Positions 1 through 64,000 of a DNA stretch of 64,000 nt are shown piece after piece. Made by a program: the position numbers and the translations under genes. The notes beneath the pieces are model-generated. The model did no database searches, was not told where the DNA came from, and saw only the letters and a program-made list of their open reading frames with translations. The DNA comes from Eledone cirrhosa. Its lineage: Eukaryota. The first letter of the stretch is position 1. The number at the start of each line of letters is the position of its first letter. The stretch lies in contig OZ024740.1 of NCBI GenBank assembly GCA_964016885.1, positions 430,838,001 through 430,902,000 on the forward strand. Direction: 5' to 3'.

Positions 1-2495
1 TGGAATGGGTGCTTTTTGTTGTGTCACCTACATGATCACTTTACAGTATGGACTGGGTGCTTTTTGTTGTGTCACCTACATGATCACTTTACAGTGTGGA
101 ATGGGTGCTTTTTGTTGTGTCACCTACATGACCACTTTACAGTGTGGACTGGGTGCTTTTTGTTGTGTCACCTACATGATCACTTTACAATGTGGAATGG
201 GTGCTTTTTGTTGTGTCACCTACATGACCACTTTACAGTGTGGAATGGGTGCTTTTTGTTGTGTCACCTACATGACCACTTTACAGTGTGGACTGGGTGC
301 TTTTTGTTGTGTCACCTACATGACCACTTTACAGTGTGGAATGGGTGCTTTTTGTTGTGTCACCTACATGATCACTTTACAGTGTGGTATGGGTGCTTTT
401 TGTTGTGTCACCTACATGACCACTTTACAGTGTGGACTGGGTGCTTTTTGTTGTGTAACCTACATGACAACTTTACAGTGTGAAATGGGTGCTTTTTGTT
501 GTGTCACCTACATGACCACTTTACAGTGTGGAATGGGTGCTTTTTGTTGTGTCACCTACATGACCACTTTACAGTGTAGACTGGGTGCTTTTTGTTGTGT
601 CACCTACATGATCACTTTACAGTGTGGACTGAGTGCTTTTTGTTGTGCCAACTACATGACCACTTTACAGTGTAGACTGGGTGCTTTTTGTTGTGTCACC
701 TACATGACCACCTTACAGTGTGGTCTGGGTGCTTTTTGTTGTGTCACCTACATGACCACTTTACAGTGTGGAATGGGTGCTTTTTGTTGTGTCACCTACA
801 TGATCACTTTACAGTGTGGACTGGGTGCTTTTTGTTGTGTCACCTACATGACCACTTTACAGTGTAGACTGGGTGCTTTTTTTTGTGTCACCTACATGAC
901 CAATTTACAGTGTGGACTGGGTGCTTTTTGTTGTGTCACCTACATGATCACTTTACAGTGTGGACTGGGTGCTTTTTTTTGTGTCAACTACATGACCACT
1001 TAACAGTGTGGTCTGGGCGCTTTTTGTTGTGTCACCTCCATGACCACTTTACAGTGTGGAATGGGTGCTTTTTGTTGTGTCACCTACATGATCACTTTAC
1101 AGTGTGGAATGGGTGCTTTTTGTTGTGTCACCTACATGATCACTTTACAGTATGGACTGGGTGCTTTTTGTTGTGTCACCTACATGACCACTTTACAGTG
1201 TGGACTGGGTGCTTTTTGTTGTGTCACCTACATGATCACTTTACAATGTGGAATGGGAGCTTTTTGTTGAGTCACCTACATGACCACTTTACAGTGTGAA
1301 ATGGGTGCTTTTTGTTGTGTCACCTACATGACCACTTTACAGTGTGAAATGGGTGCTTTTTGTTGTGTCACCTACATGACCACTTTACAGTGTGGAATGG
1401 GTGCTTTTTGTTGTGTCACCTACATGATCACTTTACAGTGTGGAGTGGGTGCTTTTTGTTGTGCCAACTACATGACCACTTTACAGTGTAGACTGGGTGC
1501 TTTTTGTTGTGTCACCTACATGACCACTTTACAGTGTGGACTGGGTACTTTTTGTTGTGTCACCTACATGACCACTTTACAGTGTGGAATAGGTGCTTTT
1601 TGTTGTGTCACCTACATGATCACTTTACAGTGTGGACTGGGTGCTTTTTGTTGTGTCACCTACATGACCACTTTACAGTGTGGACTGGGTGCTTTTTGTT
1701 GTGTCACTTACATGACCACTTTATGTGTGGACTGGGTGCTTTTTGTTGTGTCACCTACATGATCACTTTACAGTGTGGACTGGGTGCTTTTTGTTGTGTC
1801 ACCTACATGACCACTTTACAGTGTCGAATGGGTGCTTTTTGTTGTGTCACCTACATGACCACTTTACAGTGTGGACTGGGTACTTTTTGTTGTGTCACCT
1901 ACATGACCACTTTACAGTGTGAAATGGGTACTTTTTGTTGTGTCACCTACATGATCACTTTACAGTGTGGAATGGGTGCTTTTTGTTGTGTCACCTACAT
2001 GACCACTTTACAGTGTGAAATGGGTGCTTTTTGTTGTGTCACCTACATGATCACTTTACAGTGTGGAATGGGTGCTTTTTGTTGTGTCACCTACATGACC
2101 ACTTTACAGTGTGGACTGGGTGCTTTTTGTTGTGTCACCTACATGACCACTTTACAGTGTGGACTGGGTGCTTTTTGTTGTGTCACCTACATGACCACTT
2201 TACAGTGTGGAATGGGTGCTTTTTGTTGTGTCACCTACATGACCACTTTACAGTGTGGAATGGGTGCTTTTTGTTGTGTCACCTACATGACCACTTTACA
2301 GTGTGTTCTGGGTGTTGTTTGTTGTGTCACCTACATGACCACTTTACTGTGTCGACTGGGTACCTTTTGTTGTGACACCTACATGACCACTTTACAGTGT
2401 GTTCTTGGTACTTTTTGTTGTGACACCTACATGACCACTTTACAGTGTGTTCTGGGTGTTGTTTGTTGTGTCACCTACATGACCACTTTACAGTG
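1..2495. repeat. 48-bp minisatellite, about 52 copies, truncated by the left window edge; consensus TGGACTGGGTGCTTTTTGTTGTGTCACCTACATGACCACTTTACAGTG
   Basis: 48-bp periodicity read directly. Recurrent variants GGAATG/GGACTG/GAAATG and ATGACC/ATGATC. One monomer 2 bp short near 1720. More diverged monomers at 2300-2495. Confidence 0.98.
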
Positions 2496-2546
2496 GACGG
2501 GATTGGGAGCATGGAGTAGAGGATGAGGGGTGGGGTGTATATTTGG

Positions 2547-3287
2547 TTAAGAGGTGCCTACTGACTGTAGGTTTAAGTTTGTATGCAAGGGGAGGTGGGT
2601 CCTCTGTATAACTGCATAGCGCCAAAGATCTTGATCCAGTGACATTGTCTTAGACAGGTGTAAGTAGCGCCAAAGATCTCGATCCAGTGACATTGTCTTA
2701 GACAGGTGTAAGTAGCGCCAAAGATCTTGATCCAGTGACATTGTCTTAGAGAGGTGTAAGTAGCGCCAAAGATCTTGATCCAGTGACATTGTCTTAGAGA
2801 GGTGTAAGTAGCGCCAAAGATCTCGATCCAGTGACATTGTCTTAGACAGGTGTAAGTAGCGCCAAAGATCTTGATCCAGTGACATTGTCTTAGAGAGGTG
2901 TAAGTAGCGCCAAAGATCTCGATCCAGTGACATTGTCTTAGAGAGGTGTAAGTAGCGCCAAAGATCTCGATCCAGTGACATTGTCTTAGAGAGGTGTAAG
3001 TAGCGCCAAAGATCTCGATCCAGTGACATTGCCTTAGAGAGGTGTAAGTAGCGCCAAAGATCTCAATCCAGTGACATTGTCTTAGAGAGGTGTAAGTAGC
3101 GCCAAAGATCTCGATCCAGTGACATTGTCTTAGAGAGGTGTAAGTAGCGCCAAAGATCTCGATCCAGTGACATTGTCTTAGAGAGGTGTAAGTAGCGCCA
3201 AAGATCTTGATCCAGTGACATTGTTTTAGAGAGGTGTAAGTGAGCAAGGTCAGTTTTTATCACTTCGTCCCAGGTTTTTCTTGGTCT
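2547..3287 (-). mobile_element. 5'-truncated RTE-like LINE 3' fragment (ORF C-terminus) with an internal tandem amplification
   Basis: Minus strand from 3287 reads RPRKTWDEVIKTDLAH-(LHLSKTMSLD[R/Q]DLWRY)x13-AVIQRTHLP. This matches the RTE-clade C-terminal pattern GRP(R/K)xxW...D...DRxxWR, recognised by eye without a database search. Confidence 0.8.
2617..3240. repeat. 48-bp minisatellite, exactly 13 copies; unit TAGCGCCAAAGATCTCGATCCAGTGACATTGTCTTAGAGAGGTGTAAG
   Basis: 624 bp = 13 x 48, with near-identical units. The sequence is unrelated to the 48-mer at 1-2495. Confidence 0.98.
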
Positions 3288-3296
3288 ATATACAAG

Positions 3297-3490
3297 GGCG
3301 GTGGATTGGCAGTATCGGTAGACGGTCAGACGCCATGCGTTGCAGCATAGAGTTACGGCCCTTTACGGTCTGAGTTCAAATCCCGCCGAGATTAACTTTG
3401 CCTTTCATCCTTACGGGGTCAATAAAATAAAGTACCAGTAATACACTGGGATAATTGCTCGCCTTGTGCCAAAAGTAGAGACAATTATAG
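3297..3490 (+). mobile_element. tRNA-derived SINE, copy 1, with target-site duplication
   Basis: A-box-like TGGCAGTATCGG (3307-3318), B-box GAGTTCAAATCC (3372-3383) and central core ACTTTGCCTTTCATCCTTACGGGGTCAATAAAATAAAGTACCAG. Flanked by direct repeat ATATACAAGGG (3288-3298 and 3491-3501). A second copy lies at 3716-3902. Confidence 0.88.
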
Positions 3491-3495
3491 ATATA

Positions 3496-3688
3496 CAAGG
3501 GTCAGCAGTTCATAGGCTAACTATGATGGAGTGATGCTCGAGCTCTGAAATCTTGCATGCATTAATCTCAACTCTTCTTATTAATAACTTCATTGTTTCT
3601 TTCTAGGGACTATGTTGAAAAATATACCCCATTCAGTCATTCCATGAGAGTATCTTGGTCAGTCTATGAACTTTTCAGCTGACCCTTG
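3496..3688. mobile_element. Non-autonomous Tc1/mariner-type MITE, about 190 bp
   Basis: Perfect inverted match ATACAAGGGTCAGC (3493-3506) / GCTGACCCTTGTAT (3678-3691), extending inward as AGTTCATAGGCTAAC vs GTCAGTCTATGAACT after a short gap. TA dinucleotide on both sides (3494-3495, 3689-3690). No coding capacity. Confidence 0.75.
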
Positions 3689-3715
3689 TATCATACAGCC
3701 CCATGTTTTGATGTT

Positions 3716-3902
3716 TGGATTGGCAGTATTCGTAGAGGGTCGGACACCATGCTTTGACGCATAGAGTTACGGCCCTTTATGGTCTGAGTTCAAATCCCGC
3801 CGAGGTTAACTTTGCCTTTCATCCTTATGAGGTCGATAAAATAAAGTACCAGTAATACACTGAGATAATTGCTGGCCTTGTGCCAAAAATAGAAACCATT
3901 AT
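3716..3902 (+). mobile_element. tRNA-derived SINE, copy 2 (lacks the first few bases)
   Basis: Colinear with 3302-3488 with scattered substitutions. B-box GAGTTCAAATCC at 3786-3797 and core CTTTGCCTTTCATCCTTATGAGGTCGATAAAATAAAGTACCAG. No clear TSD seen. Confidence 0.87.
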
Positions 3903-3983
3903 TTAAAAAACATTTTTTTTTTAATGAAGAACTATAAATAAATTAAAAAAGTGAAAATTAAAAAGATATAAATAAATTTTGTG

Positions 3984-4299
3984 TGTGAAAAGATGGAGCT
4001 ATCACTTCATCTAAAGAACACTGTGTGTTAGAGAATCGAGCAATGTGAAAAGATGGAGCTATCACTTATGGCATCTAAAGAACACCGTGTGTTAGAGAAT
4101 CGAGCAATGTGAAAAGATAGAGCTATCACTTATGGCATCTAAAGAACACCGTGTGTTAGAGAATCGAGTAATGTGAAAAGATGGAGCTATCACTTATGGC
4201 ATCTAAAGAACACCGTGTGTTAGAGAATCGAGCAATGTGAAAAGATAGAGCTATCACTTATGGCATCTAAAGAACACCGTGTGTTAGAGAATCGAGCAA
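3984..4299. repeat. 64-bp tandem repeat, about 5 copies; unit AATGTGAAAAGATGGAGCTATCACTTATGGCATCTAAAGAACACCGTGTGTTAGAGAATCGAGC
   Basis: Units start at 4042, 4106, 4170 and 4234. The first unit lacks 4 bp (ATGG). Confidence 0.96.
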
Positions 4300-4344
4300 A
4301 TCCATTCCTGTAAATCCAGATTTTTAAAGGTGCAATAGATGCTA

Positions 4345-4445
4345 CACATATATATATATACACATATATGAGCAGACACATATATACTGTATATATTTTC
4401 ACACAAGAATGACTAGCTTTATACATATATACACATATATAATAT
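4345..4445. repeat. Degenerate (TA)n/(CA)n low-complexity tract
   Basis: ACACATATATATATATACACATATAT... and TATACATATATACACATATAT runs. Confidence 0.7.
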
Positions 4446-5085
4446 AATAATAACGAAAATTATTATGTACAGTGCTCAGGAGCACTACAACTCATCAAAG
4501 GTGCATGTAAAGTACATAGAATAATGTACAAATGTCAGGAAAATGACACTCTATGAATCATGATACACACACACACACAAGCATGCATACATAGAGAGGG
4601 GGAATATCAGGTGTAGTGTTGGCGAATTTCGGGAAGAATGAAAGTTTTAAAGGATGCAGTGTCTCGACAGCTAACAACTGATGTAGGTAGTTTGTTCCAT
4701 GGAAGTTTTAAAGGATGCAATGTCTCGACAGCTAACAACTGATGTAGGTAGTTTGTTCCATGGAGGTTTTAAAGGATGCAGTGTCTCGACAGCTAACAAC
4801 TGATGCAGGTAGTTTGTTCCATGCGGCTGGGTGAGGTTATGATACCCTCGGCCTTCTTGACAATTTTAGTGACGTGCTTTGTCCAACACAAATCACTGCT
4901 GACAGTAATGACAAGGTCACCTTCACAAGATTTCTTGAGATTGGTGTTGTGGAGGGAGTATGTGAAAACTAGGTTTTTCCTCCCAAAACGCATGGTGATA
5001 CACTGGTCCACAGACAGCTTGAGTTGCCAGTCTGTGATCCATTGATGCATTGTGTCCAGGTCTGATTGCAAGAGGGATACACAGC
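4442..5085 (-). mobile_element. 5'-truncated, internally deleted CR1-like (CR1/L2/Jockey group) LINE 3' end
   Basis: Minus strand LQSDLDTMHQWITDWQLKLSVDQCITMRFGRKN...EGDLVITVSSDLCWTKHVTKIVKKA matches the post-YADD CR1 pattern (LQxDLDxLxxWxxxWxxxFNxxKC...KDLGVxxxxxLxWxxH). It then jumps to the terminal motif WNKLPASVVSCRDTASFKTFILPEIRQHYT* (stop 4607-4609), followed by a 3' UTR with (TG)n, a hairpin at 4471-4486 and a TTA-rich tail. Confidence 0.88.
4642..4823. repeat. 61-bp tandem triplication inside the CR1-like fragment
   Basis: Units start at 4642, 4703 and 4764 (AAGTTTTAAAGGATGCAGTGTCTCGACAGCTAACAACTGATGTAGGTAGTTTGTTCCATGG). The minus strand encodes WNKLP[A/T]SVVSCRD[T/I]ASFK. Confidence 0.95.
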
Positions 5086-5525
5086 TATGTTAGCCATTTT
5101 CATAGCACCAATTTGACATTGAAAAGTTAACATTGAAATCTTATTTCAATGTTAGTCATTAAGTTCTAAAAACAATATAAATTCTCACTGCAACTTTTAA
5201 TAACTGGTTTTATCAGTCACTAATGACCCAGAACAACTTTCTACATGGAATAAGATGTGAATTTAATCGTTTGATGACCATACTGAATGTGAATTAATTC
5301 AATTTATTAGAGAATATATAACTTAGCTCTAAACTAGTTTTGTGAGACTCTATTATAGTTTATGGCAGCGTTTCCCGAACAGTTTTAGAGAATATATTTC
5401 AGCAGCAGCAGCACACCCTCCCCATCCCGTCTGTAATGTTGGTTTAAAATGATGCATTGTAAATTAAATACTATTAAATTTTCTTTTCCATTTAAGAATA
5501 TATTGTTTAAGCAAGACTAGAAAAC

Positions 5526-5830
5526 ATGCAAGAAGTGTAGACTTGTTTTGTAGACCTTGAAAAGAGATGTGACTGCATTCCACATGACCTTTTGTGGGAT
5601 GTTCTACAGGAGTATGGGATTGATGGACAGTTTCTTGTTGCCTTGATGTCTCTATATGAATGTTTGGATAAGTCAAAACCATTCAATGTAGGTATCAGAC
5701 ACCACCAAGAGTGCATACGGTTACATCTTATAAACAGGATTGACATGCACAGTCAGGTTGGAAGTAGTATTGAGACTGGCAGGTGTAAAATTAGTCAGTT
5801 GGAATCTGCAGATGATATATGTTACTTAAC
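5526..5830 (+). pseudogene. Decayed reverse transcriptase fragment of an RTE-clade non-LTR retrotransposon (motifs A to C)
   Basis: Frame from 5541: TCFVDLEKRCDCIPHDLLWDVLQEYGIDGQFLVALMSLYECLDKSKPFNVGIRHHQECIRLHLINRIDMHSQVGSSIETGRCKISQLESADDI. This follows the RTE RT order CFVDLEKAxDxxPxxxLWxxLxxYG...SLY...SxxFxVxxGxRQGC...IxxLxFADDxVLL. There is a stop at 5538, the QGC motif is eroded, and there are apparent short deletions. Confidence 0.85.
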
Positions 5831-8800
5831 TCAGCAGATGATATAATGTTACTTACCCTTGCAGATGATATAGTGTTACTTAACTTAGCAGTTGATATAG
5901 TGTTACTTAACTTAGCAGATGATATAGTGTTACTTAACTTAGCAGATGATATAGTGTTACTTAACTTAGCAGATGATATAATGTTACTTAACTTAGCAGA
6001 TGATATAATGTTACTTAACTTAGCAGATGATATAATGTTACTTAACTTAGCAGATGATATAATGTTACTTAACTTAGCAGATGATATAATGTTACTTAAC
6101 TTAGCAGATGATATAATATTACTTAACTTAGCAGATGATATAATGTTACTTAAATTAGCAGATGATATAGTGTTACTTAACTTAGCAGATGATATAGTGT
6201 TACTTAACTTAGCAGATAATATGGTGTTACTTAACTCAGCAGATGATATAATGTTACTTAACTTAGCAGATGATATAGTGTTACTTAACTTAGCAGATGA
6301 TATAGTGTTACTTAACTTAGCAGATGATATAGTGTTACTTAACTTAGCAGATGATATAGTGTTACTTAACTTAGCAGATGATATAATGTTACTTAACTTA
6401 GCAGATAATATGGTGTTACTTAACTCAGCAGATGATATAATGTTACTTAACTTAGCATATGATATAGTGTTAGTTAACTTAGCAGATGATATAGTGTTAC
6501 TTAACTTAGCAGATGATATAATGTTACTTAACTTAGCAGATGATATAATGTTACATAACTTAGCAGATGATATAATGTTACTTAACTTAGCAGATGATAT
6601 AGTGTTACTTAACTTAGCAGATGATATAGTGTTACTTAACTTAGCAGATGATATAGTGTTACTTAACTTAGCAGATGATATAATGTTACTTAACTTAGCA
6701 GATGATATAGTGTTACTTAACTTAGCAGATGATATAGTGTTACTTAAGTGAGCAGATGATATAATGTTACTTAACTTAGCAGATGATATAGTGTTACTTA
6801 ACTTAGCAGATGATATAGTGTTACTTAACTTAGCAGATGATATAGTGTTACTTAACTTAGCAGATGATATAGTGTTACTTAACTGAGCAGATGATATAAT
6901 GTTACTTAACTGAGCAGATGATATAGTGTTACTTAACTTAGCAGATGATATAGTGTTACTTAACTTAGCAGATGAGATAGTGTTACTTAACTGAGCAGAT
7001 GATATAATGTTACTTAACTTAGCAGAAGATATAGTGTTACTTAACTTAGCAGATGATATAGTGTTACTTAACTTAGCAGATAATATAGTGTTACTTAACT
7101 TAGCAGATGATATAATGTTACTTAACTTAGCAGATGATATAGTGTTACTTAACTTAGCAGATGATATAGTGTTACTTAACTTAGCAGATGATATAGTGTT
7201 ACTTAACTGAGCAGATGATATAATGTTACTTAACTTAGCAGAAGATATAGTGTTACTTAACTTAGCAGATGATATAGTGTTACTTAACTTAGCAGATGAT
7301 ATAGTGTTACTTAACTGAGCAGATGATATAATGTTACTTAACTTAGCAGAGGATATAATGTTACTTAACTTAGCAGATGATATAGTGTTACTTAACTTAG
7401 CAGATGATATAGTGTTACTTAACTGAGCAGATGATATAATGTTACTTAACTTAGCAGAAGATATAGTGTTACTTAACTTAGCAGATGATATAGTGTTACT
7501 TAACTTAGCAGATGATATAGTGTTACTTAACTTAGCAGAAGATATAATGTTACTTAACTTAGCAGATGATATAGTGTTACTTAACTTAGCAGATGATATA
7601 CTGTTACTTAACTGAGCAGATGATATAGTGTTACTTAACTGAGCAGATGATATAATGTTACTTAACTGAGCAGATGATATAGTGTTACTTAACTGAGCAG
7701 ATGATATAATGTTACTTAACTGAGCAGATGATATAGTGTTACTTAGCTTAGCAGATGATATACTGTTACTTAACTTAGCAGATGATATAATGTTACTTAA
7801 CTGAGCAGATGATATAGTGTTACTTAACTTAGCAGATGATATAGAGTTACTTAACTGAGCAGATGATATAATGTTACTTAACTTAGCAGATGATATAGTG
7901 TTACTTAACTAAGCAGAAGATACAATGTTACTTAACTTAGCAGATGATATAGTGTTACTTAACTTAGCAGATGATATAGTGTTACTTAACTTAGAAGATG
8001 ATATAGTGTTACTTAAGTCAGCAGAAGATATGGTGTTACTTAACTTAGCAGATGATATAGTGTTACTTAACTGAGCAGATGATATAATGTTACTTAACTT
8101 AGCAGATGATATAGTGTTACTTAACTTAGCAGATGATATAGTGTTACTTAACTGAGCAGATGTTATAGTGTTACTTAACTTAGCAGATGATATAGTGTTA
8201 CTTAACTGAGGAGATGATATAGTGTTACTTAACTGAGCAGATGATATAGTGTTACTTAACTTAGCAGATGATATAGTGTTACTTAACTTAGCAGATGATA
8301 TAGTGTTACTTAACTTAGCAGATGATATAATGTTACTTAACTTAGCAGAAGATATAGTGTTACTTAACTTAGCAGATGATATAGTGTTACTTAACTTAGC
8401 AGATAATATAGTGTTACTTAACTTAGCAGATAATATAGTGTTACTTAACTTAGCAGATGATATAATGTTACTTAACTTAGCAGATGATATAGTGTTACTT
8501 AACTTAGCAGATGATATAGTGTTACTTAACTTAGCAGATGATATAATGTTACTTAACTGAGCAGATCATATAATGTTACTTAACTTAGCAAATGATATAG
8601 TGTTACTTAACTTAGCAGATGATATAGTGTTACTTAACTGAGCAGATGTTATAGTGTTACTTAACTTAGCAGATGATATAGTGTTACTTAACTGAGGAGA
8701 TGATATAATGTTACTTAACTTAGCAGATGATATAGTGTTACTTAACTTAGCAGATGATATAGTGTTACTTAACTTAGCAGATGATATAGTGTTACTTAAC

Positions 8801-11800
8801 TGAGCAGATGATATAATGTTACTTAACTTAGCAGAAGATATAGTGTTACTTAACTTAGCAGATGATATAGTGTTACTTAACTTAGCAGAGGATATAGTGT
8901 TACTTAACTTAGCAGAAGATATAATGTTACTTAACTTAGCAGATGATATAGTGTTACTTAACTTAGCAGATGATATACTGTTACTTAACTGAGCAGATGA
9001 TATAGTGTTACTTAACTGAGCAGATGATATAATGTTACTTAACTGAGCAGATGATATAGTGTTACTTAACTGAGCAGATGATATAATGTTACTTAACTGA
9101 CAGATGATATAGTGTTACTTAGCTTAGCAGATGATATACTGTTACTTAACTTAGCAGATGATATAATGTTACTTAACTGAGCAGATGATATAGTGTTACT
9201 TAACTTAGCAGATGATATAGAGTTACTTAACTGAGCAGATGATATAATGTTACTTAACTTAGCAGATGATATAGTGTTACTTAACTAAGCAGAAGATATA
9301 ATGTTACTTAACTTAGCAGATGATATAGTGTTACTTAACTTAGCAGATGATATAGTGTTACTTAACTTAGAAGCTGATATAGTGTTACTTAAGTCAGCAG
9401 AAGATATGGTGTTACTTAACTTAGCAGATGATATAGTGTTACTTAACTGAGCAGATGATATAATGTTACTTAACTTAGCAGATGATATAGTGTTACTTAA
9501 CTTAGCAGATGATATAGTGTTACTTAACTGAGCAGATGTTATAGTGTTACTTAACTTAGCAGATGATATAGTGTTACTTAACTGAGGAGATGATATAGTG
9601 TTACTTAACTGAGCAGATGATATAGTGTTACTTAACTTAGCAGATGATATAGTGTTACTTAACTTAGCAGATGATATAGTGTTACTTAACTTAGCAGATG
9701 ATATAATGTTACTTAACTTAGCAGAAGATATAGTGTTACTTAACTTAGCAGATGATATAGTGTTACTTAACTTAGCAGATAATATAGTGTTACTTAACTT
9801 AGCAGATGATATAATGTTACTTAACTTAGCAGATGATATAGTGTTACTTAACTTAGCAGATGATATAGTGTTACTTAACTTAGCAGATGATATAATGTTA
9901 CTTAACTGAGCAGATCATATAATGTTACTTAACTTAGCAGATGATATAGTGTTACTTAACTTAGCAGATGATATAGTGTTACTTAACTGAGCAGATGTTA
10001 TAGTGTTACTTAACTTAGCAGATGATATAGTGTTACTTAACTGAGCAGATGATATAATGTTACTTAACTTAGCAGAAGATATAGTGTTACTTAACTTAGC
10101 AGATGATATAGTGTTACTTAACTTAGCAGATGATATAGTGTTACTTAACTGAGCAGATGATATAATGTTACTTAACTTAGCAGAGGATATAGTGTTACTT
10201 AACTTAGCAGAAGATATAATGTTACTTAACTTAGCAGATGATATAGTGTTACTTAACTTAGCAGATGATATACTGTTACTTAACTGAGCAGATGATATAG
10301 TGTTACTTAACTGAGCAGATGATATAATGTTACTTAACTGAGCAGATGATATAGTGTTACTTAACTGAGCAGATGATATAATGTTACTTAACTGAGCAGA
10401 TGATATAGTGTTACTTAACTTAGCAGATGATATAGAGTTACTTAACTGAGCAGATGATATAATGTTACTTAACTTAGCAGATGATATAGTGTTACTTAAC
10501 TAAGCAGAATATATAATGTTACTTAACTTAGCAGATGATATAGTGTTACTTAACTTAGCAGATGATATAGTGTTACTTAACTTAGAAGATGATATAGTGT
10601 TACTTAAGTCAGCAGAAGATATGGTGTTACTTAACTTAGCAGATGATATAGTGTTACTTAACTGAGCAGATGATATAATGTTACTTAACTTAGCAGATGA
10701 TATAGTGTTACTTAACTTAGCAGATGGTATAGTGTTACTTAACTGAGCAGATGTTATAGTGTTACTTAACTTAGCAAATGATATAGTGTTACTTAACTGA
10801 GGAGATGATATAGTGTTACTTAAAGTAGCAGATGATATAGTGTTACTTAACTTAGCAGATGATACAGTGTTACTTAAACTTAGCAGATGATATAGTGTTA
10901 CTTAACTGAGCAGATGATATAATGTTACTTAACTTAGCAGATAATATGGTGTTACTTAACTCAGCAGATGATATAATGTTACTTAACTTAGCAGATGATA
11001 TAGTGTTACTTAACTTAGCAGATGATATAGTGTTACTTAACTTAGCAGATGATATAATGTTACTTAACTTAGCAGATGATATAATGTTACTTAACTTAGC
11101 AGATGATATAATGTTACTTAACTTAGCAGATGATATAGTGTTACTTAACTTAGCAGATGATATAGTGTTACTTAACTTAGCAGATGATATAGTGTTACTT
11201 AACTTAGCAGATGATATAATGTTACTTAACTTAGCAGATGATATAGTGTTACTTAACTGAGCAGATGATATAATGTTACTTAACTGAGCAGATGATATAG
11301 TGTTACATAACTTAGCAGATGATATAGTGTTACTTAACTTAGCAGATAATATAGTGTTACTTAACTTAGCAGATGATATAATGTTACTTAACTTAGCAGA
11401 TGATATAGTGTTACTTAACTTAGCAGATGATATAGTGTTACTTAACTTAGCAGATGATATAGTGTTACTTAACTGAGCAGATAATATAATGTTACTTAAC
11501 TTAGCAGAAGATATAGTGTTACTTAACTTAGCAGATGATATAGTGTTACTTAACTTAGCAGATGATATAGTGTTACTTAACTGAGCAGATGATATAATGT
11601 TACTTAACTTAGCAGAGGATATAGTGTTACTTAACTTAGCAGAAGATATAATGTTACTTAACTTAGCAGATGATATAGTGTTACTTAACTTAGCAGATGA
11701 TATACTGTTACTTAACTGAGCAGATGATATAGTGTTACTTAACTGAGCAGATGATATAATGTTACTTATCTGAGCATATGATATGGTGTTACTTAACTTA

Positions 11801-14800
11801 GCAGATGATATAATGTTACTTAACTGAGCAGATGATATAGTGTTACTTAACTTAGCAGATGATATAGAGTTACTTAACTGAGCAGATGATATAATGTTAC
11901 TTAACTTAGCAGATGATATAGTGTTACTTAACTAAGCAGAAGATATAATGTTACTTAACTTAGCAGATGATATAGTGTTACTTAACTTAGCAGATGATAT
12001 AGTGTTACTTAACTTAGAAGATGATATAGTGTTACTTAAGTCAGCAGAAGATATGGTGTTACTTAACTTAGCAGATGATATAGTGTTACTTAACTGACCA
12101 GATGATATAATGTTACTTAACTTAGCAGATGATATAGTGTTACTTAACTTAGCAGATGATATACTGTTACTTAACTGAGCAGATGATATAGTGTTACTTA
12201 ACTGAGCAGATGATATAATGTTACTTAACTGAGCAGATGATATAGTGTTACTTAACTGAGCAGATGATATAATGTTACTTAACTGAGCAGATGATATAGT
12301 GTTACTTAGCTTAGCAGATGATATACTGTTACTTAACTTAGCAGATGATATAATGTTACTTAACTGAGCAGATGATATAATGTTACTTAACTGAGCAGAT
12401 GATATAGTGTTACTTAACTGAGCAGATGATATAGTGTTACTTAACTTAGAAGATGATATAGTGTTACTTAAGTCAGCAGAAGATATGGTGTTACTTAACT
12501 TAGCAGATGATATAGTGTTACTTAACTGACCAGATGATATAATGTTACTTAACTTAGCAGATGATATAGTGTTACTTAACTTAGCAGATGATATACTGTT
12601 ACTTAACTGAGCAGATGATATAGTGTTACTTAACTGAGCAGATGATATAATGTTACTTAACTGAGCAGATGATATAGTGTTACTTAACTGAGCAGATGAT
12701 ATAATGTTACTTAACTGAGCAGATGATATAGTGTTACTTAGCTTAGCAGATGATATACTGTTACTTAACTTAGCAGATGATATAATGTTACTTAACTGAG
12801 CAGATGATATAGTGTTACTTAACTTAGCAGATGATATAGAGTTACTTAACTGAGCAGATGATATAATGTTACTTAACTTAGCAGATGATATAGTGTTACT
12901 TAACTAAGCAGAATATATAATGTTACTTAACTTAGCAGATGATATAGTGTTACTTAACTTAGCAGATGATATAGTGTTACTTAACTTAGAAGATGATATA
13001 GTGTTACTTAAGTCAGCAGAAGATATGGTGTTACTTAACTTAGCAGATGATATAGTGTTACTTAACTGAGCAGATGATATAATGTTACTTAACTTAGCAG
13101 ATGATATAGTGTTACTTAACTTAGCAGATGGTATAGTGTTACTTAACTGAGCAGATGTTATAGTGTTACTTAACTTAGCAAATGATATAGTGTTACTTAA
13201 CTGAGGAGATGATATAGTGTTACTTAAAGTAGCAGATGATATAGTGTTACTTAACTTAGCAGATGATACAGTGTTACTTAAACTTAGCAGATGATATAGT
13301 GTTACTTAACTGAGCAGATGATATAATGTTACTTAACTTAGCAGATAATATGGTGTTACTTAACTCAGCAGATGATATAATGTTACTTAACTTAGCAGAT
13401 GATATAGTGTTACTTAACTTAGCAGATGATATAGTGTTACTTAACTTAGCAGATGATATAATGTTACTTAACTTAGCAGATGATATAATGTTACTTAACT
13501 TAGCAGATGATATAATGTTACTTAACTTAGCAGATGATATAGTGTTACTTAACTTAGCAGATGATATAGTGTTACTTAACTTAGCAGATGATATAGTGTT
13601 ACTTAACTTAGCAGATGATATAATGTTACTTAACTTAGCAGATGATATAGTGTTACTTAACTTAGCAGATGATATAGTGTTACTTAACTGAGCAGATGAT
13701 ATAATGTTACTTAACTTAGCAGATGATATAGTGTTACTTAACTTAGCAGATGATATAGTGTTACTTAACTTAGCAGATGATATATTGTTACTTAACTTAG
13801 CAGATGATATAGTGTTACTTAACTGAGCAGATGATATAATGTTACTTAACTGAGCAGATGATATAGTGTTACATAACTTAGCAGATGATATAGTGTTACT
13901 TAACTTAGCAGATAATATAGTGTTACTTAACTTAGCAGATGATATAATGTTACTTAACTTAGCAGATGATATAGTGTTACTTAACTTAGCAGATGATATA
14001 GTGTTACTTAACTTAGCAGATGATATAGTGTTACTTAACTGAGCAGATAATATAATGTTACTTAACTTAGCAGAAGATATAGTGTTACTTAACTTAGCAG
14101 ATGATATAGTGTTACTTAACTTAGCAGATGATATAGTGTTACTTAACTGAGCAGATGATATAATGTTACTTAACTTAGCAGAGGATATAGTGTTACTTAA
14201 CTTAGCAGAAGATATAATGTTACTTAACTTAGCAGATGATATAGTGTTACTTAACTTAGCAGATGATATACTGTTACTTAACTGAGCAGATGATATAGTG
14301 TTACTTAACTGAGCAGATGATATAATGTTACTTATCTGAGCATATGATATGGTGTTACTTAACTTAGCAGATGATATAATGTTACTTAACTGAGCAGATG
14401 ATATAGTGTTACTTAACTTAGCAGATGATATAGAGTTACTTAACTGAGCAGATGATATAATGTTACTTAACTTAGCAGATGATATAGTGTTACTTAACTA
14501 AGCAGAAGATATAATGTTACTTAACTTAGCAGATGATATAGTGTTACTTAACTTAGCAGATGATATAGTGTTACTTAACTTAGAAGATGATATAGTGTTA
14601 CTTAAGTCAGCAGAAGATATGGTGTTACTTAACTTAGCAGATGATATAGTGTTACTTAACTGACCAGATGATATAATGTTACTTAACTTAGCAGATGATA
14701 TAGTGTTACTTAACTTAGCAGATGATATAGTGTTACTTAACTGAGCAGATGTTATAGTGTTACTTAACTTAGCAGATGATATAGTGTTACTTAACTGAGG

Positions 14801-17800
14801 AGATGATATAGTGTTACTTAACTGAGCAGATGTTATAGTGTTACTTAACTTAGCAGATGATATAGTGTTACTTAACTTAGCAGATGATATAGTGTTACTT
14901 AAATTAGCAGATGATATATGTTACTTAACTCAGCAGATGATATATTGTTACTTAACTTAGCAGATGATATAGTGTTACTTAACTTAGCAGATGATATAGT
15001 GTTACTTAACTGAGGACATGATATAGTGTTACTTAAAATAGCAGATGATATAGTGTTACTTAACTTAGCAGATGATACAGTGTTACTTAAACTTAGCAGA
15101 TGATATAGTGTTACTTAACTGAGCAGATGATATAATGTTACTTAACTTAGCAGATAATATGGTGTTACTTAACTCAGCAAATGATATAATGTTACTTAAC
15201 TTAGCAGATGATATAGTGTTACTTAACTTAGCAGATGATATAGTGTTACTTAACTTAGCAGATGATATAATGTTACTTAACTTAGCAGATGATATAATGT
15301 TACTTAACTTAGCAGATGATATAATGTTACTTAACTTAGCAGATGATATAGTGTTACTTAACTTAGCAGATGATATAGTGTTACTTAACTTAGCAGATGA
15401 TATAGTGTTACTTAACTTAGCAGATGATATAATGTTACTTAAATTAGCAGATGATATAGTGTTACTTAACTTAGCAGATGATATAGTGTTACTTAACTGA
15501 GCAGATGATATAATGTTACTTAACTTAGCAGATGATATAGTGTTACTTAACTTAGCAGATGATATAGTGTTACTTAACTTAGCAGATGATATATTGTTAC
15601 TTAACTTAGCAGATGATATAGTGTTACTTAACTGAGCAGATGATATAGTGTTACTTAACTGAGCAGATGATATAGTGTTACTTAACTTAGCAGATGATAT
15701 AGTGTTACTTAACTTAGCAGATGATATAGTGTTACTTAACTTAGCAGATGATATAATGTTACTTAACTTAGCAGAAGATATAGTGTTACTTAACTTAGCA
15801 GATGATATAGTGTTACTTAACTTAGCAGATAATATAGTGTTACTTAACTTAGCAGATAATATAGTGTTACTTAACTTAGCAGATGATATAATGTTACTTA
15901 ACTTAGCAGATGATATAGTGTTACTTAACTTAGCAGATGATATAGTGTTACTTAACTTAGCAGATGATATAATGTTACTTAACTGAGCAGATCATATAAT
16001 GTTACTTAACTTAGCAGATGATATAGTGTTACTTAACTGAGGAGATGATATAGTGTTACTTAACTGAGCAGATGATATAGTGTTACTTAACTTAGCAGAT
16101 GATATAGTGTTACTTAACTTAGCAGATGATATAGTGTTACTTAACTGAGCAGATGTTATAGTGTTACTTAACTTAGCAGATGATATAGTGTTACTTAACT
16201 GAGGAGATGATATAGTGTTACTTAACTGAGCAGATGATATAGTGTTACTTAACTTAGCAGATGATATAGTGTTACTTAACTTAGCAGATGATATAGTGTT
16301 ACTTAACTGAGCAGATGATATAATGTTACTTAACTTAGCAGAAGATATAGTGTTACTTAACTTAGCAGATGATATAGTGTTACTTAACTTAGCAGATGAT
16401 ATAGTGTTACTTAACTGAGCAGATGATATAATGTTACTTAACTTAGCAGAGGATATAGTGTTACTTAACTTAGCAGAAGATATAATGTTACTTAACTTAG
16501 CAGATGATATAGTGTTACTTAACTTAGCAGATGATATACTGTTACTTAACTGAGCAGATGATATAGTGTTACTTAACTGAGCAGATGATATAATGTTACT
16601 TAACTGAGCAGATGATATAGTGTTACTTAACTGAGCAGATGATATAATGTTACTTAACTGAGCAGATGATATAGTGTTACTTAGCTTAGCAGATGATATA
16701 CTGTTACTTAACTTAGCAGATGATATAATGTTACTTAACTGAGCAGTTGATATAGTGTTACTTAACTTAGCAGATGATATAGAGTTACTTAACTGAGCAG
16801 ATGATATAATGTTACTTAACTTAGCAGATGATATAGTGTTACTTAACTAAGCAGAATATATAATGTTACTTAACTTAGCAGATGATATAGTGTTACTTAA
16901 CTTAGCAGATGATATAGTGTTACTTAACTTAGAAGATGATATAGTGTTACTTAAGTCAGCAGAAGATATGGTGTTACTTAACTTAGCAGATGATATAGTG
17001 TTACTTAACTGAGCAGATGATATAATGTTACTTAACTTAGCAGATGATATAGTGTTACTTAACTTAGCAGATGATATAGTGTTACTTAACTGAGCAGATG
17101 TTATAGTGTTACTTAACTTAGCAAATGATATAGTGTTACTTAACTTAGCAGATGATATAGTGTTACTTAACTGAGCAGATGATATAATGTTACTTAACTT
17201 AGCAGATGATATAGTGTTACTTAACTTAGCAGATGATATAGTGTTACTTAACTTAGCAGATGATATAGTGTTACTTAACTTAGCAGATGATACAGTGTTA
17301 CTTAAACTTAGCAGATGATATAGTGTTACTTAACTGAGCAGATGATATAATGTTACTTAACTTAGCAGATAATATGGTGTTACTTAACTCAGCAGATGAT
17401 ATAATGTTACTTAACTTAGCAGATGAGATAGTGTTACTTAACTTAGCAGATGATATAGTGTTACTTAATTTAGCAGATGATATAATGTTACTTAACTTAG
17501 CAGATGATATAATGTTACTTAACTTAGCAGATGATATAGTGTTACTTAACTTAGCAGATGATATAGTGTTACTTAACTTAGCAGATGATATAGTGTTACT
17601 TAACTTAGCAGATGATATAATGTTACTTAACTTAGCAGATGATATAGTGTTACTTAACTTAGCAGATGATATAGTGTTACTTAACTGAGCAGATGATATA
17701 ATGTTACTTAACTTAGCAGATGATATAGTGTTACTTAACTTAGCAGATGATATAGTGTTACTTAACTGAGCAGATGATATAATGTTACTTAACTGAGCAG

Positions 17801-20800
17801 ATGATATAGTGTTACATAACTTAGCAGATGATATAGTGTTACTTAACTTAGCAGATAATATAGTGTTACTTAACTTAGCAGATGATATAATGTTACTTAA
17901 GTTAGCAGATGATATAGTGTTACTTAACTTAGCAGATGATATAGTGTTACTTAACTTAGCAGATGATATAGTGTTACTTAACTGAGCAGATGATATAATG
18001 TTACTTAACTTAGCAGAAGATATAGTGTTACTTAACTTAGCAGATGATATAGTGTTACTTAACTTAGCAGATGATATAGTGTTACTTAACTGAGCAGATG
18101 ATATAATGTTACTTAACTTAGCAGAGGATATAGTGTTACTTAACTTAGCAGAAGATATAATGTTACTTAACTTAGCAGATGATATAGTCTTACTTAACTT
18201 AGCAGATGATATACTGTTACTTAACTGAGCAGATGATATAGTGTTACTTAACTGAGCAGATGATATAATGTTACTTATCTGAGCAGATGATATAGTGTTA
18301 CTTAACTGAGCAGATGATATAATGTTACTTAACTGAGCAGATGATATAGTGTTACTTAGCTTAGCAGATGATATAATGTTACTTAACTTAGCAGATGATA
18401 TAATGTTACTTAACTGAGCAGATGATATAGTGTTACTTAACTTAGCAGATGATATAGAGTTACTTAACTGAGCAGATGATATAATGTTACTTAACTTAGC
18501 AGATGATATAGTGTTACTTAACTTAGCAGATGATATAGTGTTACTTAACTTAGCAGATGATATAGTGTTACTTAACTGAGCAGATGTTATAGTGTTACTT
18601 AACTTAGCAGATGATATAGTGTTACTTAACTGAGGAGATGATATAGTGTTACTTAACTGAGCAGATGTTATAGTGTTACTTAACTTAGCAGATGATATAG
18701 TGTTACTTAATTAGCAGATGATATAGTGTTACTTAAATTAGCAGATGATATATGTTACTTAACTCAGCAGATGATATATTGTTACTTAACTTAGCAGATG
18801 ATATAGTGTTACTTAACTTAGCAGATGATATAGTGTTACTTAACTGAGGAGATGATATAGTGTTACTTAAAATAGCAGATGATATAGTGTTACTTAACTT
18901 AGCAGATGATACAGTGTTACTTAAACTTAGCAGATGATATAGTGTTACTTAACTGAGCAGATGATATAATGTTACTTAACTTAGCAGATAATATGGTGTT
19001 ACTTAACTCAGCAAATGATATAATGTTACTTAACTTAGCAGATGATATAGTGTTACTTAACTTAGCAGATGATATAGTGTTACTTAACTTAGCAGATGAT
19101 ATAATGTTACTTAACTTAGCAGATGATATAATGTTACTTAACTTAGCAGATGATATAATGTTACTTAACTTAGCAGATGATATAGTGTTACTTAACTTAG
19201 CAGATGATATAGTGTTACTTAACTTAGCAGATGATATAGTGTTACTTAACTTAGCAGATGATATAATGTTACTTAACTTAGCAGATGATATAGTGTTACT
19301 TAACTTAGCAGATGATATAGTGTTACTTAACTGAGCAGATGATATAATGTTACTTAACTTAGCAGATGATATAGTGTTACTTAACTTAGCAGATGATATA
19401 GTGTTACTTAACTTAGCAGATGATATATTGTTACTTAACTTAGCAGATGATATAGTGTTACTTAACTGAGCAGATGATATAATGTTACTTAACTGAGCAG
19501 ATGATATAGTGTTACTTAACTTAGCAGATGATATAGTGTTACTTAACTTAGCAGATGATATAGTGTTACTTAACTGAGCAGATGATATAATGTTACTTAA
19601 CTTAGCAGAAGATATAGTGTTACTTAACTTAGCAGATGATATAGTGTTACTTAACTTAGCAGATAATATAGTGTTACTTAACTTAGCAGATGATATAATG
19701 TTACTTAACTTAGCAGATGATATAGTGTTACTTAACTTAGCAGATGATATAGTGTTACTTAACTTAGCAGATGATATAGTGTTACTTAACTGAGCAGATG
19801 ATATAATGTTACTTAACTTAGCAGAAGATATAGTGTTACTTAACTTAGCAGATGATATAGTGTTACTTAACTTAGCAGATGATATAGTGTTACTTAACTG
19901 AGCAGATGATATAATGTTACTTAACTTAGCAGAGGATATAGTGTTACTTAACTTAGCAGAAGATATAATGTTACTTAACTTAGCAGATGATATAGTGTTA
20001 CTTAACTTAGCAGATGATATACTGTTACTTAACTGAGCAGATGATATAGTGTTACTTAACTGAGCAGATGATATAATGTTACTTAACAGAGCAGATGATA
20101 TAGTGTTACTTAACTGAGCAGATGATATAATGTTACTTAACTGAGCAGATGATATAGTGTTACTTAGCTTAGCAGATGATATACTGTTACTTAACTTAGC
20201 AGATGATATAATGTTACTTAACTGAGCAGATGATATAGTGTTACTTAACTTAGCAGATGATATAGAGTTACTTAACTGAGCAGATGATATAATGTTACTT
20301 TACTTAGCAGATGATATAGTGTTACTTAACTTAGCAGATGATATAGTGTTACTTAACTTAGAAGATGATATAGTATTACTTAACTCAGCAGAAGATATGG
20401 TGTTACTTAACTTAGCAGATGATATAGTGTTACTTAACTGAGCAGATGATATAATCTTACTTAACTTAGCAGATGATATAGTGTTACTTAACTTAGCAGA
20501 TGATATAGTGTTACTTAACTTAGAAGATGATATAGTATTACTTAACTCAGCAGAAGATATGGTGTTACTTAACTTAGCAGATGATACAGTGTTACTTAAA
20601 CTTAGCAGATGATATAGTGTTACTTAACTGAGCAGATGATATAATGTTACTTAACTTAGCAGATAATATGGTGTTACTTAACTCAGCAAATGATATAATG
20701 TTACTTAACTTAGCAGATGATATAGTGTTACTTAACTTAGCAGATGATATAGTGTTACTTAACTTAGCAGATGATATAATGTTACTTAACTTAGCAGATG

Positions 20801-23800
20801 ATATAATGTTACTTAACTTAGCAGATGATATAATGTTACTTAACTTAGCAGATGATATAGTGTTACTTAACTTAGCAGATGATATAGTGTTACTTAACTT
20901 AGCAGATGATATAGTGTTACTTAACTTAGCAGATGATATAATGTTACTTAAATTAGCAGATGATATAGTGTTACTTAACTTAGCAGATGATATAGTGTTA
21001 CTTAACTGAGCAGATGATATAATGTTACTTAACTTAGCAGATGATATAGTGTTACTTAACTTAGCAGATGATATAGTGTTACTTAACTTAGCAGATGATA
21101 TATTGTTACTTAACTTAGCAGATGATATAGTGTTACTTAACTGAGCAGATGATATAGTGTTACTTAACTGAGCAGATGATATAGTGTTACTTAACTTAGC
21201 AGATGATATAGTGTTACTTAACTTAGCAGATGATATAGTGTTACTTAACTTAGCAGATGATATAATGTTACTTAACTTAGCAGAAGATATAGTGTTACTT
21301 AACTTAGCAGATGATATAGTGTTACTTAACTTAGCAGATAATATAGTGTTACTTAACTTAGCAGATAATATAGTGTTACTTAACTTAGCAGATGATATAA
21401 TGTTACTTAACTTAGCAGATGATATAGTGTTACTTAACTTAGCAGATGATATAGTGTTACTTAACTTAGCAGATGATATAATGTTACTTAACTGAGCAGA
21501 TCATATAATGTTACTTAACTTAGCAGATGATATAGTGTTACTTAACTGAGGAGATGATATAGTGTTACTTAACTGAGCAGATGATATAGTGTTACTTAAC
21601 TTAGCAGATGATATAGTGTTACTTAACTTAGCAGATGATATAGTGTTACTTAACTGAGCAGATGTTATAGTGTTACTTAACTTAGCAGATGATATAGTGT
21701 TACTTAACTGAGGAGATGATATAGTGTTATTTAACTGAGCAGATGATATAGTGTTACTTAACTTAGCAGATGATATAGTGTTACTTAACTTAGCAGATGA
21801 TATAGTGTTACTTAACTGAGCAGATGATATAATGTTACTTAACTTAGCAGAAGATATAGTGTTACTTAACTTAGCAGATGATATAGTGTTACTTAACTTA
21901 GCAGATGATATAGTGTTACTTAACTGAGCAGATGATATAATGTTACTTAACTTAGCAGAGGATATAGTGTTACTTAACTTAGCAGAAGATATAATGTTAC
22001 TTAACTTAGCAGATGATATAGTGTTACTTAACTTAGCAGATGATATACTGTTACTTAACTGAGCAGATGATATAGTGTTACTTAACTGAGCAGATGATAT
22101 AATGTTACTTAACTGAGCAGATGATATAGTGTTACTTAACTGAGCAGATGATATAATGTTACTTAACTGAGCAGATGATATAGTGTTACTTAGCTTAGCA
22201 GATGATATACTGTTACTTAACTTAGCAGATGATATAATGTTACTTAACTGAGCAGATGATATAGTGTTACTTAACTTAGCAGATGATATAGAGTTACTTA
22301 ACTGAGCAGATGATATAATGTTACTTAACTTAGCAGATGATATAGTGTTACTTAACTAAGCAGAATATATAATGTTACTTAACTTAGCAGATGATATAGT
22401 GTTACTTAACTTAGCAGATGATATAGTGTTACTTAACTTAGAAGATGATATAGTGTTACTTAAGTCAGCAGAAGATATGGTGTTACTTAACTTAGCAGAT
22501 GATATAGTGTTACTTAACTGAGCAGATGATATAATGTTACTTAACTTAGCAGATGATATAGTGTTACTTAACTTAGCAGATGATATAGTGTTACTTAACT
22601 GAGCAGATGTTATAGTGTTACTTAACTTAGCAAATGATATAGTGTTACTTATCTTAGCAGATGATATAGTGTTACTTAACTGAGCAGATGATATAATGTT
22701 ACTTAACTTAGCAGATGATATAGTGTTACTTAACTTAGCAGATGATATAGTGTTACATAACTTAGCAGATGATATAGTGTTACTTAACTTAGCAGATGAT
22801 ACAGTGTTACTTAAACTTAGCAGATGATATAGTGTTACTTAACTGAGCAGATGATATAATGTTACTTAACTTAGCAGATAATATGGTGTTACTTAACTCA
22901 GCAGATGATATAATGTTACTTAACTTAGCAGATGAGATAGTGTTACTTAACTTAGCAGATGATATAGTGTTACTTAATTTAGCAGATGATATAATGTTAC
23001 TTAACTTAGCAGATGATATAATGTTACTTAACTTAGCAGATGATATAGTGTTACTTAACTTAGCAGATGATATAGTGTTACTTAACTTAGCAGATGATAT
23101 AGTGTTACTTAACTTAGCAGATGATATAATGTTACTTAACTTAGCAGATGATATAGTGTTACTTAACTTAGCAGATGATATAGTGTTACTTAACTGAGCA
23201 GATGATATAATGTTACTTAACTTAGCAGATGATATAGTGTTACTTAACTTAGCAGATGATATAGTGTTACTTACCTGAGCAGATGATATAATGTTACTTA
23301 ACTGAGCAGATGATATAGTGTTACATAACTTAGCAGATGATATAGTGTTACTTAACTTAGCAGATAATATAGTGTTACTTAACTTAGCAGATGATATAAT
23401 GTTACTTAAGTTAGCAGATGATATAGTGTTACTTAACTTAGCAGATGATATAGTGTTACTTAACTTAGCAGATGATATAGTGTTACTTAACTGAGCAGAT
23501 GATATAATGTTACTTAACTTAGCAGAAGATATAGTGTTACTTAACTTAGCAGATGATATAGTGTTACTTAACTTAGCAGATGATATAGTGTTACTTAACT
23601 GAGCAGATGATATAATGTTACTTAACTTAGCAGAGGATATAGTGTTACTTAACTTAGCAGAAGATATAATGTTACTTAACTTAGCAGATGATATAGTCTT
23701 ACTTAACTTAGCAGATGATATACTGTTACTTAACTGAGCAGATGATATAGTGTTACTTAACTGAGCAGATGATATAATGTTACTTATCTGAGCAGATGAT

Positions 23801-26800
23801 ATAGTGTTACTTAACTGAGCAGATGATATAATGTTACTTAACTGAGCAGATGATATAGTGTTACTTAGCTTAGCAGATGATATAATGTTACTTAACTTAG
23901 CAGATGATATAATGTTACTTAACTGAGCAGATGATATAGTGTTACTTAACTTAGCAGATGATATAGAGTTACTTAACTGAGCAGATGATATAATGTTACT
24001 TAACTTAGCAGATGATATAGTGTTACTTAACTTAGCAGATGATATAGTGTTACTTAACTTAGCAGATCATATAGTGTTACTTAACTGAGCAGATGTTATA
24101 GTGTTACTTAACTTAGCAGATGATATAGTGTTACTTAACTGAGGAGATGATATAGTGTTACTTAACTGAGCAGATGTTATAGTGTTACTTAACTTAGCAG
24201 ATGATATAGTGTTACTTAATTAGCAGATGATATAGTGTTACTTAAATTAGCAGATGATATATGTTACTTAACTCAGCAGATGATATATTGTTACTTAACT
24301 TAGCAGATGATATAGTGTTACTTAACTTAGCAGATGATATAGTGTTACTTAACTGAGGAGATGATATAGTGTTACTTAAAATAGCAGATGATATAGTGTT
24401 ACTTAACTTAGCAGATGATACAGTGTTACTTAAACTTAGCAGATGATATAGTGTTACTTAACTGAGCAGATGATATAATGTTACTTAACTTAGCAGATAA
24501 TATGGTGTTACTTAACTCAGCAAATGATATAATGTTACTTAACTTAGCAGATGATATAGTGTTACTTAACTTAGCAGATGATATAGTGTTACTTAACTTA
24601 GCAGATGATATAATGTTACTTAACTTAGCAGATGATATAATGTTACTTAACTTAGCAGATGATATAATGTTACTTAACTTAGCAGATGATATAGTGTTAC
24701 TTAACTTAGCAGATGATATAGTGTTACTTAACTTAGCAGATGATATAGTGTTACTTAACTTAGCAGATGATATAATGTTACTTAACTTAGCAGATGATAT
24801 AGTGTTACTTAACTTAGCAGATGATATAGTGTTACTTAACTGAGCAGATGATATAATGTTACTTAACTTAGCAGATGATATAGTGTTACTTAACTTAGCA
24901 GATGATATAGTGTTACTTAACTTAGCAGATGATATATTGTTACTTAACTTAGCAGATGATATAGTGTTACTTAACTGAGCAGATGATATAATGTTACTTA
25001 ACTGAGCAGATGATATAGTGTTACTTAACTTAGCAGATGATATAGTGTTACTTAACTTAGCAGATGATATAGTGTTACTTAACTGAGCAGATGATATAAT
25101 GTTACTTAACTTAGCAGAAGATATAGTGTTACTTAACTTAGCAGATGATATAGTGTTACTTAACTTAGCAGATAATATAGTGTTACTTAACTTAGCAGAT
25201 GATATAATGTTACTTAACTTAGCAGATGATATAGTGTTACTTAACTTAGCAGATGATATAGTGTTACTTAACTTAGCAGATGATATAGTGTTACTTAACT
25301 GAGCAGATGATATAATGTTACTTAACTTAGCAGAAGATATAGTGTTACTTAACTTAGCAGATGATATAGTGTTACTTAACTTAGCAGATGATATAGTGTT
25401 ACTTAACTGAGCAGATGATATAATGTTACTTAACTTAGCAGAGGATATAGTGTTACTTAACTTAGCAGAAGATATAATGTTACTTAACTTAGCAGATGAT
25501 ATAGTGTTACTTAACTTAGCAGATGATATACTGTTACTTAACTGAGCAGATGATATAGTGTTACTTAACTGAGCAGATGATATAATGTTACTTAACAGAG
25601 CAGATGATATAGTGTTACTTAACTGAGCAGATGATATAATGTTACTTAACTGAGCAGATGATATAGTGTTACTTAGCTTAGCAGATGATATACTGTTACT
25701 TAACTTAGCAGATGATATAATGTTACTTAACTGAGCAGATGATATAGTGTTACTTAACTTAGCAGATGATATAGAGTTACTTAACTGAGCAGATGATATA
25801 ATGTTACTTTACTTAGCAGATGATATAGTGTTACTTAACTTAGCAGATGATATAGTGTTACTTAACTTAGAAGATGATATAGTATTACTTAACTCAGCAG
25901 AAGATATGGTGTTACTTAACTTAGCAGATGATATAGTGTTACTTAACTGAGCAGATGATATAATCTTACTTAACTTAGCAGATGATATAGTGTTACTTAA
26001 CTTAGCAGATGATATAGTGTTACTTAACTTAGAAGATGATATAGTATTACTTAACTCAGCAGAAGATATGGTGTTACTTAACTTAGCAGATGATATAGTG
26101 TTACTTATCTGAGCAGATGATATAATGTTACTTAACTTAGCAGATGATATAGTGTTACTTAACTTAGCAGATGATATAGTGTTACTTAACTGAGCAGATG
26201 TTATAGTGTTACTTAACTTAGCAGATGATATAGTGTTACTTAACTGAGGAGATGATATAGTGTTACTTAACTGAGCAGATGATATAGTGTTACTTAACTT
26301 AGCAGAAGATATAATGTTACTTAACTTAGCAGATGATATAGTGTTACTTAACTGAGCAGATGATATAGTGTTACTTAACTTAGCAGATGATATATTGTTA
26401 CTTAACTTAGCAGATGATATAGTGTTACTTAACTGAGCAGATGATATAATGTTACTTAACTGAGCAGATGATATAGTGTTACATAACTTAGCAGATGATA
26501 TAGTGTTACTTAACTTAGCAGATAATATAGTGTTACTTAACTTAGCAGATGATATAATGTTACTTAACTTAGCAGATGATATAGTGTTACTTAACTTAGC
26601 AGATGATATAGTGTTACTTAACTTAGCAGATGATATAGTGTTACTTAACTGAGAAGATGATATAATGTTACTTAACTTAGCAGAAGATATAGTGTTACTT
26701 AACTTAGCAGATGATATAGTGTTACTTAACTTAGCAGATGATATAGTGTTACTTAACTGAGCAGATGATATAATGTTACTTAACTTAGCAGAGGATATAG

Positions 26801-29800
26801 TGTTACTTAACTTAGCAGAAGATATAATGTTACTTAACTTAGCAGATGATATAGTGTTACTTAACTTAGCAGATGATATACTGTTACTTAACTGAGCAGA
26901 TGATATAGTGTTACTTAACTGAGCAGATGATATAATGTTACTTAACTTAGCAGATGATATAGTGTTACTTAACTTAGCAGATGATATAGTGTTACTTAAC
27001 TTAGCAGATGATATATTGTTACTTAACTTAGCAGATGATATAGTGTTACTTAACTGAGCAGATGATATAGTGTTACTTAACTGAGCAGATGATATAGTGT
27101 TACTTAACTTAGCAGATGATATAGTGTTACTTAACTTAGCAGATGATATAGTGTTACTTAACTTAGCAGATGATATAATGTTACTTAACTTAGCAGAAGA
27201 TATAGTGTTACTTAACTTAGCAGATGATATAGTGTTACTTAACTTAGCAGATAATATAGTGTTACTTAACTTAGCAGATAATATAGTGTTACTTAACTTA
27301 GCAGATGATATAATGTTACTTAACTTAGCAGATGATATAGTGTTACTTAACTTAGCAGATGATATAGTGTTACTTAACTTAGCAGATGATATAATGTTAC
27401 TTAACTGAGCAGATCATATAATGTTACTTAACTTAGCAGATGATATAGTGTTACTTAACTGAGGAGATGATATAGTGTTACTTAACTGAGCAGATGATAT
27501 AGTGTTACTTAACTTAGCAGATGATATAGTGTTACTTAACTTAGCAGATGATATAGTGTTACTTAACTGAGCAGATGTTATAGTGTTACTTAACTTAGCA
27601 GATGATATAGTGTTACTTAACTGAGGAGATGATATAGTGTTACTTAACTGAGCAGATGATATAGTGTTACTTAACTTAGCAGATGATATAGTGTTACTTA
27701 ACTTAGCAGATGATATAGTGTTACTTAACTGAGCAGATGATATAATGTTACTTAACTTAGCAGAAGATATAGTGTTACTTAACTTAGCAGATGATATAGT
27801 GTTACTTAACTTAGCAGATGATATAGTGTTACTTAACTGAGCAGATGATATAATGTTACTTAACTTAGCAGAGGATATAGTGTTACTTAACTTAGCAGAA
27901 GATATAATGTTACTTAACTTAGCAGATGATATAGTGTTACTTAACTTAGCAGATGATATACTGTTACTTAACTGAGCAGATGATATAGTGTTACTTAACT
28001 GAGCAGATGATATAATGTTACTTAACTGAGCAGATGATATAGTGTTACTTAACTGAGCAGATGATATAATGTTACTTAACTGAGCAGATGATATAGTGTT
28101 ACTTAGCTTAGCAGATGATATACTGTTACTTAACTTAGCAGATGATATAATGTTACTTAACTGAGCAGATGATATAGTGTTACTTAACTTAGCAGATGAT
28201 ATAGAGTTACTTAACTGAGCAGATGATATAATGTTACTTAACTTAGCAGATGATATAGTGTTACTTAACTAAGCAGAATATATAATGTTACTTAACTTAG
28301 CAGATGATATAGTGTTACTTAACTTAGCAGATGATATAGTGTTACTTAACTTAGAAGATGATATAGTGTTACTTAAGTCAGCAGAAGATATGGTGTTACT
28401 TAACTTAGCAGATGATATAGTGTTACTTAACTGAGCAGATGATATAATGTTACTTAACTTAGCAGATGATATAGTGTTACTTAACTTAGCAGATGATATA
28501 GTGTTACTTAACTGAGCAGATGTTATAGTGTTACTTAAATTAGCAAATGATATAGTGTTACTTAACTTAGCAGATGATATAGTGTTACTTAACTGAGCAG
28601 ATGATATAATGTTACTTAACTTAGCAGATGATATAGTGTTACTTAACTTAGCAGATGATATAGTGTTACTTAACTTAGCAGATGATATAGTGTTACTTAA
28701 CTTAGCAGATGATACAGTGTTACTTAAACTTAGCAGATGATATAGTGTTACTTAACTGAGCAGATGATATAATGTTACTTAACTTAGCAGATAATATGGT
28801 GTTACTTAACTCAGCAGATGATATAATGTTACTTAACTTAGCAGATGAGATAGTGTTACTTAACTTAGCAGATGATATAGTGTTACTTAATTTAGCAGAT
28901 GATATAATGTTACTTAACTTAGCAGATGATATAATGTTACTTAACTTAGCAGATGATATAGTGTTACTTAACTTAGCAGATGATATAGTGTTACTTAACT
29001 TAGCAGATGATATAGTCTTACTTAACTTAGCAGATGATATAATGTTACTTAACTTAGCAGATGATATAGTGTTACTTAACTTAGCAGATGATATAGTGTT
29101 ACTTAACTGAGCAGATGATATAATGTTACTTAACTTAGCAGATGATATAGTGTTACTTAACTTAGCAGATGATATAGTGTTACTTAACTGAGCAGATGAT
29201 ATAATGTTACTTAACTGAGCAGATGATATAGTGTTTCATAACTTAGCAGATGATATAGTGTTACTTAACTTAGCAGATAATATAGTGTTACTTAACTTAG
29301 CAGATGATATAATGTTACTTAAGTTAGCAGATGATATAGTGTTACTTAACTTAGCAGATGATATAGTGTTACTTAACTTAGCAGATGATATAGTGTTACT
29401 TAACTGAGCAGATGATATAATGTTACTTAACTTAGCAGAAGATATAGTGTTACTTAACTTAGCAGATGATATAGTGTTACTTAACTTAGCAGATGATATA
29501 GTGTTACTTAACTGAGCAGATGATATAATGTTACTTAACTTAGCAGAGGATATAGTATTACTTAACTTAGCAGAAGATATAATGTTACTTAACTTAGCAG
29601 ATGATATAGTCTTACTTAACTTAGCAGATGATATACTGTTACTTAACTGAGCAGATGATATAGTGTTACTTAACTGAGCAGATGATATAATGTTACTTAT
29701 CTGAGCAGATGATATAGTGTTACTTAACTGAGCAGATGATATAATGTTACTTAACTGAGCAGATGATATAGTGTTACTTAGCTTAGCAGATGATATAATG

Positions 29801-32800
29801 TTACTTAACTTAGCAGATGATATAATGTTACTTAACTGAGCAGATGATATAGTGTTACTTAACTTAGCAGATGATATAGAGTTACTTAACTGAGCAGATG
29901 ATATAATGTTACTTAACTTAGCAGATGATATAGTGTTACTTAACTAAGCAGAAGATATAATGTTACTTAACTTAGCAGATGATATAGTGTTACTTAACTT
30001 AGCAGATGATATAGTGTTACTTAACTGAGCAGATGTTATAGTGTTACTTAACTTAGCAGATGATATAGTGTTACTTAACTGAGGAGATGATATAGTGTTA
30101 CTTAACTGAGCAGATGTTATAGTGTTACTTAACTTAGCAGATGATATAGTGTTACTTAACTTAGCAGATGATATAGTGTTACTTAAATTAGCAGATGATA
30201 TATGTTACTTAACTCAGCAGATGATATATTGTTACTTAACTTAGCAGATGATATAGTGTTACTTAACTTAGCAGATGATATAGTGTTACTTAACTGAGGA
30301 GATGATATAGTGTTACTTAAAATAGCAGATGATATAGTGTTACTTAACTTAGCAGATGATACAGTGTTACTTAAACTTAGCAGATGATATAGTGTTACTT
30401 AACTGAGCAGATGATATAATGTTACTTAACTTAGCAGATAATATGGTGTTACTTAACTCAGCAAATGATATAATGTTACTTAACTTAGCAGATGATATAG
30501 TGTTACTTAACTTAGCAGATGATATAGTGTTACTTAACTTAGCAGATGATATAATGTTACTTAACTTAGCAGATGATATAATGTTACTTAACTTAGCAGA
30601 TGATATAATGTTACTTAACTTAGCACATGATATAGTGTTACTTAACTTAGCAGATGATATAGTGTTACTTAACTTAGCAGATGATATAGTGTTACTTAAC
30701 TTAGCAGATGATATAATGTTACTTAACTTAGCAGATGATATAGTGTTACTTAACTTAGCAGATGATATAGTGTTACTTAACTGAGCAGATGATATAATGT
30801 TACTTAACTTAGCAGATGATATAGTGTTACTTAACTTAGCAGATGATATAGTGTTACTTAACTTAGCAGATGATATATTGTTACTTAACTTAGCAGATGA
30901 TATAGTGTTACTTAACTGAGCAGATGATATAATGTTACTTAACTGAGCAGATGATATAGTGTTACTTAACTTAGCAGATGATATAGTGTTACTTAACTTA
31001 GCAGATGATATAGTGTTACTTAACTGAGCAGATGATATAATGTTACTTAACTTAGCAGAAGATATAGTGTTACTTAACTTAGCAGATGATATAGTGTTAC
31101 TTAACTTAGCAGATAATATAGTGTTACTTAACTTAGCAGATGATATAATGTTACTTAACTTAGCAGATGATATAGTGTTACTTAACTTAGCAGATGATAT
31201 AGTGTTATTTAACTTAGCAGATGATATAGTGTTACTTAACTGAGCAGATGATATAATGTTACTTAACTTAGCAGAAGATATAGTGTTACTTAACTTAGCA
31301 GATGATATAGTGTTACTTAACTTAGCAGATGATATAGTGTTACTTAACTGAGCAGATGATATAATGTTACTTAACTTAGCAGAGGATATAGTGTTACTTA
31401 ATGTAGCAGAAGATATAATGTTACTTAACTTAGCAGATGATATAGTGTTACTTAACTTAGCAGATGATATACTGTTACTTAACTGAGCAGATGATATAGT
31501 GTTACTTAACTGAGCAGATGATATAATGTTACTTAACAGAGCAGATGATATAGTGTTACTTAACTGAGCAGATGATATAATGTTACTTAACTGAGCAGAT
31601 GATATAGTGTTACTTAGCTTAGCAGATGATATACTGTTACTTAACTTAGCAGATGATATAATGTTACTTAACTGAGCAGATGATATAGTGTTACTTAACT
31701 TAGCAGATGATATAGAGTTACTTAACTGAGCAGATGATATAATGTTACTTTACTTAGCAGATGATATAGTGTTACTTAACTTAGCAGATGATATAGTGTT
31801 ACTTAACTTAGAAGATGATATAGTATTACTTAACTCAGCAGAAGATATGGTGTTACTTAACTTAGCAGATGATATAGTGTTACTTAACTGAGCAGATGAT
31901 ATAATCTTACTTAACTTAGCAGATAATATAGTGTTACTTAACTTAGCAGATGATATAGTGTTACTTAACTTAGAAGATGATATAGTATTACTTAACTCAG
32001 CAGAAGATATGGTGTTACTTAACTTAGCAGATGATATAGTGTTACTTATCTGAGCAGATGATATAATGTTACTTAACTTAGCAGATGATATAGTGTTACT
32101 TAACTTAGCAGATGATATAGTGTTACTTAACTGAGCAGATGTTATAGTGTTACTTAAATTAGCAGATGATATAGTGTTACTTAACTGAGGAGACGATATA
32201 GTGTTACTTAACTGAGCAGATGATATAGTGTTACTTAACTTAGCAGAAGATATAATGTTACTTAACTTAGCAGATGATATAGTGTTACTTAACTGAGCAG
32301 ATGATATAGTGTTACTTAACTTAGCAGATGATATATTGTTACTTAACTTAGCAGATGATATAGTGTTACCTAACTGAGCAGATGATATAATGTTACTTAA
32401 CTGAGCAGATGATATAGTGTTACATAACTTAGCAGATGATATAGTGTTACTTAGCTTAGCAGATAATATGGTGTTACTTAACTTAGCAGATGATATAATG
32501 TTACTTAACTTAGCAGATGATATAGTGTTACTTAACTTAGCAGATGATATAGTGTTACTTAACTTAGCAGATGATATAAGGTTACTTAACTGAGCAGATG
32601 ATATAATGTTACTTAACTTAGCAGAAGATATAGTGTTACTTAACTTAGCAGATGATATAGTGTTACTTAACTTAGCAGATGATATAGTGTTACTTAACTG
32701 AGCAGATGATATAATGTTACTTAACTTAGCAGAGGATATAGTGTTACTTAACTTAGCAGAAGATATAATGTTACTTAACTTAGCAGATGATATAGTGTTA

Positions 32801-35800
32801 CTTAACTTAGCAGATGATATACTGTTACTTAACTGAGCAGATGATATAGTGTTACTTAACTGAGCAGATGATATAATGTTACTTAACAGAGCAGATGATA
32901 TAGTGTTACTTAACTGAGCAGATGATATAATGTTACTTAACTGAGCAGATGATATAGTGTTACTTAGCTTAGCAGATGATATACTGTTACTTAACTTAGC
33001 AGATGATATAATGTTACTTAACTGAGCAGATGATATAGTGTTACTTAACTTAGCAGATGATATAGAGTTACTTAACTGAGCAGATGATATAATGTTACTT
33101 AACTTAGCAGATGATATAGTGTTACTTAACTTAGCAGATGATATAGTGTTACTTAACTTAGAAGATGATATAGTATTACTTAACTCAGCAGAAGATATGG
33201 TGTTACTTAACTTAGCCGATGATATAGTGTTACTTAACTGAGCAGATGATATAATCTTACTTAACTTAGCAGATGATATAGTGTTTCTTAACTTAGCAGA
33301 TGATATAGTGTTACTTAACTTAGAAGATGATATAGTATTACTTAACTCAGCAGAAGATATGGTGTTACTTAACTTAGCAGATGATATAGTGTTACTTATC
33401 TGAGCAGATGATATAATGTTACTTAACTTAGCAGATGATATAGTGTTACTTAAGTTAGCAGATGATATAGTGTTACTTAACTGAGCAGATGTTATAGTGT
33501 TACTTAACTTAGCAGATGATATAGTGTTACTTAACTGAGGAGATGATATAGTGTTACTTAACTGAGCAGATGATATAGTGTTACTTAACTTAGCAGAAGA
33601 TATAATGTTACTTAACTTAGCAGATGATATAGTGTTACTTAACTGAGCAGATGATATAGTGTTACTTAACTTAGCAGATGATATATTGTTACTTAACTTA
33701 GCAGATGATATAGTGTTACTTAACTGAGCAGATGATATAATGTTACTTAACTGAGCAGATGATATAGTGTTACATAACTTAGCAGATGATATAGTGTTAC
33801 TTAACTTAGCAGATAATATAGTGTTACTTAACTTAGCAGATGATATAATGTTACTTAACTTAGCAGATGATATAGTGTTACTTAACTTAGCAGATGATAT
33901 AGTGTTACTTAACTTAGCAGATGATATAGTGTTACTTAACTGAGCAGATGATATAATGTTACTTAACTTAGCAGAAGATATAGTGTTACTTAACTTAGCA
34001 GATGATATAGTGTTACTTAACTTAGCAGATGATATAGTGTTACTTAACTGAGCAGATGATATAATGTTACTTAACTTAGCAGAGGATATAGTGTTACTTA
34101 ACTTAGCAGAAGATATAATGTTACTTAACTTAGCAGATGATATAGTGTTACTTAACTTAGCAGATGATATACTGTTACTTAACTGAGCAGATGATATAGT
34201 GTTACTTAACTGAGCAGATGATATAATGTTACTTATCTGAGCAGATGATATAGTGTTACTTAACTGAGCAGATGATATAATGTTACTTAACTGAGCAGAT
34301 GATATAGTGTTACTTAGCTTAGCAGATGATATAATGTTACTTAACTTAGCAGATGATATAATGTTACTTAACTGAGCAGATGATATAGTGTTACTTAACT
34401 TAGCAGATGATATAGAGTTACTTAACTGAGCAGATGATATAATGTTACTTAACTTAGCAGATGATATAGTGTTACTTAACTAAGCAGAAGATATAATGTT
34501 ACTTAACTTAGCAGATGATATAGTGTTACTTAACTTAGCAGATGATATAGTGTTACTTAACTTAGAAGATGATATAGTGTTACTTAAGTCAGCAGAAGAT
34601 ATGGTGTTACAAAACTTAGCAGATGATATAGTGTTACTTAACTGACCAGATGATATATTGTTACTTAACTTAGCAGATGATATAGTGTTACTTAACTTAG
34701 CCGATGATATAGTGTTACTTAACTGAGGAGATGATATAGTGTTACTTAAAATAGCAGATGATATAGTGTTACTTAACTTAGCAGATGATACAGTGTTACT
34801 TAAACTTAGCAGATGATATAGTGTTACTTAACTGAGCAGATGATATAATGTTACTTAACTTAGCAGATAATATGGTGTTACTTAACTCAGCAAATGATAT
34901 AATGTTACTTAACTTAGCAGATGATATAGTGTTACTTAACTTAGCAGATGATATAGTGTTACTTAACTTAGCAGATGATATAATGTTACTTAACTTAGCA
35001 GATGATATAATGTTACTTAACTTAGCAGATGATATAATGTTACTTAACTTAGCAGATGATATAGTGTTACTTAACTTAGCAGATGATATAGTGTTACTTA
35101 ACTTAGCAGATGATATAGTGTTACTTAACTTAGCAGATGATATAATGTTACTTAACTTAGCAGATGATATAGTGTTACTTAACTTAGCAGATGATATAGT
35201 GTTACTTAACTGAGCAGATGATATAATGTTACTTAACTTAGCATATGATATAGTGTTACTTAACTTAGCAGATGATATAGTGTTACTTAACTTAGCAGAT
35301 GATATATTGTTACTTAACTTAGCAGATGATATAGTGTTACTTAACTGAGCAGATGATATAATGTTACTTAACTGAGCAGATGATATAGTGTTACTTAACT
35401 TAGCAGATGATATAGTGTTACTTAACTTAGCAGATGATATAGTGTTACTTAACTGAGCAGATGATATAATGTTACTTAACTTAGCAGAAGATATAGTGTT
35501 ACTTAACTTAGCAGATGATATAGTGTTACTTAACTTAGCAGATAATATAGTGTTACTTAACTTAGCAGATGATATAATGTTACTTAACTTAGCAGATGAT
35601 ATAGTGTTACTTAACTTAGCAGATGATATAGTGTTACTTAACTTAGCAGATGATATAGTGTTACTTAACTGAGCAGATGATATAATGTTACTTAACTTAG
35701 CAGAAGATATAGTGTTACTTAACTTAGCAGATGATATAGTGTTACTTAACTTAGCAGATGATATAGTGTTACTTAACTGAGCAGATGATATAATGTTTCT

Positions 35801-38800
35801 TAACTTAGCAGAGGATATAGTGTTACTTAACTTAGCAGAAGATATAATGTTACTTAACTTAGCAGATGATATAGTGTTACTTAACTTAGCAGATGATATA
35901 CTGTTACTTAACTGAGCAGATGATATAGTGTTACTTAACTGAGCAGATGATATAATGTTACTTAACAGAGCAGATGATATAGTGTTACTTAACTGAGCAG
36001 ATGATATAATGTTACTTAACTGAGCAGATGATATAGTGTTACTTAGCTTAGCAGATGATATACTGTTACTTAACTTAGCAGATGATATAATGTTACTTAA
36101 CTGAGCAGATGATATAGTGTTACTTAACTTAGCAGATGATATAGAGTTACTTAACTTAGAAGATGATATAGTATTACTTAACTCAGCAGAAGATATGGTG
36201 TTACTTAACTTAGCAGATGATATAGTGTTACTTAACTGAGCAGATGATATAATCTTACTTAACTTAGCAGATGATATAGTGTTACTTAACTTAGCAGATG
36301 ATATAGTGTTACTTAACTTAGAAGATGATATAGTATTACTTAACTCAGCAGAAGATATGGTGTTACTTAACTTAGCAGATGATATAGTGTTACTTATCTG
36401 AGCAGATGATATAATGTTACTTAACTTAGCAGATGATATAGTGTTACTTAACTTAGCAGATGATATAGTGTTACTTAACTGAGCAGATGTTATAGTGTTA
36501 CTTAACTTAGCAGATGATATAGTGTTACTTAACTGAGGAGATGATATAGTGTTACTTAACTGAGCAGATGATATAGTGTTACTTAACTTAGCAGAAGATA
36601 TAATGTTACTTAACTTAGCAGATGATATAGTGTTACTTAACTGAGCAGATGATATAGTGTTACTTAACTTAGCAGATGATATATTGTTACTTAACTTAGC
36701 AGATGATATAGTGTTACTTAACTGAGCAGATGATATAATGTTACTTAACTGAGCAGATGATATAGTGTTACATAACTTAGCAGATGATATAGTGTTACTT
36801 AACTTAGCAGATAATATAGTGTTACTTAACTTAGCAGATGATATAATGTTACTTAACTTAGCAGATGATATAGTGTTACTTAACTTAGCAGATGATATAG
36901 TGTTACTTAACTTAGCAGATGATATAGTGTTACTTAACTGAGCAGATGATATAATGTTACTTAACTTAGCAGAAGATATAGTGTTACTTAACTTAGCAGA
37001 TGATATAGTGTTACTTAACTTAGCAGATGATATAGTGTTACTTAACTGAGCAGATGATATAATGTTACTTAACTTAGCAGAGGATATAGTGTTACTTAAC
37101 TTAGCAGAAGATATAATGTTACTTAACTTAGCAGATGATATAGTGTTACTTAACTTAGCAGATGATATACTGTTACTTAACTGAGCAGATGATATAGTGT
37201 TACTTAACTGAGCAGATGATATAATGTTACTTATCTGAGCAGATGATATAGTGTTACTTAACTGAGCAGATGATATAATGTTACTTAACTGAGCAGATGA
37301 TATAGTGTTACTTAGCTTAGCAGATGATATAATGTTACTTAACTTAGCAGATGATATAATGTTACTTAACTGAGCAGATGATATAGTGTTACTTAACTTA
37401 GCAGATGATATAGAGTTACTTAACTGAGCAGATGATATAATGTTACTTAACTTAGCAGATGATATAGTGTTACTTAACTAAGCAGAAGATATAATGTTAC
37501 TTAACTTAGCAGATGATATAGTGTTACTTAACTTAGCAGATGATATAGTGTTACTTAACTTAGAAGATGATATAGTGTTACTTAAGTCAGCAGAAGATAT
37601 GGTGTTACTTAACTTAGCAGATGATATAGTGTTACTTAACTGACCAGATGATATAATGTTACTTAACTTAGCAGATGATATAGTGTTACTTAACTTAGCA
37701 GATGATATAGTGTTACTTAACTGAGCAGATGTTATAGTGTTACTTAACTTAGCAGATGATATAGTGTTACTTAACTGAGGAGATGATATAGTGTTACTTA
37801 ACTGAGCAGATGTTATAGTGTTACTTAACTTAGCAGATGATATAGTGTTACTTAACTTAGCAGATGATATATGTTACTTAACTCAGCAGATGATATATTG
37901 TTACTTAACTTAGCAGATGATATAGTGTTACTTAACTTAGCAGATGATATAGTGTTACTTAACTGAGGAGATGATATAGTGTTACTTAAAATAGCAGATG
38001 ATATAGTGTTACTTAACTTAGCAGATGATACAGTGTTACTTAAACTTAGCAGATGATATAGTGTTACTTAACTGAGCAGATGATATAATGTTACTTAACT
38101 TAGCAGATAATATGGTGTTACTTAACTCAGCAAATGATATAATGTTACTTAACTTAGCAGATGATAGAGTGTTACTTAACTTAGCAGATGATATAGTGTT
38201 ACTTAACTTAGCAGATGATATAATGTTACTTAACTTAGCAGATGATATAATGTTACTTAACTTAGCAGATGATATAATGTTACTTAACTTAGCAGATGAT
38301 ATAGTGTTACTTAACTTAGCAGATGATATAGTGTTACTTAAGTCAGCAGATGATATAGTGTTACTTAACTGAGCAGATGATATAATGTTACTTAACTTAG
38401 CAGATGATATAGTGTTACTTAACTTAGCAGATGATATAGTGTTACTTAACTGAGCAGATGTTATAGTGTTACTTAACTTAGCAAATGATATAGTGTTACT
38501 TAACTGAGGAGATGATATAGTGTTACTTAAAGTAGCAGATGATATAGTGTTACTTAACTTAGCAGATGATACAGTGTTACTTAAACTTAGCAGATGATAT
38601 AGTGTTACTTAACTTAGCAGATGATATAATGTTACTTAACTTAGCAGATGATATAATGTTACTTATCTTAGCAGATGATATAGTGTTACTTAACTGAGCA
38701 GATGATATAATGTTACTTAACTTAGCAGATGATATAGTGTTACTTAACTTAGCAGATGATATAGTGTTACTTAACTTAGCAGATGATATATTGTTACTTA

Positions 38801-41800
38801 ACTTAGCAGATGATATAGTGTTACTTAACTGAGCAGATGATATAATGTTACTTAACTGAGCAGATGATATAGTGTTACTTAACTTAGCAGATGATATAGT
38901 GTTACTTAACTTAGCAGATGATATAGTGTTACTTAACTGAGCAGATGATATAATGTTACTTAACTTAGCAGAAGATATAGTGTTACTTAACTTAGCAGAT
39001 GATATAGTGTTACTTAACTTAGCAGATAATATAGTGTTACTTAACTTAGCAGATGATATAATGTTACTTAACTTAGCAGATGATATAGTGTTACTTAACT
39101 TAGCAGATGATATAGTGTTACTTAACTTAGCAGATGATATAGTGTTACTTAACTGAGCAGATGATATAATGTTACTTAACTTAGCAGAAGATATAGTGTT
39201 ACTTAACTTAGCAGATGATATAGTGTTACTTAACTTAGCAGATGATATAGTGTTACTTAACTGAGCAGATGATATAATGTTACTTAACTTAGCAGAGGAT
39301 ATAGTGTTACTTAACTTAGCAGAAGATATAATGTTACTTAACTTAGCAGATGATATAGTGTTACTTAACTTAGCAGATGATATACTGTTACTTAACTGAG
39401 CAGATGATATAGTGTTACTTAACTGAGCAGATGATATAATGTTACTTAACAGAGCAGATGATATAGTGTTACTTAACTGAGCAGATGATATAATGTTACT
39501 TAACTGAGCAGATGATATAGTGTTACTTAGCTTAGCAGATGATATACTGTTACTTAACTTAGCAGATGATATAATGTTACTTAACTGAGCAGATGATATA
39601 GTGTTACTTAACTTAGCAGATGATATAGAGTTACTTAACTGAGCAGATGATATAATGTTACTTAACTTAGCAGATGATATAGTGTTACTTAACTTAGCAG
39701 ATGATATAGTGTTACTTAACTTAGAAGATGATATAGTATTACTTAACTCAGCAGAAGATATGGTGTTACTTAACTTAGCAGATGATATAGTGTTACTTAA
39801 CTGAGCAGATGATATAATCTTACTTAACTTAGCAGATGATATAGTGTTACTTAACTTAGCAGATGATATAGTGTTACTTAACTTAGAAGATGATATAGCA
39901 TTACTTAACTCAGCAGAAGATATGGTGTTACTTAACTTAGCAGATGATATAGTGTTACTTAACTGAGCAGATGATATAATGTTACTTAACTTAGCAGATG
40001 ATATAGTGTTACTTAACTTAGCAGATGATATAGTGTTACTTAACTGAGCAGATGTTATAGTGTTACTTAACTTAGCAAATGATATAGTGTTACTTAACTG
40101 AGGAGATGATATAGTGTTACTTAAAATAGCAGATGATATAGTGTTACTTAACTTAGCAGATGATATAGTGTTATTTAAACTTAGCAGATGATATAGTGTT
40201 ACTTAACTGAGCAGATGATATAATGTTACTTAACTTAGCAGATGATATAGTGTTACTTAACTTAGCAGATGATATAGTGTTACTTAACTGAGCAGATGTT
40301 ATAGTGTTATTTAACTTTGCAGATGATATAATGTTACTTAACTTGGCAGATGATATTGTGTTACTTAACTTAGCAGATGATATAATGTTACTTAACTTAG
40401 CAGATGATATAGTGTTACTTAACTCAGCAGATGATATAGTGTTACTTAACTTAGCAGATGATATAGTGTTACTTAACTGAGCAGATGATATAATGTTACT
40501 TAACTTAGCAGATGATATAGTGTTACTTAACTTAGCAGATGATATAGTGTTACTTAACTGAGCAGATGTTATAGTGTTATTTAACTTTGCAGATGATATA
40601 ATGTTACTTAACTGACAAGATGATATAGTGTTATTTAACTTAGCAGATGATATAGTGTTACTTAACTTAGCAGATGATATAGTGTTACTTAACTTAGCAG
40701 AAGATATAATGTTACTTAACTTAGCAGATGATATAGTGTTACTTAACTGAGGAGATGATATAGTGTTACTTAACTTAGCAGATGATATAGTGTTACTTAA
40801 ACTTAGCAGATGATATATGTTACTTAACTCAGCAGATGATATATTGTTACTTAACTTAGCAGATGATATAGTGTTACTTAACTTAGCAGATGGTATAGTG
40901 TTACTTAACTTAGCAGATGATATAGTCTTACTTAACCAGCAGATAATATAGTGTTACTTAACTGAGGAGATGATATAGTGTTACTTAACTGAGCAGATGA
41001 TATAGTGTTACTTAACTGAGCAGATGATATAGTGTTACTTAACTTGGCAGATGATATGGTGTTACTTAACTTAGCAGATGATATAATGTTACTTAACTCA
41101 GCAGAAGATAGGGTGTTACTTAACTCAGCAGATGATATAATGTTACTTAACTTAGCAGATGATATAGTCTTACTTAACCAGCAGATAATATAGTGTTACT
41201 TAACTGAGGAGATGATATAGTGTTACTTAACTCAGCAGATGATATAATGTTACTTAACTTAGCAGATGATATAGTGTTACTTAACTTAGCAGATGATATA
41301 GTGTTACTTAATTTAGCAGATGATATAGTGTTACTTAACCAGCAGATGATATGGTGTTACTTAACTTAGCAGATGATATAGTGTTACTTAACTGAGCAGA
41401 TAATATAGTGTTACTTAACTTAGCAGAAAATATAATGTTACTTAACTTAGCAGATGATATAGTGTTACTTAACTTAGCAGATGATATAGTGTTACTTAAC
41501 TTAGCAGATGATATAGTGTTACTTAACTCAGTAGATGGTATAGTGTTACTTAACTTAGCAGATGATATAGTGTTACTTAACTTAGCAGATGATATAATGT
41601 TACTTAACTGAGCAGATGATATAATGTTACTTAACTTAGCAGATGATATAGTGTTACTTAATTTAGTAGATGATATAGTGCTACTTAACCAGCAAATGAT
41701 ATAGTGTTACTTAACTTAGCAGATAATATAGTGTTACTTAACTGAGCAGATAATATAGTGTTACTTAACTTAGCAGAAGATATAATGTTACTTAAATTAG

Positions 41801-44800
41801 CAGATGATATAGTGTTACTTAACTTAGCAGATGATATAGTGTTACTTAACCAGCAGATGATATAGTGCTACTTAACTTAGCAGATGATATAATGTTACTT
41901 AACTTAGCAGATGATATAGTGTTACTTAACTCAGCAGATGATATAGTGTTACTTAACTTAGCAGATGATATAGTGGTACTTAACTTAGCAGATGATATAG
42001 TGTTACTTAACTTAGCAGATGATATAGTGTTACTTAACTTAGCAGATGATATGGTGTTACTTAACTTAGCAGATGATATAGTGTTACTTAATCAGCAGAT
42101 GATATAGTGTTATTTAACTTAGCAGATGATATAATCTTACTTAACTTAGCAGATGATATAGTGTTACTTAACTCAGCAGATGATATAGTGTTACTTAACT
42201 TAGCAGATGATATAGTGTTACTTAACTTAGCAGATGATATAGTGTTACTTAACTTAGCAGATGATATAGTGTTACTTAACTTAGCAGATGATATAGTGTT
42301 ACTTAACTTAGCAGATGATATAGTGTTACTTAACTCAGCAGATGGTAGAGTGTTACTTAACTTAGCAGATGATATAGTGTTACTTAACTTAGCAGATGAT
42401 ATAATGTTACTTAACTCAGCAGATGATATAGTGTTACTTAACTTAGCAGATGATATAGTGTTACTTAACTTAGCAGATGATATAGTGTTACTTAACTTAG
42501 CAGATGATATAGTGTTACTTAACTTAGCAGATGATATAGTGTTACTTAACTTAGCAGATGATATAGTGTTACTTAACTTAGCAGATGATATAATGTTACT
42601 TAACTTAGCAGATAATATGGTGTTACTTAACTCAGCAGATGATATAATGTTACTTAACTTAGCAGATGATATAGTGTTAGTTAACTTAGCAGATGATATA
42701 GTGTTACTTAACATAGCAGATGATATAATGTTACTTAACTTAGCAGATGATATAATGTTACATAACTTAGCAGATGATATAATGTTACTTAACTTAGCAG
42801 ATGATATAGTGTTACTTAACTTAGCAGATGATATAGAGTTACTTAACTGAGCAGATGATATAATGTTACTTAACTTAGCAGATGATATAGTGTTACTTAA
42901 CTAAGCAGAAGATATAATGTTACTTAACTTAGCAGATGATATAGTGTTACTTAACTTAGCAGATGATATAGTGTTACTTAACTTAGAAGATGATATAGTA
43001 TTACTTAACTCAGCAGAAGATATGGTGTTACTTAACTTAGCAGATGATATAGTGTTACTTAACTGAGCAGATGCTATAATGTTACTTAACTTAGCAGATG
43101 ATATAGTGTTACTTAACTTAGCAGATGATATAGTGTTACTTAACTGAGCAGATGTTATAGTGTTACTTAACTTAGCAGATGATATAGTGTTACTTAACTG
43201 AGGAGATGATATAGTGTTACTTAACTGAGCAGATGATATAGTGTTACTTAACTTAGCAGAAGATATAATGTTACTTAACTTAGCAGATGATATAGTGTTA
43301 CTTAACTTAGCAGATGATATAGTGTTACTTAACTTAGCAGATGATATAATGTTACTTAACTTAGCAGATGATATAGTGTTACTCAAATTAGCAGATGATA
43401 TAGTGTTACTTAAATTAGCAGATGATATATGTTACTTAACTCAGCAGATGATATATTGTTACTTAACTTAGCAGATGATGTAGTGTTACTTAACTTAGCA
43501 GATGATATAGTGTTACTTAACTGAGCAGATGCTATAGTGTTACTTAACTTAGCAAATGATATAGTGTTACTTAACTGAGGAGATGATATAGTGTTACTTA
43601 AAATAGCAGATGATATAGTGTTACTTAACTTAGCAGATGATATAGTGTTATTTAAACTTAGCAGATGATATAGTGTTACTTAACTGAGCAGATGATATAA
43701 TGTTACTTAACTTAGCAGATGATATAGTGTTACTTAACTTAGCAGATGATATAATGTTACTTAACTTAGCAGATGATATAGTGTTACTTAACTCAGCAGA
43801 TGATATAGTGTTACTTAACTTAGCAGATGATATAGTGTTACTTAACTGAGCAGATGATATAATGTTACTTAACTTAGCAGATGATAAAGTGTTACTTAAC
43901 TTAGCAGATGATATAGTGTTACTTAACTGAGCAGATGTTATAGTGTTATTTAACTTAGCAGATGATATAATGTTACTTAACTGACGAGATGATATAGTGT
44001 TACTTAACTTAGCAGATGATATAGTGTTACTTAACTTAGCAGATGATATAGTGTTACTTAACTTAGCAGAAGATATAATGTTACTTAACTTAGCAGATGA
44101 TATAGTGTTACTTAACTGAGGAGATGATATAGTGTTACTTAACTTAGCAGATGATATAGTGTTACTTAAACTTAGCAGATGATATATGTTACTTAACTCA
44201 GCAGATGATATATTGTTACTTAACTTAGCAGATGATATAGTGTTACTTAACTTAGCAGATGATATATGTTACTTAACTCAGCAGATGATATATTGTTACT
44301 TAACCAGCAGATAATATAGTGTTACTTAACTGAGCAGATGATATAGTGTCACTTAACTGAGCAGATGATATAGTGTTACTTAACTTGGCAGATGATATGG
44401 TGTTACTTAACTTAGCAGATGATATAATGTTACTTAACTCAGCAGAAGATATGGTGTTACGTAACTCAGCAGATGATATAATGTTACTTAACTGAGCAGA
44501 TGATATAATGTTACTTAACTTAGCAGATGATATAGTGTTACTTAACTTAGCAGATGATATAGTGTTACTTAATTTAGCAGATGATATAGTGTTACTTAAC
44601 CAGCAGATGATATAGTGTTACTTAACTTAGCAGATGATATAGTGTTACTTAACTTAGCAGATGATATAGTGTTACTTAACTCAGCAGATGATATAGTGTT
44701 ACTTAACTTAGCAGATGATATAGTGTTACTTAACTCAGCAGATGATATAATGTTACTTAACTGAACAGATGATATAATGTTACTTAACTTAGCAGATGAT

Positions 44801-47800
44801 ATAGTGTTACTTAATTTAGTAGATGATATAGTGTTACTTAACCAGCAGATGATATAGTGTTACTTAACTTAGCAGATAATATAGTGTTACTTAACTGAGC
44901 AGATAATATAGTGTTACTTAACTTAGCAGAAGATATAATGTTACTTAACTTAGCAGATGATATAGTGTTACTTAACTTAGCAGATGATATAGTGTTACTT
45001 AACCAGCAGATGATATAGTGTTACTTAACTTAGCAGATGATATAATGTTACTTAACTTAGCAGATGATATAGTGTTACTTAACTCAGCAGATGATATAGT
45101 GTTACTTAACTTAGCAGATGATATAGTGTTACTTAACTTAGCAGATGATATAGTGTTACTTAACTTAGCAGATGATATGGTGTTACTTAACTTAGCAGAT
45201 GATATAGTGTTACTTAATCAGCAGATGATATAGTGTTATTTAACTTAGCAGATGATATAATGTTACTTAACTTAGCAGATGATATAGTGTTACTTAACTC
45301 AGCAGATGATATAGTGTTACTTAACTTAGCAGATGATATAGTGTTACTTAACTTAGAAGATCATATAGTGTTACTTAACTTAGCAGAAGATATAATATTA
45401 TTTAACTTAGCAGATGATATAGTGTTACTTAACTTAGCAGAAGATATAATGTTACTTAACTTAGCAGATGATAGAGTGTTACTTAACTTAGCAGATGATA
45501 TAGTGTTACTTAACTTAGCAGATGATATAGTGTTACTTAACTCAGCAGATGGTAGAGTGTTACTTAACTTAGCAGATGATATAGTGTTACTTAACTTAGC
45601 AGATGATATAATGTTACTTAACTCAGCAGATGATATAGTGTTACTTAACTGAGCAGATGATATAGTGTTACTTAACTTAGCAGATGATATAGTGTTACTT
45701 AACTTAGCAGATGATATAGTGTTACTTAACTTAGCAGATGATATAGTGTTACTTAACTTAGCAGATGATGTAGTGTTACTTAACTTAGCAGATGATATAA
45801 TGTTACTTAACTTAGCAGATAATATGGTGTTACTTAACTCAGCAGATGATATAATGTTACTTAACTTAGCAGATGATATAGTGTTAGTTAACTTAGCAGA
45901 TGATATAGTGTTACTTAACTTAGCAGATGATATAATGTTACTTAACTTAGCAGATGATATAGTGTTACTTAACTTAGCAGATGATATGGTGTTACTTAAC
46001 TTAGCAGATGATATAGTGTTACTTAACTTAGCAGATGATATAGTGTTACTTAATTTAGCAGATGATATAGTGTTACTTAACCAGCAGATGATATAGTGTT
46101 ACTTAACTTAGCAGATGATATAGTGTTACTTAACTGAGCAGATAATATAGTGTTACTTAACTTAGCAGATGATATAGTGTTAGTTAACTTAGCAGATGAT
46201 ATAGTGTTACTTAACTTAGCAGATGATATAATGTTACTTAACTTAGCAGATGATATAGTGTTACTTAACTTAGCAGATGATATGGTGTTACTTAACTTAG
46301 CAGATGATATAGTGTTACTTAACTTAGCAGATGATATAGTGTTACTTAACTTAGCATATGATATAGTGTTACTTAACTTAGCAGATGATATAGTGTTACT
46401 TAACTCAGCAGATGATATAATGTTACTTAACTGAGCAGATGATATAATGTTACTTAACTTAGCAGATGGTATAGTGTTACTTAACTTAGCAGATGATATA
46501 GTCTTACTTAACCAGCAGATAATATAGTGTTACTTAACTGAGGAGATGATATAGTGTTACTTAACTGAGGAGATGATATAGTGTTACTTAACTGAGCAGA
46601 TGATATAATGTTACTTAACTTAGCAGATGATATAGTGTTACTTAAACTTAGCAGATGATATATGTTACTTAACTCAGCAGATGATATATTGTTACTTAAC
46701 TTAGCAGATGATATAGTGTTACTTAACTTAGCAGATGGTATAGTGTTACTTAACTTAGCAGATGATATAGTCTTACTTAACCAGCAGATAATATAGTGTT
46801 ACTTAACTGAGGAGATGATATAGTGTTACTTAACTGAGGAGATGATATAGTGTTACTTAAATGAGCAGATGATATTGTGTTACTTAACTTGGCAGATGAT
46901 ATGGTGTTACTTAACTTAGCAGATGATATAATGTTACTTAACTCAGCAGAAGATATGGTGTTACGTAACTCAGCAGATGATATAATGTTACTTAACTGAG
47001 CAGATGATATAATGTTACTTAACTTAGCAGATGATATAGTGTTACTTAACTTAGCAGATGATATAGTGTTACTTAATTTAGCAGATGATATAGTGTTACT
47101 TAACCAGCAGATGATATAGTGTTACTTAACTTAGCAGATGATATAGTGTTACTTAACTGAGCAGATAATATAGTGTTACTTAACTTAGCAGATGATATAG
47201 TGTTACTTAACTCAGCAGATGATATAGTGTTACTTAACTTAGCAGATGATATAGTGTTACTTAACTTAGCAGATGATATAGTGTTACTTAACTCAGCAGA
47301 TGATATAATGTTACTTAACTGAGCAGATGATATAATGTTACTTAACTTAGCAGATGATATAGTGTTTCTTAATTTAGTAGATGATATAGTGTTACTTAAC
47401 CAGCAGATGATATAGTGTTACTTAACTTAGCAGATGATATAGTGTTACTTAACTGAGCAGATAATATAGTGTTACTTAACTTAGCAGAAGATATAATGTT
47501 ACTTAACTTAGCAGATGATATAGTGTTACTTAACTTAGCAGATGATATAGTGTTACTTAACCAGCAGATGATATAGTGTTACTTAACTTAGCAGATGATA
47601 TAATGTTACTTAACTTAGCAGATGATATAGTGTTACTTAACTCAGCAGATGATATAGTGTTACTTAACTTAGCAGATGATATAGTGTTACTTAACTCAGC
47701 AGATGATATAATGTTACTTAACTGAGCAGATGATATAATGTTACTTAACTTAGCAGATGATATAGTGTTACTTAATTTAGAAGATGATATAGTGTTACTT

Positions 47801-50800
47801 AACCAGCAGATGATATAGTGTTACTTAACTTAGCAGATAATATAGTGTTACTTAACTGAGCAGATAATATAGTGTTACTTAACTTAGCAGAAGATATAAT
47901 GTTACTTAACTTAGCAGATGATATAGTGTTACTTAACTTAGCAGGTGATATAGTGTTACTTAACCAGCAGATGATATAGTGTTACTTAACTTAGCAGATG
48001 ATATAATGTTACTTAACTTAGCAGATGATATAGTGTTACTTAACTCAGCAGATGATATAGTGTTACTTAACTTAGCAGATGATATAGTGTTACTTAACTT
48101 AGCAGATGATATAGTGTTACTTAACTTAGCAGATGATATAGTGTTACTTAACTTAGCAGATGATATGGTGTTACTTAACTTAGCAGATGATATAGTGTTA
48201 CTTAATCAGCAGATGATATAGTGTTATTTAACTTAGCAGATGATATAATGTTACTTAACTTAGCAGATGATATAGTGTTACTTAACTCAGCAGATGATAT
48301 AGTGTTACTTAACTTAGCAGATGATATAGTGTTACTTAACTTAGAAGATCATATAGTGTTACTTAACTTAGCAGAAGATATAATATTATTTAACTTAGCA
48401 GATGATATAGTGTTACTTAACTTAGCAGAAGATATAATGTTACTTAACTTAGCAGATGATATAGTGTTACTTAACTTAGCAGATGATATAGTGTTACTTA
48501 ACTTAGCAGATGATATAGTGTTACTTAACTCAGCAGTTGGTAGAGTGTTACTTAACTTAGCAGATGATATAGTGTTACTTTACTTAGCAGATGATATAAT
48601 GTTACTTAACTCAGCAGATGATATAGTGTTACTTAACTGAGCAGATGATATAGTGTTACTTAACTTAGCAGATGATATAGTGTTACTTAACTTAGCAGAT
48701 GATATAGTGTTACTTAACTTAGCAGATGATATAGTGTTACTTAACTTAGCAGATGATATAGTGTTACTTAACTTAGCAGATGATATAGTGTTACTTAACT
48801 TAGCAGATGATATAATGTTACTTAACTTAGCAGATAATATGGTGTTACTTAACTCAGCAGATGATATAATGTTACTTAACTTAGCAGATGATATAGTGTT
48901 AGTTAACTTAGCAGATGATATAGTGTTACTTAACTTAGCAGACGATATAATGTTACTTAACTTAGCAAATGATATAGTGTTACTTAACTTAGCAGATGAT
49001 ATGGTGTTACTTAACTTAGCAGATGATATAGTGTTACTTAACTTAGCAGATGATATAGTGTTACTTAATTTAGCAGATGATATAGTGTTACTTAACCAGC
49101 AGATGATATAGTGTTACTTAACTTAGCAGATGATATAGTGTTACTTAACTGAGCAGATAATATAGTGTTACTTAACATAGCAGAAAATATAACGTTACTT
49201 AACTTAGCAGACGATATAGTGTTACTTAACTTAGCAGATGATATAGTGTTACTTAACTTAGCAGATGATATAGTGTTACTTAACTCAGCAGATGATATAA
49301 TGTTACTTAACTGAGCAGATGATATAATGTTACTTAACTTAGCAGATGATATAGTGTTACTTAATTTAGTAGATGATATAGTGTTACTTAACCAGCAGAT
49401 GATATAGTGTTACTTCACTTAGCAGATAATATAGTGTTACTTAACTGAGCAGATAATATAGTGTTACTTAACTTAGCAGAAGATATAATGTTACTTAACT
49501 TAGCAGATGATATAGTGTTACTTAACTTAGCAGATGATATAGTGTTACTTAACCAGCAGATGATATAGTGTTACTTAACTTAGCAGATGATATAATGTTA
49601 CTTAACTTAGCAGATGATATAGTGTTACTTAACTCAGCAGATGATATAGTGTTACTTACCTTAGCAGATGATATAGTGTTACTTAACTTAGCAGATGATA
49701 TAGTGTTACTTAACTTAGCAGATGATATAGTGTTACTTAACTTAGCAGATGATATGGTGTTACTTAACTTAGCAGATGATATAGTGTTACTTAATCAGCA
49801 GATGATATAGTGTTATTTAACTTAGCAGATGATATAATGTTACTTAACTTAGCAGATGATATAGTGTTACTTAACTCAGCAGATGATATAGTGTTACTTA
49901 ACTTAGCAGATGATATAGTGTTACTTAACTTAGAAGATCATATAGTGTTACTTAACTTAGCAGAAGATATAATATTATTTAACTTAGCAGATGATATAGT
50001 GTTACTTAACTTAGCAGAAGATATAATGTTACTTAACTTAGCAGATGATATAGTGTTACTTAACTTAGCAGATGATATAGTGTTACTTTACTTAGCAGAT
50101 GATATAGTGTTACTTAACTCAGCAGATGGTAGAGTGTTACTTAACTTAGCAGATGATATAGTGTTACTTAACTTAGCAGATGATATAATGTTACTTAACT
50201 CAGCAGATGATATAGTGTTACTTAACTGAGCAGATGATATAGTGTTACTTAACTTAGCAGATGATATAGTGTTACTTAACTTAGCAGATGATATAGTGTT
50301 ACTTAACTTAGCAGATGATATAGTGTTACTTAACTTAGCAGATGATATAGTGTTACTTAACTTAGCAGATGATATAGTGTTACTTAACTTAGCAGATGTT
50401 ATAATGTTACTTAACTTAGCAGATAATATGGTGTTACTTAACTCAGCAGATGATATAATGTTACTTAACTTAGCAGATGATATAGTGTTAGTTAACTTAG
50501 CAGATGATATAGTGTTACTTAACTTAGCAATGATATAGTGTTACTTAACTTAGCAGATGATATAATGTTACATAACTTAGCAGATGATATAATGTTACTT
50601 AACTTAGCAGATGATATAGTGTTACTTAACTTAGCAGATGATATAGTGTTCCTTAACTTAGCATATGATATAGTGTTACTTAACTTAGCAGATGATATAA
50701 TGTTACTTAACTTAGCAGATGATATAGTGTTACTTAACTTAGCAGATGATATAGTGTTACTTAACTGAGCAGATGATATAATGTTACTTAACTTAGCAGA

Positions 50801-53800
50801 TGATATAGTGTTACTTAACTTAGCAGATAATATAGTGTTACTTAACTTAGCAGATGATATAATGTTACTTAACTTAGCAGATGATATAGTGTTACTTAAC
50901 TTAGCAGATGATATAGTGTTACTTAACTTAACAGATGATATAGTGTTACTTAACTGAGTAGATGATATAATGTTACTTAACTTAGCAGAAGATATAGTGT
51001 TACTTAACTTAGCAGATGATATAGTGTTACTTAACTTAGCAGATGATATAGTGTTACTTAACTGAGCAGATGATATAATGTTACTTAACTTAGCGGAGGA
51101 TATAGTGTTACTTAACTTAGCAGAAGATATAATGTTACTTAACTTAGCAGATGATATAGTGTTACTTAAGTTAGCAGATGATATACTGTTACTTAACTGA
51201 GCAGATGATATAGTGTTACTTAACTGAGCAGACGATATAATGTTACTTAACTGAGCAGATGATATAGTGTTACTTAACTGAGCAGATGATATAATGTTAC
51301 TTAACTGAGCAGATGATATAGTGTTACTTAGCTTAGCAGATGATATACTGTTACTTAACTTAGCAGATGATATAATGTTACTTAACTGAGCAGATGATAT
51401 AGTGTTACTTAACTTAGCAGATGATATAGAGTTACTTAACTGAGCAGATGATATAATGTTACTTAACTTAGCAGATGATATAGTGTTACTTAACTAAGCA
51501 GAAGATATAATGTTACTTAACTTAGCAGATGATATAGTGTTACTTAACTTAGCAGATGATATAGTGTTACTTAACTTAGAAGATGATATAGTGTTACTTA
51601 ACTCAGCAGAAGATATGGTGTTACTTAACTTAGCAGATGATATAGTGTTACTTAACTGAGCAGATGATATAATGTTACTTAACTTAGCAGATGATATAGT
51701 GTTACTTAACTTAGCAGATGATATAGTGTTACTTAACTTAGCAGCTGATATAGTGTTACTTAACTTAGAAGATCATATAGTGTTACTTAACTTAGCAGAA
51801 GATATAATATTATTTAACTTAGCAGATGATATATTGTTACTTAACTTAGCAGAAGATATAATGTTACTTAACTTAGCAGATGATATAGTGTTACTTAACT
51901 TAGCAGATGATATAGTGTTACTTAACTTAGTAGATGATATAGTGTTACTTAACTCAGCAGAAGGTAGAGTGTTACTTAACTTAGCAGATGATATAGTGTT
52001 ACTTAACTTAGCAGATGATATAATGTTACTTAACTCAGCAGATGATATATTGTTACTTAACTGAGCAGATGATGTAGTGTTACTTAACTTAGCAGATGAT
52101 ATAGTGTTACTTAACTTAGCAGATGATATAGTATTACTTAACTTAGCAGATGATATAGTGTTACTTAACTTAGCAGATGATATAGTGTTACTTAACTTAG
52201 CAGATGATATAGCGTTACTTAACTTAGCAGATGATATAATGTTACTTAACTTAGCAGATAATATGGTGTTACTTAACTCAGCAGATGATATTATGTTACT
52301 TAACTTAGCAGATGATATAGTGATAGTTAACTTAGCAGATGATATAGTGTTACTTAACTTAGCAGATGATATAGTGTTACTTAACTTAGCAGATGATATA
52401 ATGTTACATAACTTAGCAGATGATATAATGTTACTTAACTTAGCAGATGATATAGTGTTACTTAAATTAGCAGATGATATAGTGTTCCTTAACTTAGCAT
52501 ATGATATAGTGTTACTTAACTTAGCAGATGATATAATGTTACTTAACTTAGCAGATGATATAGTGTTACTTAACTTAGCAGATGATATAGTGTTACTTAA
52601 CTGAGCAGATGATATAATGTTACTTAACTTAGCAGATGATATAGTGTTACTTAACTTAGCAGATAATATAGTGTTACTTAACTTAGCAGATGATATAATG
52701 TTACTTAACTTAGCAGATGATATAGTGTTACTTAACTTAGCAGATGATATAGTGTTACTTAACTTAACAGATGATATAGTGTTACTTAACTGAGCAGATG
52801 ATATAATGTTACTTAACTTAGCAGAAGATATAGTGTTACTTAACTTAGCAGATGATATAGTGTTACTTAACTTAGCAGATGATATAGTGTTACTTAACTG
52901 AGCAGATGATATAATGTTACTTAACTTAGCAGAGGATATAGTGTTACTTAACTTAGCAGAAGATATAATGTTACTTAACTTAGCAGATGATATAGTGTTA
53001 CTTAAGTTAGCAGATGATATACTGTTACTTAACTGAGCAGATGATATAGTGTTACTTAACTGAGCAGATGATATAATGTTACTTAACTTAGCAGATGATA
53101 TAGTGTTACTTAACTTAGCAGATGATATAGTGTTACTTAACTTAACAGATGATATAGTGTTACTTAACTGAGCAGATGATATAATGTTACTTAACTTAGC
53201 AGAAGATATAGTGTTACTTAACTTAGCAGATGATATAGTGTTACTTAACTTAGCAGATGATATAGTGTTACTTAACTGAGCAGATGATATAATGTTACTT
53301 AACTTAGCAGAGGATATAGTGTTACTTAACTTAGCAGAAGATATAATGTTACTTAACTTAGCAGATGATATAGTGTTACTTAAGTTAGCAGATGATATAC
53401 TGTTACTTAACTGAGCAGATGATATAGTGTTACTTAACTGAGCAGATGATATAATGTTACTTAACTGAGCAGATGATATAGTGTTACTTAACTGAGCAGA
53501 TGATATAATGTTACTTAACTGAGCAGATGATATAGTGTTACTTAGCTTAGCAGATGATATACTGTTACTTAACTTAGCAGATGATATAATGTTACTTAAC
53601 TGAGCAGATGATATAGTGTTACTTAACTTAGCAGATGATATAGAGTTACTTAACTGAGCAGATGATATAATGTTACTTAACTTAGCAGATGATATAGTGT
53701 TACTTAACTAAGCAGGAGATATAATGTTACTTAACTTAGCAGATGATATAGTGTTACTTAACTTAGCAGATGATATAGTGTTACTTAACTTAGAAGATGA

Positions 53801-56800
53801 TATAGTGTTACTTAACTCAGCAGAAGATATGGTGTTACTTAACTTAGCAGATGATATAGTGTTACTTAACTGAGCAGATGATATAATGTTACTTAACTTA
53901 GCAGATGATATAGTGTTACTTAACTTAGCAGATCATATAGTGTTACTTAACTTAGCAGCTGATATAGTGTTACTTAACTTAGAAGATCATATAGTGTTAC
54001 TTAACTTAGCAGAAGATATAATATTATTTAACTTAGCAGATGATATAGTGTTACTTAACTTAGCAGAAGATATAATGTTACTTAACTTAGCAGATGATAT
54101 AGTGTTACTTAACTTAGCAGATGATATAGTGTTACTTAACTTAGTAGATGATATAGTGTTACTTAACTCAGCAGAAGGTAGAGTGTTACTTAACTTAGCA
54201 GATGATATAGTGTTACTTAACTTAGCAGATGATATAATGTTACTTAACTCAGCAGATGATATATTGTTACTTAACTGAGCAGATGATATAGTGTTACTTA
54301 ACTTAGCAGATGATATAGTGTTACTTAACTTAGCAGATGATATAGTGTTACTTAACTTAGCAGATGATATAGTGTTACTTAACTTAGCAGATGATATAGC
54401 GTTACTTAACTTAGCAGATGATATAATGTTACTTAACTTAGCAGATAATATGGTGTTACTTAACTCAGCAGATGATATTATGTTACTTAACTTAGCAGAT
54501 GATATAGTGTTAGTTAACTTAGCAGATGATATAGTGTTACTTAACTTAGCAGATGATATAGTGTTACTTAACTTAGCAGATGATATAATGTTACATAACT
54601 TAGCAGATGATATAATGTTACTTAACTTAGCAGATGATATAGTGTTACTTAACTTAGCAGATGATATAGTGTTCCTTAACTTAGCATATGATATAGTGTT
54701 ACTTAACTTAGCAGATGATATAATGTTACTTAACTTAGCAGATGATATAGTGTTACTTAACTTAGCAGATGATATAGTGTTACTTAACTGAGCAGATGAT
54801 ATAATGTTACTTAACTTAGCAGATGATATAGTGTTACTTAACTTAGCAGATAATATAGTGTTACTTAACTTAGCAGATGATATAATGTTACTTAACTTAG
54901 CAGATGATATAGTGTTACTTAACTTAGCAGATGATATAGTGTTACTTAACTTAACAGATGATATAGTGTTACTTAACTGAGCAGATGATATAATGTTACT
55001 TAACTTAGCAGAAGGTATAGTGTTACTTAACTTAGCAGATGATATAGTGTTACTTAACTTAGCAGATGATATAGTGTTACTTAACTGAGCAGATGATATA
55101 ATGTTACTTAACTGGGCAGATGATATAATGTTACTTAGCTTAGCAGATGATATACTGTTACTTAACTTAGCATATGATATAATGTTACTTAACTGAGCAG
55201 ATGATATAGTGTTACTTAACTTAGCAGATGATATAGAGTTACTTAACTGAGCAGATGATATAATGTTACTTAACTTAGCAGATGATATAGTGTTACTTAA
55301 CTAAGCAGAAGATATAATGTTACTTAACTTAGCAGATGATATAGTGTTACTTAACTTAGCAGATGATATAGTGTTACTTAACTTAGAAGATGATATAGTG
55401 TTACTAAACTCAGCAGAAGATATGGTGTTACTTAACTTAGCAGATGATATAGTGTTACTTAACTGAGCAGATGATATAATGTTACTTAACTTAGCAGATG
55501 ATATAGTGTTACTTAACTTAGCAGATTATATAGTGTTACTTAACTGAGCAGATGTTATAGTGTTACTTAACTTAGCAGATGATATAGTGTTACTTAACTG
55601 AGGAGATGATATAGTGTTACATAACTGAGCAGATGATATAGTGTTACTTAACTTAGCAGAAGATATAATGTTACTTAACTTAGCAGATGATATAGTGTTA
55701 CTTAACTTAGCAGATGATATACTGTTACTTAACTTAGCAGATGATATAATGTTACTTAACTTAGCAGATAATATAGTGTTACTTAACTTAGCAGATGATA
55801 TAGTGTTACTTAAATTAGCAGATGATATATGTTACTTAACTCAGCAGATGATATATTGTTACTTAACTTAGCAGATGATATAGTGTTACTTAACTTAGCA
55901 GATGATATTGTGTTACTTAACTGAGCAGATGTTATAGTGTTACTTAACTTAGCAAATGATATAGTGTTACTTAACTGAGGAGATGATATAGTGTTACTTA
56001 ATATAGCAGATTATATAGTGTTACTTAAATTAGCAGATGATACAGTGTTACTTAAACTTAGCAGATAATATAGTGTTACTTAACTTAGCAGATGATATAA
56101 TGTTACTTAACTTAGCAGATGATATAGTTTTACTTAACTTAGCAGATGATATAGTGTTACTTAACTTAGCAGATGATATAATGTTACTTAACTTAGCAGA
56201 TAATATGGTGTTACTTAACTCAGCAGATGATATAATGTTACTTAACTTAGCAGATGATATAGTGTTACTTAACTTAGCAGATGATATAGTGTTACTTAAC
56301 TTAGCCGATGATATAATGTTACTTAACTTAGCAGATGATATAATGTTACTTAACTTAGCAGATGATATAATGTTACTTAACTTAGCAGATGATATAGTGT
56401 TACTTAACTTAGCAGATGATATAGTGTTACTTAACTTAGCAGATGATATAGTGTTACTTAACTTAGCAGATGATATAATGTTACTTAACTTAGCAGATGA
56501 TATAGTGTTACTTAACTTAGCAGATAATATAGTGTTACTTAACTTAGCAGATGATATAATGTTACTTAACTTAGCAGATGATATAGTTTTACTTAACTTA
56601 GCAGATGATATAGTGTTACTTAACTTAGCAGATGATATAGTGTTACTTAACTGAGCAGATGATATAACGTTACTTAACTTAGCAGAAGATATAGTGTTAC
56701 TTAACTTAGCAGATGATAAAGTGTTACTTAACTTAGCAGATGATATAGTGTTACTTAACTGAGCAGATGATACAATGTTACTTAACTTAGCAGATGATAT

Positions 56801-59800
56801 AGTGTTACTTAACTTAGCAGATTATATAGTGTTACTTAACTGAGCAGATGTTATAGTGTTACTTAACTTAGCAGATGATATAGTGTTACTTAACTGAGGA
56901 GATGATATAGTGTTACATAACTAAGCAGATGATATAGTGTTACTTAACTTAGCAGAAGATATAATGTTACTTAACTTAGCAGATGATATAGTGTTACTTA
57001 ACTTAGCAGATGATATACTGTTACTTAACTTAGCAGATGATATAATGTTACTTAACTTAGCAGATGATATAGTGTTACTTAACTTAGCAGATGATATAGT
57101 GTTACTTAAATTAGCAGATGATATATGTTACTTAACTCAGCAGATGATATATTGTTACTTAACTTAGCAGATGATATAGTGTTACTTAACTTAGCAGATG
57201 ATATAGTGTTACTTAACTGAGCAGATGTTATAGTGTTACTTAACTTAGCAAATGATATAGTGTTACTTAACTGAGGAGATGATATAGTGTTACTTAATAT
57301 AGCAGATTATATAGTGTTATTTAAATTAGCAGATGATACAGTGTTACTTAAACTTAGCAGATGATATAGTGTTACTTAACTGAGCAGATGATATAATGTT
57401 ACTTAACTTAGCAGATAAAATGGTGTTACTTAACTCAGCAGATGATATAATGTTACTTAACTTAGCAGATGATATAGTGTTACTTAACTTAGCAGATGAT
57501 ATAGTGTTACTTAACTTAGCCGATGATATAATGTTACTTAACTTAGCAGATGATATAATGTTACTTAACTTAGCAGATGATATAATGTTACTTAACTTAG
57601 CAGATGATATAGTGTTACTTAACTTAGCAGATGATATAGTGTTACTTAACTTAGCAGATGATATAGTGTTACTTAACTTAGCAGATGATATAATGTTACT
57701 TAACTTAGCAGATGATATAGTGTTACTTAACTTAGCAGATGATATAGTGTTACTTAACTTAACAGATGATATAGTGTTACTTAACTGAGCAGATGATATA
57801 ATGTTACTTAACTTAGCAGAAGATATAGTGTTACTTAACTTAGCAGATGATATAGTGTTACTTAACTGAGGAGATGATATAGTGTTACATAACTGAGCAG
57901 ATGATATAGTGTTACTTAACTTAGCAGAAGATATAATGTTACTTAACTTAGCAGATGATATAGTGTTACTTAACTTAGCAGATGATATACTGTTACTTAA
58001 CTTAGCAGATGATATAATGTTACTTAACTTAGCAGATGATATAGTGTTACTTAACTTAGCAGATGATATAGTGTTACTTAAATTAGCAGATGATATATGT
58101 TACTTAACTCAGCAGATGATATATTGTTACTTAACTTAGCAGATGATATAGTGTTACTTAACTTAGCAGATGATATTGTGTTACTTAACTGAGCAGATGT
58201 TATAGTGTTACTTAACTTAGCAAATGATATAGTGTTACTTAACTGAGGAGATGATATAGTGTTACTTAATATAGCAGATTATATAGTGTTACTTAAATTA
58301 GCAGATGATACAGTGTTACTTAAACTTAGCAGATGATATAGTGTTACTTAACTGAGCAGATGATATAATGTTACTTAACTTAGCAGATAATATGGTGTTA
58401 CTTAACTCAGCAGATGATATAATGTTACTTAACTTAGCAGATGATATAGTGTTACTTAACTTAGCAGATGATATAGTGTTACTTAACTTAGCCGATGATA
58501 TAATGTTACTTAACTTAGCAGATGATATAATGTTACTTAACTTAGCAGATGATATAATGTTACTTAACTTAGCAGATGATATAGTGTTACTTAACTTAGC
58601 AGATGATATAGTGTTACTTAACTTAGCAGATGATATAGTGTTACTTAACTTAGCAGATGATATAATGTTACTTAACTTAGCAGATGATATAGTGTTACTT
58701 AACTTAGCAGATAATATAGTGTTACTTAACTTAGCAGATGATATAATGTTACTTAACTTAGCAGATGATATAGTGTTACTTAACTTAGCAGATGATATAG
58801 TGTTACTTAACTTAGCAGATGATATAGTGTTACTTAACTGAGCAGATGATATAACGTTACTTAACTTAGCAGAAGATATAGTGTTACTTAACTTAGCAGA
58901 TGATATAGTGTTACTTAACTTAGCAGATGATATAGTGTTACTTAACTGAGCAGATGATACAATGTTACTTAACTTAGCAGATGATATAGTGTTACTTAAC
59001 TTAGCAGATTATATAGTGTTACTTAACTGAGCAGATGTTATAGTGTTACTTAACTTAGCAGATGATATAGTGTTACTTAACTGAGGAGATGATATAGTGT
59101 TACATAACTAAGCAGATGATATAGTGTTACTTAACTTAGCAGAAGATATAATGTTACTTAACTTAGCAGATGATATAGTGTTACTTAACTTAGCAGATGA
59201 TATACTGTTACTTAACTTAGCAGATGATATAATGTTACTTAACTTAGCAGATGATATAGTGTTACTTAACTTAGCAGATGATATAGTGTTACTTAAATTA
59301 GCAGATGATATATGTTACTTAACTCAGCAGATGATATATTGTTACTTAACTTAGCAGATGATATAGTGTTACTTAACTTAGCAGATGATATAGTGTTACT
59401 TAACTGAGCAGATGTTATAGTGTTACTTAACTTAGCAAATGATATAGTGTTACTTAACTGAGGAGATGATATAGTGTTACTTAATATAGCAGATTATATA
59501 GTGTTATTTAAATTAGCAGATGATACAGTGTTACTTAAACTTAGCAGATGATATAGTGTTACTTAACTGAGAAGATGATATAATGTTACTTAACTTAGCA
59601 GATAAAATGGTGTTACTTAACTCAGCAGATGATATAATGTTACTTAACTTAGCAGATGAAATAGTGTTACTTAACTTAGCAGATGATATAGTGTTACTTA
59701 ACTTAGCCGATGATATAATGTTACTTAACTTAGCAGATGATATAATGTTACTTAACTTAGCAGATGATATAATGTTACTTAACTTAGCAGATGATATAGT

Positions 59801-62800
59801 GTTACTTAACTTAGCAGATGATATAGTGTTACTTAACTTAGCAGATGATATAGTGTTACTTAACTTAGCAGATGATATAATGTTACTTAACTTAGCAGAT
59901 GATATAGTGTTACTTAACTTAGCAGATGATATAGTGTTACTTAACTTAACAGATGATATAGTGTTACTTAACTGAGCAGATGATATAATGTTACTTAACT
60001 TAGCAGAAGATATAGTGTTACTTAACTTAGCAGATGATATAGTGTTACTTAACTTAGCAGATGATATAGTGTTACTTAACTGAGCAGATGATATAATGTT
60101 ACTTAACTTAGCAGAGGATATAGTGTTACTTAACTTAGCAGAAGATATAATGTTACTTAACTTAGCAGATGATATAGTGTTACTTAAGTTAGCAGATGAT
60201 ATACTGTTACTTAACTGAGCAGATGATATAGTGTTACTTAACTGAGCAGATGATATAATGTTACTTAACTTAGCAGATGATATAGTGTTACTTAACTTAG
60301 CAGATGATATAGTGTTACTAAACTTAACAGATGATATAGTGTTACTTAACTGAGCAGATGATATAATGTTACTTAACTTAGCAGAAGATATAGTGTTACT
60401 TAACTTAGCAGATGATATAGTGTTACTTAACTTAGCAGATGATATAGTGTTACTTAACTGAGCAGATGATATAATGTTACTTAACTTAGCAGAGGATATA
60501 GTGTTACTTAACTTAGCAGAAGATATAATGTTACTTAACTTAGCAGATGATATAGTGTTACTTAAGTTAGCAGATGATATACTGTTACTTAACTGAGCAG
60601 ATGATATAGTGTTACTTAACTGAGCAGATGATATAATGTTACTTAACTGAGCAGATGATATAGTGTTACTTAACTGAGCAGATGATATAATGTTACTTAA
60701 CTGAGCAGATGATATAGTGTTACTTAGCTTAGCAGATGATATACTGTTACTTAACTTAGCAGATGATATAATGTTACTTAACTGAGCAGATGATATAGTG
60801 TTACTTAACTTAGCAGATGATATAGAGTTACTTAACTGAGCAGATGATATAATGTTACTTAACTTAGCAGATGATATAGTGTTACTTAACTAAGCAGGAG
60901 ATATAATGTTACTTAACTTAGCAGATGATATAGTGTTACTTAACTTAGCAGATGATATAGTGTTACTTAACTTAGAAGATGATATAGTGTTACTTAACTC
61001 AGCAGAAGATATGGTGTTACTTAACTTAGCAGATGATATAGTGTTACTTAACTGAGCAGATGATATAATGTTACTTAACTTAGCAGATGATATAGTGTTA
61101 CTTAACTTAGCAGATGATATAGTGTTACTTAACTTAGCAGCTGATATAGTGTTACTTAACTTAGAAGATCATATAGTGTTACTTAACTTAGCAGAAGATA
61201 TAATATTATTTAACTTAGCAGATGATATAGTGTTACTTAACTTAGCAGAAGATATAATGTTACTTAACTTAGCAGATGATATAGTGTTACTTAACTTAGC
61301 AGATGATATAGTGTTACTTAACTTAGTAGATGATATAGTGTTACTTAACTCAGCAGAAGGTAGAGTGTTACTTAACTTAGCAGATGATATAGTGTTACTT
61401 AACTTAGCAGATGATATAATGTTACTTAACTCAGCAGATGATATATTGTTACTTAACTGAGCAGATGATATAGTGTTACTTAACTTAGCAGATGATATAG
61501 TGTTACTTAACTTAGCAGATGATATAGTGTTACTTAACTTAGCAGATGATATAGTGTTACTTAACTTAGCAGATGATATAGCGTTACTTAACTTAGCAGA
61601 TGATATAATGTTACTTAACTTAGCAGATAATATGGTGTTACTTAACTCAGCAGATGATATTATGTTACTTAACTTAGCAGATGATATAGTGTTAGTTAAC
61701 TTAGCAGATGATATAGTGTTACTTAACTTAGCAGATGATATAGTGTTACTTAACTTAGCAGATGATATAATGTTACATAACTTAGCAGATGATATAATGT
61801 TACTTAACTTAGCAGATGATATAGTGTTACTTAACTTAGCAGATGATATAGTGTTCCTTAACTTAGCATATGATATAGTGTTACTTAACTTAGCAGATGA
61901 TATAATGTTACTTAACTTAGCAGATGATATAGTGTTACTTAACTTAGCAGATGATATAGTGTTACTTAACTGAGCAGATGATATAATGTTACTTAACTTA
62001 GCAGATGATATAGTGTTACTTAACTTAGCAGATAATATAGTGTTACTTAACTTAGCAGATGATATAATGTTACTTAACTTAGCAGATGATATAGTGTTAC
62101 TTAACTTAGCAGATGATATAGTGTTACTTAACTTAACAGATGATATAGTGTTACTTAACTGAGCAGATGATATAATGTTACTTAACTTAGCAGAAGATAT
62201 AGTGTTACTTAACTTAGCAGATGATATAGTGTTACTTAACTTAGCAGATGATATAGTGTTACTTAACTGAGCAGATGATATAATGTTACTTAACTGGGCA
62301 GATGATATAATGTTACTTAGCTTAGCAGATGATATACTGTTACTTAACTTAGCATATGATATAATGTTACTTAACTGAGCAGATGATATAGTGTTACTTA
62401 ACTTAGCAGATGATATAGAGTTACTTAACTGAGCAGATGATATAATGTTACTTAACTTAGCAGATGATATAGTGTTACTTAACTAAGCAGAAGATATAAT
62501 GTTACTTAACTTAGCAGATGATATAGTGTTACTTAACTTAGCAGATGATATAGTGTTACTGAACTTAGAAGATGATATAGTGTTACTAAACTCAGCAGAA
62601 GATATGGTGTTACTTAACTTAGCAGATGATATAGTGTTACTTAACTGAGCAGATGATATAATGTTACTTAACTTAGCAGATGATATAGTGTTACTTAACT
62701 TAGCAGATTATATAGTGTTACTTAACTGAGCAGATGTTATAGTGTTACTTAACTTAGCAGATGATATAGTGTTACTTAACTGAGGAGATGATATAGTGTT

Positions 62801-64000
62801 ACATAACTGAGCAGATGATATAGTGTTACTTAACTTAGCAGAAGATATAATGTTACTTAACTTAGCAGATGATATAGTGTTACTTAACTTAGCAGATGAT
62901 ATACTGTTACTTAACTTAGCAGATGATATAATGTTACTTAACTTAGCAGATGATATAGTGTTACTTAACTTAGCAGATGATATAGTGTTACTTAAATTAG
63001 CAGATGATATATGTTACTTAACTCAGCAGATGATATATTGTTACTTAACTTAGCAGATGATATAGTGTTACTTAACTTAGCAGATGATATTGTGTTACTT
63101 AACTGAGCAGATGTTATAGTGTTACTTAACTTAGCAAATGATATAGTGTTACTTAACTGAGGAGATGATATAGTGTTACTTAATATAGCAGATTATATAG
63201 TGTTACTTAAATTAGCAGATGATACAGTGTTACTTAAACTTAGCAGATGATATAGTGTTACTTAACTGAGCAGATGATATAATGTTACTTAACTTAGCAG
63301 ATAATATGGTGTTACTTAACTCAGCAGATGATATAATGTTACTTAACTTAGCAGATGATATAGTGTTACTTAACTTAGCAGATGATATAGTGTTACTTAA
63401 CTTAGCCGATGATATAATGTTACTTAACTTAGCAGATGATATAATGTTACTTAACTTAGCAGATGATATAGTGTTACTTAACTTAGCAGATGATATAGTG
63501 TTACTTAACTTAGCAGATGATATAGTGTTACTTAACTTAGCAGATGATATAATGTTACTTAACTTAGCAGATGATATAATGTTACTTAACTTAGCAGATG
63601 ATATAGTGTTACTTAACTTAGCAAATGATATAGTGTTACTTAACTTAGCAGATGATATAGTGTTACTTAACTGAGCAGATGATATAACGTTACTTAACTT
63701 AGCAGAAGATATAGTGTTACTTAACTTAGCAGATGATATAGTGTTACTTAACTTAGCAGATGATATAGTGTTACTTAACTGAGCAGATGATACAATGTTA
63801 CTTAACTTAGCAGATGATATAGTGTTACTTAACTTAGCAGATTATATAGTGTTACTTAACTGAGCAGATGTTATAGTGTTACTTAACTTAGCAGATGATA
63901 TAGTGTTACTTAACTGAGGAGATGATATAGTGTTACATAACTAAGCAGATGATATAGTGTTACTTAACTTAGCAGAAGATATAATGTTACTTAACTTAGC
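5808..64000. repeat. 27-bp satellite array, over 58 kb and about 2,150 monomers; consensus GCAGATGATATA(G/A)TGTTACTTAACT(T/G)A
   Basis: 27-bp periodicity with no interruption seen up to the window end. Two common dimorphic sites (GTG/ATG and TTA/TGA) plus rarer diagnostic variants and occasional 26- and 28-bp monomers. Confidence 0.99.

What the first reader, a model, noticed from the sequence alone, without database searches (positions are those of the whole stretch)
1..5830. Hotspot where successive TE remnants have each seeded their own tandem array
Within 6 kb there are five unrelated tandem arrays (48, 48, 64, 61 and 27 bp; about 52+, 13, 5, 3 and 2,150+ copies). Three are visibly internal pieces of LINE ORFs: the RTE C-terminus, the CR1 C-terminus and the RTE RT motif C. 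The series resembles a snapshot of satellite birth at different stages. It suggests a locus- or lineage-specific mechanism that tandemly amplifies 27-64 bp segments, such as microhomology-mediated slippage or rolling-circle reinsertion. The mechanism is inference.
Basis: partly seen in the sequence, partly recalled or inferred. Interest (0 to 1): 0.7.

Follow-up and report, generated by a model that had tools for sequence, protein, structure and literature searches.

The report
Sequence-blind DNA stuttering patch in octopus
In what is likely an octopus genome, five unrelated 27-64-base stretches that begin within 6 kb are each repeated head to tail; one is a reverse-transcriptase remnant, one is the end of a host tubulin-enzyme exon and two are likely other retrotransposon pieces, so the region likely copies whatever DNA lies there rather than transposons in particular.

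Summary
The five arrays are real and mutually unrelated. The 27-bp array starts exactly at the ADD motif of a decayed LINE reverse transcriptase.

The title fails for the 64-bp array. It is not a transposon piece but the last 51 nt of a TTLL9 tubulin-glutamylase exon plus 13 nt of intron (29 of 30 residues match Octopus TTLL9). The 61-bp array's flank is weakly LINE-like. The RTE label of the second array rests on recall only, and the first array is unassigned. Transposons cover about 54% of the O. vulgaris genome, so 3-4 of 5 is no enrichment.

Junction overlaps of 1, 0 and 3 nt match chance (P=0.22). The 58-kb array grew by nested block duplications. Divergence does not follow size, so this is not a clean age series.

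Best reading: in-place, sequence-blind tandem duplication, then unequal exchange. It works like the 'exon stuttering' reported in birds, but in AT-rich DNA and on an apparently dead exon. Whether density exceeds the genome background could not be tested.

The parts
1..2495 (.). Array 1: 48-bp unit, 52+ copies, runs off the window start; source unassigned (recalled resemblance to an octopus RTE 3' untranslated region, untested)
   Evidence: 29 distinct unit types among 52; last 4 units average 4.5 mismatches to consensus against 1.6 for the other 47 full-length units
2496..2616 (-). Unique spacer: end of the reading frame that runs through array 2, plus a G-rich tract (2499-2554 on +) with quadruplex-like runs
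   Evidence: G4Hunter-type peak 1.76, reached by 7 of 500 dinucleotide shuffles
2617..3241 (-). Array 2: 48-bp unit (16 codons), 13 copies, junction overlap 1 nt; inside a frame recalled as an RTE-type ORF2 C-terminus
   Evidence: homology not confirmed
3242..3290 (-). Upstream flank of the same frame (RPRKTW motif), ending at the SINE-like and MITE-like insertions
3302..3488 (.). SINE-like dispersed repeat, copy 1, flanked by an 11-nt direct repeat at 3288 and 3491 (likely target-site duplication)
   Evidence: no tRNA gene or Rfam family found; SINE label recalled
3493..3691 (.). 200-bp element with perfect 14-nt terminal inverted repeats (MITE-like); not tandemly amplified
3716..3902 (.). 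SINE-like repeat, copy 2, 90% identical to copy 1; not tandemly amplified
3984..4299 (-). Array 3: 64-bp unit = last 51 nt of the TTLL9 exon + first 13 nt of the following intron; 5 copies, junction overlap 0 nt; distal copy has a 4-nt deletion
4249..4341 (-). 93-nt exon-like piece of a TTLL9 tubulin polyglutamylase gene, AG before it; Tyr replaced by Cys and no GT donor, so likely non-functional; boundaries inferred from homology
   Evidence: Pfam TTL E=1.8e-5; O. vulgaris TTLL9 E=4.4e-11
4610..5089 (-). Decayed LINE ORF2 remnant, RT end then a short C-terminal piece (CR1/L2 group by recall), with a frameshift and a likely internal deletion next to array 4
4638..4823 (-). Array 4: 61-bp unit, 3 copies, junction overlap 3 nt, 4 private substitutions
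5520..5833 (+). Decayed LINE reverse-transcriptase remnant (one stop, deletions) running in register into the first unit of array 5
5808..64000 (+). Array 5: 27-bp unit reading ADDIVLLNL (RT motif C region), 2155 units, all one orientation, nested block duplications, runs off the window end; not coding (508 of 2088 full-length units carry a stop)

Best explanation
Five unrelated short stretches in this region are repeated head to tail, at least two of them in register with the sequence they came from (a LINE reverse-transcriptase remnant and a TTLL9 exon-intron border), which likely results from a sequence-blind local process: a first 27-64-bp duplication, likely made by repair of staggered breaks or by template slippage, followed by likely unequal exchange and gene conversion. 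SHOWN: arrays, unrelated units, in-register flanks for arrays 3 and 5, junction overlaps of 0-3 nt, nested block duplications in array 5, more diverged edge units in array 1. INFERRED: the seeding chemistry (I favour fill-in and end-joining at breaks with overhangs, which needs little microhomology), the expansion route, the loss of exon function before amplification, and a locally raised rate.
For: Host-exon origin of array 3. RT flank colinear up to the first unit of array 5 in 7 of 7 named proteins tested. TE share matches the genome share. Overlaps at chance level. In mouse cells, small duplications at 43-50-nt overhangs arise mostly by CST-dependent end-joining, and the TMEJ class shows microhomology much more often (PMC8355091, abstract and passages). 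Step-wise growth: array 3 alternates two variants over its last four copies. Array 5 has a 5509-bp tandem block (198 of 204 units, 5503 of 5509 nt identical) and 1546 of 2155 units lie in an exactly repeated run of 10 or more units, against a longest run of 6 in each of 5 shuffles. The 26-nt edge unit recurs 15 more times inside the array. Three small arrays cover 34% of the 3312 bp between the large ones, against 7.45% simple and 3.12% satellite repeats in O. vulgaris. No clear two-copy duplication stood out in the four spacers, whereas most unexplained human TE-derived repeats have two units (PMC3389668, passage).
Against: No genome background could be computed, and the window was picked because it looked odd, so the density argument is post hoc. 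Only three arrays have both edges in the window. The sources of arrays 1 and 2 are not tool-confirmed, and array 4 only weakly. Two SINE-like copies and a MITE-like element in the same stretch were not amplified. No direct evidence separates end-joining from slippage. The species and chromosome position are unknown.
Confidence: 0.6

Rival explanations
1. No hotspot: the arrays arose in place but at the ordinary rate of a tandem-rich octopus genome, or as the usual fringe of a large satellite block, and the cluster is a selected extreme.
For: About 10.6% of O. vulgaris is simple or satellite repeat. TE-derived tandem repeats are common: 23% of human mini/satellites (PMC3389668 abstract). Different satellite families tend to share chromosome regions (PMC10702118, passage). 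The window was chosen for its oddity.
Against: Three independent arrays lie in 3.3 kb of old, unique DNA (34% cover), with no clear doublets and one exon-derived unit.
Confidence: 0.27
2. One reading: transposon remnants specifically seed arrays, through microhomology or LINE machinery.
For: Array 5 certainly, array 4 probably and array 2 by recall lie in LINE ORFs. TE-derived satellites are well documented (PMC9659126 passages; PMC7004042 abstract).
Against: Array 3 is a host exon-intron border. The TE share is at chance. Overlaps of 1, 0 and 3 nt miss the 5-10-bp flanking repeats of the Haber-Louis model as described in PMC3389668. The SINE-like and MITE-like copies were not amplified.
Confidence: 0.06
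3. Rolling-circle copying of small circles, with reinsertion, made each array in one burst.
For: Sharp array edges and no clear two-copy intermediates.
Against: Arrays 3 and 5 sit in register with their source flanks. Variants are shared in alternating and nested blocks up to 5.5 kb. Double-stranded circles of 27-64 bp are hard to close (general knowledge). Rolling-circle input into later growth of array 5 is not excluded.
Confidence: 0.05
4. Assembly or library artefact.
For: The 5509-bp block is 99.9% identical to its neighbour and could be a falsely duplicated haplotype.
Against: Variants are mostly substitutions shared among many units (180 unit types; 2088 of 2155 units are full length), with ordered sub-families and more diverged edge units. 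Read errors do not do this.
Confidence: 0.02

Closest known systems
Sequence stuttering / exon stuttering on avian dot chromosomes (Hron et al. 2026, PMC12954441; abstract, passages and second half of the Discussion read)
   Same: Local tandem expansion of originally unique sequence, with several unrelated clusters side by side. The edge of an exon plus adjacent intron is copied into the intron. Array 3 (51 exon nt, 4 extra copies, 316 bp) lies inside their ranges (20-187 bp, 1-44 copies with median 4, span 112-23,555 bp).
   Different: Reported for GC-rich genes of birds and gerbils; here an invertebrate at 30-45% GC. In birds the coding exon stays intact; here every copy lacks a GT donor and carries Tyr to Cys. 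One array exceeds 58 kb. Length polymorphism is untested.
TE-derived tandem repeats and satellites (review PMC9659126, passages; SINE-derived sSats of squamates PMC10702118, first fifth and passages; human TE-derived repeats PMC3389668; Ogre-derived satellites PMC7004042, abstract)
   Same: The unit is an internal TE segment, the terminal unit continues into the parent element, and copy numbers run from a few to over a thousand. LINE ORF2-derived cases are listed (chicken HinfI from CR1, PROsat from L1).
   Different: Several unrelated sources are packed into 6 kb, one of them a host exon. The large array's unit is the RT catalytic-motif region itself. Multi-locus spread and chromosomal position are unknown.
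Subtelomeric VNTR clusters (PMC7608644, abstract only)
   Same: Regional enrichment of repeats with units over 15 bp.
   Different: The human enrichment (21-fold) concerns repeats over 60% GC; these are 30-46% GC. No doubled TTAGGG motif occurs in the window.
Small tandem duplications from break fill-in and end-joining (PMC8355091, abstract and passages)
   Same: Duplication size of tens of bases; little microhomology needed.
   Different: Shown for single duplications in mouse cells; it does not explain growth beyond two copies and has not been tested in molluscs here.

Membership tests
Sequence stuttering (Hron 2026) | Dense local tandem repeats of unrelated, originally unique sequence | tested here: met
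   62% of 1-5807; 0 of 10 unit pairs related
Sequence stuttering (Hron 2026) | Exon edge plus adjacent intron copied tandemly into the intron | tested here: met
   Array 3 = 51 exon + 13 intron nt; exon border inferred from protein homology
Sequence stuttering (Hron 2026) | Repeats confined to introns of a gene whose coding exons stay intact | tested here: not met
   Tyr (7 of 7 Octopus sequences covering the site) is Cys, and 0 of 5 copies have GT at the expected donor; no other TTLL9 exon in the window. Hence 'works like', not 'member'.
Sequence stuttering (Hron 2026) | Extensive length variation between individuals | not testable with these tools
   No reads or second assembly available
Sequence stuttering (Hron 2026) | Association with GC-rich sequence (reported correlate) | tested here: not met
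   GC 0.30-0.45 in arrays; one G4-like tract only
TE-derived tandem repeat | Unit homologous to a TE segment: array 5 | tested here: met
   Unit reads ADDIVLLNL where named LINE RTs have ADDVVLLAS or close
TE-derived tandem repeat | Unit homologous to a TE segment: arrays 2 and 4 | tested here: inconclusive
   Array 4 flank p=0.003 in 1 of 15 proteins, unit 0 of 15; array 2 best p=0.07 in 4 proteins, 0 of 90 candidates
TE-derived tandem repeat | Unit homologous to a TE segment: array 3 | tested here: not met
   TTLL9 exon
TE-derived tandem repeat | Unit homologous to a TE segment: array 1 | not testable with these tools
   Non-coding; no eukaryotic repeat library; octopus transcriptome FASTA in the PMC9115989 supplement is held empty
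TE-derived tandem repeat | Terminal unit continues into the parent element | tested here: met
   Array 5 left edge; its right edge is outside the window
Satellite DNA proper (array 5) | Long homogenised head-to-tail array with higher-order structure | tested here: met
   58 kb or more, 3.9% from consensus, block duplications
Satellite DNA proper (array 5) | Heterochromatic, centromeric or subtelomeric location; multi-locus family | not testable with these tools
   Position and genome unknown
Haber-Louis minisatellite origin | 5-10-bp direct repeats flanking the unit | tested here: not met
   1, 0 and 3 nt in the 3 of 5 arrays with both edges in the window

The most novel reading that the evidence does not exclude
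Octopus genomes contain 'stuttering' domains, as avian dot chromosomes do, in which any short stretch (LINE ORF, exon edge, untranslated DNA) is tandemly amplified in place, up to full satellites of tens of kilobases, and this happens in AT-rich DNA. Stuttering would then be a position effect independent of GC richness. If this block is a duplicate of part of the TTLL9 locus, the parent locus keeps the single-unit ancestral state of several arrays, giving a direct before-and-after record of satellite birth.
Probability: 0.3. Interest if true: 0.75.

Novelty: new variant of a known kind. Interest (0 to 1): 0.5.

Why it matters
How the first tandem copies of a minisatellite or satellite arise is still open: the postulated mechanisms explained only 6% of human TE-derived cases (PMC3389668 abstract). 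This locus offers several independent births with identifiable single-copy sources. The exon-derived array acts as an internal control showing that transposon identity is not required. It would extend a phenomenon so far described for GC-rich bird and gerbil genes to an AT-rich invertebrate. No function is implied: the arrays are non-coding and most likely neutral.

Tried and rejected
Array 2 as RTE. Pfam found nothing; the homologue search gave 0 of 90 candidates; 4 fish RT proteins gave p of 0.07 or more; a motif search in papers found 0. The one GTDB hit is a chance match in a bacterial contig, inflated by the repeated query, and was discarded.

Array 4 flank. Pfam gave one sub-threshold hit, and PDB, plasmids and GTDB gave nothing useful. 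RT remnant: Pfam direct 0 families, word-index search none, PDB only R2 at E=0.54.

Array 5 as a coding repeat was rejected: 508 of 2088 units carry stops. Three of five periods being multiples of 3 is chance (P=0.21). Hairpin-prone units were rejected: z from -0.33 to +1.39 in 10 of 10 folds. No tRNA gene or real Rfam family. No telomeric repeat.

G-quadruplex trigger: one tract beats 493 of 500 shuffles, but the test is post hoc and is kept as a lead. Age series: not monotonic; the numbers are small (4 substitutions in array 4).

Octopus repeat consensus sequences could not be seen. The PMC9115989 transcriptome file is held empty, four further files were not searched and two are too large; the PMC13282606 library is on Zenodo. 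These bear on arrays 1, 2 and 4. No eukaryotic genome collection was available, and metagenome and viral contigs stayed unchecked.
Full report
OBSERVATION. The first and last run off the window. None of the 10 unit pairs is more similar than shuffles (lowest p=0.08). The arrays are biological rather than read error: array 5 has 180 unit types in 2155 units, mostly substitutions shared by many units and arranged in ordered blocks.

SOURCE ORGANISM. A 30-residue piece matches TTLL9 of Octopus vulgaris, O. sinensis and O. bimaculoides at 29 positions, so the window is inferred to come from Octopus or a close relative. The species is not known.

ARRAY 5. The frame at 5541-5843 falls among RVT_1 clusters in the Atlas (27 of 30 hits, score 0.95) and has 240 relatives at E up to 0.001 among 1.84 billion proteins. 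Seven of seven named fish proteins tested, all with RVT_1, align from 5520 to 5828-5837 at 35-38% identity, E 3e-12 to 1e-16, and the alignments end on their FADDVVLL-type motif exactly where the array starts. The commonest unit translates as ADDIVLLNL. The clade name RTE is my recall. This is a satellite-scale array born from the catalytic-motif region of a dead LINE. It is not coding, since 508 of 2088 full-length units contain a stop.

ARRAY 3, THE CORRECTION. On the minus strand, 4223-4357 hits Pfam TTL above its cut-off (E=1.8e-5), TTLL6 structures weakly (E=0.02) and O. vulgaris TTLL9 at E=4.4e-11 (1 of 2 candidates). Homology spans a 93-nt exon-like piece, 4341 to 4249, preceded by AG (borders inferred). 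The unit is the last 51 exon bases plus 13 intron bases. All five copies have C where a donor G is expected, and all encode Cys where 7 of 7 Octopus sequences have Tyr. No other TTLL9 exon is in the window. I infer that the exon was already disabled before it was amplified, as a duplicated gene fragment or a pseudo-exon. The bases after the exon resemble a minor-spliceosome donor (consensus recalled), and human TTLL9 is listed as carrying a U12/U2 twintron (PMC3564746, Table 1; position not given). That is a lead only.

ARRAYS 4, 2 AND 1. The 98-aa frame upstream of array 4 aligns over 77 residues with the RT end of 1 of 15 named LINE-bearing proteins (p=0.003; E=5e-4) and scores 0.94 with eukaryotic Atlas clusters, one named RT family. 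The unit's own peptide matched none of the 15. The CR1 label and an internal deletion beside the array are recalled. Array 2 collapses to one open 57-residue frame that I recognise as an RTE-type ORF2 end, but every tool test was negative or spurious. Array 1 begins about 55 bp past the end of that frame and may be the same element's untranslated tail (recall, untested). If so, arrays 1 and 2 share one element.

IS TE ORIGIN SPECIAL? TEs average 53.83 kb per 100 kb in O. vulgaris (PMC13282606, parts 1-2 of 3 read), and RTE-BovB is expanded in octopuses (PMC8967140, passages). Three or four of five seeds in TEs has P=0.57 or 0.24. With one seed in a host exon, and two SINE-like copies and a MITE-like element unamplified, the simplest reading is that seeding ignores what the sequence is.

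MECHANISM, SEEDING. Junction overlaps are 1, 0 and 3 nt for arrays 2, 3 and 4. Random breakpoints in the local DNA give a sum of 4 or more in 22% of draws. The 5-10-bp flanking repeats of the Haber-Louis model (as described in PMC3389668) are absent. Units do not fold better than shuffles. Fill-in and end-joining at breaks with overhangs of 43-50 nt makes duplications with less microhomology than TMEJ in mouse cells (PMC8355091). I favour it over slippage, but three junctions cannot decide.

MECHANISM, GROWTH. Array 3 alternates two variants over its last four copies, as a doubled dimer would. Array 1 has more diverged edge units (4.5 against 1.6 mismatches). Array 5 contains a 5509-bp tandem block (198 of 204 units identical) and further blocks of 0.7-3.4 kb at lags up to 19 kb; its longest exact run is 74 units against 6 in shuffles, and 1546 of 2155 units lie in exactly repeated runs of at least 10 units. 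This is the pattern expected from unequal exchange and conversion (general knowledge), not from one rolling-circle burst. The 5509-bp block alone could be an assembly duplicate.

STAGES? Pairwise divergence is 4.4, 1.8, 2.8, 6.3 and 6.5% for 3, 5, 13, 52+ and 2150+ copies. The smallest array looks stalled rather than newborn, though on only 4 substitutions. Distances to consensus of 1.2-3.9% would be roughly 3-11 million years at the rate used in PMC13282606. This is a crude figure that ignores homogenisation, but all arrays look far younger than their decayed LINE hosts.

HOTSPOT? Three small arrays cover 34% of the 3312 bp between the two large ones; O. vulgaris has 7.45% simple and 3.12% satellite repeats. 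No clear two-copy duplication was seen in 2185 bp of spacer: two spacers stayed within their shuffles, one exceeded them through AT microsatellite, and one only slightly (13 against 10). This suggests local excess, but the window was selected and no background could be run.

COMPARISON. TE-derived tandem repeats are known in many animals and plants, so that part is ordinary. The closest match to the whole pattern is sequence and exon stuttering on chicken dot chromosomes (PMC12954441): array 3 fits its size, copy-number and exon-border ranges. It fails two points, an intact source exon and GC richness, and polymorphism is untested. The locus therefore works like stuttering but is not filed as a member. 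My searches listed no paper on such clusters in cephalopods; none used the word stuttering, and subscription journals are largely missing. The O. vulgaris genome paper has 0 occurrences of tandem, satellite, telomer or centromer (PMC10700109), and PMC9068888 mentions only the squid AT microsatellite and gene arrays (passages).

VERDICT. In-place origin is well supported for two arrays, TE specificity is contradicted, and the hotspot is plausible but unproven. New variant of a known kind; interest 0.5.

Noticed in passing
window 4236-4248 (- strand) and the four other copies in array 3: The 13 intron bases after the TTLL9 exon resemble a U12-type donor (consensus recalled) with C at +1; human TTLL9 is a listed U12/U2 twintron gene. 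May indicate a minor intron at this position in octopus.
   Followed up: partly
window 3288-3691: Nested insertions: a SINE-like copy flanked by an 11-nt direct repeat appears to have landed in the left terminal repeat of a 200-bp MITE-like element, which itself cuts off the RTE-like frame.
   Followed up: partly
window 2499-2554, 2575-2600, 4598-4622, 5403-5440: Four G- or C-rich tracts with G4Hunter-type scores of 1.2 or more; three lie within about 40 bp of an array edge, and all five arrays have positive GC skew on + (0.11-0.26).
   Followed up: partly
window 37800-53000: A sub-domain of array 5 with its own unit variants, many 26-nt units and shorter repeated blocks; only 16-36% of units in 37.8-49.8 kb lie in long exact repeats against over 70% in most other parts.
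   Followed up: partly
window 5808-5833: The first unit of array 5 carries a 1-nt deletion and recurs identically 15 times inside the array as far as 63000, so the edge unit exchanges with the interior.
   Followed up: partly
window 15068-26085: A 5509-bp tandem duplication with 6 differences: very recent unequal exchange or an assembly duplicate.
   Followed up: no
window 4430-4610 (- strand): After the stop of the LINE-like frame come about 170 bases ending in short ATT-type repeats, consistent with a CR1/L2-type 3' tail inserted upstream of the TTLL9 exon (label recalled).
   Followed up: no
proteins P0012, P0035, P0038 (named fish gene models): These public gene models are chimeras of LINE RT domains with calmodulin, Tc1 transposase or a second LINE.
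   Followed up: no

Follow-up and report, generated by a model that had tools for sequence, protein, structure and literature searches.

The window analysed here is a stretch of 64,000 nucleotides of Eledone cirrhosa DNA (positions 430,838,001–430,902,000 of a 442.9-Mb contig in a genome of 3.0 Gb). It was extended with 150 kb of downstream and 50 kb of upstream sequence fetched from the same contig, and coordinates labelled extended refer to this longer sequence. A 27-bp satellite lies between the two halves of a decayed LINE copy and fills the window from its first unit to the last base, where it is reported by TRF as a single row with 93% matches. The features of the locus are listed in Table 1.

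Table 1. Positions of the satellite, the two halves of its parent element and the upstream comparison array
Feature	Coordinates	Strand	Basis
Comparison array, 13 copies of a 48-bp unit (LHLSKTMSLDRDLWRY on the minus strand)	2617..3241	-	Flank collinearity
Left half of 5'-truncated, decayed LINE copy (putative RTE/Rex3 type)	5502..5807	+	blastn to family copies, tblastn to P0021
27-bp satellite, in-window part (2,156 units)	5808..64000	+	TRF, unit decomposition, parent columns
Whole 27-bp array	extended 5808-168,232 (contig 430,843,808-431,006,232)	+	TRF, unit decomposition
Right half of LINE copy, FDRF to 3' end	extended 168,233-168,940 (contig 431,006,233-431,006,940)	+	tblastn with P0021 residues 717-948

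An earlier reading made from the sequence alone (the sequence-only reading) had described a reverse transcriptase (RT)-like frame running from CFVDLEK through LWDVLQEYG to KISQLESADDI, and a satellite of over 58 kb beginning at its GCA GAT GAT codons. The frame at 5541–5819 does translate as TCFVDLEK...LWDVLQEYG...KISQLESADDI, and TRF and unit decomposition agree on position 5808 as the start of the array. The array fills the window to 64000 as described, but its total length is 162.4 kb rather than about 58 kb: it comprises 6,024 units arranged head-to-tail, uninterrupted and in one TRF row, and the window and the 150 kb downstream contain zero N. The 9-codon monomer had been read as ADDIVLLNL or ADDIVLLNS. 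ADDIVLLNL is indeed the commonest unit translation (606 of the 2,156 in-window units), but ADDIVLLNS is a minor form (23 exact copies of its GTG form) and 261 in-window units read ADDIVLLN followed by a stop. The RT frame itself reads ADDICYL at the array start, owing to a first unit of only 26 bp.

Many in-window units carry TGA in the ADD frame. Across the whole array, an in-frame stop is present in 1,480 of 5,680 27-bp units (26%) and a further 329 units, being 26 or 28 bp in length, disrupt the frame; the ADD-codon unit is therefore not maintained as coding sequence. The array contains 421 distinct units distributed in regional variant gradients, and the mean pairwise divergence between random units is 7.7%.

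The left half of the LINE copy holds the RT motifs up to the codon preceding ADD and matches residues 611–726 of P0021 at 41% identity (E 4e-20, tblastn against a two-sequence database). P0021 is a close relative with endonuclease plus RT in a single ORF (987 aa, PF03372/PF14529 plus PF00078, 57% identity). The left half is decayed, with a stop at 5538–5540, three deletions relative to P0021 and SADD in place of FADD through an F-to-S change at 5805–5807. The 5' edge of the copy lies at approximately 5502–5529, blastn matches to family copies beginning at 5529 and, for one copy, at 5502. The sequence-only reading had suggested looking for a resumption of RT sequence beyond the array; it resumes directly past the last unit as FDRFTAECC...KTETFILSRK...TLTYGHESW...GRRPRGRP, with approximately 12 bp of the parent absent at the junction. 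A GAA-rich tail (extended ~168,913–168,940) follows downstream of the 3' motif GAATAAGTGGG, which is also present in family copies L065 and L080. No credible target-site duplication was found; the only shared sequence is an AT-rich 8-mer at 5473 and 168,977, the second of which lies past the tail.

Neither flank alone gave a Pfam match. Among the family copies, L003 and L073 passed the Pfam RVT_1 cut-off (E 3.8e-19 and 2.4e-8) and L062 fell under it; the FADD of L073 aligns with the YADD of an R2 retrotransposon RT, R2 RTs being the nearest solved structures. The closest database relatives (up to 60% identity) include endonuclease plus RT proteins of ~1,000 aa, and most of the named ones come from fishes. 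The endonuclease-like piece of L020 had no relevant Pfam match. Compared by eye, the parent has the same motif order and wording (CFVDLEK, LFADDVVL, RFAxECxxxGMxIS, TLTYGHE, RPRGRPRTRW) as the Rex3/RTE elements GaRex3-a01 and DrRTE-a01, and its 3' end, short and closing in a simple repeat, matches the very short, repeat-terminated 3' UTR that defines this subgroup of the RTE clade (PMC2887409). These likenesses suggest that the parent is a non-LTR retrotransposon of RTE/Rex3 type. Unlike those elements, the copy described here is 5'-truncated, lacks its endonuclease part, contains stops as well as deletions, and has the array between its two halves.

Window sequence 5529–5810 matches a dispersed family at 69–85% identity (40 scored of 3,234 candidates), whose copies read EF-ADDMVLLNS-xEGDLQxALDRFxAECC across the junction, and the 27-bp unit aligns to the F-ADDMVLLNS codons of this family. 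Each flank was compared on its own with 38 family copies, of which either flank had yielded 19. Both flanks occur on the same strand and no more than 64 bp apart in 32 of the 38, the intervening DNA starting with the unit, and in 13 of those 32 the distance is exactly 48 bp (one unit plus 21 bp); the remaining six copies matched one flank only. No 27-bp array is present in the family copies with both flanks. The flanks are also collinear on P0021, with residues 611–726 on the left and 717–948 on the right. In the majority unit, every one of the 27 columns carries a letter found among eight gap-free parent copies, and at columns 9, 12 and 26 the majority array letter is a minority letter in the parent (1–2 of 8 copies). 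A 33-letter pattern spanning the unit junction matched the genome 2,618 times in forward orientation, always inside the array, and 0 times in reverse; a reversed control pattern also gave 0 matches; the genome unit patterns were exact, and diverged arrays could escape them.

The unit thus consists of the parent's own codons, set between collinear flanks at what is, by exact pattern, one locus. Because both parent halves are still attached, growth in place by local duplication is the most likely origin. The ancestral state of the unit would be that read from the paralogues; no orthologous array-free allele was seen. We consider it highly probable that the 162-kb satellite grew in place inside one dead RTE/Rex3-type LINE copy, born by slippage or unequal exchange and enlarged by neutral growth. 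The proposal of the sequence-only reading that this is the birthplace of the satellite, with the parent still attached and the origin preserved at the left junction, is accordingly upheld and in one respect exceeded, in that both junctions survive. Each of the three checks suggested in that reading (alignment of the unit to the ADD codons, RT sequence at the far end, a genome search for the unit) had a favourable outcome.

In the proposed mechanism, slippage or unequal exchange would have duplicated the 27 bp across the ADD codons, and a weak repeat (CAGA.GA), recurring after 27 bp, likely helped. Among the eight gap-free parent copies the unit starts as GCAGA(T/C)(G/A)A, and 27 bp further on most of them read xCAGAAG, so that the seed consists of CAGATGA and CAGAAGA/G, 27 bp apart, with 5–6 of 8 matches. 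Misalignment of the two seeds would yield joints in which ...ACTCA is followed by xCAGAAGA(C)ATGG. Units with the parent-like letters 6A and 12G are preceded by a unit ending TCA in 80 of 89 cases, against a 26C base rate of 6.5% (372 of 5,680), and 6A plus 12G after TCA rebuilds parent positions 25–35 joined back to 9–13. Eight of these units also retain the parent's 9C, and all eight lie at 153–168 kb, near the right edge. A minority of units therefore likely keeps the predicted joint of the first duplication and would fit a crossover inside the seed; the joint-type counts, pseudo-replicated as they are through the copying of blocks, may go back to one or a few events. The majority unit opens GCAGAT, which are the letters of the first seed and not of the second, so a single clean crossover is insufficient and later conversion or mutation is needed. 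The F-to-S change of the left flank matches unit column 26C and may be either a mutation that preceded the array or a conversion from the array edge. A model by Haber and Louis (summarised in PMC6947457) has minisatellites born by slippage or unequal exchange at flanking repeats of 5–10 bp. Because the seed is weak and equal or better ones are commonplace (114–531 within 900 bp of each of seven copies), it neither proves slippage nor explains the site; we infer both the slippage or unequal-exchange step and its timing with respect to the copy's decay.

The array would then have grown, likely neutrally, via multi-kilobase block duplications. Exact repeated blocks of at least 20 units cover 56% of units, the longest being 252 units (6.8 kb; 7 units after shuffling) and another 161 units. 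Near-identical blocks are irregular in size (~50–450 units), local periods range from ~45 to ~440 units, and there is no fixed higher-order repeat, the best global lag identity being 0.147 versus 0.086 expected. When the array was divided into 301 blocks of 20 units, a block and its best partner differed by a median of 0.37% and lay a median of 204 units apart. Divergence is among the highest in the two edge blocks (5.6% and 8.7%). The best family copies share 76% and 82% identity with the flanks, a difference of 18–24%. This distribution points to recent kilobase-scale duplication, long after the LINE copy died, and neutrality of that growth is presumed. Homogenisation is visible at columns 9, 12 and 26, where the parent-minority letters are now the array majority. 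In S1 short-read contigs, summed depth is ~12,000–13,600 on the unit and 11.7 and 6.0 on the unique flank; this fits real amplification to thousands of copies but does not measure how many there are, and the assembled sample may be S1 itself. Two RAD-seq runs scarcely cover the junction or the unit and are uninformative on polymorphism between individuals.

Other explanations of the array were weighed against these data. The assembler could have inflated its length by duplicating reads in a homogeneous repeat, which would account for the 252-unit and 161-unit blocks being repeated without any difference, but the absence of N, the regional gradients among the 421 distinct units and the S1 depth on the unit all argue for genuine sequence, and inflation is very improbable. 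Maintenance as a chromosome-specific centromere or heterochromatin block is just as improbable. Such a role would agree with the satellite-dense surroundings (a 23-kb array of a 48-mer and a 24-mer array of at least 28 kb) and with Rosa canina, in which transposon-derived arrays bind CENH3 (bioRxiv 10.64898/2026.09.17.752431); the array, however, occupies one locus by exact pattern and has irregular local periods only, whereas a centromeric satellite would be expected to be shared among chromosomes or to have a regular higher-order repeat, and comparable arrays of other units occur in 10 of 60 genome samples on six contigs, which is too many for all of them to be centromeres. Insertion of a pre-existing satellite into the LINE, with a chance resemblance to the ADD codons, has no observation in its favour, is refuted by the pattern, flank and parent-column data and keeps practically no probability: the majority letters are all found in the gap-free parent copies, the array is placed exactly where the ADD codons belong, and the exact genome pattern revealed no donor array.

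The sequence-only reading also implied that the catalytic motif was itself significant, and this part of it is not supported. The active-site identity of the unit is likely a matter of chance without biology, because the unit is not coding, the seed is ordinary, non-catalytic pieces have been amplified in place and such arrays are common in the genome. The opposing view, that the ADD region is predisposed because the active-site codons, or slips of the RT during copying, make it a recurrent satellite nursery, appears unlikely. It draws on one of the 38 family copies (L078), which has its own two-copy 22-bp duplication at the ADD spot, and on the ordinary indel rate, which peaks in the 48-bp ADD bin (0.44 per copy versus 0.03–0.42 in 11 other bins). 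Two further bins (1.86 and 1.15) were set apart, as they hold mostly insertions common to many copies that are likely the reference's own deletions. The bin comparison is biased, however, both queries abutting the ADD bin, and an indel hot spot at ADD was rejected as inseparable from neighbouring bins. Independent births at the ADD site elsewhere were also sought, but an exact pattern for the parent-type 27-bp dimer junction, which can miss diverged cases, gave 0 matches in any other genomic copy. Seed repeats like the one at ADD are commonplace, and hairpin or other structure as a driver was rejected, as each of 200 shuffles folded better than the unit, whichever strand was taken; the L062 fold control is a stretch downstream of the ADD site and is uninformative on that site. 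Non-catalytic pieces were amplified likewise. The 48-bp comparison array, ~3 kb upstream of the satellite, belongs to a different and younger LINE-like family, within whose 3' end it was amplified in place, and 10 of 11 relatives hold one unit (49 bp) between the same flanks; in L138, a 28-bp unit lies near the end of another retroelement-like ORF, and its flanks are collinear in L135 and L146. Translatable motifs are, moreover, preferentially noticed by first-stage readers of sequence.

Satellites derived from LINE ORF2 are already published, and the present array is a clean new example of them. Chicken HinfI/SCR1 (CR1 3' UTR plus partial ORF2), Phodopus PROsat and seal Pvc 20 (L1 ORF2) likewise have a tandem unit taken from LINE coding sequence, and the review that lists them reports no conclusive evidence of preference for particular TE portions (PMC9659126). 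As described there, those satellites were recognised via unit homology, whereas here the 27-bp unit lies between both halves of its parent, at a single locus and over 162 kb. Of human mini- and satellites, 23% are TE-derived (PMC3389668). In Alu-derived and other TE-born minisatellites, too, a unit of 10–100 bp was duplicated in a retroposon and expanded locally (PMC6947457, PMC3389668). Compared with Haber-Louis minisatellites and their 5–10 bp repeats (PMC6947457), the array here has 6,024 units and an imperfect seed of 5–6 matches in 8; among human TE-derived repeats unexplained by known mechanisms, most have only two units, according to PMC3389668. Long arrays grown from retroelements at particular loci are known from Lathyrus Ogre (PMC7004042), maize CRM1TR and CRM4TR (PMC3648361) and Rosa canina Athila, the last reaching 238.7 kb with units of 1.6–2.2 kb (bioRxiv 10.64898/2026.09.17.752431). 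In Lathyrus, short Ogre arrays pre-exist in the dispersed element (PMC7004042), whereas the other family copies here lack a tandem unit; the CRM1TR and CRM4TR units come from LTR-UTR segments (PMC3648361). As far as these sources describe them, all three sets of arrays arose from LTR elements and are mainly (peri)centromeric, in contrast to the present event, which is private to one dead LINE copy. In the literature searched, which mostly did not cover subscription papers, there was no report of a single-locus array of more than 100 kb flanked by the two halves of the same LINE, and none of a comparable genome-wide pattern of giant arrays in octopods. Satellite birth is usually inferred once the parent context is gone. 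Here one locus presents the parent halves, a paralogue-derived ancestral unit, the likely first joint and later block duplications, which makes it an example of textbook quality.

The more interesting lead, which has been sampled only, is the genome-wide crop of giant arrays that appear to be single-locus. The genome was sampled as 60 evenly spaced 10-kb stretches. Tandem repeats make up 35% of bases in these stretches, and 10 of the 60 are at least 95% tandem and lie wholly inside long arrays, each of a different unit. Seven of these ten passed a complexity filter, and six of the seven were tested by exact pattern (L120 was left out). Five resemble a single locus (L161, 557 matches; L114, 271; L103, 754; L153, 15; L122, 373), their matches being single-strand with the first match inside the stretch or no more than 108 kb before it; the match list is complete only for L153, and L161, L114, L103 and L122 may have further same-strand loci. 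The sixth, L143, gave 17,502 matches on at least two contigs, its first block lying behind an N gap. The ADD array is therefore likely one of many giant local expansions, distinguished by a recognisable parent. Whether the genome turns arbitrary 15–85 bp pieces of its own DNA into private arrays that number in the thousands, each at one locus and tens to hundreds of kilobases long, and together amounting to about one-sixth of its length, is a broader proposition, for which we put the chances a little below even. If it were true, TE-born arrays would carry an ancestral reference on both sides, the birth, growth and homogenisation of satellites could be counted and dated over thousands of independent events, and it would follow that repair or recombination had changed in this lineage; a genome in which most large arrays are private in-place expansions would be a large natural experiment on satellite birth.

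TE parents were also sought for other giant arrays. None was found for any of the large arrays examined, and the left junctions of L163, L167 and L169 had no parent at the junction within a 0.9-Mb library. Among smaller arrays, the collinear-flank test was positive in 7 of 32 (10 of 42 were dropped, as they touch a stretch edge), a rate that is unreliable because several positives have low-complexity or neighbouring tandem flanks. The same test failed for a 61-bp array, whose relatives carry arrays themselves. The L165 array starts behind an N gap, and the L170 stretch lies wholly inside its own array. The L171 array emerges from a GTT-rich stretch that adjoins a SINE-like repeat.

The 61-bp unit (Table) lies in a minus-strand LINE, which we take from its look to be of CR1/L2 type; dozens of loci carry it as a tandem repeat, with 92-97% identity. 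It is therefore a LINE-borne dispersed minisatellite, and in this it differs from the ADD array, the 162.4-kb satellite of 27-bp units lying between the halves of one dead RTE/Rex3-type LINE copy. Small in-place duplications were also observed in other retroelement or retroelement-like sequences. L078, at G000:C3:222.3 Mb, belongs to the LINE family that is parent to the ADD array, and at its FADD site 22 bp are duplicated, giving two copies; the flanks of the 28-bp repeat in L138 are collinear with those of L135 and L146.

Short-unit tandem repeats in the window and in a compared genome stretch (L138)
Unit	Position	Strand	Extent	Context
48 bp	window 1-2495, starting 20.6 kb upstream of window		481 units, 23 kb	
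64 bp	window 3984-4299		five copies	
61 bp, WNKLPTSVVSCRDTASFKTS	window 4638-5075	minus	3 copies	within LINE 3' end
28 bp	L138:562-676		four copies	end of retroelement-like ORF (KVVPIVIGALG)

To the right of the ADD array, a segment of ~10.2 kb was seen in tandem duplicate (extended window 169,100-214,000; L031-L035), with its 204-mer, 49-mer and 24-mer arrays recurring at an offset of +10,195 bp. The first 24-bp array measures 5.5 kb and the second at least 28 kb; one 24-bp seed has thus expanded to unequal sizes in the two segment copies.

Two other large satellites were noted in the genome. A 57-bp array runs from ~14,945,290 onward on G000:C1 (L103, L169), its unit giving 754 exact matches on a single strand; provided that these represent one locus and that the density is as among the matches listed, the array would be ~370 kb long. 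No parent sequence was found for it when the left junction of L169 was compared with a 0.9-Mb library. A 19-bp satellite occurs at G000:C5:60.0 Mb and C1:279.4 Mb (L143, L165), with 17,502 exact matches, every one forward, on at least two contigs. Because the C1 block begins behind an N gap, it may owe its position to scaffolding, or it may be a genuine major satellite.

The LINE piece with the in-place 48-bp unit (window 2617-3241, minus strand) recurs at G000:C4:203.9-204.7 Mb (L097-L102) in copies of equal score, on both strands and at ~22.5-kb spacing, and this region is likely a large segmental duplication, tandem or inverted. The host of the 481-unit array at the window's left edge is a SINE-like dispersed repeat; units related to that array's 48-bp unit are also arrayed at L064, L065, L108 and L152.
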